The notes under the pieces: model-generated | Seen by the model: only the letters and a program-made list of their open reading frames with translations | The model's database searches: none | What the model was told of the DNA's origin: nothing | Part shown: positions 1-64,000 of the stretch, piece by piece | How the letters are laid out: each line of letters opens with the position of its first letter | Position numbering within the stretch: position 1 is the first letter of the stretch | Position numbers and translations under genes: made by a program | Assembly (NCBI GenBank): GCA_964459835.1 | Contig: CAYWPA010000001.1 | Span: 110,957-174,956 of the forward strand | Direction: 5' to 3' | Length of the DNA stretch: 64,000 bases | Source: an uncultured Methanosarcinales archaeon | GTDB lineage: Archaea > Nanobdellota > Nanobdellia > Woesearchaeales > UBA12501

Positions 1-909
1 GCAACATTGGCTGATATGGGCGGAAAGATTTACTCAATAGAGCTTTCTTATCCTGGGAAAAAGTTCAAACCCCCAAACTTAGAGCCGACAAAGATGAAGA
101 TAAGTTTAGACTATGTGAACAAGATACTTGGCCTTTGCTTGAATGAGAAGCAGCTGGAAGTTTTGCTGGAAAAAATGGGATATGGGTATGAAAAAGGCTT
201 TGTTCTGGTGCCTGCCTACAGGGCAGACATTCTTCATCAGATTGATTTTGTAGAGGATATTGCAATTGCTTATGGATATGAAAATTTCAAGGCAGAGCTA
301 GTTCATGTCGCAACAACAGGAGAAGAGGATAAATTCGAGAAGTTCAAGAATAAGGTTGTGTCTATGCTAATCGGCCTTGGCATGCTTGAGCTGAACACAT
401 ACGACCTAATTGATAGGGATTTACAGACAAAAAAGATGCTTGCTGAGTTTGATGTTATTGAGATAGCTGACCCTGTTTCCCTTGAGTATAACTCGCTAAG
501 ATACTGGATGATTCCTTCTTTGCTTAATGTCTTAAAGGAAAACAAGCATAATGAATATCCTCAAAGGATTTTTGATATTGGGAGGGTGTTCAAGAAAGAC
601 CCTTCACAAGAGACCAAAATAGCAGAGGCAGAAAGATTGGGAGTGCTAAGCTGCCATCTGAAAGCAGACTTTACAGAGGCAAGGCAGATCCTTGATTTTC
701 TTTTCAGGGCTTTAGGTATTGAATACAAAATTGTTGAAGCAGAGCATCCAAGCTTTATTGCAGGAAGGGTTGGAAGGGTAATGGTTGGAAAGGAAAAGAT
801 TGCTTACATCGGCGAATTACATCCGGAAGTCCTTAACAACTTTGAGTTGGATAAGCCTGTTGTGGGGTTCGAATTAAACCTGACGGAGCTGTATAGGGTT
901 ATTTTTTAG
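1..909 (+). CDS. pheT: Phenylalanyl-tRNA synthetase beta subunit, C-terminal part (5' truncated by window edge)
   Basis: Translation shows the archaeal PheT B5/core-like C-terminal region (…GFVLVPAYRADILHQIDFVEDIAIAYGYENF…GRVGRVMVGKEKIAYIGELHPEVL…). The ORF runs to the window start with no upstream stop. Confidence 0.7.
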   Translation, partial: ATLADMGGKIYSIELSYPGKKFKPPNLEPTKMKISLDYVNKILGLCLNEKQLEVLLEKMGYGYEKGFVLVPAYRADILHQIDFVEDIAIAYGYENFKAELVHVATTGEEDKFEKFKNKVVSMLIGLGMLELNTYDLIDRDLQTKKMLAEFDVIEIADPVSLEYNSLRYWMIPSLLNVLKENKHNEYPQRIFDIGRVFKKDPSQETKIAEAERLGVLSCHLKADFTEARQILDFLFRALGIEYKIVEAEHPSFIAGRVGRVMVGKEKIAYIGELHPEVLNNFELDKPVVGFELNLTELYRVIF

Positions 910-923
910 GCTGTTTCTCTGAA

Positions 924-1772
924 CTAATGCTTCGGATTGACAGTGAAGTAGCTGTTGAACTTGAACATTTCAAAGAATATGCCAAGCAATAATCCGATGA
1001 TTTGGATTGCTGTTCTTATAATAATAAAAATTACAAAGAAAAATACTGAAATGTTGGCTAAAAGCGATGTTGTTCCAAAGACAGCAGAAATTGCCCCCAA
1101 AAGCAGCGAAATGATAACGATAGTGAAGAATGTTGCCAAAACATGCGGCAGGTTTGATTTAAAATACCTAAACGATTCTGTAACAATTTGGACGGCATGC
1201 TTTCTCTCCATAATGCTTACGATTTGGTTTACAAAGAAAAGTGAAAGGCTTATGTAGATTGCATAGGCAATGTATGCTATCCCTAATATTATTCCTAAAA
1301 ATATTGCTGCAGGCTTTGAGAATGATGATATGGTGAATAATACAAGAAAAGCAACCAACAAAGGAGCTATGTAAAGCATTATTTTTATAAGAGCTATATT
1401 AAGATAAAGCAGAAAAAGCCTTTTTCCATGGTGAAGCATTTTCTTTGCTGTTGTTTTTCCTGTGTCGATGATGTCTTTGAACATGCCAATATACATTGCC
1501 CTTACATATGATGTTATCAAAATAAAAAGAAATATATCAAATACAAGCAAAAGTGATGCTGTTGCTATGATATTAACTGATGTGAAAAAAGAAGCAAAGT
1601 CTGGCTTTGCTGTGTTGAAGAATATCAAACCGGCAACAACAAACTGCAAAAGCATAAACAGCAAGAGTATACAGCTTAAGCCTATTGAAATAAGCAACGG
1701 AACAATAAGAACTGGGTTTTCTTTGAAATCATCTAAGCTGTGCCTTAAAAGTTTTATATAATCAGGCTTCAT
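924..1772 (-). CDS. Polytopic integral membrane protein, function unknown
   Basis: 282-aa ORF, highly hydrophobic with about 8 predicted TM helices; no recognisable catalytic motif. Confidence 0.45.
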   Translation of the reverse strand: MKPDYIKLLRHSLDDFKENPVLIVPLLISIGLSCILLLFMLLQFVVAGLIFFNTAKPDFASFFTSVNIIATASLLLVFDIFLFILITSYVRAMYIGMFKDIIDTGKTTAKKMLHHGKRLFLLYLNIALIKIMLYIAPLLVAFLVLFTISSFSKPAAIFLGIILGIAYIAYAIYISLSLFFVNQIVSIMERKHAVQIVTESFRYFKSNLPHVLATFFTIVIISLLLGAISAVFGTTSLLANISVFFFVIFIIIRTAIQIIGLLLGIFFEMFKFNSYFTVNPKH

Positions 1773-2167
1773 TGTTTTTTATGTTCCTTTTTTTCTTTTA
1801 TGTCTTTTTTTGCTTCTTTTTTGTGCTGTGTTTCTTTATGCGCTTCTTTGTGCTTTTCCTTGCTTGCTTCTTTTGGCTCTTTTATTTTCTTCTTTGCTTT
1901 CTTGGGCTTTTCTGCTGCTTTCTTAGGCTTTGTTTCCCTTGCTTCAAATCCTAGCTTCTTGAACTCTTTAGAAATATCTGCATGCGAAGCACCTTTCTTT
2001 ATCTTTATTACCTCTGCCAACGGCTCAAGGTGTGAAATGTTACATTTTCTTCTTCTTGTTTCCCCATCTATAAGCACTGATTTTTTGTCTATTGTATCAA
2101 CTACAACGCATTTTGAGCCTGCATCCCTTCCTGCTATTTTAACACATAGTCTTCCTATTTCAATCAT
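1769..2167 (-). CDS. rpl14e: Ribosomal protein L14e (KOW domain) with a long Lys/Glu-rich C-terminal tail
   Basis: The MIEIGRLCVKIAGRDAGSKCVVVD… KOW motif is typical of L14e. The ATG at 2167 overlaps the stop of upstream L34e (ATGA overlap). The C-terminal ~50 aa are a KPKKAAEKPKKAKKK… repeat. Confidence 0.8.
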   Translation of the reverse strand: MIEIGRLCVKIAGRDAGSKCVVVDTIDKKSVLIDGETRRRKCNISHLEPLAEVIKIKKGASHADISKEFKKLGFEARETKPKKAAEKPKKAKKKIKEPKEASKEKHKEAHKETQHKKEAKKDIKEKKEHKKQ

Positions 2168-2427
2168 GCTGCTGTCTCCACAATCTTCTGCCTCATGCAT
2201 CTGCTGCACAGGCTTCCACCGTACGGCCTTTGGGGCCTTTTCTTTGACTTTGAAAAGCTCTTTAGCTCATAAGTCCTTGCCCTTGGAACGCCCTTAAGCA
2301 CAGCTCCACAGGAACTGCATTTTGCTGCCTGCGGCTTTCTTTTCTTATACTGCATACTAAGCCTTCCCCCTGGTGTCCTCCTTACTACCTTTCTAAATCT
2401 TCCTGACCTGTATTTTGGTGCTGGCAT
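2164..2427 (-). CDS. rpl34e: Ribosomal protein L34e
   Basis: MPAPKYRSGRFRKVVRRTPGG… with a C4 zinc-binding pattern (CSSCG…CSRC); 87 aa. Confidence 0.85.
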   Translation of the reverse strand: MPAPKYRSGRFRKVVRRTPGGRLSMQYKKRKPQAAKCSSCGAVLKGVPRARTYELKSFSKSKKRPQRPYGGSLCSRCMRQKIVETAA

Positions 2428-2588
2428 ATCCTGGCTGAAAAATAGGTTCTTTATAAAGGTTTTCTAATTAAAAGATAGTAAAAACTATACTGAAAACAAA
2501 AGGTTTATAAATGGTAAAATCAAAAGATAGGGTTAGGGGGAGTCATAATTGGCTTGTTTCCTAGAGATAGGAGTTTTAGCCAATTTCT

Positions 2589-3095
2589 GTGAAAATGAAG
2601 CTGTCTAATGAAGTAATCGAAAGTGTTGTTTCAGAAGTAGCCGGGGATGATGTTATACCGCTAGTTAAAGCTCTAAAAAACAAAAAAAACGTTTCTGAGT
2701 TTAAGCTGGCTGAAAATATCGAAACAGAAGTCAATATAACAAGAAATATGCTTTATAGGCTCTACCATGCCAACCTGGTTTCTTTCATAAGAAGGAAGGA
2801 TAAGCAAAAGGGATGGTATATTTATTACTGGACATTTAAGCAGAAAAGGATAAAGTACTTGGTTTCTGATTTGAAAAAGAAAAGGCTTGACAGCTTGAAA
2901 GAGAGGCTTGCAAGAGAAGAATCAAGCCAGTTTTTCCTGTGTGAAAATAACTGCATGAGGCTGAGCTTTGAGCAGGCAGTTGATTTTGAGTTTAAATGCG
3001 CAGAATGCGGAAGCATAATGGGGCAGGAAGACAATTCTGAAAAAATACTTAAAATCAAGAATGAGATAGCTGTCTTAGAAAAAGACTTTAAGTAA
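2589..3095 (+). CDS. tfe: Transcription factor E (TFIIE-alpha homologue)
   Basis: N-terminal winged-helix followed by a C-terminal C4 zinc ribbon (CENNC…CAECG); length 168 aa. Confidence 0.7.
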   Translation: MKMKLSNEVIESVVSEVAGDDVIPLVKALKNKKNVSEFKLAENIETEVNITRNMLYRLYHANLVSFIRRKDKQKGWYIYYWTFKQKRIKYLVSDLKKKRLDSLKERLAREESSQFFLCENNCMRLSFEQAVDFEFKCAECGSIMGQEDNSEKILKIKNEIAVLEKDFK

Positions 3096-3993
3096 GCATC
3101 CAAGGGTATGTTTTTTTTGTTTCTGCTATAAAAGCATCCGGCGTAAGAATTCCTAATTCAGATATTATTCCTGTAGCGAGCTTTCTGCTTACCTGTTCAA
3201 AAGCATAGTTTGAAATTTTAACCCCTTTTGGCGGATTTTTCCATACTTCTTTTGTATGCCGTTCCTCTATTTTTTCCTCAAAGCCTTTTATTGTTTTAGG
3301 GTCAAACTTCCATGAATGTGTGCAGAAATATGTTGGGATCTTATAACTTGCGGCAACCCCGCACATAAGCTCTGTTCCTATTTTGTTTATTATTTTTCCC
3401 TCTGCTGTTATTGCATCTGCGCCAAGCAAAACCAAATCTGCTTTTTTTAAGGCCAGCCTTGCTGCAGAATCAACAAAAAGCGTTACAGGTATGCCTGCTT
3501 TTGCCATGTCTTTTGCTGTTCTTCTTCCCTGAAACAAAGGCCTTGTTTCTGTGTTGTGCACTGTAATGTTTTTTCCCTGCTTTTTTGCCTTTATGATGAT
3601 ATTGCTGACAGTTGAAGAGTGGCAGTGTGTAAAAATAGTCATTCCGTCTTTTATTTTTCTTGCACCAAGATCCTCTATAATTTTTTTGTCTGCCTCAAAT
3701 TTTGCCAGAACAAATTTTGATTTTTCTTCTATCTTTTTTTTCATATTCTCAACGCCGTAAAGCCTGATATCTGCCACGATATAGTTAAGCGCATTTCTCA
3801 TTGCCGGCTCTGTTGGTCTTGTGTTAAAAAGAACTCTTTTTGCAATTTCTAGCTCTGAAAGAAACTTTGCTGAGTTTGCTGCCTTTGATTTTCTTGAAAA
3901 TTCTGCAAGCGCTTTTACAGCTTCATTTGCAACATTCTGCGCCCCCTGAATTTTCAAGTCTTTGATATCCTTAACTATCTTGTTGAAGCTCAT
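3088..3993 (-). CDS. aIF-2B alpha/delta family protein (translation initiation factor 2B-like / ribose-1,5-bisphosphate isomerase family)
   Basis: Family-typical blocks …TFTHCHSSTV…, …LLGADAITAEGKIINKIGT… and …SYKIPTYFCTHSWKFD…. Confidence 0.7.
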   Translation of the reverse strand: MSFNKIVKDIKDLKIQGAQNVANEAVKALAEFSRKSKAANSAKFLSELEIAKRVLFNTRPTEPAMRNALNYIVADIRLYGVENMKKKIEEKSKFVLAKFEADKKIIEDLGARKIKDGMTIFTHCHSSTVSNIIIKAKKQGKNITVHNTETRPLFQGRRTAKDMAKAGIPVTLFVDSAARLALKKADLVLLGADAITAEGKIINKIGTELMCGVAASYKIPTYFCTHSWKFDPKTIKGFEEKIEERHTKEVWKNPPKGVKISNYAFEQVSRKLATGIISELGILTPDAFIAETKKTYPWMLT

Positions 3994-4037
3994 TTTTGTA
4001 AAAGAGTTTATAAAAGGGCTTAATTCTGCTTAAGGTG

Positions 4038-4250
4038 TTATCTCCTTTTCAGCATTTTTTCGATCTTTCTTTCTTCCCTTTCAATAGTGTGCTCTTCTTT
4101 CAGAAGGACGTTAACAAGGCTTTCTATATGTGTGTCTATCCTTGCAATTCTTCTTTCCAACAGAACAAGTATTCTTAAGCTGTAAACAATTGCGGCTAAT
4201 GTACCAATAATAATCGCCAGTATGAACCCTTCTAAACCCATAGCCATCAT
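4038..4250 (-). CDS. Small membrane-anchored coiled-coil protein (hypothetical)
   Basis: 70-aa ORF with one N-terminal TM helix and a charged helical tail; no homology recognised. Confidence 0.3.
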   Translation of the reverse strand: MMAMGLEGFILAIIIGTLAAIVYSLRILVLLERRIARIDTHIESLVNVLLKEEHTIEREERKIEKMLKRR

Positions 4251-4325
4251 ATCACCTTTTTGTGGTTAATATTGCCATTAAGTATAAAAAGATTTGTCTT
4301 TATTTAGGAATGGTTATAATGAGGA

Positions 4326-4571
4326 TTACAATACTTTTTTCATAGTTATAGAAATGAGCTTGGCCGCCGCAACAACAGACCACACTGCATTAAGGATTAT
4401 AAAAATCCATGAGTTAAGTGAGTAGGCATAAAAGATCAATGACCCTGAGCCAATCAAATTCAGAATATTGTAGGAAATGGAGTTTTCGTCTACCTTATCC
4501 ATCTCATTAAGAAGAAATGCTGTCAACAAAAACATCAATCCTGTGGTTCCGATTAGTGTTGGAAGCTCCAT
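4326..4571 (-). CDS. Small membrane protein (hypothetical)
   Basis: 81-aa ORF with 2-3 TM helices. A TATA-containing palindromic 26-mer lies about 40 bp upstream of its start. Confidence 0.35.
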   Translation of the reverse strand: MELPTLIGTTGLMFLLTAFLLNEMDKVDENSISYNILNLIGSGSLIFYAYSLNSWIFIILNAVWSVVAAAKLISITMKKVL

Positions 4572-4611
4572 ATATCCTTTCCATAGTGAGTTGGGAATAA
4601 AAGGTTTTTGG

Positions 4612-4637
4612 TATTTATTTTCTATATAGAAAATAAT
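4612..4637. repeat. 26-nt repeat tatttattttctatatagaaaataat containing the perfect 16-bp palindrome TTTTCTATATAGAAAA (copy 1)
   Basis: Identical to 5824-5849; TATA-box-like core. Confidence 0.8.
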
Positions 4638-4756
4638 CCAGGGTGTATTTGTTGACTTTTTGCCTTATAGAAATTAATAAAAATGTAAAAAATAGATCAG
4701 ATTGTTGGTAAAAATACACAATTAATTTTATAGTTTAAAGAAAAAATACGATTGAA

Positions 4757-5554
4757 TTAGTTCTTTGCCTTTTCCCATTCATTATCAAACATTTTCTTCA
4801 AAGAAGTTGCAAAAAATTCTGTGTTAACCCAAATACCTGCATCATAAGTTGGATGAACTTCATTATCATCCATAAGCATAAAAGTAAGCTCTTTTCCGTC
4901 TACTAAACAGAATCTTGATTTTATATCTTTGATGTTTTTTAGCTCTGCAATGCCTTTTAGGGTTTCCTGTGCCTTGTTTGTTTCTTCTGTTAGTGGTGCT
5001 GCAATTCTTATCTTAACACCTCTTTCTTTTGCCTTTGCCAGTATATTTTTCAAAGCGTCAACCTTTCTGTTTAGGCCCTGTGGTGTTGTCATGATGATAA
5101 TTGATTCTTTTGCGTTTTTTATCATGGAATCGATCTGATTATAAACAGCTGCCCTTCCTTTAAGGCTTGCTGATAAGTCTGTAGGCTCAATCAAATCAAT
5201 ACCCTGCTTATGGAGCAGCTCTAACTCAGTAAGAACCTCAGAATCCTTCAAAGAAGCAAGTATTGATGACTTTATTTCTGCGTCTTCCTGTATTCTTTTC
5301 TTAACCCTTTCTAAAACTTCTTCTGGCGGCACAGCGATATACTTTATTGGCTTGCCTATTTTCATAATAATAAAGCCTTTCTTTTCCAGGCTTTCAAGAA
5401 CATCGTAACTTCTTGATCTTGGAACTCCTGCTATATCTGATAATTCTCCTGCTGTTGAGACGCCTCTTGACAGCAAAGCTGTCCAAAGTTTGCTCTCATA
5501 AGTATTAAGCCCAAAATCCCTTAATTTGCTTAAAAACTGTTTTTGCACTATCAT
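4757..5554 (-). CDS. TrmB-family transcriptional regulator
   Basis: N-terminal wHTH (…YESKLWTALLSRGVSTAGELSDIAGVPRSRSYDVLESLEKKGFI…) plus a C-terminal TrmB-type effector domain; 265 aa. Confidence 0.7.
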   Translation of the reverse strand: MIVQKQFLSKLRDFGLNTYESKLWTALLSRGVSTAGELSDIAGVPRSRSYDVLESLEKKGFIIMKIGKPIKYIAVPPEEVLERVKKRIQEDAEIKSSILASLKDSEVLTELELLHKQGIDLIEPTDLSASLKGRAAVYNQIDSMIKNAKESIIIMTTPQGLNRKVDALKNILAKAKERGVKIRIAAPLTEETNKAQETLKGIAELKNIKDIKSRFCLVDGKELTFMLMDDNEVHPTYDAGIWVNTEFFATSLKKMFDNEWEKAKN

Positions 5555-5763
5555 TTTTGTTTTTACTCTTATTTTACTTAGTTTTAGCTATTAAAAGCAC
5601 TTTTAATGCCTTTTTAGCATAAATAAGGCTGTTTAAGCCTTGTTTTCTCTTTCTACCACCACAAACCCTGCTTAAGATTTAGTATGTAGAAGGCACAGTT
5701 TCTTTATAAAGTTTTTGGTTTTTTAGTATTGGTTGGTAGTAAAAATTAATTAAAAATCCTGAA

Positions 5764-5790
5764 GAGACCCCCATCATTTCCTTTGGAAAT
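5764..5790 (-). promoter_or_regulatory. Origin recognition box (ORB) candidate a
   Basis: The reverse complement reads TTTCCAAAGGAAATGATGGGGGTCTC. This matches the archaeal ORB architecture: TTCCnnnGGAA dyad, short spacer, GGGGGT G-string. Confidence 0.55.
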
Positions 5791-5823
5791 TTACATAGAA
5801 GATTTTAAGATGTTTATTTATTA

Positions 5824-5849
5824 TATTTATTTTCTATATAGAAAATAAT
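5824..5849. repeat. 26-nt repeat, copy 2 (inside the putative origin DUE)
   Basis: Identical to 4612-4637. Confidence 0.8.
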
Positions 5850-5884
5850 TAATTAATAATGATATACTTTTCTCTTCTATGGAG

Positions 5885-5907
5885 TTCCATATGCAACAAA
5901 GGGGTCT
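5885..5907 (+). promoter_or_regulatory. ORB candidate b (inverted relative to a)
   Basis: TTCCATATGCAACAAAGGGGTCT, close to the Pyrococcus-type ORB TTCCAGTGGAAACGAAGGGGT. Confidence 0.55.
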
Positions 5908-6070
5908 GTATAAAAGAAAATAAACAAAAAGCTAAAAAAACAGAATTAAAACACAAATAATAAAAAACCATATACAGCAAAAACTATCCTGCTAAATCTA
6001 TTCCAAAATATATATTTTACAAAACAAGTGCATTTATTAAATAAAACCCACAACAGCCTTATACCTATGT

Positions 6071-6098
6071 TTCTTATGGAGATAAGGGGTGGGGGGTG
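6071..6098 (+). promoter_or_regulatory. ORB-like element c (G-string GGGGTGGGGGGT) immediately 5' of the cdc6 start; could alternatively be a Shine-Dalgarno-like element
   Basis: TTCTTATGGAGATAAGGGGTGGGGGGTG ends 5 nt before the ATG of orc1/cdc6. Confidence 0.35.
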
Positions 6099-6102
6099 TT
6101 AG

Positions 6103-7308
6103 ATGGAGCAGCTATATGATTTATTTCAGAAGTATATCAAAAACGAGCCTATTTTTAACGATAAAAAAGTTCTGCAGGCAAACCACACACCTGAAATCAT
6201 CACCCATAGGGAAAGGGAAATAGAGCAAATAGGCAAAGCTCTTGCTCCTGCTTTAAGGCAGCAAAAGCCATCAAACTTATTTTTATACGGCAAAACAGGA
6301 ACAGGCAAGACACTGTCTGCACTCTACACAACAAAAAAGCTGAAAGAGATTGCAGAAAAAGAAAAAATACCTTTGAATGTCATATACATAAACTGCAAGC
6401 TCAAAAAACAGGCAGATACAGAGTACAGGCTAGTAGCGCAGATAGCAAGAGCTTTAGGGAAAACAATCCCAATAACAGGCCTTCCTACTGATGAGGTTTA
6501 CAAAACTTTTTTTGAGGCAATTGACCAGAAAGAGCATGTTTTTATTTTGATACTGGATGAGATAGATCAATTGGTGAAAAAAACAGGCGATGAGATTCTT
6601 TATAATCTGACAAGAATAAACTCAGAATTAAAAAAAGCACAGGTCTGCATTGTTGGCATATCAAATGACCTGATTTTTACTGAAAATCTAGACCCAAGGG
6701 TAAAATCATCTTTGTCAGAAGAAGAAATTATTTTTCAGCCTTACAATGCAATGCATCTGCAGGATATTTTGAGGGAAAGATCCAAAAGAGCGTTTAAGGA
6801 AAACGTTCTTGAGCATGGTGTTATAGAAAAATGCGCAGCATATGCAGCAAGAGAGCATGGAGATGCAAGAAGAGCTTTGGAGCTTTTGAGGGTTGCAGGA
6901 GAATTGGCAGAAAGGGAAGGCTTGGAAAAGGTTGAAATCAAGCATATAGATGAGGCAGAGGACAAAATAGAAAAGGAGCGTGTATTTGATATTGTACTGC
7001 TGCAGCCAAAGCAGTTTCAGCTGACACTTTACTCTATATTAACACTCCACAAAAAAACAAAAGGCACAATCTTCACAGGGGATGTTTACGAAATCTACGA
7101 AAGCCTCTGCAAAAAGACATCAGTAAGACCATTGACCCAGAGAAGGATATCAGATATAGTTGCAGAGCTTGATATGCTCGGCATAATAAATGCAAGGACC
7201 ATATCAAAAGGAAGGTATGGGAGAACAAGGGAGATAAGCGTTGCAATACAGCACTCAATCGAGGAAAAAATAAAGGAAGCTTTGGAAAAAGACCTAGGAC
7301 TGATATGA
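6103..7308 (+). CDS. cdc6: Orc1/Cdc6 replication initiator
   Basis: Walker A (LYGKTGTGKT) and Walker B (ILILDEID) in an AAA+ fold, plus a C-terminal winged helix; 401 aa. Confidence 0.9.
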   Translation: MEQLYDLFQKYIKNEPIFNDKKVLQANHTPEIITHREREIEQIGKALAPALRQQKPSNLFLYGKTGTGKTLSALYTTKKLKEIAEKEKIPLNVIYINCKLKKQADTEYRLVAQIARALGKTIPITGLPTDEVYKTFFEAIDQKEHVFILILDEIDQLVKKTGDEILYNLTRINSELKKAQVCIVGISNDLIFTENLDPRVKSSLSEEEIIFQPYNAMHLQDILRERSKRAFKENVLEHGVIEKCAAYAAREHGDARRALELLRVAGELAEREGLEKVEIKHIDEAEDKIEKERVFDIVLLQPKQFQLTLYSILTLHKKTKGTIFTGDVYEIYESLCKKTSVRPLTQRRISDIVAELDMLGIINARTISKGRYGRTREISVAIQHSIEEKIKEALEKDLGLI

Positions 7309-8915
7309 TGCAGGAAACATTAACAAAAAAAAGAATAATTGATTTCTTTTTAGACAAAGGAATATTGCTAAGCAGCGACTTTGTTGATAGCCTTCAGCAG
7401 GACATCAATCTAGACAGCTTCTATGATTTTCTAAAGTCAAAAGTTGGCGAAGACTTTTTGGTTTTCAACAAAGACGTTGTAGGCCTTCTTAACACAAATG
7501 AAAAAATAGACCTGAACTGGAAAGACTTTGAAAAGATGAAGGCGTTGCAGGAAAACGGCGAAAACCCTTATTTATACTATGATTTTATCAACAGGCAGCA
7601 GCAAAAAGATGAAAAAGAAGAAGTTTCAGGTGAGCAAGGAACTGTTGTTATGAAGGCTCTTTACAAAACAAAAGAAAAAAAGTTTGAAACAAAAGATTTT
7701 GTTGCGCACTTCAACAAAAGGTTCGAAGCTTTAAAAAAACTGCTTCAAAACAGGCAGGAGCTTCAAAACACAACATCGATAAACAGGCTCTCCTCAAAGG
7801 CAGAAAGAAGCAAAGTTTCAATTATAGGGATTGTTCTGGAAAAAAACGAGACTGCAAATGGCAACATCCTTCTTTCACTTGAAGACCCAACTGGAGTTAT
7901 TAATGTTCTTGCAAACAAAAATAATCCAGAGATTTACAATATGGGCAAAGAAATAGTGCTTGATGAGGTGATAGGCTTGACAGGCACTTTAGGAAACAAA
8001 ATTATATTCGCAGACAGCATACTTTTTCCAGACATTCCGATAAACTCAGAGATGAAAAAATCCGAGGATGAGGTATATGCTATCTTTCTTTCAGATATAC
8101 ATTTTGGAAGCACCAAATTTCTGCATGAAGAGTTCGGCAGGTTTATCAAATGGATTAATGGAGAGCTCGGCAGCGAAAAGCAGCAAAACATAGCAAAGAA
8201 AGTCAAGTATGTATTTGTAGTAGGCGATATGGTTGACGGGATAGGGGTTTACCAGGGTCAGGAAAAGGAATTAACAATAAAAGATATCTCTGAGCAATAC
8301 ACAGATGCAGCAAATTGGCTGAAAAAAATTCCAAAAGACAAGAAAATAATTATTTGCCCCGGTAATCACGACGCAATGAGAATATCAGAGCCTCAGCCAC
8401 TGATAGATAAGAATTATGCAAAAGACCTCTATACAATGGAAAATGTAATAATGGTTACTAATCCAGCACTGATAAACATTCATTCTTCTGAAAAATTTTC
8501 AGGAATCGATGTATTAATGTATCACGGGTATAGCTACGACCATTATGCAGCAAATGTTGATAGCATAAGGGAAAAAGGAGGGTATGACAGGGCAGACCTT
8601 ATCATGAAATTTCTTTTGCAAAGAAGGCACCTAGCGCCTACCCATTCATCTTCGCTATATATTCCTGACCCTGAAAAAGACAGCTTGGTTATCGAAACAA
8701 TACCAGATATCTTTGTCAGCGGCCATATCCATAAAGCAGCAGTTAAAAACTACAGGAATGTAACAACTATTTCAAGCAGCTGCTGGCAGGCCAAAACCTC
8801 TTTCCAGGAGAAAGTAGGCCATCATCCAGAGCCCGCAAGGCTGCCAATAGTCAATCTGCAAACAAGGGAAGTTAAAATTATGAGGTTTGACAGCCCGGAA
8901 AATGAAGGAAAATGA
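7305..8915 (+). CDS. polD1: DNA polymerase II (PolD) small subunit DP1
   Basis: Calcineurin-like phosphoesterase motifs (FLSDIHFGS, VVGDMVDG, PGNHDA, GHIH) after an OB-fold N-terminus. Its ATGA start overlaps the cdc6 stop. Confidence 0.85.
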   Translation: MMQETLTKKRIIDFFLDKGILLSSDFVDSLQQDINLDSFYDFLKSKVGEDFLVFNKDVVGLLNTNEKIDLNWKDFEKMKALQENGENPYLYYDFINRQQQKDEKEEVSGEQGTVVMKALYKTKEKKFETKDFVAHFNKRFEALKKLLQNRQELQNTTSINRLSSKAERSKVSIIGIVLEKNETANGNILLSLEDPTGVINVLANKNNPEIYNMGKEIVLDEVIGLTGTLGNKIIFADSILFPDIPINSEMKKSEDEVYAIFLSDIHFGSTKFLHEEFGRFIKWINGELGSEKQQNIAKKVKYVFVVGDMVDGIGVYQGQEKELTIKDISEQYTDAANWLKKIPKDKKIIICPGNHDAMRISEPQPLIDKNYAKDLYTMENVIMVTNPALINIHSSEKFSGIDVLMYHGYSYDHYAANVDSIREKGGYDRADLIMKFLLQRRHLAPTHSSSLYIPDPEKDSLVIETIPDIFVSGHIHKAAVKNYRNVTTISSSCWQAKTSFQEKVGHHPEPARLPIVNLQTREVKIMRFDSPENEGK

Positions 8916-11900
8916 AGCAGGAAAGTGAAGAGATACAGGAATACTTCAACAGCATAAGCTCAGAGCTGAAGAGTGCTTATGAGGTAGCAAAGGAAGCAAG
9001 AAAGCTTGGCCTGGACCCAGAGAATAAAGTAGACATACCTATAGCCAATAACATGGCAGAGAGAGTAGAAGGGCTCATATCAGCAGATTCTCCTGAGCTG
9101 CTTGGCACAGGGCTTACAAAAAGGATACAGGAGCTGGAAGACAAGTATGGTGCATTGGCATGGGAAGTTGCAATACAGATTGCACTTGAAGTTGCACAGG
9201 AAAAGTTCTGCAAATTCAAAAGCAAAATAAAAGCAATGGAAACAGGAATAAGGACAGGAATGGCTTACTCCACTGCAGGAATTGTTTCAGCACCTTTAGA
9301 AGGGTTCGTAGAGCTAAAAATAAAGAAAAGGCTGGATGGGAAAGAATATTTTGCACTAAGCTATGCAGGCCCAATAAGAGGTGCAGGTGGAACAGCTGCA
9401 GCATTCTCGGTAGTTATTGCAGACTGCATAAGAAAAAAGATGATGTACGAAACCTACGATCCAACAGAGCAGGAAGTGAAAAGGTTTGTATCAGAGCTTT
9501 ATGATTATCATGAAAGGGTTACCAATCTTCAGTATCTTCCTTCTGAAGAAGAAATTGAATTTTTAGCAAAGCATCTCCCAATCGAAATTGATGGCGAACC
9601 AACAGAAAAGTTTGATGTTTCAAACTATAAAGATTTGCCCAGGGTTGAGACAAACAAAATAAGAGGAGGTGTTTGCCTGGTCATGGGGGAGGGGGTTGCG
9701 CAGAAAGCAGCTAAGCTGTGGAAGAGGCTGCAAAAATGGGAAAATGAATTTAACATTGACTGGGGATTTTTAAAAGAATTCCTAGAGCTGCAAAAAAGAA
9801 TAAAGGCAAAGCAGGAAAAAGAAGAAAAACAGGAAAAAATAATGCCGAACTACACATACATAAAAGACTTAGTTGCAGGAAGGCCAGTCTTAACCCATCC
9901 GATGAGAGCAGGCGGCTTTAGATTAAGGTATGGAAGAACAAGAACTACAGGCTTTTCGTCATCTGCAATAAACCCTGCATTGCAGCACGTGCTGAACAAA
10001 TACATAGCAACAGGAACTCAGCTAAAATTAGAAAGGCCAGGCAAGGCAACAGCAGTTACCATATGCGAAAACATTGAAGGCCCTATTGTAAAGCTTGAAA
10101 ACGGAAATGTTGTTCAGCTCTCAACAACAAAAGAAGCATATGACAGCGTACCAAACATAAAAGAAATACTTTTCCTCGGCGATATTCTTATAAGCTACGG
10201 CGATTTTTCCGAAAACGGCCACTGCCTTATCCCACCGGGCTATTGCGAAGAATGGTATGCGCAGGAATTTGAAAAGGCATGCGTTGATATCTTCGGCTCA
10301 CTAGATTTAGATAAAATTTCCTCCAATATTGAGATTTCAGCTGATAGCCTTAAGCATTTTTTGAGAGAACCTATAATAAATATTTTTGACTTTCAGGAAT
10401 CTTTTCATATTTCACAAAAGCTTGGCATTCCTCTGCACCCAAAATATACTTACCATTGGAATTTAATAAAGCCAGAGCAGCTGCTTGATCTTACAGGCTG
10501 GCTGAATCATGCAAAGTTTGATATAACAGACAGGCTTCAAAAAATAATTCTTCCAATGGATGAGAGAAAAAGAATTCTTGAGCTGATTGGGCTTCCACAT
10601 ATTGTGGCAACAGAATATGTTGTTGTTGAAAAAGACCACGCTCAGAGCCTATTCACTTCTTTAGGGAGAAGCGAGAATATGGAAAGCATAAAGGAAAAAA
10701 TATCAGAGCTCATAAAAGAAGGAAAAGGAACGCTGGAAATAATAAATTTGCTTTCTCCAATAACAATAAGGGATAAGTCAGGCATATTTATAGGCGCAAG
10801 AATGGGCAGGCCTGAAAAGGCCAAAATGAGGAGGCTTACAGGCCAGCCGCATGTCTTATTCCCTGTTGGAGATGAAGGCGGAAGGCTAAGGTGCTTTCAG
10901 TCAGCTCTTGAGGCAGGCACAATAAGCTCTGTTTTTCCAGTATATTTTTGCGCCAAATGCAGAAAAGAAACCATATATGGGGTTTGCGAGGAATGCGGTG
11001 AAACAACAGAAAAAAGGCACTATTGCAGGGAGTGCGGAATTATGGAAAAAAAAGAATGCCCAAGACATGGCCCATGCACGGATTACAGGCCGTATAGTAT
11101 AGACATAAAGCACTACTTCACAAGCTCATTAAAAAAGCTAAATATGGCAACTTTCCCAGACTTAATCAAAGGGGTGAAGGGAACTTCCAACAAAGACCAC
11201 GTGCCTGAAAATATAGCAAAAGGGATTCTTAGAGCGAAGCATGATATTTATGTAAACAAAGACGGAACAACAAGATATGATATGACAGAGCTCCCAATAA
11301 CACATTTTAAGCCAAAAGAAATAGGAACACCGGTGCGCAAGCTTAAAGAATTAGGCTACAAAAAAGACATAAAAGGAAAAGAGCTTGAAAGCGAAGACCA
11401 GATTTTGGAAATAAGGCCACAGGATGTAATTCTTCCAGGAAGCGCAGCAGGCTTAGCAGAGAGCGCAGACAATGTTTTGTTTAGGATTGGGCAGTTTATC
11501 GATGAGCTGCTGGCAAAGATCTACAATAAGGAGCCTTATTATAATTTTAAGGCAAAAGAAGATGTCGTAGGATGCTTGGTCATAGGCCTTGCACCGCATA
11601 CTTCTGCAGGAATAGTTGGAAGGGTGATTGGATTCTCCCAGACCCAAGGGTTTTTTACGCATCCGATGTTTCATGCGGCAATGAGAAGGGACTGCGATGG
11701 GGATGAGGCATGCGTGATCCTTCTTATGGATGCCCTGCTTAACTTTTCAAGAAAATATTTGCCAGACAAAAGAGGAAGCAGGACAATGGATTCTCCTCTT
11801 GTTCTTACAACGAAATTAGTCCCAGCAGAAGTTGATGATATGGTTCTAGGGCTGGATATTGTAAGCAAATACCCATTGGAATTTTACAAAGCAGCTATGG

Positions 11901-12448
11901 AGCTAAAATACCCATGGGAGGTTGAAATAGAGCAAGTTAAAAAAAGGCTAGGAACCCCAGGGCAGTATGAAGGGTATGGATTTACACATGATGTTTCAAA
12001 CATAAATGCAGGAATTCCTTGCTCAGCATACAAAACACTCCCTTCTATGGAAGAAAAGCTAAAAGGGCAGATGGACCTGGCTGAAAAGATAAGAGCCGTA
12101 GATGCAAAAGAGATTGCAAGGCTTGTAATAGAAAAGCACTTCCTAAAAGACACAAGAGGAAACCTAAGAAAATTCTCAATGCAGCAATTTAGATGCAGCA
12201 AATGCAATGAAAAGTTCAGGAGGCCGCCCTTAGTTGGGAAATGCACAAAATGCGGTGGAAATTTAATGTTCACAATTTCAGAAGGGTCTATAATAAAATA
12301 CCTGAAGCCTTCAATAAGCCTCGCCGAGAAATACGACGTTGATCCGTATCTCAGGCAGGTTCTGGAAATAACCCAAAAAAGGGTTGATGAGGTTTTCGGA
12401 AAGGAAAAAGAAACTCAATCAGGCCTGGGAAACTGGTTTAAAACATAG
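8912..12448 (+). CDS. polD2: DNA polymerase II (PolD) large subunit DP2
   Basis: 1178 aa with DP2-typical Zn-binding clusters (CAKCRKE…CEECG; RCSKCNEKF…CTKCGG). Overlaps the polD1 stop by 4 bp; no intein. Confidence 0.9.
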   Translation: MKQESEEIQEYFNSISSELKSAYEVAKEARKLGLDPENKVDIPIANNMAERVEGLISADSPELLGTGLTKRIQELEDKYGALAWEVAIQIALEVAQEKFCKFKSKIKAMETGIRTGMAYSTAGIVSAPLEGFVELKIKKRLDGKEYFALSYAGPIRGAGGTAAAFSVVIADCIRKKMMYETYDPTEQEVKRFVSELYDYHERVTNLQYLPSEEEIEFLAKHLPIEIDGEPTEKFDVSNYKDLPRVETNKIRGGVCLVMGEGVAQKAAKLWKRLQKWENEFNIDWGFLKEFLELQKRIKAKQEKEEKQEKIMPNYTYIKDLVAGRPVLTHPMRAGGFRLRYGRTRTTGFSSSAINPALQHVLNKYIATGTQLKLERPGKATAVTICENIEGPIVKLENGNVVQLSTTKEAYDSVPNIKEILFLGDILISYGDFSENGHCLIPPGYCEEWYAQEFEKACVDIFGSLDLDKISSNIEISADSLKHFLREPIINIFDFQESFHISQKLGIPLHPKYTYHWNLIKPEQLLDLTGWLNHAKFDITDRLQKIILPMDERKRILELIGLPHIVATEYVVVEKDHAQSLFTSLGRSENMESIKEKISELIKEGKGTLEIINLLSPITIRDKSGIFIGARMGRPEKAKMRRLTGQPHVLFPVGDEGGRLRCFQSALEAGTISSVFPVYFCAKCRKETIYGVCEECGETTEKRHYCRECGIMEKKECPRHGPCTDYRPYSIDIKHYFTSSLKKLNMATFPDLIKGVKGTSNKDHVPENIAKGILRAKHDIYVNKDGTTRYDMTELPITHFKPKEIGTPVRKLKELGYKKDIKGKELESEDQILEIRPQDVILPGSAAGLAESADNVLFRIGQFIDELLAKIYNKEPYYNFKAKEDVVGCLVIGLAPHTSAGIVGRVIGFSQTQGFFTHPMFHAAMRRDCDGDEACVILLMDALLNFSRKYLPDKRGSRTMDSPLVLTTKLVPAEVDDMVLGLDIVSKYPLEFYKAAMELKYPWEVEIEQVKKRLGTPGQYEGYGFTHDVSNINAGIPCSAYKTLPSMEEKLKGQMDLAEKIRAVDAKEIARLVIEKHFLKDTRGNLRKFSMQQFRCSKCNEKFRRPPLVGKCTKCGGNLMFTISEGSIIKYLKPSISLAEKYDVDPYLRQVLEITQKRVDEVFGKEKETQSGLGNWFKT

Positions 12449-12490
12449 TTTTCTAATTGATTTTAATTCTAAACCATATTATAAAACACA

Positions 12491-12913
12491 CTATATGATT
12501 GATTTTACCGAGTGCTTTGCCCCGCACGCCATGCACATGACAAAAGCCAGATTTTTCTCTTTTATCATTTTTGTATCAGGCTTTCCGCATTCGCTGCACA
12601 GGACAAACTCATTTGCATACTTCTGTATTTTTTCATTTATTTTTGAAGCAGGAACTTTTGTTTTAAGTATAAGCTGATTGTTCCTTATATCCCCAGGTGT
12701 TGCTAGCTCCTTTAGTGTATACTTAAGAAAATGGTCAATTGGCCTTTGGAGATGATTTCCTATCTGGATAAAGTTGCTTACAACTGTTTTGTTCCCCTCT
12801 ATATGCCCCTTTACATTAGGGATTTCAAACCTCTGCTTTTCCTTTGCGCTTTCAGGCAGCTCTTTTGTTGCCTTGTCAAGAAGGCTCTCATAATCTGCAT
12901 TTTCATTTTTCAT
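12491..12913 (-). CDS. eif2b: Translation initiation factor aIF-2 beta subunit
   Basis: C-terminal C4 zinc ribbon (CSECGKPDT…CMACGA) and conserved eIF2-beta core. Start chosen at MKNENADY… rather than the upstream in-frame M. Confidence 0.75.
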   Translation of the reverse strand: MKNENADYESLLDKATKELPESAKEKQRFEIPNVKGHIEGNKTVVSNFIQIGNHLQRPIDHFLKYTLKELATPGDIRNNQLILKTKVPASKINEKIQKYANEFVLCSECGKPDTKMIKEKNLAFVMCMACGAKHSVKSII

Positions 12914-12992
12914 AGCTTCAAAGAAAAGCAAGCCGTTTTTAAATCTATCTAAAAACAATAAATTTATATATGTAAAAACCGGAAAGTTTAGC

Positions 12993-13847
12993 ATGGTTCT
13001 GGAGTCAATTATAAGCCCGATATCAGCCGAAAAAAAGCCTTGGAAAATGTTCTTTATAGGCCTGCTTTACTCTTTGGTTGCAGTTTTCATAAGCGTACAG
13101 ATTTTCAATGAAATGGCAGGGCTAATATCTGTTTTTTTAATTGTGATGGCATCAATCCCATTAATTTACAGGACAATAATCATGGAGGAAAAAAAAGACA
13201 TGCATCCAGTGGGAGAGGCAACGCTGTTAAAAGAGCATTCAAAAGCACTGTCTTTTTTCATAATGCTGTTCTTGGGAGTGTTTGCAGGATATACTTTGAC
13301 CTATATATTTCTTCCAGCAGAAACAATAAATAGCATCTTTTCAATTCAGATAAACACTATAAAAAACATAAACAGCAACATAGTGATAGGGAGCGCAAGC
13401 CAGAACTATACTTTATTCACAAAAATATTTTTCAACAATGTGAGGGTGCTTATCTTCTGCATACTTTTTGCATTCTTCTATGGTGCAGGCGCCATATTTA
13501 TCCTTACATGGAATGCATCTGTGATAGCAGTTGCTACAGGCACATTCTTCAGAAACAATATATCGGCCATCACCTCTTTAGTGGGTTTTGACAAGATAGC
13601 AGGATATTTTTCAGTTGCTTCAATGAGCCTGCTGCGGTATATGGTGCACGGCGTGCCTGAAATTACTGCCTACTTTATAGCAGGCCTTGCAGGAAGCATA
13701 ATATCCGTTGCAGTAATAAGGCACGATTTCTCCTCAAGCAACTTTGAAAGAATCTTAGTAGACACTGTCGACCTTATACTTATATCAATAGCAGTCTTGT
13801 TTTTTGCAGCAACATTAGAGGTATTTGTCACCCCTTTGCTATTCTAG
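12993..13847 (+). CDS. Integral membrane protein (about 6 TM; possibly SpoIIM/DUF95-like)
   Basis: 284-aa hydrophobic ORF; family assignment is weak. Confidence 0.4.
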   Translation: MVLESIISPISAEKKPWKMFFIGLLYSLVAVFISVQIFNEMAGLISVFLIVMASIPLIYRTIIMEEKKDMHPVGEATLLKEHSKALSFFIMLFLGVFAGYTLTYIFLPAETINSIFSIQINTIKNINSNIVIGSASQNYTLFTKIFFNNVRVLIFCILFAFFYGAGAIFILTWNASVIAVATGTFFRNNISAITSLVGFDKIAGYFSVASMSLLRYMVHGVPEITAYFIAGLAGSIISVAVIRHDFSSSNFERILVDTVDLILISIAVLFFAATLEVFVTPLLF

Positions 13848-14519
13848 AACCTTAACCCTCCCCGGCTTTATCTCAAAAATATCCCCGCGCATAAGAAGCC
13901 TGTTTATTATGGCCTCGGCATCGCTCTTTGCATCGCTTTTTTTTGATTTAGAAATAATATCTTCAATATCCACACCATTTCCTGAGTCAAGGCTTTTTAT
14001 TATTTTTATTATGCTTTCTGAGGTGCTGTTATCATATTCATCCTTTTTTCCAACAATCTCTTTAGCATGCTCATTTTTTTCTTCTGTTTTGCTTCTTTCA
14101 TCTTTTTTATTTTCTAATTCATATTCTATCTTTGGCGCACTCTTAAAAATATTTTCAAGCTCTTTTTTTCTAACTTCAGCCCATTTTTTATCGTTTATTT
14201 TTTTTATTATTTCAATAACTAAAAATATCTGCCCATTGAACTCTCTTGGCCTGCCGACAAAAACAACCATATCTCCCACATTAGCCTTATCAAAAAAAAT
14301 GTTTTCATCAAATGCTCTTGCTGTTATTTTTCCGCTTCCATCGTCAAGAACAACGCTTCCATTGGTTTTATCAACAACACCTGCAATTATATTTGCTCTG
14401 GAGATCTTTCTTCCATTGCAAAGGATATGGTTTGGCTCCCACCCCTCATTCACAATATATTTTCCAGAGAGCAGGCTGCCTATATCTGTTTTATAAGCAG
14501 TTTGCCTGTCCTGCTGCAT
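13839..14519 (-). CDS. OB-fold nucleic-acid-binding protein with C-terminal winged helix (RPA32/Rpa2-like), immediately downstream of mcm
   Basis: OB-fold core (…GDMVVFVGRPREFNGQIFLVIE…) plus the C-terminal motif …INRLLMRGDIFEIKPGRVKVLE. This resembles the MCM C-terminal winged helix (…IEKLKRSGDIFEPRPGMFRRL). Confidence 0.45.
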   Translation of the reverse strand: MQQDRQTAYKTDIGSLLSGKYIVNEGWEPNHILCNGRKISRANIIAGVVDKTNGSVVLDDGSGKITARAFDENIFFDKANVGDMVVFVGRPREFNGQIFLVIEIIKKINDKKWAEVRKKELENIFKSAPKIEYELENKKDERSKTEEKNEHAKEIVGKKDEYDNSTSESIIKIIKSLDSGNGVDIEDIISKSKKSDAKSDAEAIINRLLMRGDIFEIKPGRVKVLE

Positions 14520-14521
14520 TT

Positions 14522-16540
14522 TTACAGCCTCCTGAACATTCCAGGCCTAGGCTCAAAAATATCACCTGACCTCTTCAGCTTCTCTATGATCTCTTCAGTC
14601 CTTTCTCTTGAAATATTCTTTTCCTCTGCTTTCTTTATAATATCTTCAGCAGGTATCGCTTTTCCTATCATCTTTTCAAGGTCTGATATAATATCTTTTA
14701 TTGTTATGATCTGGCTTCTCTGTGAAGCTGATATTCCTGTCGATATCATGTCAATGTCTATTTTTCCTGTTTTCTCATCCATGCTGACTTGGGTCAGGCA
14801 GTAAGCAATAAGGTCAATTGCCCTTTTTGTATCTTTTTTTGTAACCTTTTCAGACAGCCTTGATTTTGCAGAAGCCTCTGAAAGCCTTATCAAAGCTTCA
14901 AGCTGCCTTGCTGTAATAGGTATTATTCTTACTCCTCCTTCTTCCACCCCAGTTGCCCTCATAGAAACATAATAATTTTTTATTTCTTCAATAGCGTCTT
15001 CTGTCAATGTGGGAAAAATATTTCTTCTTGCGTAAGCAACATACTTTCTAAGCAAATCTGTCTCTATTTCTGCTTCTCCTACTTCCTCATGCTTATGCAA
15101 ATCAAGAATAAAAGAAGCTGTTTTTTCATCATGCTCTTTGTTCGGCAAATCTTTTATAGGGAATAATAAGTCAAACCTGTTTATCAAAGTTGCAGGCAAT
15201 TCAATCTGCTTTGCAACAACATCATAAGGGTTAAACCTTCCAAGCTTTGGGTTTGCTGCAGCAAGCACAGTTGTCTCGCATCTTAACGTTGCCTGTATAT
15301 TTGCCTTGCTTATGCTTACAGTCTGCTGTTCCAAGGCCTCGTGCATCGCGCTTGCATCCTCCTTACTCATCTTGTCAAGCTCATCAATCATGCAAAACCC
15401 TCTGTTTGCCAATACTAAAGCTCCTGCTTCCAAAGCCCAGCCTTTAAGGAATTCATCCCTTACAACAGCGGCAGTTAATCCAGCTCCGCTTGCCCCCTTT
15501 CCGGAAACAAACCTTGACTTAGGAGCAACAGACTTTATTCTCCTAAGCAGCTGGCTCTTTCCGCTTCCAGGGTCTCCAATAAGAAGGATGTGCATATCCC
15601 CTCTTATCTGAACGCCATCTTTCCTTTTTTTCTGCACGCCTCCAAGCAGCTGAAGTAGAATAGCTTCTTTGATTTTTTCATATCCATAAATTGAAGGTGC
15701 AAGGGACTTCACAAGAATCTCATAAACTCTTGGGTCTTTTGACAGCTCAATTATTTTTTTCTTATCTTCATCATCTATTTGCAGATTCATGTAATCTTCA
15801 TCAACACCATCAACAAAATTTGTGTCAATCATCAGGTCAAACCTTATAGACTGTCCACCTGTGTTTAGCGTTATAGGGACTTCCTTTACAATTCCATTTA
15901 TCATAATCTTGCTGCCAGGGTTTGTCTTTTTATCCTCTAAAGGGCTTACCAAATCCTGCTTCAGCAGTATATCCATTCTCTTTGGCTGCTCCCCTCCTTC
16001 CAAGTCATCCGGAGACTCCTCAAGAACAATCCTTTGTACATCAACAAGCTCCTTTCCAAGAAGCTTGAACTTTCCCTTTCTTCCGCAGCCGCATCTTGAA
16101 GGCTCCCTGAATTTCTGCTCCAGCTGCAAAACAGACAAAACATTGCCGCAGCTTGGGCATTCAAACCTTGCAGTTGTTACCTGCGGCCTTACATCCGATT
16201 TTTGCCTTACTATTCCCTGCGTGAAGATAAGCTTTCCAATCTGCTTGCTTCTCACATCCCTCACCATAATTTTCTGGCTTTCCGGAAGATTTGAGAACCT
16301 AATCCTGAAGTTCTTTGCCTTATTATCAACATCAAAGTCATCTACCGCGAGCTCAGCAGCCTTTATGACCTCTTCAGGCTCTTCCAGAAGATTGTCTGCA
16401 AGCTCAGGGTCAAACTTTGCAAGCTGGGCAAAGTCAATTGCAAGAAAATTCTTTCCCATTCTTACATTCTCAAGAAGCTCAGCATATTGATTAGCTTGAA
16501 TATATTCTCTGAATCTTTTAATCTGTTCTATTGAATCCAT
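14522..16540 (-). CDS. mcm: MCM replicative helicase
   Basis: Walker A IGDPGSGKSQLL, Walker B CMIDELDKM, zinc finger CPSCGN…CGCG and C-terminal winged helix; 672 aa, no intein. Confidence 0.92.
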   Translation of the reverse strand: MDSIEQIKRFREYIQANQYAELLENVRMGKNFLAIDFAQLAKFDPELADNLLEEPEEVIKAAELAVDDFDVDNKAKNFRIRFSNLPESQKIMVRDVRSKQIGKLIFTQGIVRQKSDVRPQVTTARFECPSCGNVLSVLQLEQKFREPSRCGCGRKGKFKLLGKELVDVQRIVLEESPDDLEGGEQPKRMDILLKQDLVSPLEDKKTNPGSKIMINGIVKEVPITLNTGGQSIRFDLMIDTNFVDGVDEDYMNLQIDDEDKKKIIELSKDPRVYEILVKSLAPSIYGYEKIKEAILLQLLGGVQKKRKDGVQIRGDMHILLIGDPGSGKSQLLRRIKSVAPKSRFVSGKGASGAGLTAAVVRDEFLKGWALEAGALVLANRGFCMIDELDKMSKEDASAMHEALEQQTVSISKANIQATLRCETTVLAAANPKLGRFNPYDVVAKQIELPATLINRFDLLFPIKDLPNKEHDEKTASFILDLHKHEEVGEAEIETDLLRKYVAYARRNIFPTLTEDAIEEIKNYYVSMRATGVEEGGVRIIPITARQLEALIRLSEASAKSRLSEKVTKKDTKRAIDLIAYCLTQVSMDEKTGKIDIDMISTGISASQRSQIITIKDIISDLEKMIGKAIPAEDIIKKAEEKNISRERTEEIIEKLKRSGDIFEPRPGMFRRL

Positions 16541-16573
16541 GGTGCAAAAGAAAAGTGTTGGGGCATATCATAA

Positions 16574-17113
16574 TCACTTAACCTTTTTCAGGTTAGCAAT
16601 TAGCTTGTCTAGTGCTTCATGAACTTCTTCTTCGCTTTTAGTTCCTGTGCAAACTACTTTTCCGTTGCTGAAAAGAAGGAATGTAGCCTTTGCCTCAGGC
16701 AGCTTGTAAACAAGTCCAGGAAATTGTTCAGGCTCATACTCTGTGTTGTCAAGCTTCATTGCAAGCTTGTTTAAGTTTAAGTCCATTCCGACTCCCCCTG
16801 AAGCTACTATGTTCTGGATCTTGATCTCTGGCTTTACAGTAATCTTGACATTGATCTTTTCAAGGCTCTTTATAATCTGCTTGATGCTTTCCTCTACTTT
16901 TTCAAGAGTTCTGGCGCCTGTGCAGACTATTTTGCCAGAAGAAAATATCAAAGCAGTTGTTTTCGGGGCTTTAATCCTTATTACAAGCCCTGGAAACTGC
17001 TCTGGATTATACTCTGTATTGCTAAGAGTTGCTGCCATCTTTTCAAGCGGTATATCGTGCTCTAAAGAGGCTGAAACAACAATATTTACTACTTTTATGT
17101 CTTGTTTCATCAT
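16574..17113 (-). CDS. tbp: TATA-box binding protein
   Basis: Two imperfect TBP repeats (…NIVVSASLEHDIPLEKMA…EYNPEQFPGLV… x2); 179 aa. Confidence 0.9.
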   Translation of the reverse strand: MMKQDIKVVNIVVSASLEHDIPLEKMAATLSNTEYNPEQFPGLVIRIKAPKTTALIFSSGKIVCTGARTLEKVEESIKQIIKSLEKINVKITVKPEIKIQNIVASGGVGMDLNLNKLAMKLDNTEYEPEQFPGLVYKLPEAKATFLLFSNGKVVCTGTKSEEEVHEALDKLIANLKKVK

Positions 17114-17217
17114 TTTACTACCCCCACACTAAATTTAAGATTTATTTTAAAAGCATTTAAATTATTTATAAATAAAGTAATCATTTATAAATACTTTGGT
17201 TTAAATACTGTTTATAT

Positions 17218-17562
17218 ATGAAAATAATTAATAAAACCCGTAATACTGTTGTTGCAGGCAGTTTTAGGACTTTTAAAGGCATTCTAGGCAAGACCATAGG
17301 CCTTATGTTCAGCCTTAAGCCAAAAACTATCGTTTTTGAATATGCTGCTGAGAGAAAAGTACCCCTTCACATGGTATTTGTTTTTTTCCCAATCGATGTT
17401 ATGTATGTTGATGCAAAAAAGAAAGTTGTGGAAGCGGCAAGCCTCAAACCATTCACTTTTTATAATCCGAAAAGAAAGTCAAAGTTTGTGATAGAACTTC
17501 CTTATAATTCCACTAAAAAGAGCATGACAAAAATAGGTGATATTATTGCATTTGAAAGTTGA
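17218..17562 (+). CDS. DUF192/COG1430-family protein
   Basis: 114 aa; the pattern …GLMF…PLHMVFVFFPIDVMYVD…IELP… is typical of DUF192. Confidence 0.45.
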   Translation: MKIINKTRNTVVAGSFRTFKGILGKTIGLMFSLKPKTIVFEYAAERKVPLHMVFVFFPIDVMYVDAKKKVVEAASLKPFTFYNPKRKSKFVIELPYNSTKKSMTKIGDIIAFES

Positions 17563-18115
17563 TGATAGGCTTTTAAACGGAATAAAATATGTTCAATATG
17601 CCTTCTTAGCATTTATCATTGTTTTATCTCTTTTAGTCATATTCAATTATTCAGCAATCCAAGGTGAGCTTGTATCTTATATAATTTTTTACGGCTATTT
17701 TGCAATATTCATATTTTCTTTGATTTCAGACATGGTGCCGCAGCCAGTTGGGCCAGAACTGCCAATCATCGCAGGAATTTTACTTGGGTTTAATGCAGTT
17801 TATGTTGTTATTATAGCATGCATAGGAAGCATGATAGCAAGTACACTTGATTATTTGTTTGGAAAATCAATAGGCGCCAGAGGCTTCAAAAAAATTTATG
17901 GTAAAAAGAAATACACACACTGGAAGAAGAAATTCAGAAAATATTCTAAAATAACCTTGGTTTTAGGAGCATGGACCCCAGCACCGTATGAAATCACATG
18001 CTGGGCCGCGGGAACATTTGGAATGAAAAAACTTGACTTCTTTTTATACGGAATAATTTCAAGAACCCTTCAGCTTTCAACAATAGCTTATATAACAAAG
18101 AGCTTTTTTATGTAA
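17537..18115 (+). CDS. DedA/YqaA-like small integral membrane protein
   Basis: 192 aa, 4-5 TM, with the motif …GPELPIIAGILLGFNAVYVVIIACIGSMIASTLDYLFGKSIG…. Confidence 0.45.
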   Translation: MILLHLKVDDRLLNGIKYVQYAFLAFIIVLSLLVIFNYSAIQGELVSYIIFYGYFAIFIFSLISDMVPQPVGPELPIIAGILLGFNAVYVVIIACIGSMIASTLDYLFGKSIGARGFKKIYGKKKYTHWKKKFRKYSKITLVLGAWTPAPYEITCWAAGTFGMKKLDFFLYGIISRTLQLSTIAYITKSFFM

Positions 18116-18169
18116 ATTTTTGACAATCACAAAAGCTTTAAATACCTTCTGCCATCACTTTTTCCTTGC

Positions 18170-18320
18170 GGGGACGTAGTATAACCTGGCTAGAATGGCT
18201 GGCTCCAGTTATGGAGCGATGAGCTGCAGAACACTGTAGCGATGATTGCAGCTATGGTCTGTTGAGGCGTTGCTTCAAAGAAGAGACCAGCAGATGGGGG
18301 TTCAAATCCCTCCGTCCCCA
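18170..18320 (+). tRNA. trnW: tRNA-Trp (anticodon CCA) with a 77-nt intron (18209-18285) at the canonical 37/38 position
   Basis: Acceptor stem GGGGACG/CGTCCCC with discriminator A; U8 A9 G10; D-loop AACCTGGCTA. Anticodon stem GCTGG (18198-18202)/CCAGC (18287-18291); loop C-U33-CCA-G37. T-arm GGGGG-TTCAAAT-CCCTC. A TATA-like ctttaaatacc lies ~30 bp upstream and a T-tract follows the 3' end. The D-stem is weak (G10-U25, A12·A23). Confidence 0.6.
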
Positions 18321-18334
18321 GTTTTTTTAGAATC

Positions 18335-21300
18335 TTACTTCAGCCTGATTTTGGTGTTAGTCTTTTTTTCGTCTTTTTCCTGCAGCTTTTCCTCAGGCTT
18401 TTTACTTCCCAGCACAACTTTCTTGATTTTCTTTTCAGGGTATTTTTTTGCTTCAGCGCTTTCAGCAGGCTTTTCCTCAACACTTTTAACTTTTGCCTTA
18501 GGCATCCTTGCCCATTTCTTCGGATCCTGCTTGAACAACACTAAAACAAGAACTATCAAAGCTACTGAGCCGGAAGCTGCGTAGAATAAATAAGGATAAA
18601 CTCTGCTCCACAAGTCTTTTTTTGAAATCTTTACAACAATTTCCTTTCTAAAGCTCTTTCCAGGATCTGTGCCAATATCAACATTGATTTTATACAGGCC
18701 ATTCTTTACATCTTTGTTTGGTGTTATAAGCAGCCCTAATTCATTGCTTTGCCCAGGCTCAACTCTTATCTTTTCCTGTACAGGCCTTATCCAGCTTACC
18801 TCTTCCAAATTGACATTTATTTCAAATGCCTCATTGTTGTTTTTATTTATAATATTTAAAGGGATAATTGTTTCTTCGCTGACCTCAACAATATCCTGCC
18901 CTGCAATTTCTATGTCGCTTTCATTTAGCTCTTCAACACTGACCTCTCCTTCAAGCGGCTCAGCAGGCTCAGCTACATTCAGATAATCAAACATATAAGC
19001 TCCAAATATAAATCCGCATACAATCAGCAAAACAATTAAAACAGCTGAAGGCGTCTTCATCCTGTTCCACATAGCAGACATATCTTTCTTTGGCTTTGTT
19101 TCTTTTGATATCTCTCTCTTTGCCTCACTTATCTTTGGCTTGACTGCCTTTTCCGTAATTATTTTGTCTTCTCCAGCCTTTCTAAGCACAATTTTCTTTT
19201 TGTCAAACAAATATATAATCCCTAAAATAACAGCAAGTGAAACTATTCCAACTGCGGGCCAGAACCATATATTATCCCATAGTTTTCTGCCTTTTACAAC
19301 CTCAACAGGAATCTCTTGTCTGAACTCATCCCCTGCTTCAGTTGCAATTGTCAGTATAATCTTATATCTTCCTTCATTTATGCTGTCATCAGGATGCACA
19401 ACAACAACTATCACATCTTCATAAAACGGCTCTAATGCTGTTTCTTCCTTTACAGTGCTTATCCATCCTTCTAATTTTCCAACCCTAAAAGTATTTTGCT
19501 GGCCGTTGTTCGTTATGACGACAGGTACAAAAGTATCCTCGTCATCCATGGCCTGTATATAGCCACCCCTCAAATCCAGATTGCTTTTATCAACCCACAA
19601 ATTGATGTCCTTTCCAGGCTCAACAACTACAACATCTTCTTCAAAGAAAGAAATATTAGGCAGGCTTACAATCTGCTGCTCTGCTATCTTGGGCCCGAAG
19701 AGCAAGCCAAGCGCAGCCAATATCAAAACAGCAATCACTATTGCCGCAATGATAACGCTTCTTTTGTTTATGTTAAATCTCTTTTCTTTTTTTATCTTCT
19801 TATCTTCAATTCCCAAAGGAATTATCTTTGGCACCACAGCTTTTATTTTCTCTAAAGTAGGCCTTTCAAAGCTTATCAGGCCCGGCTTTGTTTTTTCCAC
19901 ACCACCTTTGCGTCCTTTTCTTTTCCATCCAAGAACAAATAATATGCACATTATAAACACAAATGCTGCAAGCAATGCTACAATTATATAGTCCATTGTT
20001 GAGTACACTCTTTCTTCTTTACCGCTTTCTATATTTTCTGTATCAATATCTTCTGTAATTTCTCCAAACTCCAAATCTTCTTCGCTTATTCCAAGCTCAT
20101 CCAATTCTTCATCATCTTCTCCAAACCATATATCTGTTTTATTCTCTACTGCATCAGCAGTATTTTCAATCATGTTTGTAAAGAAAGCAACATAGCCTAT
20201 TCCTGCAAGCAGCAGCAATATAAGAGCTGTAATCCCTAATATCTTCATTGGCTTCTTGAACTTTCCCCAGCTTGTATAATATCTTAGCCTGTGCCAGAAG
20301 AAGCTTCTTTCTTTAGCAGGCTTTGCTGTTGTACCTTTTCTTTTCTTAACTGCTCTCATAATTCCCCACACAGCCAATGCAATCACAATTAACCCTCCAG
20401 CAGCTGCGCTTGCATAAACAGGAAGCAGGCTTTCTTCAGCAAGGCCTTCTTCTACTGTCAGGTTTGCCTCTGTCTCAAGCTGCGCAATGTTCAGATAATC
20501 CAAATAGTATAATCCACCCACTACTCCAATTATCAGCAAAATAACCAGTACTGGTATTATCATTCTCCATACAGATCTCTTTTCAGGCCTTTGTGAAGCA
20601 ATGTATTTTCCCTCTTTCAATGCCTGCTGCTCTTTTCTTAGCTTGAAAATCTCCTCTTTTAGGCTGATTAGCTCTGCACTTTCAACATTTGCTGCAGCCT
20701 CAGCCCTTTCTTTTCTTGCTCTTGGAACAATGCCAACAATACCCTTTCTTTCCTTTATGCTTCTTGTCAGTTTGATTCCACCCAACGCAATCATACCGAG
20801 CAAAACAAGAGCAAGAACAATTGCTCCTGCAACCTTAACAGCAAACATTAAGGGGGAAACAGAAACTATTTCCAAAAATAAATCCTGCTTAATCGCATTC
20901 TGGAGAACAGGGCTTGTCGCTACCGCTTCAATTATGTATATGTCTCCATCAATTACTGTCTCATCAGGCTCTGCGATGAGTGAAATGCTTCCTTTTTCTC
21001 CAGGAAGTACGTCAATCTTTTCATCAGCTTCAAGCCATGGAAGGTCCTCATTTATTGCCAGGCTGTATACAAATCTTTCATCAGGATTTTCAATGCTTAC
21101 AGAAAAGTTTGATACTTCATCGATTTGGATTTTTACCATATCATCTTTTACACTTGCCCCTTCTACAGTAATCAGCCCTTCTCCATTCTCAATAGCTATC
21201 TCATCAAGAATATCAGTATCTTCAAGACCACCAAGATCTTCTAATGCCTTATTACCAACAAGCTGCTGGTTAACCAAGTATGCAACTCCTCCTATTGCAA

Positions 21301-23149
21301 GCACAACAAGAAGGATTACTCCTATAAGCAGCGGCCATCTTATGCTGCTTATATCAACCTTTAGATTCTTTTCATCCATGTGCTTTTTCTGGTATTTTTC
21401 TAAAATAGGGGACTTTGAAGACCTGTAGAAAGTCCTTAGGCCTCCTTCATCATATCTTTCTTTAAGGAAAATTATTACCATTATTATAACGACAATAGCA
21501 ATTATGCCAAACACAATCGCAAGCATGTCATTTGTATCATTTTTTTCTAAAATCTTTTCTAATTCTGCTGTCTCTTCGTCTGTGTCACAAACCCCATTGC
21601 TGTTTTCATCAAGGCAGCATTCTCCAACCCTGAATTCAATATAAGGCAATTTGCATACATCAGCATCTGTTATTTCATTTACATCAGCTCCGCTAATAGT
21701 GTATGCAGTTGTCGCATTGCGTGTTCCAATCACTCCTCCTTCTGCAGTGTACAATAAGCTTGCTCCAAGCCCCAAAACAAATAGAACAATTAAAATAAGC
21801 ATGCTGAGGTATTTCCAGGTATTGTCTCCTGCTGCCCCCTTTACATCTGCAGCCTCTTTTGCTTGAGCTGATTGCGTTTCAACTGTCTGTGAATAAAATG
21901 CTTCTGTAGGCTGGTTGTAATAAACATGCTCTGCTGGCTGTATTATCTTCCTTCCTTTTTTATCATGCGTGCTTTTGAAATATACAATAAATCCTAAAGC
22001 CAAAACACCAAGAAGAACAAAAGCGCCAATTGTCATAAGGACTGTTTTCAGCAAATCATCTCCGCTTCCGGAATCTGCTGTCTCTTCTGCAACAGGTCCA
22101 GGAGTTCCAGGTGTAGGAATTACAGAAACAGAAGATGCTACGCAGCTTAGGACATTTGCAGTAAAGTTGTAGTCTTTTATCATATCGCCTCTAGTTGTCT
22201 GCCCTCTCACAAGCATTGGGTAATTCCCTGCCGGAACCTTCGGCTGCAAATTGTACTCAAATGTGCTGGCCTTGTTTCCATCAAGGGCAACACCATCATA
22301 AGTGAATACTGTGCCTCCGACATTTATTCCCAAAATATAGCTGTTTGAAGGCTGGGCATTATTTTTTATGGTGAAGCTTACCGTATTGTCCTTGTCATTG
22401 CACAGATTATATTCTTTTTGTCCGAGGATATCAAACTCGTAGCATTGGTTAATGTTCAAAGAAAAAGGAACTTCTGCTGTAACTCCTGAATTCTGCGCTT
22501 GCACAAACAGTGTAAAATCATGCTTTCCATAAACATCACAAGGCTTGTTTACAAAAACAAAAAGCTTTTTTATCTGGCCTGGTGAAAGTGCAAATACTGC
22601 TTCTGAAACCTTGATATGCTCTACAGGATCAATCCCAATAGTAAATGTTTCAATATGGTTTCCATTGTTTGAGATTTCAAACTCAAATGTTTTTGGCGTA
22701 CATGGGCAAGCTGATTGCTCAGCAGGAGAAATCTGGCTCACTCCGATATTATTGCAGGCAGCAACATTAATGTCTTGTATGACCTGCTTTGTATTGCCGA
22801 ACTTTGTCTTGGCTTCTGTAATCAGCTCATACTTTCCCTGCGCAGAACAGGGAATGTTCAGGAAACTAAAGATATCTGACTTTTCTCCAGGCTCGAGGAT
22901 TAGCTGATTGGGAGCTATTGTAGCCCATTTTGCAGCGTTTCCGCCAACATAAACTTGGTAAGTGCTTGTTACGTCACCTGTATTAGCTAAATTAAACAAA
23001 TTCTTAGTATTTGAGCAAGAACAGACTGAAAGAACATTATTTTGGCTAAAAAAGCTAAAATCTTCCTTTAAAGCGTTTATAGGGGTTAATGTAGCTATAA
23101 AAAGCAGTACAAAGGCTAAAAAACTAACTACTTTGCTTTTACCACTCAT
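18335..23149 (-). CDS. Giant (~1600 aa) surface/membrane protein: Sec signal peptide, N-terminal Ig/CARDB-like beta domains, then many TM helices alternating with Lys/Glu-rich coiled-coil segments
   Basis: Single long ORF. Signal peptide MSGKSKVVSFLAFVLLFIATLTPINA. More than 10 hydrophobic helices are spaced by charged KE-rich stretches, ending in a KE-rich tail. Start chosen at the signal-peptide Met. Confidence 0.6.
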   Translation of the reverse strand: MSGKSKVVSFLAFVLLFIATLTPINALKEDFSFFSQNNVLSVCSCSNTKNLFNLANTGDVTSTYQVYVGGNAAKWATIAPNQLILEPGEKSDIFSFLNIPCSAQGKYELITEAKTKFGNTKQVIQDINVAACNNIGVSQISPAEQSACPCTPKTFEFEISNNGNHIETFTIGIDPVEHIKVSEAVFALSPGQIKKLFVFVNKPCDVYGKHDFTLFVQAQNSGVTAEVPFSLNINQCYEFDILGQKEYNLCNDKDNTVSFTIKNNAQPSNSYILGINVGGTVFTYDGVALDGNKASTFEYNLQPKVPAGNYPMLVRGQTTRGDMIKDYNFTANVLSCVASSVSVIPTPGTPGPVAEETADSGSGDDLLKTVLMTIGAFVLLGVLALGFIVYFKSTHDKKGRKIIQPAEHVYYNQPTEAFYSQTVETQSAQAKEAADVKGAAGDNTWKYLSMLILIVLFVLGLGASLLYTAEGGVIGTRNATTAYTISGADVNEITDADVCKLPYIEFRVGECCLDENSNGVCDTDEETAELEKILEKNDTNDMLAIVFGIIAIVVIIMVIIFLKERYDEGGLRTFYRSSKSPILEKYQKKHMDEKNLKVDISSIRWPLLIGVILLVVLAIGGVAYLVNQQLVGNKALEDLGGLEDTDILDEIAIENGEGLITVEGASVKDDMVKIQIDEVSNFSVSIENPDERFVYSLAINEDLPWLEADEKIDVLPGEKGSISLIAEPDETVIDGDIYIIEAVATSPVLQNAIKQDLFLEIVSVSPLMFAVKVAGAIVLALVLLGMIALGGIKLTRSIKERKGIVGIVPRARKERAEAAANVESAELISLKEEIFKLRKEQQALKEGKYIASQRPEKRSVWRMIIPVLVILLIIGVVGGLYYLDYLNIAQLETEANLTVEEGLAEESLLPVYASAAAGGLIVIALAVWGIMRAVKKRKGTTAKPAKERSFFWHRLRYYTSWGKFKKPMKILGITALILLLLAGIGYVAFFTNMIENTADAVENKTDIWFGEDDEELDELGISEEDLEFGEITEDIDTENIESGKEERVYSTMDYIIVALLAAFVFIMCILFVLGWKRKGRKGGVEKTKPGLISFERPTLEKIKAVVPKIIPLGIEDKKIKKEKRFNINKRSVIIAAIVIAVLILAALGLLFGPKIAEQQIVSLPNISFFEEDVVVVEPGKDINLWVDKSNLDLRGGYIQAMDDEDTFVPVVITNNGQQNTFRVGKLEGWISTVKEETALEPFYEDVIVVVVHPDDSINEGRYKIILTIATEAGDEFRQEIPVEVVKGRKLWDNIWFWPAVGIVSLAVILGIIYLFDKKKIVLRKAGEDKIITEKAVKPKISEAKREISKETKPKKDMSAMWNRMKTPSAVLIVLLIVCGFIFGAYMFDYLNVAEPAEPLEGEVSVEELNESDIEIAGQDIVEVSEETIIPLNIINKNNNEAFEINVNLEEVSWIRPVQEKIRVEPGQSNELGLLITPNKDVKNGLYKINVDIGTDPGKSFRKEIVVKISKKDLWSRVYPYLFYAASGSVALIVLVLVLFKQDPKKWARMPKAKVKSVEEKPAESAEAKKYPEKKIKKVVLGSKKPEEKLQEKDEKKTNTKIRLK

Positions 23150-23276
23150 GGTCGATATCCCAAATTTATTACTCTGGAAGTACACTTTGTTATATAAAGG
23201 TTATGGTATTTTTCGTTGTATAACGTTTGTATAAGCTTGGACAAGCTTTATATACTTTAATTATGGATTTTTTATC

Positions 23277-24059
23277 ATGAAATCCGATAAAGTCTTTTTC
23301 AGGAATGACAGGAAAGAAAACCTAATCGGCATACTTCATATGCCAAACGGAAACGGGAAATTTCCAGTTGTCATAGGCTGCCACGGATTTAGGGCCGACA
23401 AAAGCTCAGGAAAGCTGGTTGCGCTTGGTAATGAGCTTCCAAAGCATGGCATTGCTTTTTTGAGATTTGATTTCTCAGGCCATGGAGAAAGCGAAGGAAA
23501 GTTTGAAGACACGACTGTGACAAACCAGGTTGACGACCTTAGGTCTGCTCTTGATTTTGTCTGCGGCCATGAAAACCTTGACGAAACAAAAACAGGAGTG
23601 GTAGGAAGCAGCCTCGGAGGAATGGTTGCTGTAATCAGCGCAGCAGAAGATGAAAGGATAAAATGCTTAGCATTGCTTTGCCCGCTCTCTGACTTTACAA
23701 TAATAAATCTTCCACAATACTCAAAAGAAAAGCTGAAGGAATGGAAGGAAAAAGGAACAACGCTTGTAAGGACTTTCAAAAATGGTACAACACTTCCCAT
23801 AAAATACAGGTTTTATGAAGACGGCCTGAGCTACGATGTTTACAAGACAGCAGAAAAAGTATCAGCTCCTACATTGATACTGCACGGAGATGGCGATGAT
23901 GTTGTGCCACTTTCACAATCACAGGAATTAGTAAAGCATTTAAACGGGGAGAAGGAGCTTGCAATAGTCCACGGCGCAAGCCACAGGTTTGAAGAGCCAG
24001 AGCATTTTGAGCAGGTCTTTAATACTGTTGTTGGATTTATGATAAAGCATCTAAAATAA
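23277..24059 (+). CDS. Alpha/beta-hydrolase fold protein (dienelactone hydrolase/peptidase S9-like)
   Basis: Nucleophile elbow GSSLGG; catalytic Asp/His region …HGDGDDVVP…HGASH…; 260 aa. Confidence 0.7.
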   Translation: MKSDKVFFRNDRKENLIGILHMPNGNGKFPVVIGCHGFRADKSSGKLVALGNELPKHGIAFLRFDFSGHGESEGKFEDTTVTNQVDDLRSALDFVCGHENLDETKTGVVGSSLGGMVAVISAAEDERIKCLALLCPLSDFTIINLPQYSKEKLKEWKEKGTTLVRTFKNGTTLPIKYRFYEDGLSYDVYKTAEKVSAPTLILHGDGDDVVPLSQSQELVKHLNGEKELAIVHGASHRFEEPEHFEQVFNTVVGFMIKHLK

Positions 24060-24095
24060 ACAAAAAACAAAAATAAACCAAAATGAACATAAAAA

Positions 24096-25010
24096 ATGGC
24101 AATACAATTACTGGTTGAGCAGGAAAAAGAAATAAATCAAAAAGAAGCAGAAGAAATTGAAAATTTTGATACTGAAAAGTTCGAGCAGAATATACAAAAA
24201 ACAATAGAAACATACAACCTGTTCACAAAAAAAGACAAGGTTCTTGTTGCGTGCAGCGGAGGGAAGGACTCAACTGTAACTTTATTTATTCTGAAAAAGC
24301 TAGGATATAATGTAGAGGCAATCACAGTAGACGCGCACATCGGATGCTATACAAAAGACAACCTTGAAAGGTTAAGAAAGCTCTGCACAGACATTGGTGT
24401 AAAGCTGTATGAAGTCCCTTTCAGGGAGAAGGTCGGAAAATCCCTTTGCTATATACAATCAGTCTTGAAATCAAAAGGCCATTACTTCAAGTCATGCCAT
24501 ACTTGCGGTGTACTGCGAAGATATCTTCTTAACATGGAAGCAAGGAAAATACAGCCTGACGTCATAGTAACTGGCCATAATATGGATGATGAAGCTCAGT
24601 CTACTTTAATGAATCTATTCAGGAACAATATGGAAGTTGCTGCAAGGCTCGGGCCAAAGACAGGATTAAAGGAAGACAGCAAGTTTGTGCCAAGGGCAAA
24701 GCCATTGTATTTTACACGGGAAAAAGACGTGATCCTTTACTCAAAGGCAAAAGAATTTCATGTCAAATATGGAGCATGCCCATGCTCAGTAGATTCTTAC
24801 AGAAGAGAAGTAAGGAATATATTCAGCTTTATTGAAGGAAAATATCCTGATGCGCAGGAAAAAATAATCAGCTCTTTCATGAAGATGCTTCCGAAGCTGA
24901 GGAAGCAATATTCAACAATGGACGAAATAAAGCACTGCGAAAAATGCGGTGAGCCATCTTCAAGGGATATTTGCAATACGTGCAGTTTGCTGGATAAGAT
25001 AAGAAGCTAA
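24096..25010 (+). CDS. PP-loop ATPase of the TtuA/NcsA/TtcA tRNA-thiolation family
   Basis: PP-loop SGGKDS, with flanking Cys clusters (CHTCG… and C-terminal CEKCGEP…CNTC). Confidence 0.7.
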   Translation: MAIQLLVEQEKEINQKEAEEIENFDTEKFEQNIQKTIETYNLFTKKDKVLVACSGGKDSTVTLFILKKLGYNVEAITVDAHIGCYTKDNLERLRKLCTDIGVKLYEVPFREKVGKSLCYIQSVLKSKGHYFKSCHTCGVLRRYLLNMEARKIQPDVIVTGHNMDDEAQSTLMNLFRNNMEVAARLGPKTGLKEDSKFVPRAKPLYFTREKDVILYSKAKEFHVKYGACPCSVDSYRREVRNIFSFIEGKYPDAQEKIISSFMKMLPKLRKQYSTMDEIKHCEKCGEPSSRDICNTCSLLDKIRS

Positions 25011-25336
25011 ACAACAACTTTTATCTTTTGCTTTTCAGAGCGCTGCTTTAAGTCTTCCAACACCAAGGCATCGTCTATCTCTATAAGCTTCTTGATCACT
25101 TTGTTATCTTTATTCAGCTTGAATAATTTTGCTTTTCCAATTATTCTTGTCGGTACAATTATTTTATTTTTTACTAAATCATCCCATATCCTGTATAAAG
25201 TTGCCCTTCCAATACCAGCATTTTTTGCCATATCTGTGATAGAAAAATCCAGGTCTCTTTCTGTCATCAAATAGTCCAAGACCCTTACAGTAGGCGAATC
25301 TCCCATAAATTCTATGAACAGTGATTTTGTTTCCAT
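25007..25336 (-). CDS. Winged-helix transcriptional regulator
   Basis: 109 aa; HTH segment …ITDMAKNAGIGRATLYRIWDDLVKNKII…. Confidence 0.5.
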   Translation of the reverse strand: METKSLFIEFMGDSPTVRVLDYLMTERDLDFSITDMAKNAGIGRATLYRIWDDLVKNKIIVPTRIIGKAKLFKLNKDNKVIKKLIEIDDALVLEDLKQRSEKQKIKVVV

Positions 25337-25444
25337 AAAGGATATGTTATCATATCTAATATTTAAATGTTACTATTCTGAGACAATATTGTATCAGGAA
25401 AGTTAGAATATTTTATATATTTGCTGCTTTTTTGCATTTTCACT

Positions 25445-25708
25445 ATGTTTACAAAAGAAGAAATTAAAAAGAGAATCATAATAAAGCTTGTAAGATGGAG
25501 AAAAAGGGGAGGCTCACATACAGAGAATATCCTTAATGGCCTGCCTTCTCATCTAAGAGGAGATAAAATCACTAAGCAAGCTTTAGAAGAGCTGGAAAAA
25601 GATAGGTGGTTAATTTCAGCAAAGAAAACAGGAGAAATTCATTATTCACTAAATCCGGAAAAAACAGATGAAATATTAAGGTTTTATGAAAAGCATTGCA
25701 AAAAATGA
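25445..25708 (+). CDS. Small basic protein (hypothetical), translationally coupled to rpp30
   Basis: ~87 aa. Its TGA stop overlaps the ATG of the downstream Rpp30 gene (ATGA). Confidence 0.3.
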   Translation: MFTKEEIKKRIIIKLVRWRKRGGSHTENILNGLPSHLRGDKITKQALEELEKDRWLISAKKTGEIHYSLNPEKTDEILRFYEKHCKK

Positions 25709-26271
25709 TAGACATAGCTATTACAAAAAACAACGAAAACGAATTTCTTAAGGTAGCTGAAAGGCTTGGCACAAAAGATATTGTTTTTCTAGGAAAAAAA
25801 GGAGATATAATAATAGTAAAGGAAAGCGAAAAGGCAAGGCATTATCTTGAAAAGACAGACATTGATATGATTTACGGCCTGGAAGAGCACAAAGGAAAAG
25901 ACCCAATGCATTTCAGGGCTTCTGGATTAAACCATATTCTTGCAGAAATAGCGCATAAAAGAAAAAAAATAATTGCCTTTAATTTCAATGCAATATTAAA
26001 TACAAAAGGGATGCTTCGTTCCCAGCTGCTTGGAAGGATGAGGCAGAACGTAATGCTTTGCAGAAAATACAAAGTTGAGATGGCTCTTGCAAGTTTTGCA
26101 GCAAATCCTTATGAGCTTAAGTCAGAAAAAGACCTTCAGGCTTTTGGGGAAACAATAGGGATGGCTCCAGGAGAAGCAAATAAAGCAGTAAAGGCAGTTG
26201 AGGAAAGGATAAGGCTGAACAAAAGAAAGAGCAAAGGAGAGGCAGTTATCGAGGGAATTGAAAGGATTTGA
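25705..26271 (+). CDS. rnp3: RNase P protein subunit Rpp30
   Basis: The C-terminal half aligns by eye to archaeal Rpp30: …SGLNHILAEIAHKRKKIIAFNFNAIL… and …KYKVEMALASFAANPYELKSEKDLQAFGETIGM, compared with Pyrococcus …[33 protein letters not shown]. Confidence 0.7.
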   Translation: MIDIAITKNNENEFLKVAERLGTKDIVFLGKKGDIIIVKESEKARHYLEKTDIDMIYGLEEHKGKDPMHFRASGLNHILAEIAHKRKKIIAFNFNAILNTKGMLRSQLLGRMRQNVMLCRKYKVEMALASFAANPYELKSEKDLQAFGETIGMAPGEANKAVKAVEERIRLNKRKSKGEAVIEGIERI

Positions 26272-26286
26272 ATAAATCAATCCAAG

Positions 26287-26396
26287 CAGCGTGCCAATGC
26301 CGCGCTCTGTTCGCTTCTGCCTTTGTTTTCGCAAACGAGCAACTCTCGCAATCGCCTATTTATCCGAGCACGCCGCCTGGCAGCATTGGCACTTAA
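26287..26396. repeat. GC-rich ~110-bp element with terminal inverted repeats (GTGCCAATGC…GCATTGGCAC), copy A; MITE-like element or structured ncRNA
   Basis: Intergenic. Its reverse complement aligns to 51681-51790 with conserved 33-nt and 24-nt end blocks plus an internal GCGATTGCGA. GC content is far above the local ~35%. Confidence 0.7.
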
Positions 26397-26491
26397 GCTG
26401 GCAGCACTTTGAACAATAATCTTTTTAAAGAAAAGCCCTTATTCTATAGTAATTCGCGAATATTAGAAATTTTAGAAAAAAGAGGATTGTT

Positions 26492-29400
26492 ATGGCTGGT
26501 AAAAAAATAGGCTTAATTCTGATTCTTGCTGTAATTACCATCTTTTCAGCATCTTTTGCCTTTGCACAAAGCGGCTGCGAAGCATGCAGGTCATTGGAGC
26601 AGAGTTGCCAAAATGCAGTTGACCAATGCATTTCAAAAGGAGACAGAGTTTGCTCCACTTACCAAACATCAGTGGGCGGAACAGCAGAATGCAGTGAGGA
26701 TGTGCTGGCAGCTTGCAACCCAATCTCTTCTTTTTGCGAAAACTACTGCGGCGTTCCTTCTTTTCCAGTAAGGGCAGACTGCGATTGTGGGGGAGAGTGC
26801 GACTTTGACAATGATAATTTTATTTCTGTAGAACAAAGTGGAAATGACTGCAATGATTTTAACCCAAACATAAATCCCGGCGCAACAGAAGTGAATGATG
26901 GAATAGATAATAACTGCAACAGAATAATCGATGAAGTTTGCAAAGGGATAACAGACCCGGTAGAAGAAGAAGTGGAGTTTGATTCACAGGTTGTTCCAGA
27001 TGCCCATGATACGAACACAAAATATGTTGAATGGACTGATATTAGCGGCATTGATATAAACAGGGTTGTATTTGACGGCTTTGTTCAGGGTGGAGCCCCA
27101 GGCTCAGGCTCTGTTGGAATATCATGCGTTAAGATTAACGGAAATGTTATAGCAGGAGACTGCAGCAAAGACTTGATAAAAAAAACAGATAAAAAGGAAT
27201 GCAGGTCAGGAAATTCAATAGGAGACACCCTGTATGGGATATTGAACTTGCCTGTTTCAGAAAAAGACGGAACAAACGTAGATGTTATATCAATAAAGAC
27301 TTCTGACTGCGGCAAATCAGACAATGAAGTAAAGCTTACAGTAACTAAGCTAGAAGTTCCAGATATTCCTTCAACCTGCGATTTTGACGGTGATGGAGAG
27401 GCTGATGCATCTGATTTAGATGCAGACGGAGACGGGCAGAAGACAGCTATTGTTGCAAAGGCAGGCTCACAGGCAGGAAAAGACTGCAATGATTTTGACA
27501 AAAAAACCTATTTTGGAGCCCAAGAAGTGTGCAGTGATTATGTAGACAATGACTGCGATGATGGAAAAGGAGCTTTTGATACAGAGCCATTGACAGGGGT
27601 TAATGAAGGATGCGAGGATGAAAACCTGTTCAGCTGCAATTTCAATGGATTTAAGTGGGTCGGGCCGCCGACAAAACTAGGGGGAGGATCATGCTGTGGA
27701 AATAATGCACCAGAATATTTCTCTGCCTGGATAAAAGCAGTTGAGTATATCCCTTCTGCATGCTGGAACATAAATACAGTGAACAATGATGCAATAATAG
27801 GCACCAACTTGCTGGAAGGAACTTCGTGGGCAAGGGAAGTAGGGCCTAAGAATGGAGTAGTAAGCCCAACAGAAGCCTATACTTCAGAAGAATTCTCAAT
27901 TGAATGGAGTGGAGTAACTGAAAGGTCTTTGGCAGTTGAAAATGTAATTCCTGGAACAGAATATGTCTTCTCAGCATATGTAAAAACATTGCAGGAAGAG
28001 CCTAATCCAGAAGGAACATTGTTCAATGTTTTTGTAAACAATCAGTTAGTTAAGTCCTTAAATTACAATGATGATTGGGACAAAATAACATATTCCTTCA
28101 CCCCAACAACAGATACTGTTTTCATAACAGTTGCATCAAATGATGTTGACTACCATGTTATTACATTTAAAAATATGTTTTTGTACAACAAAGATGAAAG
28201 AACAGTTCTTCATTTGAATAGTAAGTTCTACGGCTGCGAAGCCCCATCTGCTATAATGAATCTGAAAAATACAATGACAGGAGAAGATTTGATCGAAACA
28301 AACTATGGCGGAGAAAATAAATTTAATCTTGGAAGTAATTATTGCTCAAAAGCAGGATACTGGAAGAAAAAAGCGGATGGAAAAGACCATGTCATCGAAT
28401 CACTAGCTCCTTTTACAAGCGATGACCCTGAATTTTACCAGGAAGAATGGTGCCCTGAAAACTACTGCCACACCGGCTTTTCATGCGTGACAGGGGAGGA
28501 TTTCCAGACGCCAGGAGAGAGCTTTAATTTAGAAGGAGAAAAGTTCAAATGTGTTCTCGGAGAATGGCAGACTGCGGAACAGAAGCTTGACCAGGACGGA
28601 GATATTGGAAAGGTTTGCGGAAAGAGCCAGTGCTATTATAATGATGGCGTAGAGGATTTGTGCGTAAATGACGGAAACTTTACATTTGACAGCTACTGCC
28701 ATAAAGGAACATGGACAACAAGGACAAATATAATATCGCTTGAATTGCTGAATATTGTTGAAGAGGCAAACACAGATGATTATTCATTATTCTGCGGAAA
28801 TTATGAAGAATCTCTAAACGATTTGCAGTTCTATGTAGGAACATTAAAGGCAGATGCAAGCCAGGCAGTATTGGGAAAGAAAACAGACCAGCCGACAGGG
28901 CCTGTATTTGACTGCGGCTACGGCCAGCACCAAGGGGAAGGAATAGGATGCACAAACAACTATTGTGTCTTGAGTTACTATGACCCAACTGATGATGAAG
29001 AAAAGGTTGTATTTGGAACTTCTTTGAACTATCCAATTGAAGCAACAAGAACAGACAACCCAATTTGGTATGATGTAAACTTCCTCACATTACTGGATGA
29101 ATCAAGAAACACAGAAGGATCCCCACCACACTTTAATTATTGTGATGGTGTAATATCAGAAGGAAGCGACAAGTTTTTAGGATGCTTAGGAAAGGTCGGT
29201 TTTATTGAAGGATCCCCTCATACATTATGGTATAATGCAAAGACAAACAGCGTAATTTACAGCGAGCATAAGGTAACAGTTGGAAATGTTGAATTTGGAG
29301 AGAATTTTGCTGCTTTTATTACAAGCCCCTTCAGCTCAATATTTAACTTTATTATTTCTGTATTCCAGAACAGAGCTGCTTTGCAGGAGCAGGATTACTC

Positions 29401-31765
29401 ATTCATAACAGGCGCTTCCAAGTTCAACAGGATTTATGTTGGTAGGAATGATGAAAGAAGCGTAAGGGGAATAATAGAAAAAGTCGGAGAGAACGAATTT
29501 ATGCTTGCAAGCTACAGAAATGTAGGAACAAATGTCTGCAGCATAGTAGATAAGTACAATAACAAAGTTGCTTCAGGATGCACAAAAAACATAAACTGCC
29601 CTTTGATGTGCACACCTGAGATAGGAGATGACTACTGGAGCTTTACTGTCCAGAGCACCGACACAACAAAAGGGGCATTTGACATCTGGCCTGAACTTAC
29701 CTCAAAGATAAGGCTTGGAGGAGATTATGTTGGTTATGGAAAAACAAGCCTTCCTTCAAGCACCATAGAGATTGTTGGAGGAGATTATGTAACGGCATTG
29801 AATCAGTTCACTGCTTCTGCTGTTATTGAAGATGCAATCGCTTATTCATGGGACTTTGGAGACGGCGCTTTTATAGGATCAGAAGACCCGAATGAGGTTG
29901 CGGAAGTAGAGCATGTCTACAAAGAGGAAGGAACATTTACGGTTGCATTTAGGGTATTGGACAAGGACTTTACAATACACGAAGCAACAAAAACAAAATC
30001 AATATCAGCAATACCAGACGGAGCTCCCTGCATTGACAACAACCCAGACTATTGTCAGGGCGATTACTGTGTAAATGGATTATGCTCTTCACTTCCTTAT
30101 GCTGTAGGGGACGGCGTTTGCGATAATGAAGAAGGAGAATCAATATTAAACTCGGCAGACTGTGAAGGAGATGGAATTTGCGGAATGCAGGAGACATGCC
30201 AGAACTCTCCAAGTGACTGCGGCTTCTGCACAGGAAGCAGCTGCATCAGCCATGGAGAATGCCAGTCTGGCTTGTGTGAAAATAACATATGCGCAGCGCC
30301 AAGCTGCACAACAAGAGCAGGATGCCTTACAGAAGAGCAGTGCGTGCTTAAGTTTAGCAACGGAGATGGATACACATGCGATGCAGCAGCAGGAACAAGC
30401 GTATGCTGCAGCTACAATGGAGATAGCGGTATAAAGACTATTTTATCATTATCCTCAACAACAAACAAAGCAGAAATACCAACACTAAAAGGAGTCTTCA
30501 CAGACGAGTTTGACAAGGAGGCAAAGATAAAATCATCAACAGGGATAACATGCGCCTATACAGAGCAGGACTGCAACGCAGCAGGCTACGGATTCTGTGT
30601 TGGATCAATAAGCGATACAACAAACGGAAACGTTGGAGCATGCGGAACTTATAATATTAACGTATGCTGCAGCTATGGAACAAAAGGAATTTCTGTATGT
30701 GGAGATGGAATAATAGAAGGAAATGAGCAGTGCGAGGATGGCAACACAATAGATGGAGATGGATGCTCCAGAAGCTGCAGGGCTGAATACTGTGGAGATG
30801 GGATTGTACAGCAATCTTCAGATGTTGCAAAAGTGACAAGGATTTTCTTATGGAAGCCTGATCAAACAGCACAAACAGGTACTTGCAGAGGAGAGAACTG
30901 CGAAAAGCTTGGAGGAAATATGCAGCTTTCAGCATGCGCCAATAAAGCATGGGATTATTATGGAGAAGATGCTCCGCCACCACAGCCAGTACAGATGGGA
31001 ACAAAAACATGCAGACAAAATTCTTACAACGAATACAAACTTGAGTTGAAAAAAACAGAGGAATGTGATGATGGAAACGATATAAACACTGATGACTGCA
31101 CAAACACGTGCCAGAATCCTTCCTGCGACGATGGAATACAAAACAACGGAGAAGCAGCAGTTGACTGCGGAGGCCAATGTGCAGCCTGTGCGCTAGGACA
31201 GACTTGCACAGCGGATGCTGACTGCGGAGAAGGAAGCAAATGTCTAAACAACGTATGTGTTGACAAACTTTCATTTGAATTTGAGGTTTATGCAAGCGGA
31301 AATTTAGTTGGCACACAGCAGGCAGCAATTGGATTTGAAGAAGGAGATGCGCATATAGGTGCATTCAGCTATGGAGAGCAGCCAACATTGATAAGATCAA
31401 CAAACCAGCAGGTTGAGGTAAAATTCACAGGGCCTACTGATCAGGGAGTGCCATTAACCGCAACATATTTTGGAGGCGATAAATGCGGAATTGGGGGAGG
31501 CGTAACTTGTCCAAACTCATTTAGGATTTCAGACGAAACTCTAGAAGGCTGCCTGAAAGCAGTAAAAGACAGGCAAGGGTATACCAGCTATGGCTTGGGA
31601 GATTCATCACAGAGCGGAAGCTGCCAATATGAGGAATGCTTTTTCGAGTCTTGCAGAACAAAAACAGCACCAATATATTCCTTCAAAGCAGCAAAATATA
31701 CAATCGAAGTGTTTGCATGCATTGATTTGAACAAAGATAATACTTGCGATTATTTGCAACAATGA
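26492..31765 (+). CDS. Giant secreted cysteine-rich surface protein (1757 aa) with MopE-like metal-binding repeats, a PKD domain and Myxococcus-type cysteine-rich repeats
   Basis: Sec signal MAGKKIGLILILAVITIFSASFAFA. Repeats of the form CNDFNPNINPGATEVNDGIDNNCN. PKD motif …WDFGDG…HVYKEEGTFTV…. Repeat CGDGIIEGNEQCEDGNTIDGDGCSRSC. Module VDCGGQCAACALGQTCTADADCGEGSKCLNNVCV. Confidence 0.7.
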   Translation: MAGKKIGLILILAVITIFSASFAFAQSGCEACRSLEQSCQNAVDQCISKGDRVCSTYQTSVGGTAECSEDVLAACNPISSFCENYCGVPSFPVRADCDCGGECDFDNDNFISVEQSGNDCNDFNPNINPGATEVNDGIDNNCNRIIDEVCKGITDPVEEEVEFDSQVVPDAHDTNTKYVEWTDISGIDINRVVFDGFVQGGAPGSGSVGISCVKINGNVIAGDCSKDLIKKTDKKECRSGNSIGDTLYGILNLPVSEKDGTNVDVISIKTSDCGKSDNEVKLTVTKLEVPDIPSTCDFDGDGEADASDLDADGDGQKTAIVAKAGSQAGKDCNDFDKKTYFGAQEVCSDYVDNDCDDGKGAFDTEPLTGVNEGCEDENLFSCNFNGFKWVGPPTKLGGGSCCGNNAPEYFSAWIKAVEYIPSACWNINTVNNDAIIGTNLLEGTSWAREVGPKNGVVSPTEAYTSEEFSIEWSGVTERSLAVENVIPGTEYVFSAYVKTLQEEPNPEGTLFNVFVNNQLVKSLNYNDDWDKITYSFTPTTDTVFITVASNDVDYHVITFKNMFLYNKDERTVLHLNSKFYGCEAPSAIMNLKNTMTGEDLIETNYGGENKFNLGSNYCSKAGYWKKKADGKDHVIESLAPFTSDDPEFYQEEWCPENYCHTGFSCVTGEDFQTPGESFNLEGEKFKCVLGEWQTAEQKLDQDGDIGKVCGKSQCYYNDGVEDLCVNDGNFTFDSYCHKGTWTTRTNIISLELLNIVEEANTDDYSLFCGNYEESLNDLQFYVGTLKADASQAVLGKKTDQPTGPVFDCGYGQHQGEGIGCTNNYCVLSYYDPTDDEEKVVFGTSLNYPIEATRTDNPIWYDVNFLTLLDESRNTEGSPPHFNYCDGVISEGSDKFLGCLGKVGFIEGSPHTLWYNAKTNSVIYSEHKVTVGNVEFGENFAAFITSPFSSIFNFIISVFQNRAALQEQDYSFITGASKFNRIYVGRNDERSVRGIIEKVGENEFMLASYRNVGTNVCSIVDKYNNKVASGCTKNINCPLMCTPEIGDDYWSFTVQSTDTTKGAFDIWPELTSKIRLGGDYVGYGKTSLPSSTIEIVGGDYVTALNQFTASAVIEDAIAYSWDFGDGAFIGSEDPNEVAEVEHVYKEEGTFTVAFRVLDKDFTIHEATKTKSISAIPDGAPCIDNNPDYCQGDYCVNGLCSSLPYAVGDGVCDNEEGESILNSADCEGDGICGMQETCQNSPSDCGFCTGSSCISHGECQSGLCENNICAAPSCTTRAGCLTEEQCVLKFSNGDGYTCDAAAGTSVCCSYNGDSGIKTILSLSSTTNKAEIPTLKGVFTDEFDKEAKIKSSTGITCAYTEQDCNAAGYGFCVGSISDTTNGNVGACGTYNINVCCSYGTKGISVCGDGIIEGNEQCEDGNTIDGDGCSRSCRAEYCGDGIVQQSSDVAKVTRIFLWKPDQTAQTGTCRGENCEKLGGNMQLSACANKAWDYYGEDAPPPQPVQMGTKTCRQNSYNEYKLELKKTEECDDGNDINTDDCTNTCQNPSCDDGIQNNGEAAVDCGGQCAACALGQTCTADADCGEGSKCLNNVCVDKLSFEFEVYASGNLVGTQQAAIGFEEGDAHIGAFSYGEQPTLIRSTNQQVEVKFTGPTDQGVPLTATYFGGDKCGIGGGVTCPNSFRISDETLEGCLKAVKDRQGYTSYGLGDSSQSGSCQYEECFFESCRTKTAPIYSFKAAKYTIEVFACIDLNKDNTCDYLQQ

Positions 31766-33045
31766 AAAAGGCCCAATTAACTTCTTTTGCAATGATTGGC
31801 GTTGCCATGATTATAATCTTTGGCACAATCTATTATTTCAGCGGAGAGTATGCTGAGCAGGGCTTTGAGACAGAAGCGCAGAAGATTTTTTCTGACATTG
31901 AAAAGACAGGCTCAATTGAAAGCTATGCTTCTTCATGCCTGAAGAAGGTTTCATCAGAAGGGATAATGTTTCTTGGAAAACAAGGGCTAAGGCTTTTTGA
32001 AGAGCAGACAAATCCTGAAGCACCAACACCAACTACCCAGCTATCAATTGTTGATTTTAACAATTACAAAATAAGCCTTGCTGTTTCTGACGCAAAAGAA
32101 AAGGAGGTTCCGCAATACCCTTATGGTTTTGAAAAGCTGTTTATCGACGGAGAGGAGAACAGGGCTTCTGTATACGGAAAAAGCGAAATTCCTGCACTGT
32201 GCCAGAAAGGAGGGGTGAATGATGTTGAGGTTACAGAAACAACACCAGGGGTCTGCACATCTCCAATAAGGCCAAGGACAAGGGCATTTATGGAAAATTC
32301 ATTACAGGAACAGCTGCAGGCATACATTGAAAACAACTTAGATACATGCGTAGACAAGTCTTTCCTTAAAGAAGTTCCGGGGTTTGTTGTCGACACAAAA
32401 AAGCCTTCTGTAAATGTAACTATGGGAACAAAAGATGTATTGGTTGAGGCAGCTTATCCTATTTCAGTAAAAAAACAAGACGAGGAAATAATAAAATTTT
32501 ATGATTTCCAAACAACGCTTCCTGTTAGATTAAGCAGAATTTACCATGTTGCTGATTATTTAATTTACTTTGACACAAAATTCCTTGGATTCAATGTTTT
32601 TGAAGACATAAAAAAATCAGTTGATTGGGATGAAAACATTGAAATTAAAATGGAAAACACAGATGCAAGCAAAGTCATTACAATAACAGACCAGGCATCA
32701 AGGATTGATGGCCTTCCTTTTGCTGTTCACCTTGCAATGCCAAACAGAAACCCCGCTTTGGAGATGATTGAGACAGCAGAAGAATATAAAATCGGAGACA
32801 GGCTAGCTATTGAGCCAAAGGCATACGACCCAGATGATAATTCAGTACTAACCATTGAATATGAGCCAGGAACCCCACAAAGTGCAGCTTTTGTAAACAG
32901 GATAAAGCAAAGCATGGATGAAACAGGCAATATCAATTATATTCTGGCAGAAGAAGACAAAGGCTTGTGGAGGGTTAAAGCGGCTGTCGCAGATGAAAAA
33001 GGAAAAGAAGACTGGCAGGATTTGGTGATTAAAGTTACCGACTAA
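31762..33045 (+). CDS. Type IV pilin-like protein (class III signal peptide candidate), 427 aa
   Basis: N-terminus MKKAQLTSFAMIGVAMIIIFG fits the archaeal prepilin motif [KRDE][GA][ALIFQMVED][ILMVTAS] (K-A-Q-L) followed by a hydrophobic helix. The gene overlaps the end of the upstream giant gene. Confidence 0.5.
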   Translation: MKKAQLTSFAMIGVAMIIIFGTIYYFSGEYAEQGFETEAQKIFSDIEKTGSIESYASSCLKKVSSEGIMFLGKQGLRLFEEQTNPEAPTPTTQLSIVDFNNYKISLAVSDAKEKEVPQYPYGFEKLFIDGEENRASVYGKSEIPALCQKGGVNDVEVTETTPGVCTSPIRPRTRAFMENSLQEQLQAYIENNLDTCVDKSFLKEVPGFVVDTKKPSVNVTMGTKDVLVEAAYPISVKKQDEEIIKFYDFQTTLPVRLSRIYHVADYLIYFDTKFLGFNVFEDIKKSVDWDENIEIKMENTDASKVITITDQASRIDGLPFAVHLAMPNRNPALEMIETAEEYKIGDRLAIEPKAYDPDDNSVLTIEYEPGTPQSAAFVNRIKQSMDETGNINYILAEEDKGLWRVKAAVADEKGKEDWQDLVIKVTD

Positions 33046-33121
33046 AACCACCACAATATTTTTAAATAAACTGCCCTCTAAAAGCCTTGTTGGGATTGAT
33101 TGGAGTAAAAGCGGTGAATAG

Positions 33122-36100
33122 ATGAAAAAGAGGCTTTTGTTACTTGGCTTAATAGCTGTATTTTTTGCGATTCTTGCATCAAATGCTTACGCAGGATGTT
33201 GTGTTGCAGAAGCAGGATGCACAGGTCCAGCAACAGGCCCAGCAGATTGTGAAGTTGGGGAAACATATTCTTCAAATGATTGCTCTGAAATCGTAACATG
33301 CGATTTAGGAGTCTGCTGCGGTGTAACTCCTGCAAGAAACTATTTGTCAAGAAGCGAATGTGCAGGCATTGATGGATCATTCTACACATTGTATTCACAT
33401 ACACCAAAAAACCTATTATTAATAGAACAAGAAGATCCTGTTGCTTTTTGTACTGATAAACCAACACCTTGTACATTAAACTCATGCGGAGGACCTGTTC
33501 CAGCAGAATGTTTATGCGGAGATACTGTTGCATCAGCAGGAGATTATTGCTGTTCTGAAAATGTCAGAACAAATGCATTAAGGATTTATGAAAATCAGGT
33601 AGAATGCACAACCTCACCAAGCTTATGCGAAGCTCCTGAAATTCCAACTGTATGCACACAAGATGAAACTCAAATATGCACAGATGGAAGCATAATTGTA
33701 ACATATCAATGCATTAACGGAGCACTGACAGCTACAGGAAATATATGCCCGACACCAGCATGCACTGCGCCTGTATTTGAAGAATGTCCTGACCGCTCAA
33801 CAATAAGAACATATAACTGTGAAAATGGATTATTGGTTGCGACGCAGGAAGAATGCCCTCTGCTTCCTCCAACAATAGCTTTAGAAGGAACATGTGGAGA
33901 CGGAACAGTCAATTCTCCTAACGCTGCAGGGCAGTTTGAACAGTGCGAAGCAGACAGCGGCTGTAGTGATTATAAGGGACTGGAAGGAGTATGCACAGCA
34001 TGCGAATGCGTATACAGCTGCGTTGACCCTACTGTTTCTCCAAGCTTAGCAGTAAAGCATGAAAGGGATTTTAAGCTGACTTTAAACTGGCAGTTGAACA
34101 CCCAATGCGCAGTCGACAAGTTCTCCATATATAAATGCTCAACAAAAATAGGAGCAAGCTGCACAGGATTTGAGATAATAAATGAAGTAACCGAAGAAAC
34201 AGGAAAGCTAAGCCACAGCTATGAGGATTACGATGTAAAGGCGAACATGCAATACTGCTACAAAGTTGATGCTGTTTATGGAGACGGCACAACAACATCT
34301 TCAGAAACAGTATGCGTAAATTCAGGCGATGAAGGATGCATGGAGTTTGACAATGAGTTCTGCGAAGAAAATAAAAGATATTATTGCGATGAAACAACAA
34401 CAAACAAAAAAACATTGGTTGCAGACTGCGAGGAAAGGACATGCATTGGCCCGAATGAAAACGGGGCAACAATATGTGCAGGCACAGGTGAATGCGATAA
34501 GTGCAATGACTTATTTGGCCTGTTTGGGCAGGAAGGGACAGCACAGTCTTTCTTTATCGGAACAAAAGATATGCTTAGCTGCATTTCACAAATTCCATCA
34601 TGCTATTTAGATACTACAAAAACAAATATAGACAAATTCTATTTCTGCAAAGAAACAGAAAGCTGCTATGACTACAAATCAGAAGGCGCGTGCAATAACA
34701 ATGACAATACATGCCAGGTTGGAGAGTGTGAATGGATAAGCGTAAACGAGGAATTTGGAACAGGCGTATGCAGGCCTGTAGATGAAAATGTGCAGCAATG
34801 CGGAAAATGCAATGAGGACGCAGAGTCAGGAAGCAGCTTCTTCGGAGCTTGCACCCCTGAAATGTGCATGGCTTATGGAGACTGCTATACTGGATTTAAT
34901 GGAGCGTGCATGGATAAGAAAAAGACAGGATGCTGGGAATATTATACAGAAGAACAGTGCGCTCCTGACGGAAACGTTCTTGTAGATGCTGTTTATGAAG
35001 GCGAAACAAGAGTAGGAAACACAAACAACATACTGGAAAGGAGCAATGATGCTGCAGGATTTGGATTATGCAAGTGGAACGGCATTTCATGCTTTAAGGA
35101 TGCAGACAGCAACGATATGCCTGACTGCAGAAATGATGGAGAAGATGAAGCCTGCAAAGCAGACAACATGATTCCCACAACAACGCTTATTATAGATAAT
35201 ATTCCTTCTGTAAATGGCAAGCTTCTGCTGCCAAAAACAATAAACATTCCTGTTTCTGTTTCAGAAAGGGCAAAGACCTACTTCTGCATTTCAGGCACAG
35301 AATGCTACCCTGACAAAAGAAGCGCATGCGGAATACAGGAAAATGCAGAGATTCAAAGCGGAGAATACACTCTTTATTATTATTCGGAGGACTACTCACA
35401 CAATCTTGAAGCTGTACAGGCAAAAGAAGTAGTGATTGATTCAGATGATCCTGAAATAAACATTATTCTTTCTTCACAAGAGCTGACAAACAGAAACCAC
35501 AATGTTGAGGTAATATTGCAGGCAAATGAGGTAGTAAGGTGCAACGGTCATATGGAAACACAGCTTGGCCAGCAGGTTGGATCAAACACAGATGTAGAAG
35601 GCCTTTCAGGCCTTGAGCTGGAAAATGAAATAAACGGAATTGGAACAGGATTTGGCATAACATACTACAACATAAAAGATGACAAGTATTATTTTGTATA
35701 TTCCTGCAATGATGAGGCTGGAAACAAGGCTGAAGGTGAAAAAGAAATAACCCTTGACAGCAACAAAATACACAACCCTCTTCCTTTTGGGCCTGTAGGC
35801 ACAAATACAGTTACTTTAAGCGTCCAGACAGACAGCGCAGCAGATTGCAGATATGGAACAACAACAAGCTTCGACAGTATGACTCCTTTCACAGAGACAG
35901 GCAGCACTCAGCATTCAGCTGTTGTTGGAGTGGAAGCAAATAGGCTGTATAATTATAATGTCAAGTGCAAATTTGGAACAAATACTGTTGGAAATGAAGG
36001 AGACAGAATAATATTTTCTTCAGACAAAACATCCCCAAGCGTAAAGATTGTTACAGTAACAGGAGCAGACTTCAACACAGAACTAAGCTATGGTGATGAC

Positions 36101-38689
36101 CAGACATTCTATATTGAATGTATTGACAGGCCTTTTGAGATTGGCAGGTTTAACTTTGGCTGCAAAGAAACAACATATACAATAGGAACACCAAATACAT
36201 TTAATGGCGGTGTAAGCAATGCTATCACAATCACGGACACCCAGGCAATAAGGATTGTCGCAGCAGACAATGGAGGAAATGCAAATGTTCCGCCTGTATT
36301 TATTCCAATAAAGATAGAGAAAACAAAGCCAGAGCTGACAATAGAGCTGCTTAATTTCCCTGCAGGAAAAACGTCTCTTGAAATACTTGGCGCAGGAGAT
36401 TATATAGTAAAGGTAAAGTCAAACAAGCCTCTTGGCTCATTAGAAGCATTTGCACACGTAAACGAAATTCCTGTAGAAGTCAAGCAATTTAAGTCAACTT
36501 CTGTATTGAATACAGAGTTTGAGGGAATAATACATATTCCGTTTGCATTTGAAAGCGAGCTGTTTGAAGATATAATTGCAAACGGAAGCATAAGAGTAGA
36601 TGGATTGATCGGAACTTACGGCTCATTATGCGCAGACACTTCTACAACATTTGACCTTGATATAAGCAAAAGACTTAACTTTATTGTTGATACAAGAGGA
36701 GCAGAGCTTGAGCTGAAGCCAAGCATTGAAAACTACGCATCTATGGAATACCCAGCATATAAATATTCTGACTCTGATGTATACTACACAAGCGACCCAA
36801 TGTTTTTTGTTTCAGGAACAGTTGCAAGTTTTGTTGGAGGAGTACAGTTCTATGCAGCTAATGGGCATGATTTTGTTGAGGAGTTAGGAATACCTAAGGC
36901 AAGCTACAGCTTGGGAGAGAATGCAAAGGAAATGCCTGTAGACTATATCCTGGCAAGTGCAGCAGGAGAAATAGGAAGCAAGTCAATATTTGTTCCTGCG
37001 CAAAGCCTTCCAAACGATTTTGCAGCAGGAAAATATTACCTAAGATTCTCAGGCCATGAAAGAGAAAGCTACGGACATTACCATGAATTTTATGGGGTGG
37101 AAAAAGTCGATATAAAAGCATATAATGCAAACATAACCTTGGCTTCTGAACTAGAGGATAACATTGACTTTGGAGAGCCGATTGACTTGTTCACAAAACC
37201 ATATCCCTACAACTGGTTTGGAGCAAGAGTAAACATAAGCGAAGGATATCCTGAGGTAAGGGAAACTTTATTCTATGCAGGAGCAGGAGGGGAAAGAACC
37301 AAACAATACAAGCTGTTCCTTGAATTATATCCTCCTTATGTCATAAGGCAGGATCCAAAAGATTTCATAATAAATGACAAAAGAAAGCCTTTGTCAATTT
37401 TAGTAAGGGATGACCCAAGCGGAGCGCTTCTGGATGAAAATACAATTAGGCTTATGCTTACGCAGGATGGAAAGAGAAAATCAATCAAACCAGCAGTAAC
37501 AAAGTTCCAGAGCGGCGGCTTTTGGTTCTATAACATTTCATATGCTCCAAAAGAAGACTACACAGGCCTTAACATTGCAAACTTTACAGGAAGGGACAGG
37601 GCAGGCAACCCTTTAACAGCAACAGACGGTGGAAAGCCTGCATTTGCATTCTCTATCAACGATAATATTCCTAACACTCCTTTAATTACATTTGAAGGAG
37701 GAGCAGAGCACGATGGAATATGGTATTCAACTACAACGCCACCTTTCACAATAAAGTTCTATGAAGATGAAGAAGTTGGATTAAGAGGCATCTTCCTTGA
37801 TAATGAAGACCATCAAGTTCCTGCACAATGCAATAAGCTTGAAAGAAACACATGGAAATGCACACTTGACAATCCTTTGCAGCCAAGAGTGTTTGAATCT
37901 GATGGAATAACTGTGATTGAAGATGACATGTTTGACATAATTGTAAGGGCGCATAAAATATTTGCTCCAGGTTTGACAGGAGATGACGGAAGATATCACA
38001 ATCTGCTTGTCATTGACAACATAAAGCCAGAGATTGTAAACATGAATTATAATCCTATAACAAGGCAGGAGAATAAGGATTACACATTAACATCAACTGT
38101 GCACAATGAGCAGCACGACTTAAAAGGAGAATTGTTCTACAAAGGAATAGAGTACCCATTAAGGCAGGCTGCAAACATCGGCTCATTCTACCAATTCGTA
38201 TGGCAGGTTCCATTCTTTGGCATCGGAGCAGATGTTGAAAGGCCGCTTCCGTTTGTTGTAAGGCTTTGCGATTATGCAGGAAACTGCGATGACTTCACAG
38301 AAGGGATGGTTACTATTGACCTTACTCCTCCTGATATCACAAAAGTAGAAGTTAGGGTATTGGAATCGCCAAGGCCAGAGCCTGAGTTTATAACGCCTGT
38401 AACAAGGATTTCAGTAAGCGGAAGCTTTACAGATCCTGACGTAAGCAGCGTATACCTAACCCCTGGAGACTATGACCCTTACACAAATACATATACTCCA
38501 ATAGCCCCAGGAACAGTCACTGGAAAAGACTTCACAATTTTTGTAACCCTAAAAGGCCCACCTCAAAACGTAACCTTAAATCCTATTAACATCACTTTCA
38601 TAGACGAAGCAGGATACCAGGCAAGGAAATCATACAGGGTTTATGCAGACTTGGAAAAGCCGTTTGCAGAAAGAATACAGATAAGATAA
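33122..38689 (+). CDS. Giant secreted protein (1855 aa): Cys-rich N-terminal ~550 aa followed by many beta-rich (Ig/fibronectin-like) domains
   Basis: Sec signal MKKRLLLLGLIAVFFAILASNAYA. Dense Cys spacing in the first third, long Cys-poor beta-strand-rich remainder, no TM anchor. Confidence 0.7.
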   Translation: MKKRLLLLGLIAVFFAILASNAYAGCCVAEAGCTGPATGPADCEVGETYSSNDCSEIVTCDLGVCCGVTPARNYLSRSECAGIDGSFYTLYSHTPKNLLLIEQEDPVAFCTDKPTPCTLNSCGGPVPAECLCGDTVASAGDYCCSENVRTNALRIYENQVECTTSPSLCEAPEIPTVCTQDETQICTDGSIIVTYQCINGALTATGNICPTPACTAPVFEECPDRSTIRTYNCENGLLVATQEECPLLPPTIALEGTCGDGTVNSPNAAGQFEQCEADSGCSDYKGLEGVCTACECVYSCVDPTVSPSLAVKHERDFKLTLNWQLNTQCAVDKFSIYKCSTKIGASCTGFEIINEVTEETGKLSHSYEDYDVKANMQYCYKVDAVYGDGTTTSSETVCVNSGDEGCMEFDNEFCEENKRYYCDETTTNKKTLVADCEERTCIGPNENGATICAGTGECDKCNDLFGLFGQEGTAQSFFIGTKDMLSCISQIPSCYLDTTKTNIDKFYFCKETESCYDYKSEGACNNNDNTCQVGECEWISVNEEFGTGVCRPVDENVQQCGKCNEDAESGSSFFGACTPEMCMAYGDCYTGFNGACMDKKKTGCWEYYTEEQCAPDGNVLVDAVYEGETRVGNTNNILERSNDAAGFGLCKWNGISCFKDADSNDMPDCRNDGEDEACKADNMIPTTTLIIDNIPSVNGKLLLPKTINIPVSVSERAKTYFCISGTECYPDKRSACGIQENAEIQSGEYTLYYYSEDYSHNLEAVQAKEVVIDSDDPEINIILSSQELTNRNHNVEVILQANEVVRCNGHMETQLGQQVGSNTDVEGLSGLELENEINGIGTGFGITYYNIKDDKYYFVYSCNDEAGNKAEGEKEITLDSNKIHNPLPFGPVGTNTVTLSVQTDSAADCRYGTTTSFDSMTPFTETGSTQHSAVVGVEANRLYNYNVKCKFGTNTVGNEGDRIIFSSDKTSPSVKIVTVTGADFNTELSYGDDQTFYIECIDRPFEIGRFNFGCKETTYTIGTPNTFNGGVSNAITITDTQAIRIVAADNGGNANVPPVFIPIKIEKTKPELTIELLNFPAGKTSLEILGAGDYIVKVKSNKPLGSLEAFAHVNEIPVEVKQFKSTSVLNTEFEGIIHIPFAFESELFEDIIANGSIRVDGLIGTYGSLCADTSTTFDLDISKRLNFIVDTRGAELELKPSIENYASMEYPAYKYSDSDVYYTSDPMFFVSGTVASFVGGVQFYAANGHDFVEELGIPKASYSLGENAKEMPVDYILASAAGEIGSKSIFVPAQSLPNDFAAGKYYLRFSGHERESYGHYHEFYGVEKVDIKAYNANITLASELEDNIDFGEPIDLFTKPYPYNWFGARVNISEGYPEVRETLFYAGAGGERTKQYKLFLELYPPYVIRQDPKDFIINDKRKPLSILVRDDPSGALLDENTIRLMLTQDGKRKSIKPAVTKFQSGGFWFYNISYAPKEDYTGLNIANFTGRDRAGNPLTATDGGKPAFAFSINDNIPNTPLITFEGGAEHDGIWYSTTTPPFTIKFYEDEEVGLRGIFLDNEDHQVPAQCNKLERNTWKCTLDNPLQPRVFESDGITVIEDDMFDIIVRAHKIFAPGLTGDDGRYHNLLVIDNIKPEIVNMNYNPITRQENKDYTLTSTVHNEQHDLKGELFYKGIEYPLRQAANIGSFYQFVWQVPFFGIGADVERPLPFVVRLCDYAGNCDDFTEGMVTIDLTPPDITKVEVRVLESPRPEPEFITPVTRISVSGSFTDPDVSSVYLTPGDYDPYTNTYTPIAPGTVTGKDFTIFVTLKGPPQNVTLNPINITFIDEAGYQARKSYRVYADLEKPFAERIQIR

Positions 38690-38718
38690 TTTGATAAGAC
38701 AATTGGATAATATGGCAG

Positions 38719-41700
38719 ATGAAAAAAATAAAAACATCGCTTATAATTTTTGCATCCATCATGTTTTCGATAGCGGCAGCCTCAGCAGCTGCGATAGAGT
38801 TTCAGACAATCGGAAAATCAGTTCCTGAAATAGAAATAAAGTTCCAGGAAGAAGTTTATATTATCGATGCGCAGTTCTACGGGATATTTGATCCAGAGGG
38901 CATTGGCTTGAATGTTTCTGCAGTTGAAGACCCATTCATCACCTATGCTCCTTATGTAAACATAATTGATGCTAAATTCACTTCCGACCTTTTCAACAAA
39001 ACATTTATTTTTAAGCCAGTTCAGAGCCTTCCAAAAGGAGTTTATGTTCTTCAGGTTGATGTAGAAGATATTGTTGGGAATGAAAACACAATACTGAAGT
39101 ATTTTGAGAACAAAGAGCCTATATTTTCTATTGACATTGCAAATCCAAGGCATGGAACAGCAACTTCAACAACATTTGATATTATCATTGAAACAAGATT
39201 CCCAGGGCCTTATGTTGCCCAGTGCAAATATGCCCTTTCAACAGACCCTAAATTTGACTTTAGCTTCCCTGGACTTTCACCGCTAAATTCGCCAAATGGC
39301 ACAACACATATTAAAGAGGGCTATACAAAGTCCGGCTTAGCAGGGCCGGACCCTCTTTATGTTGTCTGCAGGGACAGCCTTGGAAGGGTCAACCAGAGAA
39401 GGTTTGACCTGACAATAGATACAACGCCTCCAAATGTAGGCATTGTTTTTGAGCCGCCAAAAATAATTGAATATGTTGGAGGAAAAATACAAGTCAATCT
39501 CAAAGCACTGCCTGACGACCCAAGCATATGCAAGTACAACTACATTGAGAATCCTGTCGGAACTCCAATATATGAGCAGCTAATCCCTTTTACAGGATTT
39601 GATGTAAAGAATCCAAAAGCTTTCAAAAAAGAACATGTGCAAAATATTGTTCTTCCAGCAAATGAACAGGCAAGCTACATGTTTTTTGTTGCCTGTGAAA
39701 ACAAAGCAGGGATGAGATCTCCTATTGAATCAAAGGATCTGATTGTTGACTTAAAAGCACCAATGGAACTGACTGTAATAAACCCTCCACAATACACAAA
39801 CAAAACAAACACTTCAATTTACCTGAAAACAAACAAGGACTCTTACTGCACTTACAACAACCTTCAGATGTCTACCAACATAAACCTGCGCGCAAAAGAC
39901 CACAAAGCAGAAATGGGAGTATTAGGAGAGGGAAGGCATACTATAAGCTTTTACTGCATTGGCCCTGCAGGAAGCTTTGGCCAGCTTGAATACAGCTTTT
40001 CAATAGATACAACACCTCCTTCTGTTCCTGAAGTAAATGGAAGCTTTTTCACATGCTATGCAGACAGATTTTCCTTTACACCTCCAGTAATTTTCTCTTC
40101 AGCAGACGAGCAGTCAGGAATAAAGCATTATCTTTACTCAATAAAATCTTCCAGCGGCCTTATGATATCAAATAACTCTATTTCAGCAGGGGAACTAAAG
40201 GAAGTGGATGCAAAAGGTGAAAACATAACAGAGACAGGAACTTATACCCTAACAGCAAAAGCAGTAAACAATGTAGGGATTGAAAGCAAGGAATCAACTG
40301 GAATAAAAATAACTTATGATCCTGATAGGATAGAGTGCAAGGAAACAGACCCCCCAACAGTTACAGCTTCTGTTGAATACATTGAATCAAGGGCAGAAGT
40401 CACTTTGCTTTGCCAGGATGAAAGTGGATGTGATAACAACTCATTTTATTACGGCTTAAGCGAAGCAGGAAAATGCTCTCCTACTGTCAAGCTACCATCT
40501 CCTTTTAAAGTAACAGTGCTTAAAACACAATCTATTTGCTATAATGTAAGTGACATTTATGGAAATAGAGCAACAGGCTCAAAGCAAATAACAATAACAG
40601 TTTCCGGAAGCTGCAACAACGGAATCCTTGATTCAGGCGAAAGCGATGTTGACTGCGGCGGAAGCTGCCCTGCATGCGAACTTGGAAAGAGCTGTGTGGT
40701 TGATTTTGACTGCGCATCAGGATACTGTGAAAATGGCATCTGCAGCGAAGCAACATGCAGCGACGGCAAATTAAATGGGCCTGTGAACAACAAAGAAAGC
40801 GATGTTGACTGCGGAGGTTATTGTGTTTTTGAGGGAAAAGCATGTGATGTAGGAAAGAGCTGCATTAGCAATGACGACTGCGCTTCTTTGTTCTGCAATC
40901 CAAATGAAAAAACATGCATGGAATCAACCTGCGATGATGGATTCCAGGGAGGAGATGAAGAAGGCGTTGACTGCGGAAGAAGCTGTGATGCAATATGCGG
41001 AGATATGGATGGAGACGGAATGCCTGATGATTGGGAAGATGAATACGGATTAGATAAAAACAACCCAGATGATGCTTTGCTTGATAACGATAATGATGAC
41101 TTGATAAATGTTGAAGAATACAACAGAGGAACAAATCCATTGAACGAAGATACTGATGGTGATGGATATAATGATGGAGTAGAAGTAAGAAAAAAGACAA
41201 ATCCCCTTGACCCGACTGATTATCCTATTTCTCCTATCGGCACAATTTTGATGATTGCTGGCTTATTGCTGCTGTTAGGTGGCGGAGGCTACTTGATTTA
41301 TGCAAACCAGGACAAGCTTAAGGATTTATTTAAGCCAAAAGAGGCAAGACAGGCTCCAGGAATAAGGCCAGTTGCTCCTTCAGACATAGCAGCCCAGAAA
41401 AGGGCAGAAGATGAAAGGAAACGGCAGGCAGAAATGAGAAGAGTGCAGCTTGAAGAGAGAAGAAAAAAGCTGCAGGAGCTGTCAGGAAAGATAAAAGACA
41501 GGAGGGAAAGAAGGGAGAAGGCAGACAGGGAAAAGAGGGAAAAGCTGTTTGGAAAGTTCGCGCCAAAAAGAGAAATTGAAGCGGTTCAGAAAGAAGAGGC
41601 AGAAACAGGGGCAGAAAGGCCAGGCGGCTGGATATCTATTTCTGCCTTAAAAGAGAGGCTGGCTCCAAAAAAAGAAAAGGCAAAGGAAGCAGAAGAGTTC

Positions 41701-41907
41701 AAAAAGCTTACAGATATTGAAAAAGGAGAAGTTGATGAAAAGCTTGACAAGATAGCTGCAAAATATGAAAAAGCAGGAGCAGGGGATGAAATGTTTGAAA
41801 AGCTTGAAGGATATATAGAAAAAGAGACAGGCAAGACAGAGGAAAGGCTTGAAGAGCTGGCAAAGAAGAAGCGCGCAATTAAAAATGCAAGGAAGAAGTC
41901 TAAGTAA
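38719..41907 (+). CDS. Giant membrane-anchored surface protein (1062 aa): Ig-like repeats, Cys-rich CGGxC modules, Asp-rich Ca-binding (TSP3-like) repeats, C-terminal TM anchor and charged cytoplasmic tail
   Basis: Signal MKKIKTSLIIFASIMFSIAAASAAA. Module CGGSCPACELGKSCVVDFDCASGYCENGIC (x3, similar to the module in the 26492 protein). Repeat DTDGDGYNDGVEVRKKTNPLDPTD. TM ILMIAGLLLLLGGGGYLIY, then a KE-rich tail. Confidence 0.7.
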   Translation: MKKIKTSLIIFASIMFSIAAASAAAIEFQTIGKSVPEIEIKFQEEVYIIDAQFYGIFDPEGIGLNVSAVEDPFITYAPYVNIIDAKFTSDLFNKTFIFKPVQSLPKGVYVLQVDVEDIVGNENTILKYFENKEPIFSIDIANPRHGTATSTTFDIIIETRFPGPYVAQCKYALSTDPKFDFSFPGLSPLNSPNGTTHIKEGYTKSGLAGPDPLYVVCRDSLGRVNQRRFDLTIDTTPPNVGIVFEPPKIIEYVGGKIQVNLKALPDDPSICKYNYIENPVGTPIYEQLIPFTGFDVKNPKAFKKEHVQNIVLPANEQASYMFFVACENKAGMRSPIESKDLIVDLKAPMELTVINPPQYTNKTNTSIYLKTNKDSYCTYNNLQMSTNINLRAKDHKAEMGVLGEGRHTISFYCIGPAGSFGQLEYSFSIDTTPPSVPEVNGSFFTCYADRFSFTPPVIFSSADEQSGIKHYLYSIKSSSGLMISNNSISAGELKEVDAKGENITETGTYTLTAKAVNNVGIESKESTGIKITYDPDRIECKETDPPTVTASVEYIESRAEVTLLCQDESGCDNNSFYYGLSEAGKCSPTVKLPSPFKVTVLKTQSICYNVSDIYGNRATGSKQITITVSGSCNNGILDSGESDVDCGGSCPACELGKSCVVDFDCASGYCENGICSEATCSDGKLNGPVNNKESDVDCGGYCVFEGKACDVGKSCISNDDCASLFCNPNEKTCMESTCDDGFQGGDEEGVDCGRSCDAICGDMDGDGMPDDWEDEYGLDKNNPDDALLDNDNDDLINVEEYNRGTNPLNEDTDGDGYNDGVEVRKKTNPLDPTDYPISPIGTILMIAGLLLLLGGGGYLIYANQDKLKDLFKPKEARQAPGIRPVAPSDIAAQKRAEDERKRQAEMRRVQLEERRKKLQELSGKIKDRRERREKADREKREKLFGKFAPKREIEAVQKEEAETGAERPGGWISISALKERLAPKKEKAKEAEEFKKLTDIEKGEVDEKLDKIAAKYEKAGAGDEMFEKLEGYIEKETGKTEERLEELAKKKRAIKNARKKSK

Positions 41908-42889
41908 AAAAGGGATAGAAGTTCAATTTAATTGGATATTTATATTAATTATTGGTGTTTTGATTCTTGCTTTTTTTGTTGTGATGGTGCAAAAACAGAG
42001 GGAAGTCGCAAACAAGAAGCTTGCTGTTAATGTTCTTTCTGAGATCGATGTTATATTAACAGGAGAAGGTGTTGCAACAGGAAGAAGCGACATTCTTGAA
42101 ATACCGGAAATGCCTTTTGAATTTACATGCACTTCATATTCTGTTGCAGGCATTGGAAGAGATACAGGAAACTCAATAATATTTTCGCCTTACAATATTG
42201 AAAGCGACACGCTTTTAACATGGACTTTATCATGGAATATGCCGTATAAGATAGCAAACTTTCTTTACCTCACAACACCCGACATCACTTATTATTTTGT
42301 TAATGTTGAGGATTTTATTGTGGATGAGCTCCCAAACAACATAACAGTGAGAAAAGTCAAGGGTATTAATGACATTGAGCCGCAGGGTGAAGACCATATC
42401 AGGATTATTGCAACTGAGAATATTGCAGGACCTTTGCCTTCTAAGCTTAAAGGCCTCCCTGAAGAAGAGCTCACTGCCCTGGTTATTGGAGATGATAAGC
42501 TGGAGTTTTACAAGTCAGACCGAGAAAGCTTTGTTCCAGATGAGTTTGAAGGGAGCAATTCCTACCCTGCCTTAAGCAAAGAGACTTTATATGGGGCTGT
42601 TTTTGCCAACAGGTTTGAAGAGTACAAATGTACTATGGACAAGGCTGTGAAGAGATGGGGAAAAGTAAATGAGATATATATTATAAGGACAGAATTTTTG
42701 GAGGGAGTACACGGCGACATCACAGACCCATGCTGGGTTTATTATGCAGGAACAGAGTTTATAACAATAGGCCAGATTATAGGCGACGGGCTGCAGGAAG
42801 GTGATGCTGATTTCATTACGCCAACAATAAGGCAGCTGTCAGCAACAAATGACAATACTATATTTGCATCATGTCCTGAGCTGTACTAA
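41885..42889 (+). CDS. Membrane-anchored protein with pilin-like N-terminus (334 aa)
   Basis: MQGRSLSKKGIEVQFNWIFILIIGVLILAFFVV: a basic leader then a single N-terminal hydrophobic helix. The 5' end overlaps the preceding giant gene; start choice uncertain. Confidence 0.4.
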   Translation: MQGRSLSKKGIEVQFNWIFILIIGVLILAFFVVMVQKQREVANKKLAVNVLSEIDVILTGEGVATGRSDILEIPEMPFEFTCTSYSVAGIGRDTGNSIIFSPYNIESDTLLTWTLSWNMPYKIANFLYLTTPDITYYFVNVEDFIVDELPNNITVRKVKGINDIEPQGEDHIRIIATENIAGPLPSKLKGLPEEELTALVIGDDKLEFYKSDRESFVPDEFEGSNSYPALSKETLYGAVFANRFEEYKCTMDKAVKRWGKVNEIYIIRTEFLEGVHGDITDPCWVYYAGTEFITIGQIIGDGLQEGDADFITPTIRQLSATNDNTIFASCPELY

Positions 42890-42906
42890 ACAATAAAAAA
42901 TACAAA

Positions 42907-43434
42907 ATGAATAAATCAAAAAAAGCGCAGATAAAGATGGGAGAAACAATGGCGATTCTTCTAGTCTTCTTCATACTTCTTGGGCTTGGCTTGATTTTTT
43001 ACGGCTCTGTGCAGAAGGCATCAATACAGGAAAGCGGAAGAGAGGCTTTCCAGAGGGAAGCAGTAAAGATTGCGCTGAAAACAACATTTCTTTCTGAACT
43101 GCAGTGCAGCAAAAAGAATTTTGTAACAGAAAACTGCATGGATTTGTACAAGCTGGCTGCTTTGTCAGAAGTTATTAATCCACAGGCAGGAGGGTATGAC
43201 TCTGATTTATTTTTGTTCTATCAAAGAGATTTTGGCGATAGCGTCATAACAGTTCATGAGATTTTTCCAAGCCTTGGGCAGACATATATTCTGTATAAAA
43301 ACCAGCCACCGAATGTCGAGGATTATGACTCAATACCGACCTTCATTCCATTGTCGCTGAGGAACCCAACCAAAAGCTTAGGCTCGCAGTATGTTTTTGG
43401 GGTATTGAACGTAACTGTGTTTAAGAAAAGATGA
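42907..43434 (+). CDS. Type IV pilin-like protein (175 aa)
   Basis: MNKSKKAQIKMGETMAILLVFFILLGLGLIF shares the KKAQ[IL] leader with the 31762 protein (K-A-Q-I fits the FlaFind-type motif). Confidence 0.45.
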   Translation: MNKSKKAQIKMGETMAILLVFFILLGLGLIFYGSVQKASIQESGREAFQREAVKIALKTTFLSELQCSKKNFVTENCMDLYKLAALSEVINPQAGGYDSDLFLFYQRDFGDSVITVHEIFPSLGQTYILYKNQPPNVEDYDSIPTFIPLSLRNPTKSLGSQYVFGVLNVTVFKKR

Positions 43435-43964
43435 ACAAAATAATGAAAAAAAGAGGGCAAATGGAAATCATTGGATTGGCTGTTATAGTCATAATGCTGA
43501 GCTTTGGGCTTATTTTTGCCCTTAAAACAATGATAAAGCCTCCTTCTAAGATACAGGAAAGCTTTGCCCAGAAGCAGCTGAGCCAGAACATGATAGATGC
43601 GATGATAAAGTCATCTACGAACTGCCGCAGCCTGGATCTGCAGGAGCTGCTTATAGACTGTGCTAACAGCGGCCTCGGAGGAAGGATAGAGTGCTCAGGC
43701 GTAAAATCATGCACTTTTGTAAGAGGAGCAATGGAAACAATTCTGGAAAGAACACTTGATGAATGGGCTGTTCCGTATAGATTAAGGGTATATACTGGAA
43801 ATGAAGTTATCATAGGCGAGCCTGATGCCGGGCTTTATTTTGAAAACATGGAATGCGGAGCAAATATAGAAGCAGGAACAGCAGACGTAGAAACTCCAGG
43901 AATACAGCCTTTGCCTATAGAAAGCGGAACGCTTACTTTAATGCTCGAGATATGCAAATACTAG
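43431..43964 (+). CDS. Type IV pilin-like protein (177 aa)
   Basis: MNKIMKKRGQMEIIGLAVIVIMLSFGLIFAL: an R-G-Q-M class III signal-peptide motif then a hydrophobic helix. ATGA overlap with the upstream pilin-like gene. Confidence 0.5.
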   Translation: MNKIMKKRGQMEIIGLAVIVIMLSFGLIFALKTMIKPPSKIQESFAQKQLSQNMIDAMIKSSTNCRSLDLQELLIDCANSGLGGRIECSGVKSCTFVRGAMETILERTLDEWAVPYRLRVYTGNEVIIGEPDAGLYFENMECGANIEAGTADVETPGIQPLPIESGTLTLMLEICKY

Positions 43965-44695
43965 CTTATTGTAAACTCATAAGTTATATTCTGGTTTGGC
44001 TTATCTTTTGCTTTCAACTCTTCTTTAATTAAATCAAGAAGATCTTCCTCATGCCCTGCCCCAACAACAGCAAGAATTTTCTTATTTACATCTTCTTTCA
44101 TCAGCTTTGCCAAATTTTTTGCCATGACTTTATTTCTTTCTTCAACTAAAACTTTGTAGACATTCGGATATTTTTTCTTCAGCTCCTGCGTTAATTTTCT
44201 TATAAGCTTTTTTGCAGGAACTTTTGTCAGGTCAAATTTTTCCAGGCCGAGCCTTTTCATCTCTCTTTTCCTGAAGATCACTGTATAGAAAATATCATAA
44301 ACAAACCTCAGCCTTTCTTTCCATGTTATTGCTGCTGACAGCCTTCTTAGTGTTATCGAGATATCCTGGTCTATTAACGCAATCGGTATGTTGTTTTTCT
44401 TTGCAAGTTTTATGGCAGTAAGCATCTCTGTTCCCGGCATGACCCCAACAACCTGTCCCAGCTTTTTCTGGACCCATGCCCCTATCAAGGTAAAAACATA
44501 TCCTGTTACGCCTATTTTGAAGATATCGGCCAGATGGACTTTTCTTTTCTTTTTCTCCAAAAGCCCTTCAAGCCTAAGCCTGTCAAGCTCAACAGCCACC
44601 AAATCAGGCTTATTAGCCACTTCTTTTTCAACTTCCTCAATGCTTTCCCTAGCAATATGGGAAGTTCCAACTATAGTTAAATTATGGTATCTCAC
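43961..44695 (-). CDS. TraB/PrgY/GumN-family protein
   Basis: N-terminal GTSHIARESIEEV and C-terminal VVGAGHEEDL are signature TraB-family motifs; 244 aa. Confidence 0.65.
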   Translation of the reverse strand: MRYHNLTIVGTSHIARESIEEVEKEVANKPDLVAVELDRLRLEGLLEKKKRKVHLADIFKIGVTGYVFTLIGAWVQKKLGQVVGVMPGTEMLTAIKLAKKNNIPIALIDQDISITLRRLSAAITWKERLRFVYDIFYTVIFRKREMKRLGLEKFDLTKVPAKKLIRKLTQELKKKYPNVYKVLVEERNKVMAKNLAKLMKEDVNKKILAVVGAGHEEDLLDLIKEELKAKDKPNQNITYEFTIS

Positions 44696-44794
44696 AGCTT
44701 TTTTGCTGTTTTTAGGTTTATATAAAGGTTATTGCACCATCGAAACCTTTATATAGTAGGCAATGCAATATTCAAAGTAAATAGAGTGGTAAAA

Positions 44795-45073
44795 ATGCTG
44801 AGCATGCAGAAAATAACCGAAACTTACGGCATGAAAGTCTTTACCGATTCTGGCGAATACTTTGGAGATGTTGAGGAATCAATCCTGACAAAAACAAAGG
44901 TTTTCGGATGGAGGGTAAAGGCAACAAAAAATTCTTATCTTGCAAAAGTTCTTGGCTCTGCAAAAGGAGTTATTGTTCCGCACCAGCTTGTAAAGTCTAT
45001 AGGAGACATAATGATAATAAGCAGGGCAGCAATGCCTTCCTATACTCCTGAAGAAGAAAAGGCAGCGCATTAG
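44795..45073 (+). CDS. PRC-barrel domain protein
   Basis: ~92 aa from the ATG at 44795; the pattern …ITETYGMKVFTDSGEYFGDVEESIL…VIVPHQLVKSIGDIMII fits a PRC barrel. Confidence 0.45.
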   Translation: MLSMQKITETYGMKVFTDSGEYFGDVEESILTKTKVFGWRVKATKNSYLAKVLGSAKGVIVPHQLVKSIGDIMIISRAAMPSYTPEEEKAAH

Positions 45074-46101
45074 GCTTTTGGAATCTGCCAGTTATAGTCT
45101 TGCAATTTTCTTATTCTTCCGCTCGCATACCACGGCTTGTCATCTCTGTGATTTATTGTCATTGCCCATAAAAGAATTTCAATGTCTGCCCTGTTAAGCT
45201 TTCTTAGCTTCCCATCTTCATCAATCTTTAGAACATTATTAATAGCTTTAACGTAAAATTCAACAGTTTTTTCAGATGGCAGTGCAAATGGGCTCATTTC
45301 TAAAGGAGTTCTGTTTTTGGCTTTTGAACGATCAGAGCATATCTTCAAATAGGCTGCGACTTCATGAGGGCAGTAGATAAACACTTTTGAATCTTCTTTT
45401 TGATCCTCGTAGTTATATCTTATTCTGCCAAATTCTTTTGACTTGCAGTTGTGTGTTGACCTTAGCTTTGGCCAAAGGCTAAATCTTTTATTTGCTCTTT
45501 CAGTAGGCACACAATACAATGTAAATTCATGCTTGTCCTCCCCCTTTGTCCTCGATGGGACGCTAACAACAAATGTTGTTCCCTCTCTTCTTGATACTTT
45601 CGCACTATAATCAGCCATAATATCTATCGATGTAGAAGGCGTATTTTCTACATAAGCAAATATCCTTGCGCCTTCTATGCATGTTTCAAGAGAAATTCTG
45701 TTTGTTCTGCTATCGACACCAAAAGGCTTTATAGAATAACATGAATAAAAAGGAGAAGTTATGCTGCCAAAAGCCTGTGCCCTTAAGTCTAAAGGAGTGA
45801 GGGCAGAAGCAATCATATCTTCTTCGCTGGCAAATCTCTTAAGCTTTACATCAGGGCCATGTTTTTTGAATTTATTTACAGTCTGATCTCCAGGAATAAT
45901 CTGACATGTAACTAATACATATTGGCCTGATGCTGTATCTTCAATAACTTTTGCTATATCTTTAACAGTTTGGTCTGGCTCTATAACAATCTTTTCAAGC
46001 TTCTTTATTTGAGCTACTGTCCTCTCCTCAAAAAACTTCTTCTTTACCATTTTCCCCACTAAGCCTGTAAAATAGCCCCTATATTTAAACCTTATCAACA
46101 C
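45070..46101 (-). CDS. Hypothetical protein (343 aa)
   Basis: Long ORF with coding-like composition and no motif I can name. Confidence 0.45.
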   Translation of the reverse strand: MLIRFKYRGYFTGLVGKMVKKKFFEERTVAQIKKLEKIVIEPDQTVKDIAKVIEDTASGQYVLVTCQIIPGDQTVNKFKKHGPDVKLKRFASEEDMIASALTPLDLRAQAFGSITSPFYSCYSIKPFGVDSRTNRISLETCIEGARIFAYVENTPSTSIDIMADYSAKVSRREGTTFVVSVPSRTKGEDKHEFTLYCVPTERANKRFSLWPKLRSTHNCKSKEFGRIRYNYEDQKEDSKVFIYCPHEVAAYLKICSDRSKAKNRTPLEMSPFALPSEKTVEFYVKAINNVLKIDEDGKLRKLNRADIEILLWAMTINHRDDKPWYASGRIRKLQDYNWQIPKA

Positions 46102-46136
46102 AAACTATAAAAACAAGCGCTTGCTGCTATTAATTA

Positions 46137-46182
46137 TTGGGTGGATTGTTGTTTGGTTAGTGCCCGGAAGTTGATTCTAACA
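46137..46182 (+). promoter_or_regulatory. 46-bp conserved upstream element, copy 1 (ttgggtggattgttgtttggttagtgcccggaagttgattctaaca)
   Basis: Identical at 44 of 46 positions to 47598-47643. Ends 19 bp before the ATG of the 46202 gene. Confidence 0.75.
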
Positions 46183-46201
46183 ATATATCACAGAGAAGAC
46201 T

Positions 46202-47572
46202 ATGGAGCTGATTTACGCACCTAAATGGGGGATAGAAGACGATCGTGTCCAAGAGCTTGATCATTGCAGAGTAGAGCTTAATGAGCTAGATTCTATACTG
46301 GCTTTGGAGCGTAAGCATAACTCCGAATCTTTAGAAACAATTGAACAAAAAAGGAAAAAAATAAACTCTCTAAAAAAAGCGATTTCCGCTATAAAAAAGA
46401 ACCCGCCAAAGGGTTTTGATGCGCTTGTTCTAGAAGATATAGAGGAAAATGTTGAAAGGAATTTGGCAGAATATAGGCACTTTCATGAAGACGATGTAAA
46501 AAATCCTGAAAAAAACACAAAACTTGCAAAGTATCTTGCAGCAATATTCGGCAGGGCAACATATACCAACCTAATTGCCATGGCCCGTCCAAAAAACCTA
46601 GACCACGTTACCATACATGAATATTTTAAAATGCTCAATGACATACAAGTATCTTCATTTCCCCCAGGGCTTATCACAGGCTCCGACCGGTTTAAAAAAA
46701 TAAAAGGCGATGTGCATAAGTTACTTAATAAGTACAAAGAGCAGTTTGGTTTAATGTTCAATGACCTAGGGATAATACGCAGAGAATCTGATTCTGATTA
46801 TATGATTGATATTTCACCCGATGATGATACATCCTGGCATACTTTCCATGATGTAATGTCAATAAATGTTTCAGAAATGCCATATTACAAGAAAAAGCGC
46901 AGAGGAGATTATGAATTTATCAAGCCAATGGGGTTTTTAGTCGGGGTACATGAGAATGTTCACAGGCTTCATGAAGAAATAAGCGAGCTTTGCATGCCTT
47001 TTGGACTAAGGGAAAACCCAAAAGCCTCATCTCCTACCTGCCACAAGACGCCCTCAGAAGGGGTTTCTGAATATTCTGCTGAAGTAGCCTTGCCATGGGT
47101 AACAAAAAATATTGCTATGTTGGAGCTTAATGAAGAAGAGTGTAAACTGGCAAATCTTTATGTGCAGCTGGCAACAAGCTGTCTGATTAAGAGAACTCTT
47201 TTTGGTGTGCTGTGGTACAAGCATATGGAGGATGATGACAAAAAAGGAATGCCTGAATCAGCAAAAGTTGAAGCAAGGAAAGAGTTTGTACGAATTACAG
47301 GGGATACGAGGGCGTTGACAGACTATGAATATTATCAGATTATGGATATGGATGAAATATTAGATAATATGTCATATATTTTCGGTAAAAGAAGAATCGA
47401 GAGGATAGCCTATGAAGCAAGGAAAAAACATAACATCAGGAATAACGATGGCCTGATTCTGCAAGCATTGATGACTGGCATATGGACAAGCGAATATGCG
47501 CAGTTGAAATTCGTTCGCGATCATTATATACCTAGGGCAATAGAAGACGGCTATTTAACCCGAAACCCTTAA
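46202..47572 (+). CDS. Hypothetical protein with an HExxH motif (possible zinc-metallopeptidase-like), 456 aa
   Basis: …GVHENVHRLHEE… contains HENVH; no other family-level recognition. Preceded by the conserved 46-bp element. Confidence 0.45.
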   Translation: MELIYAPKWGIEDDRVQELDHCRVELNELDSILALERKHNSESLETIEQKRKKINSLKKAISAIKKNPPKGFDALVLEDIEENVERNLAEYRHFHEDDVKNPEKNTKLAKYLAAIFGRATYTNLIAMARPKNLDHVTIHEYFKMLNDIQVSSFPPGLITGSDRFKKIKGDVHKLLNKYKEQFGLMFNDLGIIRRESDSDYMIDISPDDDTSWHTFHDVMSINVSEMPYYKKKRRGDYEFIKPMGFLVGVHENVHRLHEEISELCMPFGLRENPKASSPTCHKTPSEGVSEYSAEVALPWVTKNIAMLELNEEECKLANLYVQLATSCLIKRTLFGVLWYKHMEDDDKKGMPESAKVEARKEFVRITGDTRALTDYEYYQIMDMDEILDNMSYIFGKRRIERIAYEARKKHNIRNNDGLILQALMTGIWTSEYAQLKFVRDHYIPRAIEDGYLTRNP

Positions 47573-47597
47573 ATATTACCTGCACCTTACTGTTTTT

Positions 47598-47643
47598 GTT
47601 GGGTGGATTGTTGTTTGGTTAGTGCCCGGTGATTGATTCTAAC
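47598..47643 (+). promoter_or_regulatory. 46-bp conserved upstream element, copy 2
   Basis: See copy 1. Ends 25 bp before the ATG (47669) of the HAD hydrolase gene. Confidence 0.75.
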
Positions 47644-47668
47644 AGAAAAAGTTACGATAGGGGGCACT

Positions 47669-48571
47669 ATGACACAGAACAAGATTGCACTAATTTTTGA
47701 TTTTGACAACACCTTGCTAAAAGGCTATATGCAGGATCCTATTTTTGAGCACTTTAAGTTTCCTTCCGCAGAATTCTGGGACCTTAAAGATAAAAGATAT
47801 AACAAATTAAAAGAAGAAGGCAAAGACCCTCAAAATGAGAACGTTTATCTGGACCTTCTTTGTGATTTTGCACAACAGGGGCAGCCATTTGAGGGGCTAA
47901 ACCACGCACTGCTAGCAGACTTGGCTAAAAATCTTAATTTCTTTCCTGGTGCAGTTGATTTTCCAAAACATATGGGTGAAATGATAAGGTCAAATCCAAA
48001 ATTTGTAAAGTATGATATTTCTGTTGAATCATACATAATAACATCCGGGCTAAAAGTAATGGTTGAAAACAGTGCAATTGCTCCAAATGTTAAGAGGATA
48101 TGGGGCTGCACATTTGAAGAAAGAGAGGGAAGATTGTATAGGCCAGTGAAGCAAATTTCTTTTGCAGACAAAACATCATGCATTGTTCAAATAAACAAAG
48201 GCACGGGTATCGATGTTAATGCCCCTATGGCTGAAGAAGTAAGAAGAATACCTTTTTTTGCAATGATATATTTTGGCGACGGCCAAACAGATATGCCCCC
48301 ATTTGCATTCTTGACCAAATATGATGATCCAAGAAAAAATGGCCAAAATTTTGGCGTTTGCGACCCTGAAAATGAGCAAGCAATTGCTGAGCTGGACAAA
48401 TTAATCTGGTCTGGAAAGCTGACTTATTTTGGCGCTGCTGATTACAGGCCGGAAAGCCTTACTTATAAATTTGCAGAAACAGCAACTAAAAGAGCAGCAA
48501 CAAGGCTTCATAACAATATTGAATCAAAGATAGCAGCAGGAATAGGGGAAGCGCCAGGAACACTTAGATGA
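47669..48571 (+). CDS. HAD-superfamily hydrolase
   Basis: Motif I IALIFDFDNTLL (DxDxT); motif III/IV …YFGDGQTDMP…; ~300 aa. Confidence 0.65.
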   Translation: MTQNKIALIFDFDNTLLKGYMQDPIFEHFKFPSAEFWDLKDKRYNKLKEEGKDPQNENVYLDLLCDFAQQGQPFEGLNHALLADLAKNLNFFPGAVDFPKHMGEMIRSNPKFVKYDISVESYIITSGLKVMVENSAIAPNVKRIWGCTFEEREGRLYRPVKQISFADKTSCIVQINKGTGIDVNAPMAEEVRRIPFFAMIYFGDGQTDMPPFAFLTKYDDPRKNGQNFGVCDPENEQAIAELDKLIWSGKLTYFGAADYRPESLTYKFAETATKRAATRLHNNIESKIAAGIGEAPGTLR

Positions 48572-48585
48572 AATTAATTCTCATC

Positions 48586-48630
48586 TAGCCTACCGTTGCC
48601 ACGTTCCCGGATGGTTTTCTATCCGGAAGG
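48586..48630 (+). terminator. Strong imperfect hairpin (TGCCACGTTCCCGGAT-ggttttct-ATCCGGAAGGTGGCA) followed by ttttaaaaa; putative terminator or regulatory stem-loop
   Basis: ~15-bp stem with one bulge between the HAD gene stop and the next gene start. GC-rich relative to its surroundings. Confidence 0.35.
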
Positions 48631-51161
48631 TGGCACGGATTTTAAAAATGGGATTTGTGACAGGGTTCAGAAGGCTGCCAAAGGCAGAGCAGCTGGAGAT
48701 TTATGGAAACCATGATTCAAACAGAATTAGATTTTACACTTACAGTACAGAAACCCAAAGCTCAGGCTATCTTGATAAAATTGTTGAGCATGAATTTGTA
48801 ACAAAGTATGCAAGAAACAAAGATGCAAGGGCAAGGCAGGAAAAGCTTTGCCAAAGCCTTGCGCAAAATCCAAAGTTTAAAGGAGTAAGGTTTGAGCAGC
48901 ATGAAGGAACACTTCATGCATTTGCGCATCCTGAGGATAAAAACATTCTTCCTACAGCATTTATTGCTCAGAGAAAAAAAACATACACGCCAAGATCAAG
49001 AACTTTCAAAGCATATGAAGAGGCAAAAGCCCTTGCCCTCAAACATAGCAACTGGCTAAAGCAGAGCAATATAAGTTACGGCATAAAAAATACTTTAACT
49101 GGAGACTTCTACATAGAGCTTATATGCAAAAAGTCTGACTTGCGATTCATAGAGCAAAACGGCAATGCTCTTTTTACTGTTTATGAAATGGTTTCAGAAG
49201 AAATATCTCATGGGGATGCACTTGCACTCCATCATAGCTTGGAAGAGCACTTGAGGCATGCTGACATAAGGCTTGTTCAGCCTGAAGGGGAAAAGCCTTA
49301 CATAAGGGCTTTTGCAAACAAAGCAGGAACAATAGCACTGAAAAGAAAAGGGCTTAGGCCTGTTTTGGAGAATGGAAAACCAAGAATAAATTCTAAAAGA
49401 AATATACAGGATGTTCTAAGCATGGATTCCCCAACAAGAATGCTGAGATGGAAAGTACCTGTTTTTACGCTTGAAGAGGAGCTGGAAAAAGCTCCAAAAG
49501 ATCCTGAAGATGCGCATTCAATACACTCCTTTGGCAAAAAACAGGCAAGCCTTGAAGATATTTTAAAAGCAAAGAGGGCAGTGATTGATATAGAGGTTCA
49601 GGACTATGACAAGCCGGGCATAGAAAAGGTTTACGCAGCTGTATTCTACACACCCGACGAAAAAACTGTGTTTACAATTTATGATCCCGGCATTTCAGAA
49701 ATAAACGGCGCAAAAGTTGTTGTCTGCAAAAATGACAAAGAATTGCTGGAAAGGCTTGCAGAAAAAGAAAGGGAATACGATCCATTGTTTGTCATAGGCC
49801 ATAACATAATGGCTTATGACAGACTCAAACTGAAAAGCCTTGCAGCAAAAAAAGGCTTAAATTACTCTGTTAGCAGCGATGAAAAAGAGCCAAGAGTCCA
49901 TGCAACTTTCAGGGAATTTGACAAAAGGGTCATATCACCATCAAGAATCGAGATTGATACTTTGTATTTACGGCAGCTTAATCATCTTAAAAACAACAAG
50001 CTTGAAACGCATGCAAAAAGGGCGATGCTGGATTTTGAAAAAGAGCATAGCTATGTAGAGCTGAGAATCCTTGTAGAACACGCAAAAAAAGGCGATAAAG
50101 AGGCAGCAAGGAAGCTTGCAAAATATGTTGTTGAAGACGGCAGGGTTTCTTTGCAGCTTGCAGAAAAATACATGGAAAACATAATAATGAAAAGCCTTGC
50201 GCTCAAAAGAAGCCCCTCTGAAATATGCAAGTCAGACATGCCTGATCTTTTTGATGAAAAAAGAAGAAGGGATTTCTTTGCAAGAAGAAAGGCCTTCACA
50301 AGGCCAATAAAGCATGAATACACACTTGAAGAAGAGGCTGTAAAATTATTTAAAGCAAGAAAAGGCCTTGAATTTGAGAGAGCGGTTTTTGATAACACTG
50401 CAGCAATATACCCTCTTTTTGTAATCGAGGGGCTTAAGCCTCTTATAGAACACGATGAGCAAATGCATAAGCTGTACAGAATAATGCATTCGTCACTAAA
50501 CCCAGACATACAGTTTGACATTGCAAAGTTCCTTTCTGCTTTTCTCCAGTACAGTTATTTTGAAAAAATAAGGCTAGGAAGCAGCCCTGTTGCTTACGTC
50601 TTAATGGACAGCATAGAAAAAAACCTGCAGAAAACACTTGACGCTATGAAAGATGCTTCACTTATTAATATCACAAAAGATCTTATTTACATTTCATCAG
50701 CTCCGGAAATAAGCAAAATAAATGGAGATTTGTGCTTAACAATAGAGCACGGAAGGGCAATAAGCATAGCACCAGGAAAGATCATAATGAAAGGAAAAGG
50801 CGCAGATATATATCAGGGCATTGATCCAAAGGGAAGAGGAAATACTGTGTTTGAAGTGCATTTTATAGAAAGCTTAGTGAACCTAGTACTTAATGGCGGC
50901 TCTGTAGAAGATATAGGGGCAGAGCTTGACAACCTTAAAGATGAATTTGGAGATACATTCTACAATGCAATGTATGAAAAGTTTGGAAGAATAATGAGGC
51001 CTATGCTGTATAATAAGGATGCAGAACATACACAAGGGCTTTTGGTATCAAAAGTTTCATATAAAAAAACAAAAAAACATGGGCAGGTACCTTCTTACAG
51101 AGGTCGCAAAAGAAGAAAAATTGCAGAAAATAATACGCAAATGACTTTAAAACTTATTTAG
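48630..51161 (+). CDS. Large protein (843 aa) with a DEDDy-type 3'-5' exonuclease core; possibly a highly divergent family-B-polymerase-like protein
   Basis: Exo I AVIDIEVQD. Exo II FVIGHNIMAYDRLKL (HNxxYD). Exo III AKYVVEDGRV (YxxxD). Downstream, weak motif-A-like VFDNTAAIYPLF and motif-C-like YVLMDS. No clean KxxxNSxYG or DTD. Confidence 0.5.
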   Translation: MARILKMGFVTGFRRLPKAEQLEIYGNHDSNRIRFYTYSTETQSSGYLDKIVEHEFVTKYARNKDARARQEKLCQSLAQNPKFKGVRFEQHEGTLHAFAHPEDKNILPTAFIAQRKKTYTPRSRTFKAYEEAKALALKHSNWLKQSNISYGIKNTLTGDFYIELICKKSDLRFIEQNGNALFTVYEMVSEEISHGDALALHHSLEEHLRHADIRLVQPEGEKPYIRAFANKAGTIALKRKGLRPVLENGKPRINSKRNIQDVLSMDSPTRMLRWKVPVFTLEEELEKAPKDPEDAHSIHSFGKKQASLEDILKAKRAVIDIEVQDYDKPGIEKVYAAVFYTPDEKTVFTIYDPGISEINGAKVVVCKNDKELLERLAEKEREYDPLFVIGHNIMAYDRLKLKSLAAKKGLNYSVSSDEKEPRVHATFREFDKRVISPSRIEIDTLYLRQLNHLKNNKLETHAKRAMLDFEKEHSYVELRILVEHAKKGDKEAARKLAKYVVEDGRVSLQLAEKYMENIIMKSLALKRSPSEICKSDMPDLFDEKRRRDFFARRKAFTRPIKHEYTLEEEAVKLFKARKGLEFERAVFDNTAAIYPLFVIEGLKPLIEHDEQMHKLYRIMHSSLNPDIQFDIAKFLSAFLQYSYFEKIRLGSSPVAYVLMDSIEKNLQKTLDAMKDASLINITKDLIYISSAPEISKINGDLCLTIEHGRAISIAPGKIIMKGKGADIYQGIDPKGRGNTVFEVHFIESLVNLVLNGGSVEDIGAELDNLKDEFGDTFYNAMYEKFGRIMRPMLYNKDAEHTQGLLVSKVSYKKTKKHGQVPSYRGRKRRKIAENNTQMTLKLI

Positions 51162-51585
51162 CTAGAAGCTTGCTAAGCTCTTCTTTTGCTGTTTCATCAA
51201 CTTTTGAGAATAATGTTTTAAGGCTTGCCTTTAAGCCAGATTTATCAACAATCAGGCTGTGGGTAGCAGGGTATATTGTCCATGATTTTTCTGTTTTTGA
51301 AAAAGGATTCACAAAATACATGGAAAAATGCCTCTTAAATCCCACTATTTTGTCCCAATTATCTACAAGGACATCAAAGTTCTCTTTTGTGTTATAGACA
51401 ACCAGGCCGCATAACTCATAGCTTTTTATCTTTTCCAGGCTCTTGCCAATATCATCAATAAAAGGCTCTACAAAAAAAACCTGCTCCTTGCCGTCTTTCA
51501 GCTTCGCCTTTATGAATTCACCATCAGCTTTAACCGATTCATATCTTCTTAGAATTAGGTCTTTGTTCTTGACAAACCTTTCCAT
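51154..51585 (-). CDS. Hypothetical protein (143 aa)
   Basis: Convergent with and overlapping the exonuclease gene by 8 bp; no recognisable motif. Confidence 0.4.
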   Translation of the reverse strand: MERFVKNKDLILRRYESVKADGEFIKAKLKDGKEQVFFVEPFIDDIGKSLEKIKSYELCGLVVYNTKENFDVLVDNWDKIVGFKRHFSMYFVNPFSKTEKSWTIYPATHSLIVDKSGLKASLKTLFSKVDETAKEELSKLLAK

Positions 51586-51680
51586 CCACTCAGCAAGGTA
51601 AGCTTTCAGATCTGCGATACTATCACCTTTTTTTCATTGAAATTTTGCTTTTTAACTTTATATATTTTTCTAAAACACAG

Positions 51681-51790
51681 TTAAGTCAAGTTAAGCGCCA
51701 ATGCTGCCAAGCGACGTGCCCTAAAAAAGAAGCGATTGCGACAGATCATAGGTTGCGAGAGCAAAAACATAAACGAACAGAGCGCAGCAT
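51681..51790. repeat. GC-rich ~110-bp TIR element, copy B (inverted relative to copy A at 26287-26396)
   Basis: ttaagcGCCAATGCTGCCAaGCGaCGTGC…GCGATTGCGA…CGAACAGAGCGCaGCATTGGCACG. The flanks also form an inverted TTAAGTC…GACTTAA pair. Confidence 0.7.
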
Positions 51791-51863
51791 TGGCACGAGA
51801 CATACTATTTGACTTAACAGTAAAACACCAAACTTTAAATAGGCCTTATTTTTCCATCTGGCT

Positions 51864-52235
51864 ATGATAACATGTGACCAGTGCAACGGAGCCTGCTGCA
51901 GGAGCCTTTGTGTTCCGATAGCAAAGCCAAAGACAAAGACAGAATATGAAGACATCTTATGGTATCTCTACCATAAGAATGTGTGGATTCAGATAGATCA
52001 TGATGGAGATTGGTTTGTAGAATTCCTGACAGAATGCACACACCTTGATAAGGAAACAGGCTTTTGCAAGATATACGAAAACAGGCCTTCTATTTGCAGG
52101 GATTATAAAGTAAAAGATTGCGTAAGGAACAAGCCTGAGCACAAGTCAATATTCAAGTCGCCTAAAGAATATCTTGAGTTCCTTAAAGAGAAAAACATTA
52201 AAATTCCGGAATATAATTATAATGCTAATGCTTAA
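51864..52235 (+). CDS. YkgJ-family Cys-cluster protein (putative Fe-S/zinc-binding, UPF0153)
   Basis: N-terminal CDQCNGACC…C and C-terminal …GFCKIYENRPSICRDY… are typical of YkgJ. Confidence 0.6.
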   Translation: MITCDQCNGACCRSLCVPIAKPKTKTEYEDILWYLYHKNVWIQIDHDGDWFVEFLTECTHLDKETGFCKIYENRPSICRDYKVKDCVRNKPEHKSIFKSPKEYLEFLKEKNIKIPEYNYNANA

Positions 52236-52407
52236 GAGTTCTGCACTGTTTTCATTGTTTTAGCTTATTTACGAAAAATTTTCTATTTTTCTGAAAGTCT
52301 TTCATATTTTCCAAAAAATATTCAACAATTCTTAAGCAAGCCTTAACAAACGTCTCTTTTTCAGCATCTTTGCAAAAGATTTATATATTATAATGTATTA
52401 TAATAAA

Positions 52408-52608
52408 ATGGAACTTGAAATCACCAATCACGCATATGAGCAGATGATAGAAAGGGGCATAGATAAAGAACAAGTTATGCGTACTATCAAAAGAGGTTCG
52501 AGATATAAGCAAACTAACGGTTATTTGAGTGTCTACGGCTATATTGCTGTTGCTTATATGGCTGCAGGCAAAGGAAAATATAAAATAAAAACAGTGATGA
52601 TAAGATGA
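52408..52608 (+). CDS. DUF4258-family toxin-like protein
   Basis: MELEITNHAYEQMIERGIDKEQV… is the hallmark DUF4258 N-terminus. 4-bp overlap with the downstream antitoxin-like gene. Confidence 0.5.
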   Translation: MELEITNHAYEQMIERGIDKEQVMRTIKRGSRYKQTNGYLSVYGYIAVAYMAAGKGKYKIKTVMIR

Positions 52609-52937
52609 TGCGCGAAAAATGCGATGAATGCGGCGGAAAGCTGATTGAAAAAAAGCTACCTTATAGGGTCCATGGAGAATTCATAAGTAATTTTCTAGCA
52701 GTTGTTTGTACAAAATGCGGTGAAATATGTTACAGCGGAGATACTATTTCAGAGATGACAAAGATATTAAAGAAAAAAGGTCTGTGGGGCTTAGAATCAA
52801 CAACAAAAATACAGAAAGTAGGGGATTCTTTTGGGGTTATAATAAATAAAAAAATTGCTGAATACCTTAATTTAAAGAAAGGAGAAAGTGTAAGGATAAG
52901 GCCTTCGGGAAAAAATAAAATAATTATTGAAGTATAA
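52605..52937 (+). CDS. Antitoxin-like protein: MqsA/YgiT-type zinc finger fused to an AbrB/SpoVT swapped-hairpin domain
   Basis: CDECGGKL…VHGEFISNFLAVVCTKCGE (YgiT-type Zn finger), then …KVGDSFGVIINKKIAEYLNLKKGESVRI (AbrB-like). Confidence 0.5.
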   Translation: MMREKCDECGGKLIEKKLPYRVHGEFISNFLAVVCTKCGEICYSGDTISEMTKILKKKGLWGLESTTKIQKVGDSFGVIINKKIAEYLNLKKGESVRIRPSGKNKIIIEV

Positions 52938-53319
52938 AATGCCTAAAAAGCCAATTTTTGTCATACAAAAGCACGATGCAACGCATCTGCACTGGGATTT
53001 CCGCTTAGAGATGGATGGTGTTCTAAAAAGCTGGGCTGTTCCTAAAGAGCCTTCCAAAGATCCGAAAGTCAAGCGTCTTGCTATTGAAGTAGAAGACCAT
53101 GACTTAAGCTATGCAAAGTTTGCAGGCATTATTGAAGAAGGCCATTATGGCGCAGGAAAGGTAAGCATCTGGGACAAAGGGACATATAATCTAGTTGAGA
53201 AGAAAAGAGACAAGATTGTCATTGACCTGCACGGAAAAAAGCTGAAAGGCCATTTTGCGTTGATAAAGTTCAAGAGAGCAGGAAAAGCACAGTGGCTGCT
53301 GTTTAAGACGAAAGCATAA
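52927..53319 (+). CDS. Standalone LigD-type 3'-phosphoesterase (PE) domain protein
   Basis: FVIQKHDATHLHWDFRLEMDGVLKSWAVPKEPS is the signature of the LigD phosphoesterase domain; 130 aa. Confidence 0.8.
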   Translation: MKYKMPKKPIFVIQKHDATHLHWDFRLEMDGVLKSWAVPKEPSKDPKVKRLAIEVEDHDLSYAKFAGIIEEGHYGAGKVSIWDKGTYNLVEKKRDKIVIDLHGKKLKGHFALIKFKRAGKAQWLLFKTKA

Positions 53320-53351
53320 GCTTTAAAAAATCCATCCATGTCAGTGTCATA

Positions 53352-54005
53352 ATGGGTGTTAGAAAAGACACAGTCGTCAAAGTTCTAAAGATTCTGGCAA
53401 AAGCAGAAGGAAAGACAATGCTTGGGGAGTTTGCAAAGGATAAGCTTGGCCCTTTCCAGATGCTGATAGGCACTATCCTGTCAGCAAGATGCAGGGATGA
53501 GGTCACAAACCCTGTTTCCAGAAGGCTGTTTAAGAAATATCCAACAGCAGAAAAGCTGGCAAAGGCAATGCCAAAAGACGTTGAGAGAATGATTAAATCA
53601 ATCGGCTTTTTCAGAAACAAAACAAAGAATATAATAAAAACTTCCAAGATGATTGTTGATGATTTCGACAATAAGGTTCCTGATAATTTTGAAGACCTTA
53701 TGAAGTTTCCAGGCGTCGGAAGAAAGGTTGCAGGCTGTGTAATGGTCTATGCCCACCAAAAAGATGCAATACCTGTCGACACCCATGTTCACAGGATTTC
53801 CAACAGGCTCGGATGGGTAAAGACAAAGCAGCCGGAAAAGACAGAGCAGGAGCTTATGAAGATTGTGCCGAAAAAATACTGGCAGATTGTAAACGATTTT
53901 CTTGTTTATCATGGCAAAACAATATGCAAGCCGCAGATTCCTCTTTGCTCGCAATGTGCTGTAAATAAATACTGCAAAAGAGTTGGAGTGGAAAAGAGCA
54001 GGTGA
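53352..54005 (+). CDS. nth: Endonuclease III (HhH-GPD DNA glycosylase/AP lyase with 4Fe-4S cluster)
   Basis: HhH motif LMKFPGVGRKVAGCV; catalytic Asp region; C-terminal C-x6-C-x2-C-x5-C (CKPQIPLCSQCAVNKYC). Confidence 0.85.
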   Translation: MGVRKDTVVKVLKILAKAEGKTMLGEFAKDKLGPFQMLIGTILSARCRDEVTNPVSRRLFKKYPTAEKLAKAMPKDVERMIKSIGFFRNKTKNIIKTSKMIVDDFDNKVPDNFEDLMKFPGVGRKVAGCVMVYAHQKDAIPVDTHVHRISNRLGWVKTKQPEKTEQELMKIVPKKYWQIVNDFLVYHGKTICKPQIPLCSQCAVNKYCKRVGVEKSR

Positions 54006-54777
54006 TGACGTGATAGAGCAAAGCTTTATTTTCCTGGACAGAGTAGGGGAAAAGTCTGAAAAAAATATATGGAATCAGAATATAAAAAATTGGAATGATT
54101 TTCTTAGTGCTGAAAGGATAAAAGGAATCAATGCATTAAGAAAAGGATATTATAACAGGCAGATAAAGCAGGCGAACAAAGAGCTATTGGAGTACAATGC
54201 GCCCTTTTTCAGCAAAATACTGCAGCAAGGCCACCATTGGAGATTGTATGATTTTTTCAAGGACGATGCTGTTTTTCTTGATATAGAGACATCAGGATAC
54301 TACGGAGACATTACTGTAGTCGGAATGTATGACGGCTATGAAACAAAGACAATGGTGAGGGGATTTAATTTTTCAAAAGAAATCCTCAAGAGCGAGCTTA
54401 GTAAGTACAAGATAATCCTTACTTTCAATGGCTCTTCTTTTGACCTTCCTGTCATTGAGAGGTTCTTCAAAGGAGTAGTGCCAAATGTTCCGCATATTGA
54501 CCTAAGGCACGTATGCAGCAAGGTTGGATTAACAGGAGGATTAAAGAAAATAGAAAAGGAGCTTGGCATAAAGAGGCCGAAGGAAGTCGCAGATGTTACA
54601 GGAGAAGATGCTGTTTACCTTTGGCAGATGTGGAAATCAACAGGAAACAAGAGGTACCTCAAGACTCTTGTCCAGTATAATGAAGAAGATACTGTAAACC
54701 TTGAGCCTCTGGCTGACTATGCAATAAGGCAGCTATGGGAAAAAACAACATCTAAGCAACGCTTGCAAAGCCTCTAA
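53983..54777 (+). CDS. RNase H-like fold 3'-5' exonuclease (COG3359/YprB-like)
   Basis: FLDIETSG, …LTFNGSSFDLPVIERF… and …YNEEDTVNL… give a DEDD arrangement. Confidence 0.6.
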   Translation: MEWKRAGDDVIEQSFIFLDRVGEKSEKNIWNQNIKNWNDFLSAERIKGINALRKGYYNRQIKQANKELLEYNAPFFSKILQQGHHWRLYDFFKDDAVFLDIETSGYYGDITVVGMYDGYETKTMVRGFNFSKEILKSELSKYKIILTFNGSSFDLPVIERFFKGVVPNVPHIDLRHVCSKVGLTGGLKKIEKELGIKRPKEVADVTGEDAVYLWQMWKSTGNKRYLKTLVQYNEEDTVNLEPLADYAIRQLWEKTTSKQRLQSL

Positions 54778-55717
54778 GGTTCAGCTCAACTATCAGAAAG
54801 AAAACATAAAGCAGTATTAAAGCCAAACCTTCTGTCCAGTCAAGCTTTTCACCGCTTTGTATAAAAGTGGCGAATAGGAAACATATTACTATCATAAACA
54901 CACCGCTTGTCATAAAAAGGAATATGTTTGCTGTTATAGGAGTTATGATTGCAGTTACACCAAGCACAAGTGTTGAATTTATAACTACGCTTCCTATAAG
55001 GTTTCCGATGTTAATTTCACTATGCTTGCTTACAACAGCCCTTATGCCAACAACAAGCTCAGGCAGTGACGTGCCCACAGCAACAAAAAACAGCCCAATA
55101 AATATAGGAGGGAGCAGCATATCGATGGCAAGCCTTTCGCCGTATCGCACTGTCATTTCAGAGCTAAGATAAAGCACCACAAAGCTAATAATAAAGATGA
55201 AAACAGCAAGAATGATCTTCCATTTGCCAATTTGATTGTCAAGTGTTTCGCCGCTTTTCCATTTTCCCCTTATTATATAAGCGCAGTACAGGCAAAATGC
55301 TATCACAAGCAATATGCCGTCCATCCTGGACAAGCTGTTTCCTATGAACATCAGCAGCATTGCAAAGAAAGCTATTGCAAAAGCTGTGTAGCTGTCTTTT
55401 ATGGTTCCCTTATGCTCTATTTTTATCCCCCTGGCCAAAAGGGAAGTTATGCCGCCTATAAGCGCAAGGTCTGCTATATTAGAGCCGATTACAGTTCCAA
55501 GCGACAATGCCGGCACATTAGCCAATGCAGAGTTTATTCCTACGAATAGCTCAGGTAGTGACGTTGATAAGCCAAGCACGATAAATCCAGCAATATACTC
55601 TTTCATCCTGATAAACTTTGCAATTGTAATCAAAGAGTCTACAAAAAACGAGCCGCTTACGACCAGGGCTAAGCACGAGAAAGCAAAAAAAGCCAGGTTT
55701 GTGTAGTCAAAAGCCAT
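54752..55717 (-). CDS. Ca2+/cation antiporter (CaCA/YrbG family)
   Basis: Two alpha-repeat signatures (…LGLSTSLPELFVGINSAL… and …VAVGTSLPELVVGIRAV…) in a protein of about 10 TM. Confidence 0.75.
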   Translation of the reverse strand: MAFDYTNLAFFAFSCLALVVSGSFFVDSLITIAKFIRMKEYIAGFIVLGLSTSLPELFVGINSALANVPALSLGTVIGSNIADLALIGGITSLLARGIKIEHKGTIKDSYTAFAIAFFAMLLMFIGNSLSRMDGILLVIAFCLYCAYIIRGKWKSGETLDNQIGKWKIILAVFIFIISFVVLYLSSEMTVRYGERLAIDMLLPPIFIGLFFVAVGTSLPELVVGIRAVVSKHSEINIGNLIGSVVINSTLVLGVTAIITPITANIFLFMTSGVFMIVICFLFATFIQSGEKLDWTEGLALILLYVFFLIVELNLRGFASVA

Positions 55718-55800
55718 GCTTTGTTTTTCTGGTTTCAGGTTTTATATATTTTACTACATATAGCACAAAAAATATAAATAAACTTTTCAGGAGTAGTGAT

Positions 55801-56025
55801 ATGGCAAAGATAAAGCTGTACCAGTTTGAGAACTGCCCTTACTGCGAGAAAGTAAGGAGAAAGCTAAAAGAGAAATGGCTTAAGTATGAGAAAGTAGAGG
55901 TTGACAGAAGCAACAAGCCTGATGTCGTTTTAAACACAGGCGGAACAGTTCCTGTAATAGACATCAACGGCAAGATAATATCTGACTCAAGCAGGATTTG
56001 CGATTATCTTGATAAGAATTTTTAG
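55801..56025 (+). CDS. Glutaredoxin-like protein
   Basis: MAKIKLYQFENCPYCEKV… with a CPYC active site; ~74 aa. Start moved to the ATG preceded by aggagt. Confidence 0.65.
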   Translation: MAKIKLYQFENCPYCEKVRRKLKEKWLKYEKVEVDRSNKPDVVLNTGGTVPVIDINGKIISDSSRICDYLDKNF

Positions 56026-56042
56026 ATTTTGATTGTTTATTT

Positions 56043-56378
56043 TTACTCTTTATTTGTTTTTTCTAATTTCTCAAGCTCTTCATTGATAAATTGCTTTAAT
56101 TTAGCAACATCAACAACCTTTCCCTGGCTGACTAATCTGTGGTTTACAAGGACGATAGGGGCATGCCATGCCCTGCAGTAGCTTCTGAAAAAAGCCTCAA
56201 AGCAGTTGTCAAGCCATGGCTTTATGACAATCCTTACAGGCTTGTTTTTGTAGTACTTCTCCTTCAGCCCTTTAAGAAGCGCAGTGGTTGTTTCACATTC
56301 TCCACATACTGTCTTTATCTTAAAGAACAACTTCTTCCCTTCCCATTTGTAGTTTGTAACGACTACTTCTTTTGGCAT
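56043..56378 (-). CDS. Thioredoxin-fold-like small protein (hypothetical)
   Basis: 111 aa with a CGEC…C pattern; family uncertain. Confidence 0.35.
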   Translation of the reverse strand: MPKEVVVTNYKWEGKKLFFKIKTVCGECETTTALLKGLKEKYYKNKPVRIVIKPWLDNCFEAFFRSYCRAWHAPIVLVNHRLVSQGKVVDVAKLKQFINEELEKLEKTNKE

Positions 56379-56456
56379 GGTTGTATGGTGGATTTGAGCT
56401 TATATAAATATTATCTTTAACCTAAAATTTAAAAACAACATAATAATCCATTCCTT

Positions 56457-56741
56457 ATGGAAGGCAAAGCTGTTGTCAAGGTTGAAGGCGGGAAGCTTCT
56501 GAAGGTAAAGCTTAATTACAAGCAGGGCACTATAAAGAAAATAAGGATAACGGGTGATTTCTTTTTACATCCTGAGGAATGTATTGAGCATATTGAAATA
56601 GCATTGATTGATGTTCCGCTGAACAAAGACAGGATTCTGGAAGCTGTTAATTATGCTGTTGAGGAAAATGAAATCACAATGATAGGAATTACGCCAGAAG
56701 CAATTGTTGATGCAATTCTGGAGGCAGCAGGGATAAAATGA
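56457..56741 (+). CDS. Lipoate-protein ligase C-terminal (accessory) domain protein, LplB-like
   Basis: 94-aa protein immediately upstream of and overlapping the LplA catalytic-domain gene, as in the bipartite Thermoplasma LplA/LplB arrangement; weak similarity to the LplA C-terminal domain. Confidence 0.45.
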   Translation: MEGKAVVKVEGGKLLKVKLNYKQGTIKKIRITGDFFLHPEECIEHIEIALIDVPLNKDRILEAVNYAVEENEITMIGITPEAIVDAILEAAGIK

Positions 56742-57493
56742 AAAAAATTAAGTGGAGGATTATAGAGTTGTCAACAAACAATGCAGCAATGAACATGGCA
56801 ATAGATGAAGCCATAAGCGAGAGTGTTGCAGCAGCAAAATCTCCTCCAACAATACGCTTTTACAGATGGAATCCAAGTGCTGTTTCAATTGGATACTTTC
56901 AGAGCATGGAAGAGGAAATAGATGTAAAGAAGTGCAAAGCGCTTGGTGTTGATCATGTAAGAAGAAGAACAGGAGGAGGAGCTGTCTATCATGATTTTGA
57001 TGGAGAAATAACTTATTCTGTAATTATTCCTGAAGAAAAGTTTGAGAAAGACATTACAAAATCTTATCATGTGATCTGCAGCTGGATTGTAGATTCTTTG
57101 AAGAAACTTGGCATTGAAAGCGAGTTTAAGCCAATAAATGACATTATTGTGAAAAACAAAAAGATAAGCGGAAATGCGCAGACAAGAAGGAATAAGGTTG
57201 TCCTGCAGCACGGGACAATTCTTTACGACGTTGATGTTGAGAAGATGTTTTCCCTGCTTAAAGTCCCTGATGAAAAGATAAGGGACAAGATGATTTCTGC
57301 TGTAAAAGAAAGAGTTACAAGGGTTTTAGATCATGCAGATATCGACAGAGAAGAGCTTTATCATGCAATGATAGCTGGCTTTACAAAAGGCAAGGATTTT
57401 GAGTTTGGCCTGCTTACAGATGAAGAAGAGGCAAGGGCTGTACAGCTTGCAGAAGAAAGATATTCTAGTGAACAGTGGAATTTGTCGAGGTAA
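56738..57493 (+). CDS. lplA: Lipoate-protein ligase A, catalytic (N-terminal) domain
   Basis: …RFYRWNPSAVSIGYFQ…RRTGGGAVYHDFDGEITYSVI…KISGNAQTRRNKVVLQHGTIL… are BPL/LPL catalytic-domain motifs, including the conserved lysine in KISGNAQ. Confidence 0.8.
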   Translation: MKKIKWRIIELSTNNAAMNMAIDEAISESVAAAKSPPTIRFYRWNPSAVSIGYFQSMEEEIDVKKCKALGVDHVRRRTGGGAVYHDFDGEITYSVIIPEEKFEKDITKSYHVICSWIVDSLKKLGIESEFKPINDIIVKNKKISGNAQTRRNKVVLQHGTILYDVDVEKMFSLLKVPDEKIRDKMISAVKERVTRVLDHADIDREELYHAMIAGFTKGKDFEFGLLTDEEEARAVQLAEERYSSEQWNLSR

Positions 57494-57594
57494 CCACTTT
57501 TTTACCTTTGTCTCTAAAAAATTTTTCAGATTATCCGAAAATTCTCCATTATTTCGTCAGCAAGCAATATAAACATATCAAACACATTTCATGA

Positions 57595-58011
57595 ATGCTG
57601 CAAAAATACTACTTAGACACTTCAATCTGGCTTGATTTCTTTGAAAACAGGGATGAACCACATTTGCCCAAGGGAAAATGGGCACATGAGCTTTTAAAGA
57701 AAATTATAGAAAATAATGATAAAATTATTTATTCGGATAATAATATTTACGAATTGAATATAATAGGTTATTCTGCATATGAACTTGATATTATACTACA
57801 GCCACTTAAACCAATTCTCATCTTTGTAGAATCAACCGAAAAACAAATCAGCAAAGCTAAAGACCTCTCATTAAAAAGAAATATTCCAAAAAGAGATGCC
57901 CTTCATGCACTTATTGCAAGGGACAACAAATCAATATTAGTTACTTTGGACAGGCATTTCCAAAAAATTCATGATATTATAAAACCAAAAAAGCCTCAAG
58001 ACCTCATTTAG
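57595..58011 (+). CDS. PIN-domain protein (VapC-like)
   Basis: YLDTSIWLDF (first acidic residue), …DALHALIARDN… and …LVTLD… are PIN signature positions. Confidence 0.6.
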   Translation: MLQKYYLDTSIWLDFFENRDEPHLPKGKWAHELLKKIIENNDKIIYSDNNIYELNIIGYSAYELDIILQPLKPILIFVESTEKQISKAKDLSLKRNIPKRDALHALIARDNKSILVTLDRHFQKIHDIIKPKKPQDLI

Positions 58012-58264
58012 CCTTGAATTTTCTTTCCAGCAATTCGAATGCCTTTTCTCCTGCTTTATGCAAATCTTCATCTGATGTTCTTCTTTTTGAAAAACCTTTC
58101 AGTTGAGCTAGATTTTTTAACACTTCATCCTTTTCCAAATCAGAAAGCTTTTCGCGTATGGCCTCCCTTATAAACTCTGTCCTTGTGCTGTACCTATACC
58201 TAGCCAGATTCTCGTCTATTTCTTTCAGAAGGCTGTCTTCTATCTTCAGGCTTATCGTTTCCAT
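58004..58264 (-). CDS. Ribbon-helix-helix (CopG-like) protein, convergent with the PIN gene
   Basis: N-terminal beta strand (METISLKIEDSLLKEIDE) then two helices; 86 aa. Overlaps the 3' end of the PIN gene by 8 bp on the opposite strand. Confidence 0.45.
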   Translation of the reverse strand: METISLKIEDSLLKEIDENLARYRYSTRTEFIREAIREKLSDLEKDEVLKNLAQLKGFSKRRTSDEDLHKAGEKAFELLERKFKAK

Positions 58265-58332
58265 GGTACTACTAAGTATTATTAAGTAATATATAAATTT
58301 TGCTGTTTTTTGTTCTTTCAGAAATGGTCACC

Positions 58333-58632
58333 TTAGTGAAGAGTGGAATTTCTCTCGATAATAGCTTCCAGCTTTTCAAAGAGTTTTTCTGCGTCTATTT
58401 CAGGCATCTGAACACGGCTTATGTTAAATATGCCGGCTTCATGGCTTTGTATCTCTTGTCCTGTTGCTATCCTATGACCTTCTTCTAATATAACAGGGGA
58501 GCTAATATCTACATATTTTCCTGTAGAATCTTTTGAAACAGCAACATGCTCTCTCGGGATGTATATTATTCTAGTTGAAACAGGTTCTTCTCCGGTTTTA
58601 ATAGTATATCTGGTAAAGTATATCAGCTCCAT
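58333..58632 (-). CDS. Hypothetical protein (99 aa) at the end of the 2-oxoacid dehydrogenase operon
   Basis: ORF of coding-like composition with no recognised motif. Confidence 0.35.
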   Translation of the reverse strand: MELIYFTRYTIKTGEEPVSTRIIYIPREHVAVSKDSTGKYVDISSPVILEEGHRIATGQEIQSHEAGIFNISRVQMPEIDAEKLFEKLEAIIERNSTLH

Positions 58633-58653
58633 AGAAATTAGAAATAATTAAGC

Positions 58654-59898
58654 TTATATAAAACTTTGCTTTAGTAAATCCGGATCCCCTAGATGCTTTT
58701 TCAAAACGTTTGCAAACCTTGCACATTCTGCTCCATCAACAATCCTGTGGTCAAAAGAAATGGACAAAGGCAGAATCTTCCTAATCTTTATTTCACCGTC
58801 AATAACTACTGGCTTGTCAGCCATTGTTCCAAAGCCGACAATTGCACATTCTGGATAATTAATTATAGGCGTAAAATGCGTTCCTCCTAAGCTGCCTACA
58901 TTTGTTATTGTTATTGTTCCTCCTTTCATATCCATCATGCTTATTTTTCTGCTTCTTGCTTTTTCAGATAAATCCTCAATTTCCTTTGCAATCTCAAGCA
59001 TGCTTTTTTTGTCAGCGCCTTTTATGACGGGAACAACTAAGCCATCTCCAGTATCAACTGCAAAGCCTATGTTAAAATATTTTTTGTAGATTATTTCTTT
59101 TCCTTCCAAAGAAGAAGCCATTCTTGGATGCTCTTTTAATGCAGCAATTACTGTCTTCATCATAAAAGGAAGATAAGTTAGCTTTATTCCTTTTTCCTTT
59201 GCTACTAATTTTTCCCTTTCCCGTATTTCAAATAATCTTGTAGTATCTATTTCATCCATATGCGTAACATGCACAGCAGTAAAAGCAGACTCAACCATAT
59301 GGTCTGCAATTGCCTTTCTCATTCCTACCAAAGGCTCCCTATCAACATAGCCCCACATATCGTACTTTTTTGTTACCTTTGGCACTGTTGTTTCTTTTGG
59401 TGCTTCAGCTGTCTTTATCCCTTCAATTACCTTCAAATCACCAGGCAGTATCCTTCCTCCAGGCCCAGTGCCTTGAACTGAAGCAAGGTCAATCCCTCTT
59501 TCCGTTGCCATTTTCCTTATAGCAGGCAGGGCAAGTATTTCGCCTGTTTTAGGGACCTCTCCCACAGCCCGCCTAATCTCTATTTTTTTAATTTCTTTCT
59601 TCTCTGTAGGGGCTTCTTCCAAAGTTCCTACAACTGATCCATATTTCTTTCTTTCTTCTTCCTCTATCTCAATCAAAACATCCCCAACCTTTACAACATC
59701 CCCTTCTTTAGGATAAATCTTCAATATTTTACCAGCTCTTGGAGAAGGAATTTCAACAACTGCTTTGTCTGTTTCAATCTCGCCAAGAGTTTGATCAGCT
59801 TTAACAGTATCTCCTAATTTAACTTTCCAGGAAACTATCTTTCCTTCCTGTATCCCTTCACCAACATCCGGAAACTTAAATTCAAAAGCCATTTTCAA
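58654..59898 (-). CDS. Dihydrolipoamide acyltransferase (E2) of a 2-oxoacid dehydrogenase complex
   Basis: Lipoyl domain with ETDKA; peripheral subunit-binding domain; catalytic domain with DHRIVDGA. Confidence 0.88.
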   Translation of the reverse strand: MKMAFEFKFPDVGEGIQEGKIVSWKVKLGDTVKADQTLGEIETDKAVVEIPSPRAGKILKIYPKEGDVVKVGDVLIEIEEEERKKYGSVVGTLEEAPTEKKEIKKIEIRRAVGEVPKTGEILALPAIRKMATERGIDLASVQGTGPGGRILPGDLKVIEGIKTAEAPKETTVPKVTKKYDMWGYVDREPLVGMRKAIADHMVESAFTAVHVTHMDEIDTTRLFEIREREKLVAKEKGIKLTYLPFMMKTVIAALKEHPRMASSLEGKEIIYKKYFNIGFAVDTGDGLVVPVIKGADKKSMLEIAKEIEDLSEKARSRKISMMDMKGGTITITNVGSLGGTHFTPIINYPECAIVGFGTMADKPVVIDGEIKIRKILPLSISFDHRIVDGAECARFANVLKKHLGDPDLLKQSFI

Positions 59899-59914
59899 AA
59901 CATTATTCCATCAT

Positions 59915-60886
59915 TCAAAATGTCATAACTTTTTCAATTCCTTTTACAATCCTTTCAACACTTGGCAGATAATCTTTTTCCAATTTTGCCAGAGGCATTA
60001 TAGTATCAAATCCAGTCACTCTTTCAACAGGAGCTTGCAAATATAACATTGCTTTTTCATTTATTCTTGCAATCAATTCTGCTCCAACACCACATCTTCT
60101 TGGCGCTTCATGAACTATCAAACATCTTCCTGTTTTTTTGACAGAATTAATTATTGTTTCAGTGTCAATAGGAGAAACGCTTCTTAAATCTATCAGCTCG
60201 CAGTCAACATTGCTTATCTTTTCTATTGCCTCTCTTGTCTCTCTCATGCATGCTCCCCATGATATAATAGTAATATCCTTTCCTTGCTTGACAATGTTTG
60301 CCTTTCCAATCGGAATTGTATATTCTTCTTCAGGAACATCCTCTTTTATTGCCCTGTAGACCCTTTTTGGCTCTAAAAACAAGATAGGGTCTGGGTCTCG
60401 TATTGCGCTGATAAGAAGGCCTTTTGCTTCCTTTGGTGTTGATGGTATTACAACTTTCAGCCCTGGAATATGCGCATAGATTGCTTCCATGCTTTCAGAA
60501 TGGTGCTCCAAAGCCTTTATTCCACCGCTATAAGGGGCTCTTATGACTATTGGGCATGTGTACCTTCCCCTGCTTCTATTTCTTATTCTTGAAGCATGGC
60601 TGACAATCTGCTGGAATGCAGGATAGATGAATCCTGAGAATTGTATTTCAGCCACAGGCCTTAACCCAGAGACAGCCATTCCGACTGATGTTCCCACTAT
60701 TCCTGCCTCTGCCAATGGAGTATCCATAACCCTTTCTTCGCCAAATTTCTTCAGCAATCCTTCTGTTACCCTGAATACTCCTCCATCTACTCCGACGTCC
60801 TCTCCCAAGACAATAACTCTTTTGTCCTTGCTCATTTCCTGATGCAAAGCAAGATTAATTGCCTGCACCATATTCATTTCAGCCAT
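59915..60886 (-). CDS. 2-oxoacid dehydrogenase E1 component, beta subunit
   Basis: Transketolase-like pyrimidine-binding and C-terminal domains (…RVMDTPLAEAGIVGTSVGMA…); 323 aa. Confidence 0.9.
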   Translation of the reverse strand: MAEMNMVQAINLALHQEMSKDKRVIVLGEDVGVDGGVFRVTEGLLKKFGEERVMDTPLAEAGIVGTSVGMAVSGLRPVAEIQFSGFIYPAFQQIVSHASRIRNRSRGRYTCPIVIRAPYSGGIKALEHHSESMEAIYAHIPGLKVVIPSTPKEAKGLLISAIRDPDPILFLEPKRVYRAIKEDVPEEEYTIPIGKANIVKQGKDITIISWGACMRETREAIEKISNVDCELIDLRSVSPIDTETIINSVKKTGRCLIVHEAPRRCGVGAELIARINEKAMLYLQAPVERVTGFDTIMPLAKLEKDYLPSVERIVKGIEKVMTF

Positions 60887-60923
60887 TTTTCTTTTTATTT
60901 GTTTATTTTTTCAATTTTTTATT

Positions 60924-61994
60924 TCATTTTTCAAATTTCTTTAAATACTCAAGCTGCTCTTTCAATTCATCAGTCATTTCTGCATATTGGTATTTGAAAA
61001 TATCCTCAATTGGAGCTTTTGGAACTGCCTCTGCTTTTTCAACAGCAGCATTAACTATTTTTTCGGCATACTGCATTAATTTTTCTTCAGCATTTTTGTC
61101 CCAAAATCCTTTTGTTTCCATATATTTTTTTAGCCTTGGTATGGGGTCTTTTTTCTTCCATCTCTCAACTTCTTCTTCGCTTCTGTATCTTTTTGCATCA
61201 TCAGAAGTTGTGTGGTCGCCAAGCCTGTAAGTATAGCATTCAATCATTGTAGGGCCTTTTCCCTGCTTTGCCCTCTGCAAAGCTTCTTTTACTGCTGCAT
61301 ATACTGCAAAGACATCGTTTCCGTCAACCTGAATGCAAGGCAGGCCGTAGGCAATTCCTTTTTGAGCCAGTGTTTTTGATGCTGTCTGCTTTGAAACATG
61401 AAGGGAGATAGCATATTGGTTGTTTTGGCATATGTAAACAACAGGCGCTTTGAATACCCCTCCGAAATTCAGAGCTTCGTGAAACTCCCCCTCTGATGTT
61501 GCTCCGTCTCCAAAAAATGTGATAACTGCACCTTTCTTTCCCTGCTTTTTCATGCCCATTGCAAAGCCTGTTGCATGCAGGAGCTGGCTTCCTACAGGAA
61601 CATTTGTTGTAAAGCAGTTTACACCAGGAGGAATATAGTTGCCCCACTCATCCCCTGCATTATATCTTATAATCCCTTCCATCCCTGCTCCCATTGTTAT
61701 GAAAGCTGCAGTCTCCCTAAAAGCAGGGAACATCCAGTCCTCTTTTTCCAGCGCAGTGCATGCTCCGACCTGGCAGGCTTCCTGGCCTTTTACCTGCGCA
61801 AATGTTCCTATTCTTCCCTGCCTTTGCAATGCAAGAAGCTTTTCATCAAAAATCCTTGAAAGAACCATGTTTTTGTACATTTCTTTAATCTGATCTTTGG
61901 AAAGCTTTGGCATAAGCTTTTTGTCGCAGTTTCCTTTATCATCCAAAATCTGCATGTATTCTACTTTGAATTCAGCTATTGTTTTTTTTGGCAT
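60924..61994 (-). CDS. 2-oxoacid dehydrogenase E1 component, alpha subunit (TPP-binding)
   Basis: TPP motif GDGATSEGEFHEALNFGG…VVYICQNNQYAIS; 356 aa. Confidence 0.9.
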   Translation of the reverse strand: MPKKTIAEFKVEYMQILDDKGNCDKKLMPKLSKDQIKEMYKNMVLSRIFDEKLLALQRQGRIGTFAQVKGQEACQVGACTALEKEDWMFPAFRETAAFITMGAGMEGIIRYNAGDEWGNYIPPGVNCFTTNVPVGSQLLHATGFAMGMKKQGKKGAVITFFGDGATSEGEFHEALNFGGVFKAPVVYICQNNQYAISLHVSKQTASKTLAQKGIAYGLPCIQVDGNDVFAVYAAVKEALQRAKQGKGPTMIECYTYRLGDHTTSDDAKRYRSEEEVERWKKKDPIPRLKKYMETKGFWDKNAEEKLMQYAEKIVNAAVEKAEAVPKAPIEDIFKYQYAEMTDELKEQLEYLKKFEK

Positions 61995-62850
61995 TTTTCA
62001 CGAAAAATTCCCCAGCTCTGTAGCTGCTTCTTACAAACGGGCCAGAAGCTACATACATAAATCCTTTTTCCTCTCCAATTTTTTTTAATTCTTCAAACTT
62101 TTTTGGCGTAACATACTCTTTTAGCTTTGCATGCAGCTTGCTTGGCTGCAGGTATTGCCCAAGCGTTAATATATCTACATTTATTTCTCTTAGGTCATCC
62201 ATTGCCTTCTTTATTTCTTCTTCTGTTTCTCCAAGACCAAGCATTATTGATGATTTTGTAAAGATATTTTTATTCAGCTTTTTGACATTTTCAAGAACAC
62301 TTAAAGACTGGCTGTAGTTTGCCCTTGGGTCCCTAATCTGCCTTTGCAGGCTTTCCACTGTTTCTATATTATGTGCAATCACATCAGGCTCTGCATCAAC
62401 GATGTTTTTCAGAAGGCTTATTTTTCCGTTAAAATCCGGGATAAGCACCTCCACAATAATTTTAGGGCCAGCTTTTTTTATCTCCTTGATGCATTCTGCA
62501 AAGTGCATGCTTCCTTCATCGTTCAAATCGTCCCTGTTTACAGAGGTAATTACAATATAGCCAAGCTTTAGCCTTGAGACAGCATCCGCAAGCTTTTTTG
62601 GCTCATTTTTATCTAATGGCAATGGCCTTGCAGAAGTCTTTACTGCACAGAACCTGCACCCTCTTGTGCATGTATCACCCATAACCATAAAGGTTGCTGT
62701 TCCTCCTGACCAGCATTCAGAAATATTAGGGCAGTGCGCTTCCTGGCAGACAGTATTAAGATTCAGCTCAGAAAGCATATCTTTTATGTCCTGAAAACTT
62801 TCAGTTGTTGGCGGCCTTATCTTCAGCCACACTGGCTTTTCTGCTAGCAT
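61972..62850 (-). CDS. lipA: Lipoyl synthase (radical SAM)
   Basis: Auxiliary cluster CPNISECW plus radical-SAM CTRGCRFCAV; 292 aa. Overlaps the E1-alpha start by 23 bp. Confidence 0.9.
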   Translation of the reverse strand: MLAEKPVWLKIRPPTTESFQDIKDMLSELNLNTVCQEAHCPNISECWSGGTATFMVMGDTCTRGCRFCAVKTSARPLPLDKNEPKKLADAVSRLKLGYIVITSVNRDDLNDEGSMHFAECIKEIKKAGPKIIVEVLIPDFNGKISLLKNIVDAEPDVIAHNIETVESLQRQIRDPRANYSQSLSVLENVKKLNKNIFTKSSIMLGLGETEEEIKKAMDDLREINVDILTLGQYLQPSKLHAKLKEYVTPKKFEELKKIGEEKGFMYVASGPFVRSSYRAGEFFVKNAKKNNS

Positions 62851-62939
62851 TTCTCACCTCTTTTTGAAAAGTTTTTTAAGTTTATTTAAATTTATTTTAA
62901 ATATTTAAGTTTATTCTAAATTAAATTTATTTTTTAGAC

Positions 62940-63227
62940 TTAAGCTCCAGCCCATTGCTTCAGCTTTTCATAGCTCATTGAACCGCATACTTTTTTGCCT
63001 GTTTTTTCATTGACAAAAAAAGGCACTCCTCCGCAGATTTCATTTCCTTCTTCGTCTTTGTCAAGCTCATTTAGCAGTGCAGCATTCTTGTCATCATGCC
63101 AAACTTCTAATCTTTCAACCTTAATGCCTTTCTCTCTTTCCAGCTGCTCAACCAAAGGAAACATCTCATGGCAGTGAACACATTCTGTTCCAAAGAACAT
63201 TATCAGCCTGCTTTCCACACATGACAC
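62940..63227 (-). CDS. Thioredoxin/glutaredoxin-like small protein
   Basis: …FFGTECVHCHEM… CxxC motif in a ~90-aa thioredoxin-fold-sized ORF. Confidence 0.5.
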   Translation of the reverse strand: MSCVESRLIMFFGTECVHCHEMFPLVEQLEREKGIKVERLEVWHDDKNAALLNELDKDEEGNEICGGVPFFVNEKTGKKVCGSMSYEKLKQWAGA

Positions 63228-63317
63228 CTCTTATTGTTATTATCATAGTAAAGGCCATTCTATTTATATAGTTAATTCTTTTGTTTTTGGGCTTTGAACA
63301 GTAAAATAAACAGTAAA

Positions 63318-64000
63318 TTATGCTTTGCTGCTTTTACTATCATTCTCTTTTCTTTCTTTCATTGCCTTCTTTACCCTTGCCATTGCAATCTCAAGGCCGG
63401 CTTCCCTGGGGCTTATCTTCTCATTTTTAGAATGCTCAAGCACAATCCTTGTGTTTTTTGCTATCTTTTTTTCAACCATTGGAAAGACTTTCTCCTGCTT
63501 TGCGCCAATATACTCAACATAAGAGCTTATCACCCCTCCAGCATTCGCAACAAAATCAGGGACAACCAGAACGCCTTTTTTCCACAGCCATTTTTCAGTT
63601 TCAGGAGCAATAGGGATATTTGCGCCTTCTACGATTATCTTTGCCTTAACTTTATTTTTGTTTTTTTCATTTATGATATCAGGCTTTGCAGCAGGAATAA
63701 ATATATCAGCATATACACCAACAATATCATCGCTTTCCATTTTCTCCCCTTCAGGATAATTTACAACACTGCCTGTTATTATTTTTATATTTACAAGTTT
63801 TTTATAATCAAGGCCGTTTTTATTGTAGATACATCCTTTTGAGTCAGAGACAGCAACAAGCTTTGCGCCTTTCTCTGCCAAATACTTTGCTGCAAACGTT
63901 CCCACATTTCCAAAGCCCTCAACGCTGAAAGTAAGTTTTTTTATGTCAAGCCCGAGATGCTTTGCAGCAACAAGCGCTGCATGGTATACTCCATATCCTG
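63318..64000 (-). CDS. Glu/Leu/Phe/Val dehydrogenase family protein, C-terminal NAD(P)-binding part (5' end beyond window)
   Basis: Reverse translation through 63906-64000 gives …HLGLDIKKLTFSVEGFGNVGTFAAKYL… (the GFGNVG dinucleotide-binding motif), followed by …IVEGANIP…PDFVANAGGV…; no stop up to the window edge. Confidence 0.7.
   Translation of the reverse strand, partial: GYGVYHAALVAAKHLGLDIKKLTFSVEGFGNVGTFAAKYLAEKGAKLVAVSDSKGCIYNKNGLDYKKLVNIKIITGSVVNYPEGEKMESDDIVGVYADIFIPAAKPDIINEKNKNKVKAKIIVEGANIPIAPETEKWLWKKGVLVVPDFVANAGGVISSYVEYIGAKQEKVFPMVEKKIAKNTRIVLEHSKNEKISPREAGLEIAMARVKKAMKERKENDSKSSKA

Follow-up and report, generated by a model that had tools for sequence, protein, structure and literature searches.

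What could a cell build from three giant, cysteine-rich surface proteins and four small proteins that resemble type IV pilins, when all seven are encoded side by side? The question is raised by positions 26492-43964 (+ strand) of a 64,000-nucleotide stretch of archaeal DNA (the window, meaning the whole stretch analysed), whose nearest relatives are Woesearchaeota / Nanoarchaeia MAGs. A first-pass annotation had placed seven consecutive same-strand genes here, and all seven ORFs were found where it put them, forming one operon. The operon opens with g1 (26492-31765, +; 1757 aa), a secreted giant, followed by the pilin-like g2 (31762-33045, +; 427 aa, starting MKKAQL), the second secreted giant g3 (33122-38689, +; 1855 aa) and the third giant, g4 (38719-41907, +; 1062 aa), a type I membrane protein. 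Three pilin-like genes complete it: g5 (41885-42889, +; 334 aa, MQGRSLSKKGIEV), g6 (42907-43434, +; 175 aa, MNKSKKAQI) and g7 (43431-43964, +; 177 aa, MNKIMKKRGQM). The two kinds of gene thus share a locus, as proposed, but do not strictly alternate, the order being giant, pilin-like, giant, giant and three pilin-like genes. Overlaps of a few base pairs were also borne out, at g1/g2 (4 bp), g4/g5 (23 bp) and g6/g7 (4 bp), and gaps of 76, 29 and 17 bp separate g2/g3, g3/g4 and g5/g6.

The operon is flanked by housekeeping genes, for RNase P p30 and for a PP-loop enzyme. A TraB/PrgY/GumN-family gene runs convergently with g7, the final gene of the unit, and the GC content of the cluster (0.40-0.44) is slightly higher than that of the flanks (0.35-0.40). 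Upstream of g1, a putative promoter and ribosome-binding region (26420-26491, +) holds an A/T-rich TTTTTAAAG box about 60 nt before the ATG and a GAGGA 6 nt before it, which are read, from the letters alone, as putative archaeal promoter/RBS elements. A second box, TTTTTAAATAAA, lies at 33060-33071 in the g2-g3 gap. The GC-rich non-coding segment 26290-26410 folds no better than its shuffles (z -0.07).

The pilin-like assignment of the four small proteins is carried by their N-termini. In g2, g5, g6 and g7 a basic stretch of the form [KR][KR]-[G/A]-(Q) precedes about 20 hydrophobic residues, and the leader is predicted to end at KKA-Q in g2 (MKKA, then QLTSFAMIGVAMIIIFGTIYYF), KKG-I in g5 (MQGRSLSKKG, then IEVQFNWIFILIIGVLILAFF), KKA-Q in g6 (MNKSKKA, then QIKMGETMAILLVFFILLGLGLIFYG) and KRG-Q in g7 (MNKIMKKRG, then QMEIIGLAVIVIMLSFGLIF). 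A six-frame scan of the window found these four to be the only called genes that start with [KR][GAS] and an uncharged hydrophobic N-terminus. They belong to a series of six otherwise unrelated pilin-like families that are adjacent in related genomes, four of which occur in the window, and all six share [KR][KR]-[GAS]-Q and, after it, some 20 hydrophobic residues without charge. Family-wide, K/R stands at the junction in 100% of sequences and is followed by G/A/S in 88-97%, with Q at +1 conserved in 95-98% of the g2 and g7 families; substrates of EppA reportedly also carry Q at +1 of the mature pilin.

Profile-profile comparison confines the similarity between families to their first 35-75 residues. 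Conservation is higher in the N-terminal 35 columns than in the remainder (0.56-0.66 versus 0.38-0.43), an excess that is clear in g5, g6, g7 and the further family A and marginal in g2. The motif is also concentrated in the cluster: its strict Q form occurs in 337 of 1010 cluster-strand genes against 1 of 178 opposite-strand neighbours, and its loose form in 629 of 1010 against 9 of 178. The class III-like N-termini claimed for the four small proteins are shared, enriched and conserved, and the short basic leader ending in [KR]-[GAS] is predicted to be cut by a class III (prepilin) signal peptidase. The FlaFind consensus is strictly fitted by g2 only; in g5, g6 and g7 a charged residue falls between +2 and +6. 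Neither Pfam (E<=10, full proteins and 60-aa N-termini) nor NCBIfam matches any of the four, and curated pilin, class III and archaellin models match neither these proteins nor family A nor the small pilins of relatives.

Behind this common N-terminus, the four proteins differ. The family of g5 counts 2171 cluster representatives (50% identity) at E<=1e-3 and has no Pfam model. Its N-terminus is near-invariant across 33 aligned homologues, with a QFNWIF block, and in the same homologues C249, C283 and C330 are invariant and C82 is conserved in at least 90%. The AF2 model of g5 (pLDDT 90.3) consists of a helix of 53 residues (9-61), a beta domain (68-228) and a helical bundle (232-327). In this predicted model, helix and head together have the lollipop topology of type IV pilins; compared with solved structures, the head gave no fold match and no recognisable pilin fold. 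Among 63 homologues of g7 there is no variation at Q10, E12, G15 or three of the Cys, and a fourth Cys is kept in at least 90%. The structure model of g7, built on a 3-sequence alignment, is unusable (pLDDT 55), and a PDB search with the g7 profile was uninformative. The conserved Cys of g5 and g7 fit an extracytoplasmic location, judging from the sequences. For g6, the 161-aa call seen in a public assembly is probably too short, because relatives keep the start further upstream, at KKAQ.

The giants are exported proteins of modular build, and the Sec signal peptides attributed to them were read as Sec-type leaders in g1, g3 and g4. Their Cys content is 5.8%, 4.3% and 3.0%, respectively. In g1, the leader (aa 1-26) is followed by MopE repeats at about aa 119-148 (Cu-binding_MopE PF11617, 50.5 bits, cutoff 27), a PKD domain at aa 1106-1164 (PKD_4 PF18911, 35.4 bits, cutoff 27) and a Myxo/DUF4215 Cys repeat at aa 1400-1432 (DUF4215 PF13948, 27.8 bits, cutoff 27; TIGR02232 myxo_disulf_rpt, 42.8 bits, cutoff 20.8). 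With the TSP3_bac repeats of g4 (PF18884, 34.5 bits, cutoff 25), the MopE, myxo Cys, PKD and Ca-binding content proposed earlier exceeds the curated Pfam/NCBIfam thresholds throughout; Big_13 (PF19077) also matches g4, at 28.7 bits against a cutoff of 27, and matches g3 weakly, under threshold. The VDCGGxC...C...DxDC...C module described as common to the giants is present as one copy in g1 (aa 1557-1589) and as two in g4 (aa 644-680, aa 696-738), which carries a VDCGR remnant as well. The only part of g1 common to orthologues elsewhere is a core without Pfam match (aa 566-1077; 28187-29722, +), delimited by BLASTP among g1 orthologues. It aligns with g1-like proteins upstream of g2 homologues in 19 loci, with E values of 1e-41 to 1e-16 against L050, L066, L081, L031 and others.

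In g3, the Sec-type leader is followed by a Cys-rich N-terminal region of 700 aa beginning with GCC and a Cys-poor C-terminal region of 1100 aa with weak Ig-like signals; a membrane anchor was looked for in g3 and none was found. Full-length orthologues of g3 share 31-32% identity in L011, L012 and L014 and 27% in L015. The g4 protein runs from its leader through an Ig-like region, the Cys modules and the TSP3 Ca-binding repeats to one transmembrane segment and a charged tail. Composition and transmembrane prediction place the anchor at about aa 836-862 (ISPIGTILMIAGLLLLLGGGGYLIYA) and the tail at aa 863-1062 (together 41224-41904, +); the 200-aa tail is Lys/Glu/Arg-rich (50% K+E+R+D) and presumably cytoplasmic. 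Of 63 long members of the g4 family, 58 likewise have a leader, a single transmembrane segment that lies 110-400 aa from the C-terminus and, after it, a charged tail. No S-layer Pfam domain was found in g4, and a long charged cytoplasmic tail is atypical of S-layer proteins. No Pfam or NCBIfam match to a PilY1 beta-propeller, DUF2341 or vWA was found in g1, g3 or g4, and a PDB sequence search with the three returned no relative beyond PKD and MopE. The suggestion that the locus encodes minor pilins or tip adhesins is supported for its pilin-like part and fails for g4, which, being anchored in the membrane, is not a pilus-tip adhesin.

The arrangement is kept well beyond this genome. With g5 as synteny anchor (the word-index homologue search gave only 2-3 matches for g7 and g2), the order g1-g2-g3-g4-(A)-g5-g6-g7 is retained in 87 loci from other genomes. 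Relative to g5, g6 stands at +1 in 76 of these and g7 at +2 in 72, while family A occupies -1 in 67 loci and g4 occupies -2 in 55-76. Orthologues of g4 occur in 76 loci, of g3 in 56, of g2 in 21-29 and of the g1 core in 15-19; the g2 homologues, at position -3 in 21-29 loci, are full-length and have the same N-terminus. Genes g3 and g4 are fused in L003, L021, L036, L043-L045, L047 and L073, and g4 and A are joined by 4-bp overlaps in L004, L006 and L008. Orthologues of the g1 core, g3 and g4 thus adjoin pilin-like genes in the same order in dozens of genomes, and the giants are not paralogues scattered apart from them. Over 100 species representatives, all of one lineage, have the cluster, which is vertically conserved among them. 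The first-pass description of it as typical of small-genome archaea stands for the Woesearchaeota / Nanoarchaeia lineage, the sole one documented here.

In relatives, the cluster goes on with tandem pilins and with peptidoglycan hydrolases that carry the pilin-type tag, neither of which is in the window. The tandem genes, of 85-100 aa (KKAQGISINTIIVAAIALLVLV...), follow directly after g7, one 93-aa family recurring in 29 loci, and are candidates for major pilins. The window holds no homologue of family A or of these small pilins, and no major pilin gene.

Assembly machinery is equally missing. The window contains no assembly ATPase, platform protein or A24 peptidase, in agreement with the first reading of it, and the absence of the ATPase extends to 10 kb on either side in 88 sequences (the 87 loci and the window), where no ORF carries the Walker A motif G..G[ST]GK[ST][TS], the sole screen applied to the loci of relatives for this enzyme. 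No TadC-like polytopic protein was recognised among the listed ORFs with at least four transmembrane segments, four candidates from relatives being checked against Pfam, and no A24 peptidase was found among the related proteins scanned. The neighbour scans (Walker A, transmembrane count and Pfam) gave only kinases, PhoU/MazE, SpoIIM and a presenilin-like SPP gene. The SPP gene, found close by in only four relatives, was discarded as a peptidase candidate on account of this rarity. A 10-transmembrane protein of the window (924-1772, - strand) was likewise discarded as a peptidase, being without a GxGD motif.

These observations are best explained, with belief and doubt in about equal measure, if the seven genes represent the conserved 'accessory half' of a type IV filament of the Woesearchaeota type, namely a minor-pilin initiation/tip set together with giant adhesin/envelope proteins. 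The pilin-like components would be g2, g5, g6 and g7, to which most relatives add family A as a fifth, between g4 and g5. A class III signal peptidase would remove the leader and expose a hydrophobic helix that usually begins with Gln. Once processed, the proteins may form one complex of fixed stoichiometry that primes filament assembly and sits at its tip or base, on the model of the four to five minor pilins found in bacterial type IV pili and in type II secretion. The giants g1, g3 and g4 would be exported via Sec and co-produced, partly by overlapping stop/start codons. One C-terminal helix would hold g4 in the membrane with its charged tail in the cytoplasm; g3 most likely acts with g4, since the two are fused in some genomes, and the adhesive surface, Cys-rich, Ca-binding and Ig/PKD-like, may come from g1. 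Other parts of the same genome would encode the motor ATPase, the platform protein, the peptidase and the short major pilins. We infer that the pilin-like proteins are built into the filament and physically contact the giants, and that the locus has an adhesive or cell-contact role.

The closest bacterial parallels are the minor-pilin/PilY1 operon of type IV pili (fimU-pilVWXY1E) and the tip complex of type II secretion (GspH-I-J-K). Four to five different pilin-like genes stand together in fixed order, separate from those for the major pilin and the motor, and g5 (about 350 aa) is about twice the size of its partners (about 170 aa), a GspK-like ratio. As in fimU-pilVWXY1E, a large Sec-exported non-pilin adhesin adjoins the minor pilins. 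There is, however, no sequence or detectable fold similarity to these systems; the giants lack the DUF2341, vWA and beta-propeller of PilY1, one of them is membrane-anchored, the junction reads [KR][GAS]-Q instead of the bacterial G-F/M...E5, and the organism is an archaeon without outer membrane or secretin. Among archaea, pilin genes are often encoded outside the ATPase operon, Thermoproteales type IV pilus loci include a large C-terminal-TM protein, a large signal-peptide protein and Cys-rich minor pilins, and methanococcal loci contain PilY-like large proteins (PMC4858521; bioRxiv 10.64898/2026.04.22.720090). The locus resembles those of Thermoproteales (clade 4G) and Methanococcales (Epd pili) in its 'S-layer-like' large C-terminal-TM protein (Makarova et al. 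2016, PMC4858521; bioRxiv 10.64898/2026.04.22.720090) and in combining a large signal-peptide protein with several small Cys-containing minor pilins. Those loci, in contrast, include an ATPase and TadC, whereas here an ATPase is never seen within 10 kb in the 88 sequences; all seven families here are lineage-specific and unannotated, and the giants bear bacterial-type Cys-rich modules (MopE, myxo repeat, TSP3).

Other fates for the same N-terminus have to be weighed against the filament reading. The class III-processed proteins might form a display platform like a bindosome or pseudopilus, in which a short pseudopilus or raft close to the membrane, with no long pilus, would hold the giants at the surface or push them through the envelope and, in relatives, do likewise with the peptidoglycan hydrolases. 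This is a possible arrangement, if a rather unlikely one. It agrees with the pilin-type N-terminus shared by large cluster proteins of relatives (119 of 226 downstream proteins of at least 200 aa), among which the only recurring Pfam domains are enzymes (SLT, M23, M15/VanY, amidases, muramidase and NlpC/P60), with the membrane anchor of g4 and with a window that has no major pilin. There is also a precedent in the sugar-binding proteins of Sulfolobus, which are class III-tagged and do not form filaments (PMC4858521; bioRxiv 10.64898/2026.04.22.720090). The Sulfolobus bindosome (BasEF) is similar in placing pilin-type N-termini on functional non-filament proteins, large enzymes in the relatives here, but its locus includes its own ATPase and platform protein, and the present locus has no substrate-binding-protein domains and no ABC transporter. 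In many relatives, moreover, g7 is followed by short pilin genes in tandem, as is typical of major filament subunits, and a fixed set of four to five single-copy pilin-like genes is more like a tip or initiation complex than displayed cargo. The present data suit a short filament as well as a long one.

That g2, g5, g6 and g7 are ordinary, uncleaved type II signal anchors serving envelope or S-layer biogenesis, with g3/g4 as the coat and no type IV machinery, is decidedly unlikely. Such an origin would suit the failure of pilin family models to match any of the four, the absence of ATPase, platform protein and peptidase nearby across the loci scanned, the lack of a recognisable pilin fold in the g5 head, the C-terminal anchor of g4, as in many archaeal S-layer proteins, and a cluster as widespread as expected of a core envelope component (the 2171 g5 representatives). 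It leaves unexplained, however, the near-invariant [KR][GAS]Q junction across six unrelated families, the invariant Q10, E12 and G15 of g7, the QFNWIF block of g5, an N-terminus conserved above the ectodomain and the tandem 85-100 aa pilin-like genes of relatives; the shared motif and the helix-and-head model of g5 set the small proteins apart from plain anchors. That the cluster is a horizontally mobile island, carrying the cargo of a mobile element, a virus or a defence system, and no chromosomal surface apparatus is scarcely credible. The convergent TraB/PrgY/GumN-family gene, the slightly higher GC of the cluster and the source-genome proteins, which are singletons when clustered at 90% identity, could be cited for it, but integrase and conjugation genes are absent from the window, the flanks are housekeeping and conservation is vertical across the lineage. 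A viral or mobile origin was rejected, PHROGs giving no match and 2.9 million viral contigs no relative of g5.

Woesearchaeota and related DPANN are abundant in groundwater and sediments and uncultured, and we know of no account of how they attach to other cells. The locus defines a conserved set, five pilin-like families without annotation and three of giant surface proteins, which can be used for MAG annotation, for the design of antibody or proteomic searches and for interpreting cryo-EM pili-like appendages on ultrasmall cells, such as those observed on ultrasmall groundwater cells (PMC7906910). In the filament reading, the complex would parallel, in an archaeon, the minor-pilin/adhesin tip complex of bacteria, and would apparently have an independent origin. 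Because the cluster of relatives holds peptidoglycan hydrolases, the surface filament may also be linked to attack on bacteria; such hydrolases in Woesearchaeota have prompted proposals of 'predatory archaea'. A bolder and unlikely extension would make the operon one half of a lineage-wide Woesearchaeota cell-contact organelle targeting bacteria, in which a type IV filament tip complex places the giant Cys-rich adhesins on bacteria that are host or prey and the class III N-terminus tags the hydrolases of relatives (lytic transglycosylase, M23, amidases, muramidase and NlpC/P60) for delivery. If true, this organelle would provide a mechanism for the proposed predatory lifestyle, with the pilin-type targeting of lytic enzymes as its defining feature.

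In the window, ORF calls bear out seven head-to-tail genes on the + strand between positions 26492 and 43964: g1 (1757 aa), g2 (427 aa), g3 (1855 aa), g4 (1062 aa), g5 (334 aa), g6 (175 aa) and g7 (177 aa). The genes overlap by 4 bp at g1/g2, 23 bp at g4/g5 and 4 bp at g6/g7, the remaining gaps measure 17-76 bp, and an opposite-strand gene of the TraB family closes the unit. The interleaving of giants and pilin-like proteins described in the first-pass annotation is not strict, the actual order being giant, pilin-like, giant, giant and then three pilin-like genes. The archaeal origin of the window, which has a GC content of ~0.39, is evident from its genes for Cdc6/Orc1, both DNA polymerase D subunits, MCM, RNase P p30, TFIIE-alpha and TrmB. 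A GC-rich non-coding stretch (26290-26410) sits just upstream of g1, after the RNase P p30 gene; it has no Rfam match, and its predicted RNA fold is not above shuffled controls (z -0.07).

The domains that had been called by eye in the giants score above the curated Pfam and NCBIfam thresholds, comprising MopE, PKD and the DUF4215/myxococcal Cys repeat in g1, and TSP3_bac and Big_13 in g4. A VDCGGxC module is common to g1 and g4, and cysteine makes up 3-6% of the giants. As a correction to the earlier description, g4 contains a single transmembrane helix (~aa 836-862), beyond which extends a tail of 200 aa rich in Lys and Glu. This topology is shared by 58 of the 63 long members of the g4 family, which have a Sec leader, one transmembrane segment placed 110-400 aa short of the C-terminus and then a charged tail.

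No curated model recognises g2, g5, g6 or g7 (Pfam to E=10 with whole proteins and N-terminal 60-mers, NCBIfam, PHROGs), so the case for their pilin-like nature rests on comparative evidence. Among the called genes in the window, only these four open with [KR][G/A/S] and an uncharged hydrophobic stretch. Across 87 related loci carrying a g5 relative, in which ORFs were called and sorted by BLAST and clustering, six pilin-like families recur side by side: g2, g5, g6, g7, a family 'A' of ~170 aa that is absent from the window, and tandem proteins of 85-100 aa. The families are unrelated in their globular parts, and similarity between their profiles is limited to the first 35-75 residues; [KR][KR]-[G/A/S]-Q and then ~20 hydrophobic residues are common to all six. 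Conservation reaches 0.56-0.66 in the N-terminal 35 columns versus 0.38-0.43 in the ectodomains; Q at +1 is present in 95-98% of g2 and g7 sequences, and E at +3 and G at +6 are invariant in g7. For g5 the family is clear, and its alignment has conserved cysteines and the nearly invariant N-terminus [KR][KR][GA]x[IV]E[VI]QFNWIFILIAGAxILxFF. Of 1010 genes that lie on the cluster strand, 337 bear the strict motif, [KR][GAS]Q with a hydrophobic N-terminus, compared with 1 of 178 on the other strand. The AlphaFold2 model of g5, built with 33 homologues, is confident (pLDDT 90.3, pTM 0.85): an N-terminal helix of 53 residues (9-61) leads into a beta domain (68-228), with a helical bundle at the C-terminus, a predicted topology that is the pilin-like 'lollipop'. 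In a public assembly g6 is called as 161 aa from an internal Met (window 42907-42951; L001:6619-7104). The KKAQ junction upstream of this Met is kept in more than 70 relatives, and the 175-aa start is therefore likely to be the right one; automated gene callers probably cut off pilin-like leaders in this lineage.

The association of the giants with pilin-like genes extends beyond the window, their orthologues being syntenic across the related loci, although many of the 87 end at contig ends and the counts are thus lower bounds. Relative to g5, g6 is found at +1 in 76 of 87 loci, g7 at +2 in 72, family 'A' at -1 in 67, and g4 at -2 in 55 by strict clustering or 76 by BLAST; g3 lies upstream of g5 in 56, g2 at -3 in 21-29, and the g1 core (aa 566-1077) at -4 in 15-19. 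The closest relatives possess full-length g3 and g4 orthologues at 27-35% identity over >800 to ~1,750 aligned positions, and the entire seven-gene arrangement is found again in, for example, L050, L046 and L084. The end of g4 runs 4 bp into the pilin-like gene that comes next in L004, L006 and L008. Fusion of g3 and g4 into one protein of 2,100-2,800 aa (L003, L021, L036, L043-L045, L047, L073) argues that the two act together. Of these loci, L021 sits on a Woesearchaeota chromosome of 1.84 Mb, OY970338.1.

When 1.84 billion cluster representatives were searched with a profile, 2,171 relatives of g5 emerged at E<=1e-3, with 1,171 at E<=1e-30; the best 150 of the 2,171 are similar in length, spanning 322-455 aa and mostly 325-390. 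According to a genome scan, relatives occur in 103 or more species-representative genomes; no g5 relative was found on viral contigs. At the 90% identity level, proteins of the source genome itself remain singletons. Record titles read Candidatus Woesearchaeota, Nanoarchaeia or Nanoarchaeota, with a batch of third-party MAGs titled 'uncultured Methanosarcinales' that carry the Woesearchaeota-type cluster (L011, L020, L022, L023 and others) and two cluster-bearing contigs whose bins have the titles Binatia and Alphaproteobacteria (L032, L078). Since gene order is identical in all, these Methanosarcinales and bacterial-bin titles are probably mislabelled or the contigs mis-binned.

As noted at first pass, the window holds no assembly machinery: a PilB/FlaI-type ATPase, a platform protein and an A24 peptidase were all looked for and not found. 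No ORF in the 88 sequences (87 related loci plus the window) bears a secretion-ATPase Walker A motif, and the polytopic proteins near the locus, of which four from the relatives were checked against Pfam, are unrelated. In most relatives the cluster runs on past g7 with tandem short pilins, many larger proteins with the same N-terminus, and enzymes. The 226 proteins of at least 200 aa encoded downstream include 119 with KKG/KKAQ and a hydrophobic N-terminus (e.g. L009:10180-12549; L004:14079-14762 and 19666-21008; L061:10160-11158). Among 118 motif-bearing large proteins, peptidoglycan hydrolases (SLT x5, M23 x3, M15/VanY x2, muramidase, Amidase_2, Amidase_3, NlpC/P60) account for all the Pfam domains that recur; PLD and GDSL lipase likewise occur. 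This second half of short pilins and pilin-tagged hydrolases is not in the window and must lie elsewhere in the source genome or have been lost. In an archaeon, murein hydrolases with a pilin-type tag hint at targets in bacteria. In four relatives, a gene for a presenilin-like signal-peptide peptidase (PF06550, a GxGD intramembrane protease) sits 2-4 genes from g7 (L003:13527-14456; L021:13800-14762; L036; L070:5338-6279). Such peptidases share their mechanistic class with prepilin peptidases; as the leader peptidase, this protein is too rare.

Several other features lie in the window. Rfam places a tRNA at 18170-18320 (+, 151 nt, 42.1 bits) that matches the full 71-position model and thus presumably has an intron, while ARAGORN calls no tRNA at any position of the window. 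A further giant gene near the locus on the opposite strand (18335-23185, -, 1616 aa) encodes what hydropathy predicts to be a large polytopic membrane protein with ~15 hydrophobic segments, matching DUF2207_C (47.9 bits, gathering cutoff 33), an Ig-like FixG_C domain above cutoff and anoctamin below threshold. At 45070-51585, genes of 343, 456 and 312 aa without family match precede an 843-aa protein whose only Pfam match is a DNA polymerase B exonuclease domain over a short stretch (aa 356-397, E 1e-5, 25.4 bits, cutoff 23); the protein may be a PolB, either divergent or protein-primed, or what is left of an element. Cdc6/Orc1 and the small and large PolD subunits form one overlapping operon (6103-12448), near the MCM gene (14522-16540, -), and the 550-bp gap that precedes cdc6 (5555-6102) makes a candidate replication origin.

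In functional terms g1-g7 come nearest to the minor-pilin/PilY1 or GspHIJK set of bacteria, in which four to five pilin-like genes, one of them large, stand beside a Sec-exported adhesin; homology between the two is undetectable. Archaeal pilin genes often lie outside T4P operons, methanococcal loci include PilY-like large proteins, and in Thermoproteales loci a large 'S-layer-like' protein with a C-terminal TM segment occurs together with Cys-rich minor pilins and a further large protein that has a signal peptide (Makarova et al. 2016, PMC4858521). A 2026 preprint (bioRxiv 10.64898/2026.04.22.720090) again remarks on adhesin-like proteins encoded in type IV filament loci of archaea, and neither source describes the Woesearchaeota cluster. 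Murein transglycosylases of Woesearchaeota have been reported and taken as signs of predation (PMC9723730; PMC12352652), neither report linking them to pilin-like genes.

The best-supported reading, with roughly an even chance of being correct, takes g1-g7 as an accessory module within a type IV filament system. The leaders would be cleaved and the products incorporated into a filament, which the conserved minor-pilin-like set would prime or cap; this set would be expressed together with the giants as adhesin or envelope proteins, one membrane-anchored, that may contact the pilins and mediate adhesion. A bindosome-like display platform is about half as probable. That the pilin-like proteins are mere signal anchors belonging to an envelope cluster is improbable: a common junction motif across unrelated families is expected of a shared processing and assembly signal, not of an ordinary anchor. 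A mobile element is the least credible reading by far.

In conclusion, the first-pass observation is confirmed and its interpretation supported, with the gene order and the g4 anchor corrected. On the accessory-module reading, g1-g7 is a type IV filament accessory locus made of lineage-specific, unannotated families. The locus matters as a widespread, conserved and unannotated one with a possible link to attack on bacteria.

Follow-up and report, generated by a model that had tools for sequence, protein, structure and literature searches.

A conserved module of about 42 nt ahead of putative scavenging genes in Woesearchaeota-like archaea, probably a shared regulatory leader or operator

A nearly invariant module of about 42 nt was found ahead of two consecutive genes in a stretch of 64 kb (the window, meaning the whole stretch of DNA analyzed), which is from a DPANN (Woesearchaeota-like) archaeal chromosome, and ahead of further genes in seven other genomes. 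This repeat is probably a shared 5' leader, or an operator at positions +1 to +42, that marks a scavenging regulon, and not the scar of a mobile element. Based on sequence comparison, we hold a shared leader or cis-regulatory module to be the best explanation with moderate confidence.

Two copies of the element in the window

The two copies, the genes behind them and the neighboring genes are as follows.

46137..46182, + strand: copy 1 of the element (mismatch search; nhmmer E=1.7e-13; alignment of 11 copies)
46202..47572, + strand: gene of the HExxH protein, 456 aa, a putative gluzincin-type zinc metallopeptidase; first gene with the putative leader
47599..47644, + strand: copy 2 of the element (block 47599-47640 conserved across genomes; nhmmer E=1.5e-12)
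47669..48571, + strand: gene of a HAD-IB-like phosphatase, 300 aa, with weak HAD-IB matches; second gene with the putative leader
48630..51161, + strand: gene of an 843-aa protein with a family-B DNA polymerase exonuclease-like region (domain search)
45070..46050, - strand: divergent gene of a 326-aa protein, function unassigned, with its own TATA box (complement of 46078-46091) and Shine-Dalgarno sequence

The near-identical 46-bp pair of the original prediction is confirmed. The 31-mer with up to three mismatches occurs exactly twice in the window, and any match was obtained in 0 of 100 dinucleotide shuffles. Copy 1 is located where it was first reported; copy 2 occupies 47599-47644 instead of 47598-47643, and a recount gives 43 identical positions of 46 rather than 44. 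Both copies consist of an identical 31-nt core, TTGGGTGGATTGTTGTTTGGTTAGTGCCCGG, followed by AAG or TGA, which account for the three mismatches (A/T, A/G and G/A), and by 12 identical bases, TTGATTCTAACA. With three extra flanking bases the match is 45/49. A weaker third copy was not detected in the 64 kb by mismatch search, blastn with word size 7, or nhmmer --max. The part of copy 1 kept across genomes is a block of 42 nt (46137-46178) with the 3' end TTGATTCT, and its tail AACA is common to copy 2 only. The copies are 1462 nt apart with a whole gene in between. Copy 1 is separated by 19 nt from the ATG at 46202, and copy 2 by 24 nt from the ATG at 47669, in agreement with the short distances first proposed.

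Logan contigs (k=31) of run ERR3478686, which come from a second assembler, match the window exactly. The contig breaks fall inside both cores, with one contig covering 46138-47627 and another starting at 47601, so both copies with their own distinct flanks are present in the reads. These reads may be those behind the assembly of the window, so the match stands for a second assembly and not for independent data.

The gene labels given at first, an HExxH protein of unknown function and a HAD hydrolase, hold loosely. Residues H250, E251 and H254 (H250-E251-x-x-H254) and E286 are invariant among 32 homologues of the HExxH protein. Its AlphaFold model has a pLDDT of 92.6, and the best fold matches, all weak, are DUF885-like "putative lipoproteins" (3o0y/3u24) and M3 oligopeptidases; the protein is a putative gluzincin-type zinc metallopeptidase with a distant M3/DUF885-like fold. 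The 300-aa protein matches TIGR01488 HAD-IB with E=6e-6, under the cut-off, and Pfam HAD with E=0.006, and its closest homologues are merely 28-36% identical. One homologue locus that was looked up (P0003, 36%) has a bacterial gene context. A Shine-Dalgarno-like run GGGGG is located 5-9 nt before the ATG of the HAD gene. The HExxH and HAD genes both have few close relatives. No TATA-like box was seen in the gap of 58-76 nt after the HAD gene, and the 843-aa gene may therefore share the HAD transcript. The divergent 326-aa gene is outside the element and merely bounds the intergenic region.

Distribution and sequence of the element

Nine further copies were found in seven other genomes (11 copies in eight genomes in total), a small and biased census because the collection scans required exact 19-20-mers and missed variants; the 20-mer used for the genome collection ended in CCCGG and excluded the common CCCGT variants, so the reference-genome count is an underestimate. 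All copies have the orientation of the next gene and are located on its strand, ahead of it. Three of the further copies precede homologues of the HExxH protein of the window, with 30-35% protein identity. Five precede one orthologous salvage gene (312-328 aa), or an ASCH gene inserted before it, in five genomes where the proteins are 49-60% identical. Identity between copies of the element is 79-95%, and the DNA on either side is unalignable. The orthologous placement is kept although several of these Woesearchaeota-type archaea are only distantly related. The element is absent from the HExxH homologues in L014/L015 and L016 and is therefore restricted to a subgroup; a bacterial HAD homologue locus (L009) has no element and an unrelated context.

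The genes downstream of the copies encode a PD-(D/E)XK nuclease, DeoC, dCMP deaminase, Q_salvage, ASCH, HAD-IB, HExxH peptidase, TldD/PmbA and M14/AstE-like peptidase proteins, and their shared theme leans partly on weak or sub-threshold annotations. The structure prediction of the 327-aa salvage-operon protein (pLDDT 51) was too poor for a fold search; a hint to its function is a weak Nuc_deoxyrib_tr match in two of five members (E=0.029).

The consensus of the element is TTGGGYGGATTGTT(G)TTNGGTTAGTGCCYR, followed by 3 to 7 variable nt and TTGATTCT, which gives a module of about 42 nt that can be summarized in the pattern GGATTGTT-N0-1-TTNGGTTAGTGCC. Positions 1-29 are near-invariant at almost every base, with position 18 four-fold free (T/C/A/G), and the linker is free in length and sequence. 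The element is asymmetric and T/G-rich on the coding strand. Such base-by-base conservation fits recognition along the entire length.

Copies at random intergenic or intragenic sites, the outcome that would have spoken against the original prediction, were not encountered, and every true extra copy is promoter-proximal. A MITE, an IS or another dispersed mobile repeat, which would have terminal inverted repeats, a target-site duplication and many copies in both orientations and also within genes, was rejected on the grounds of two copies in 64 kb, none intragenic, all oriented with the gene and lacking terminal inverted repeats. An origin of the element as a piece of a LeuC-like gene was rejected: a coding sequence of Massilibacteroides has 26 nt exactly in common with copy 1 and nothing else similar, and the match was treated as chance.

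The copies had also been proposed as direct-repeat ends of a duplicated or inserted cassette. An attachment site of such a cassette or of a mobile element, or else an artefact of assembly, would agree with the bracketing of one gene by both copies, with the scarcity of close relatives of the HExxH and HAD genes, and with the k=31 graph, which alone cannot fix the order of the segments around a 31-nt exact repeat. However, the duplication in the window is limited to the element, and no recombinase, terminal inverted repeats, hairpin or target duplication was found. The HExxH homologues of L017 and L018 have a single copy upstream and nothing downstream. Copy 2 is at least as close to the copy of L003 (95%) as to copy 1 (93%), flanks and linkers differ between the two copies, and both sets of junctions are present in the second assembly. 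Nor were viral or plasmid copies found: three viral k-mer scans gave two matches, both with non-matching flanks, and BLAST returned none from plasmids and only noise from phages (E=0.8). The cassette is thus unsupported, and together with an artefact it is the most improbable of the readings considered here. The copies "flank" the HExxH gene because each gene would have its own promoter and leader, not because they form a cassette boundary.

Other repeat systems were considered as well. CRISPR arrays have regular repeats with spacers of 25-70 nt, and an array or a solitary repeat was rejected given the spacing of 1462 nt with a full gene between the copies and no match to a CRISPR repeat family. 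In diversity-generating retroelements the TR and VR are repeats of about 100 nt or more that differ at adenines, with the VR at the 3' end of the target gene and a reverse transcriptase nearby; the present repeat is 46 nt long and non-coding, and no reverse transcriptase is among the scanned neighbors. Integron attC sites are alike in that a repeated element separates consecutive unrelated accessory genes. They are imperfect inverted repeats that form hairpins, 3' of promoterless cassettes and accompanied by an integrase, whereas the element has no hairpin, no integrase among its neighbors and its own promoter, and is located 5' of the gene.

The element also has no detectable fold, open reading frame or known family. 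A small ORF across it was rejected: a start codon is not conserved in any of the frames, the frames stop at different places from copy to copy, and the sequences upstream of the copies are unrelated. The surviving reading frame comprises four codons (UUG-UUG-UUN-GGU-UAG), which cannot account for 42 nt of invariance. A tRNA half or D-arm was considered for the resemblance of GGUUAGUGC to a D-loop and rejected in view of the absence of the D-stem pairs 12-23 and 13-22 and of A14; no match of a tRNA model or of ARAGORN falls on the element. Sequestration of a Shine-Dalgarno sequence is not general, since UAGUGCCC pairs with GGGGCACUA in copy 2 only.

A ligand-binding riboswitch, or another structured cis-regulatory RNA for salvage genes, would suit a 5' UTR position ahead of nucleoside and nucleotide salvage genes and a size comparable to the smallest aptamers, such as the preQ1-I aptamer of about 34 nt. 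The sequences argue against this reading, which we regard as highly improbable. Rfam 15 at gathering thresholds gave no match in the window or in six loci (riboswitches, leaders, sRNAs, tRNA, C/D-box and CRISPR repeats), and at E<=10 nothing overlaps the element in the window, with far-sub-threshold chance matches only in L010 and L018. A stable fold was not found, the MFE z-scores of the sense strand being +0.9 to -1.0 against shuffles. One candidate structure, a helix (positions 2-6 with 26-30) plus a pseudoknot (7-12 with 36-41), gained no support from the alignment: 9 of its 11 pairs never vary in copies with little variation, none is changed on both sides, and one is disrupted in L012. 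Moreover, the element has no fixed distance to the start codon and no visible expression platform. Lineage-specific changes common to the copies of one genome suggest a partner in trans and not a self-contained aptamer. Riboswitches and protein-binding leaders of the Rfam type resemble the element in 5' UTR position, gene orientation and the common physiological theme of their genes, but the element differs in lacking detectable structure, covariation and a family, in its free distance to the start codon, and in being conserved in primary sequence.

Promoter geometry and predicted start site

In archaeal promoters, transcription starts about 26-28 nt after an A/T-rich TATA box, which itself follows a purine/A-rich BRE. 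Promoter elements of this kind are found before both copies in the window.

46098..46113, + strand: BRE-like A-rich stretch (ACACAAA) and TATA box CTATAAAAA (46105-46113), promoter of copy 1 and the HExxH gene
47569..47577, + strand: TATA box TTAAATATT, promoter of copy 2 and the HAD gene, ending 21 nt before the element

For copy 1, 23 nt separate the TATA-like 9-mer from the element, and the 9-mer lines up with the TATA boxes of the other copies. The TATA box of copy 2 overlaps the TAA stop (47570-47572) of the HExxH gene. Eight copies have upstream sequence, and in all of them a TATA-like 9-mer with ACAAA-like, BRE-like A-rich runs before it ends 20-24 nt ahead of the first conserved base, a geometry that puts the element at the predicted start site. 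The TATA-like 9-mer occurs at 0.7% of non-ORF positions, and the probability of finding 7/7 within a 5-nt interval is about 1e-10, a figure affected by the choice of the 9-mer pattern after the data had been seen. The option of a shared promoter or operator or a conserved 5' leader in the original prediction is thereby supported and sharpened to a module that is present in at least eight genomes, always ahead of a same-strand gene, and 20-24 nt after a TATA box.

The TATA-to-ATG distance of leaderless genes in the window is 21-23 nt, which agrees with the rule of about 28 nt from TATA box to transcription start (PMC8553660). The element is predicted to begin at the start site because its spacing from the TATA box equals this leaderless spacing, and transcription would probably start at the first G of GGG (46139 and 47601 in the window). 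Between the element and the start codon lie anywhere from 21 to 107 nt, and this freedom indicates an element anchored to the promoter or start site and not to the ribosome-binding site.

One feature of the spacing stands against a shared leader. The spacer to the start codon measures at least 21 nt in every copy; in copy 1, L003 and L006 it is 23, 21 and 21 nt, which corresponds to the leaderless TATA-to-ATG distance and hints that TTGATTCT could act as a weak TATA of a second promoter. The 31-nt core would then be an upstream activating site that binds an activator recruiting TBP/TFB, with the start about 22 nt downstream of a poor TATA box; most element-bearing genes also have no Shine-Dalgarno sequence, like leaderless genes. 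We consider this improbable, as it leaves the canonical BRE/TATA 20-24 nt upstream in 8/8 copies unexplained. In addition, TTGATTCT is invariant and contains G and C, whereas the TATA boxes of this genome are variable and A/T-only, and 7 of 10 spacers are longer (28-107 nt), two of them before genes with a clear Shine-Dalgarno sequence.

The presence of a canonical promoter for the element itself, the abrupt stop of conservation at about +42, the U-rich 3' parts of several copies (e.g. GUGUUUUGAUUCU and GUAUUUUGUUUCUU) and the occurrence of two genomes with two or more copies each would also be expected from a stand-alone RNA of about 40 nt. Such an RNA would act in trans and end in the U-rich TTTTGATTCT, with the gene transcribed separately or by read-through. 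This reading is very doubtful: the copies are constantly and tightly linked to a same-strand gene at orthologous positions, which points to a role in cis, the copies of the window have no U-run (GAAGUUGAUUCUAAC), and no complementary target was found in the window.

Possible modes of action and significance

The shared leader would work as follows. The module, directly downstream of a canonical BRE/TATA promoter and with its conserved block beginning at the predicted start site, would make up the initial ~42 nt of the mRNA of the following gene, so that the HExxH and HAD genes would each have their own promoter and the same leader. We propose that it is a common cis-regulatory tag for a single trans-acting factor, which would put a small set of scavenging or salvage genes under common control, namely metallopeptidases, a PD-(D/E)XK nuclease, a phosphatase and a nucleoside-salvage operon. 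The two copies in the genome of L011 have the same lineage-specific changes, as expected if a factor in trans co-evolves with the element; gene conversion would give the same pattern.

Acting on RNA, the module would be a U/G-rich 5' leader without structure, recognized by a sequence-specific protein or through base pairing. Different DPANN mRNAs would thus begin with the same tag of about 42 nt, by which an RNA-binding protein or a conserved RNA (small RNA or ribosomal RNA) might gate the translation or stability of a regulon for scavenging host peptides and nucleic acids; we propose this tentatively. Kinetoplastid and nematode spliced leaders are alike in outcome only, with different mRNAs beginning with the same sequence of about 40 nt, whereas every gene with the element has its own copy in cis, following its own promoter, and nothing suggests trans-splicing. 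Against an action on RNA are the lack of a fold beyond shuffles, of compensatory changes, and of a complementary partner in the 64 kb above shuffled controls, where duplex folding gave -30 kcal/mol for the best non-self antisense partner and -29 to -35 for shuffled elements.

The same facts are also explained by a DNA operator that spans +1 to +42. It would bind a multimeric repressor that blocks recruitment of RNA polymerase or promoter escape, with the RNA copy irrelevant. The position of the element, which is constant relative to the TATA box and variable relative to the start codon, is consistent with this, as are the absence of RNA structure and covariation, a weak 12-nt periodicity of direct repeats seen by eye (TTGGGTGGATTG / TTGTTTGGTTAG), and the lineage-specific changes common to both copies of one genome. 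The binding sites of archaeal repressors are typically located at the TATA box or start site or immediately after it, as are the Thermococcales glycolytic motif (TrmB-family), SurR sites and NrpR operators. These operators are alike in having one motif with a fixed promoter-proximal position, functionally related genes and conservation across related genomes. However, they are 14-25 bp long, usually dyad-symmetric and degenerate, whereas the element is about 42 nt long, asymmetric, almost invariant and located from the predicted +1. No inverted repeat or dyad is present within the element, and about 35 of 42 base pairs are near-invariant while the orthologous proteins are 30-60% identical, which is far tighter than usual transcription factor sites. 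The conserved part has its boundary exactly at the predicted +1, with no conservation ahead of it, and a DNA site need not respect such a boundary. No conserved regulator gene was found beside the copies, and we know of no cognate regulator of the element. The operator is a possible reading that we hold as tentatively as the RNA tag, and an action at the RNA level is only slightly favored over it.

To our knowledge, these host-dependent archaea cannot make their own nucleotides or amino acids. A literature search found no account of how genes are regulated in these uncultivated archaea, nor of any conserved regulatory motif in them, and queries with the sequence string and on DPANN/Woesearchaeota riboswitch, promoter or salvage topics gave nothing relevant. 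The element is probably a previously undescribed shared regulatory leader. The motif is almost unchanged while the proteins drift to 30-60% identity, and it provides a searchable handle on a putatively co-regulated gene set that is apparently concerned with scavenged peptides and nucleic acids. It also allows transcription start sites to be predicted and a promoter consensus to be given for the lineage, and is a target for metatranscriptomic and biochemical work on regulation by RNA or DNA. Should it be merely an ordinary repressor site, the regulon would still be defined by the motif. If the reading as an RNA tag is true, the element would be the first post-transcriptional signal for an entire regulon to be described in DPANN, and also unusual as a leader that works at the level of sequence and not of structure.

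Two copies in the window and the genes behind them

Two copies of a near-identical element were located in the window by sequence comparison.

46137-46182, + strand: element copy 1, preceding the HExxH gene
47599-47644, + strand: element copy 2, preceding the HAD gene

Copy 1 lies where the original prediction had placed it, whereas copy 2 is shifted one base to the right, and the near-identity holds with 43 rather than 44 of the 46 positions alike: the first 31 nt (TTGGGTGGATTGTTGTTTGGTTAGTGCCCGG) are identical, AAG stands against TGA, and another 12 nt (TTGATTCTAACA) are identical. The distances to the following ATG, predicted as 19-25 bp, are 19 nt (copy 1 to 46202) and 24 nt (copy 2 to 47669). 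With up to three mismatches allowed, the 31-mer occurs exactly twice in the window and was matched in none of 100 dinucleotide shuffles; no weaker copies were found in the 64-kb window by sensitive blastn and profile searches. Contigs of run ERR3478686 from another assembler (Logan, k=31) are identical to the window sequence and end inside both cores, L001 corresponding to 46138-47627 and L002 beginning at 47601. Such a break is inevitable at a 31-nt exact repeat in a de Bruijn graph with k=31. The reads thus contain both copies with distinct flanks; how the segments are ordered across the repeat is taken from the window's own assembly.

The 456-aa product of the gene behind copy 1 carries an invariant HExxH and a downstream Glu, and has 48 distant homologues. 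Its confidently predicted structure (pLDDT 92.6) displays only a distant likeness, to DUF885-type proteins and M3 oligopeptidases, and the protein is a putative gluzincin metallopeptidase. Copy 2 precedes a HAD-IB-type phosphatase, assigned with a weak score, whose relatives are only 28-36% identical; the one locus examined (P0003, 36%) sits among bacterial genes. The gene 3' of the HAD gene encodes 843 aa, with a region resembling the exonuclease of family-B polymerases. Copy 2 has a TATA box that shares bases with the HExxH stop codon, so that the two genes appear to have their own promoters and the same leader.

The reverse complement of the 21 nt that separate copy 1 from its ATG (46180-46200) is matched at 90% by 45139-45159, 1 kb away and inside a divergent 326-aa gene (blastn E=0.036), which is probably due to chance. 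Pairing between UAGUGCCC in the element and GGGGCACUA, which spans the Shine-Dalgarno-like run of the HAD gene, is possible in copy 2 only (47620-47668; -17.2 kcal/mol, z = -1.0); it may be a translational switch particular to this gene, or coincidental.

The window is archaeal chromosome (38% G+C) and encodes, besides replication proteins and huge Ig/PKD surface proteins, a 2-oxoacid dehydrogenase complex and lipoate genes.

4001-16540: replication cluster
6103-7308: Orc1/Cdc6
7305-12448: PolD small and large subunits
14522-16540, minus strand: MCM

The lowest-GC stretch of the window (GC 0.325) lies immediately upstream of cdc6 and is a likely replication origin. At 18170-18320 (+) an Rfam tRNA match (42 bits) spans 151 nt and thus probably denotes an intron-containing archaeal tRNA; ARAGORN in default mode reported none. 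The region 18335-41907 encodes four predicted surface proteins of very large size (1062-1855 aa), with PKD, Big_13, TSP3, MopE-like and DUF2207 domains. Large surface proteins of this kind are typical of episymbiotic DPANN archaea. Toxin-antitoxin-like small genes, DUF4258 with a MazE-like gene (52393-52937) and a PIN gene (57595-58011), adjoin DNA-repair genes for LigD 3'-phosphoesterase, EndoIII-like HhH-GPD and RNase_H_2 family proteins.

Copies in other genomes

The first further copy was found in a Candidatus Woesearchaeota MAG. A total of nine further copies in seven other genomes were obtained by exact-word scans and look-ups of orthologues, making eleven known in all. Copies per genome and the gene set are lower bounds, as the collection scans required exact words and the first word excluded the common CCCGT variant. 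The copies are given by locus or contig.

L003: 5' of a PD-(D/E)XK nuclease
L005 (= L010), L006, L013 and L011: 5' of one orthologous 312-328-aa gene
L012: 5' of the same orthologous gene (312-328 aa), with an ASCH gene inserted between
L011, second copy, other contig end, inverted: 5' of a TldD/PmbA - PQ-loop - AstE/M14 operon
L017: 5' of an HExxH homologue only 35% identical to the window protein
L018: 5' of an HExxH homologue only 30% identical to the window protein

The 312-328-aa gene heads operons with DeoC, dCMP deaminase, Q_salvage protein and PD-(D/E)XK nuclease. An identical 30 nt of the element stands, inverted, at both ends of the Logan contig L011 (1-31 and 8660-8690); in that genome at least two copies therefore head two convergent operons, and each copy is a break point of the assembly. 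The element is absent from three other HExxH homologue loci (L014/L015, L016). L016 (~2000-2070), L017 (~730-860) and L018 (35-141, minus strand) each have, in divergent orientation upstream of the HExxH homologue, a tRNA-like gene carrying a long insert, so the synteny is conserved in three genomes; this gene scored below the Rfam threshold (21.5 bits, E=0.039 in L018) and was missed by ARAGORN. The L017 homologue (1024-2391) is divided into two ORFs of 47 aa and 396 aa. The N-terminal piece aligns with the N-terminus of the window protein, and the split is thus read as a frameshift, pseudogene or sequencing error.

Matches in viral collections and in a bacterial coding sequence were rejected as chance, since their flanks do not match the element. 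The bacterial one, in a Massilibacteroides MAG (L004, 4935-4960), has 26 nt exactly in common with copy 1, including the copy-specific AAGTTG, and nothing else similar. Its extension past the 20-nt seed is improbable by chance (~1e-3), and its by-eye translation contains VVWLVPGSWAVEKQ, which may resemble an aconitase-family/LeuC motif.

Between genomes the element is 79-95% identical, the proteins behind it 30-60%, and the DNA on both sides is unalignable. Comparison of these sequences indicates that each window copy is held by selection. Copy 2 is closer to the L003 copy (95%) than to copy 1 (93%), so the pair in the window did not arise by recent local duplication. Direct-repeat ends of a cassette, offered in the original prediction, or an attachment site are accordingly unlikely, hairpins and terminal inverted repeats being also absent.

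A conserved block at the predicted transcription start

An alignment of the eleven copies, eight of them full-length and three truncated, shows block 1 (positions 1-29) to be near-invariant except for position 18 (all four bases), position 6 (T/C) and position 29 (C/T), with position 15 lost or changed in L017, L018 and L011. A linker of 3-7 nt, free in sequence and length, leads to block 2, TTGATTCT, which shows a single A-to-T change, in L012; the total length is constant at 40-42 nt. The two L011 copies have their lineage-specific changes in common, a pattern compatible with gene conversion or with co-evolution of the sites and a trans-acting reader.

Upstream, only a TATA box is conserved (CTATAAAAA, TTAAATATT, TTTAAAAAC, ATTTATAAA, TTATAAATC, TTATATATT, TTAAATATC, TTTAAATAT). 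In all eight copies with upstream sequence the box follows an A-rich, ACAAA-like run, and its end is 20-24 nt away from the first conserved base. A TATA-like 9-mer occurs at 0.7% of non-ORF positions in the window, and the chance of seven out of seven in register is ~1e-10, for a pattern defined after seeing the sequences. The same kind of box ends 21-23 nt before the ATG of leaderless-looking window genes (starts 12993, 23277, 53352, 55717), in agreement with the usual archaeal TATA-to-start distance of ~28 nt (PMC8553660). On this spacing the conserved block would begin at the transcription start, with the first G of TT|GGG as the most likely position. All genuine copies share the strand of the gene that follows. 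The element is thus established as a promoter-anchored, strand-specific, extremely conserved 42-nt block from the predicted +1, in line with the promoter, operator or 5' leader foreseen originally.

The distance from TTGATTCT to the start codon is 21-107 nt, and no Shine-Dalgarno sequence precedes eight of the ten element-bearing genes. In a minority reading, TTGATTCT would serve a second, activator-dependent promoter as its weak TATA box. In favour of this, no spacer is shorter than 21 nt and three copies have spacers of 21-23 nt; the canonical promoter upstream would be left unexplained.

A proposed leader or operator and a candidate regulon

A shared leader marking a regulon is, taken as a whole, a proposal about as likely as not. 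Action at the RNA level is slightly favoured because conservation begins exactly at the predicted +1, because it extends over almost all bases of a long, asymmetric, U/G-rich stretch, and because the only free parts resemble a bulge and a linker. The main rival, a repressor operator spanning +1 to +42, accounts for the promoter geometry equally well and is possible, if doubtful.

The sense RNA folds no better than shuffles. Pairs of a candidate helix (2-6 with 26-30) and pseudoknot (7-12 with 36-41) almost never vary, with no compensatory changes and one substitution that breaks a pair. The element matched no known RNA family in Rfam, and no stretch of the window pairs with it better than with its shuffled versions. 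Both a true riboswitch and a stand-alone ~40-nt RNA are unlikely. A tRNA or tRNA half was ruled out as D-arm rules fail; coding sequence, hairpin, attC site, an element with terminal inverted repeats, and CRISPR and DGR repeats were also ruled out, and searches of viral and plasmid sequences gave no genuine copy.

The element resembles archaeal operators and conserved bacterial leaders in being promoter-proximal and, as proposed, regulon-marking. However, it matches none of them in detail, with no dyad, fold or Rfam family, and is unusually long and invariant. The genes behind it recur, with several functions assigned from weak matches: peptidases (the HExxH family in three genomes, TldD/PmbA, M14/AstE-like), a nuclease, a phosphatase and a nucleoside-salvage operon. 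Since these organisms depend on salvage (bioRxiv 10.64898/2026.05.13.725050), the element may sensibly be regarded as a common control signal for scavenging genes. Literature searches found neither a published report of the element nor an account of regulation in DPANN archaea. The motif directly defines predicted, testable start sites and a candidate regulon.
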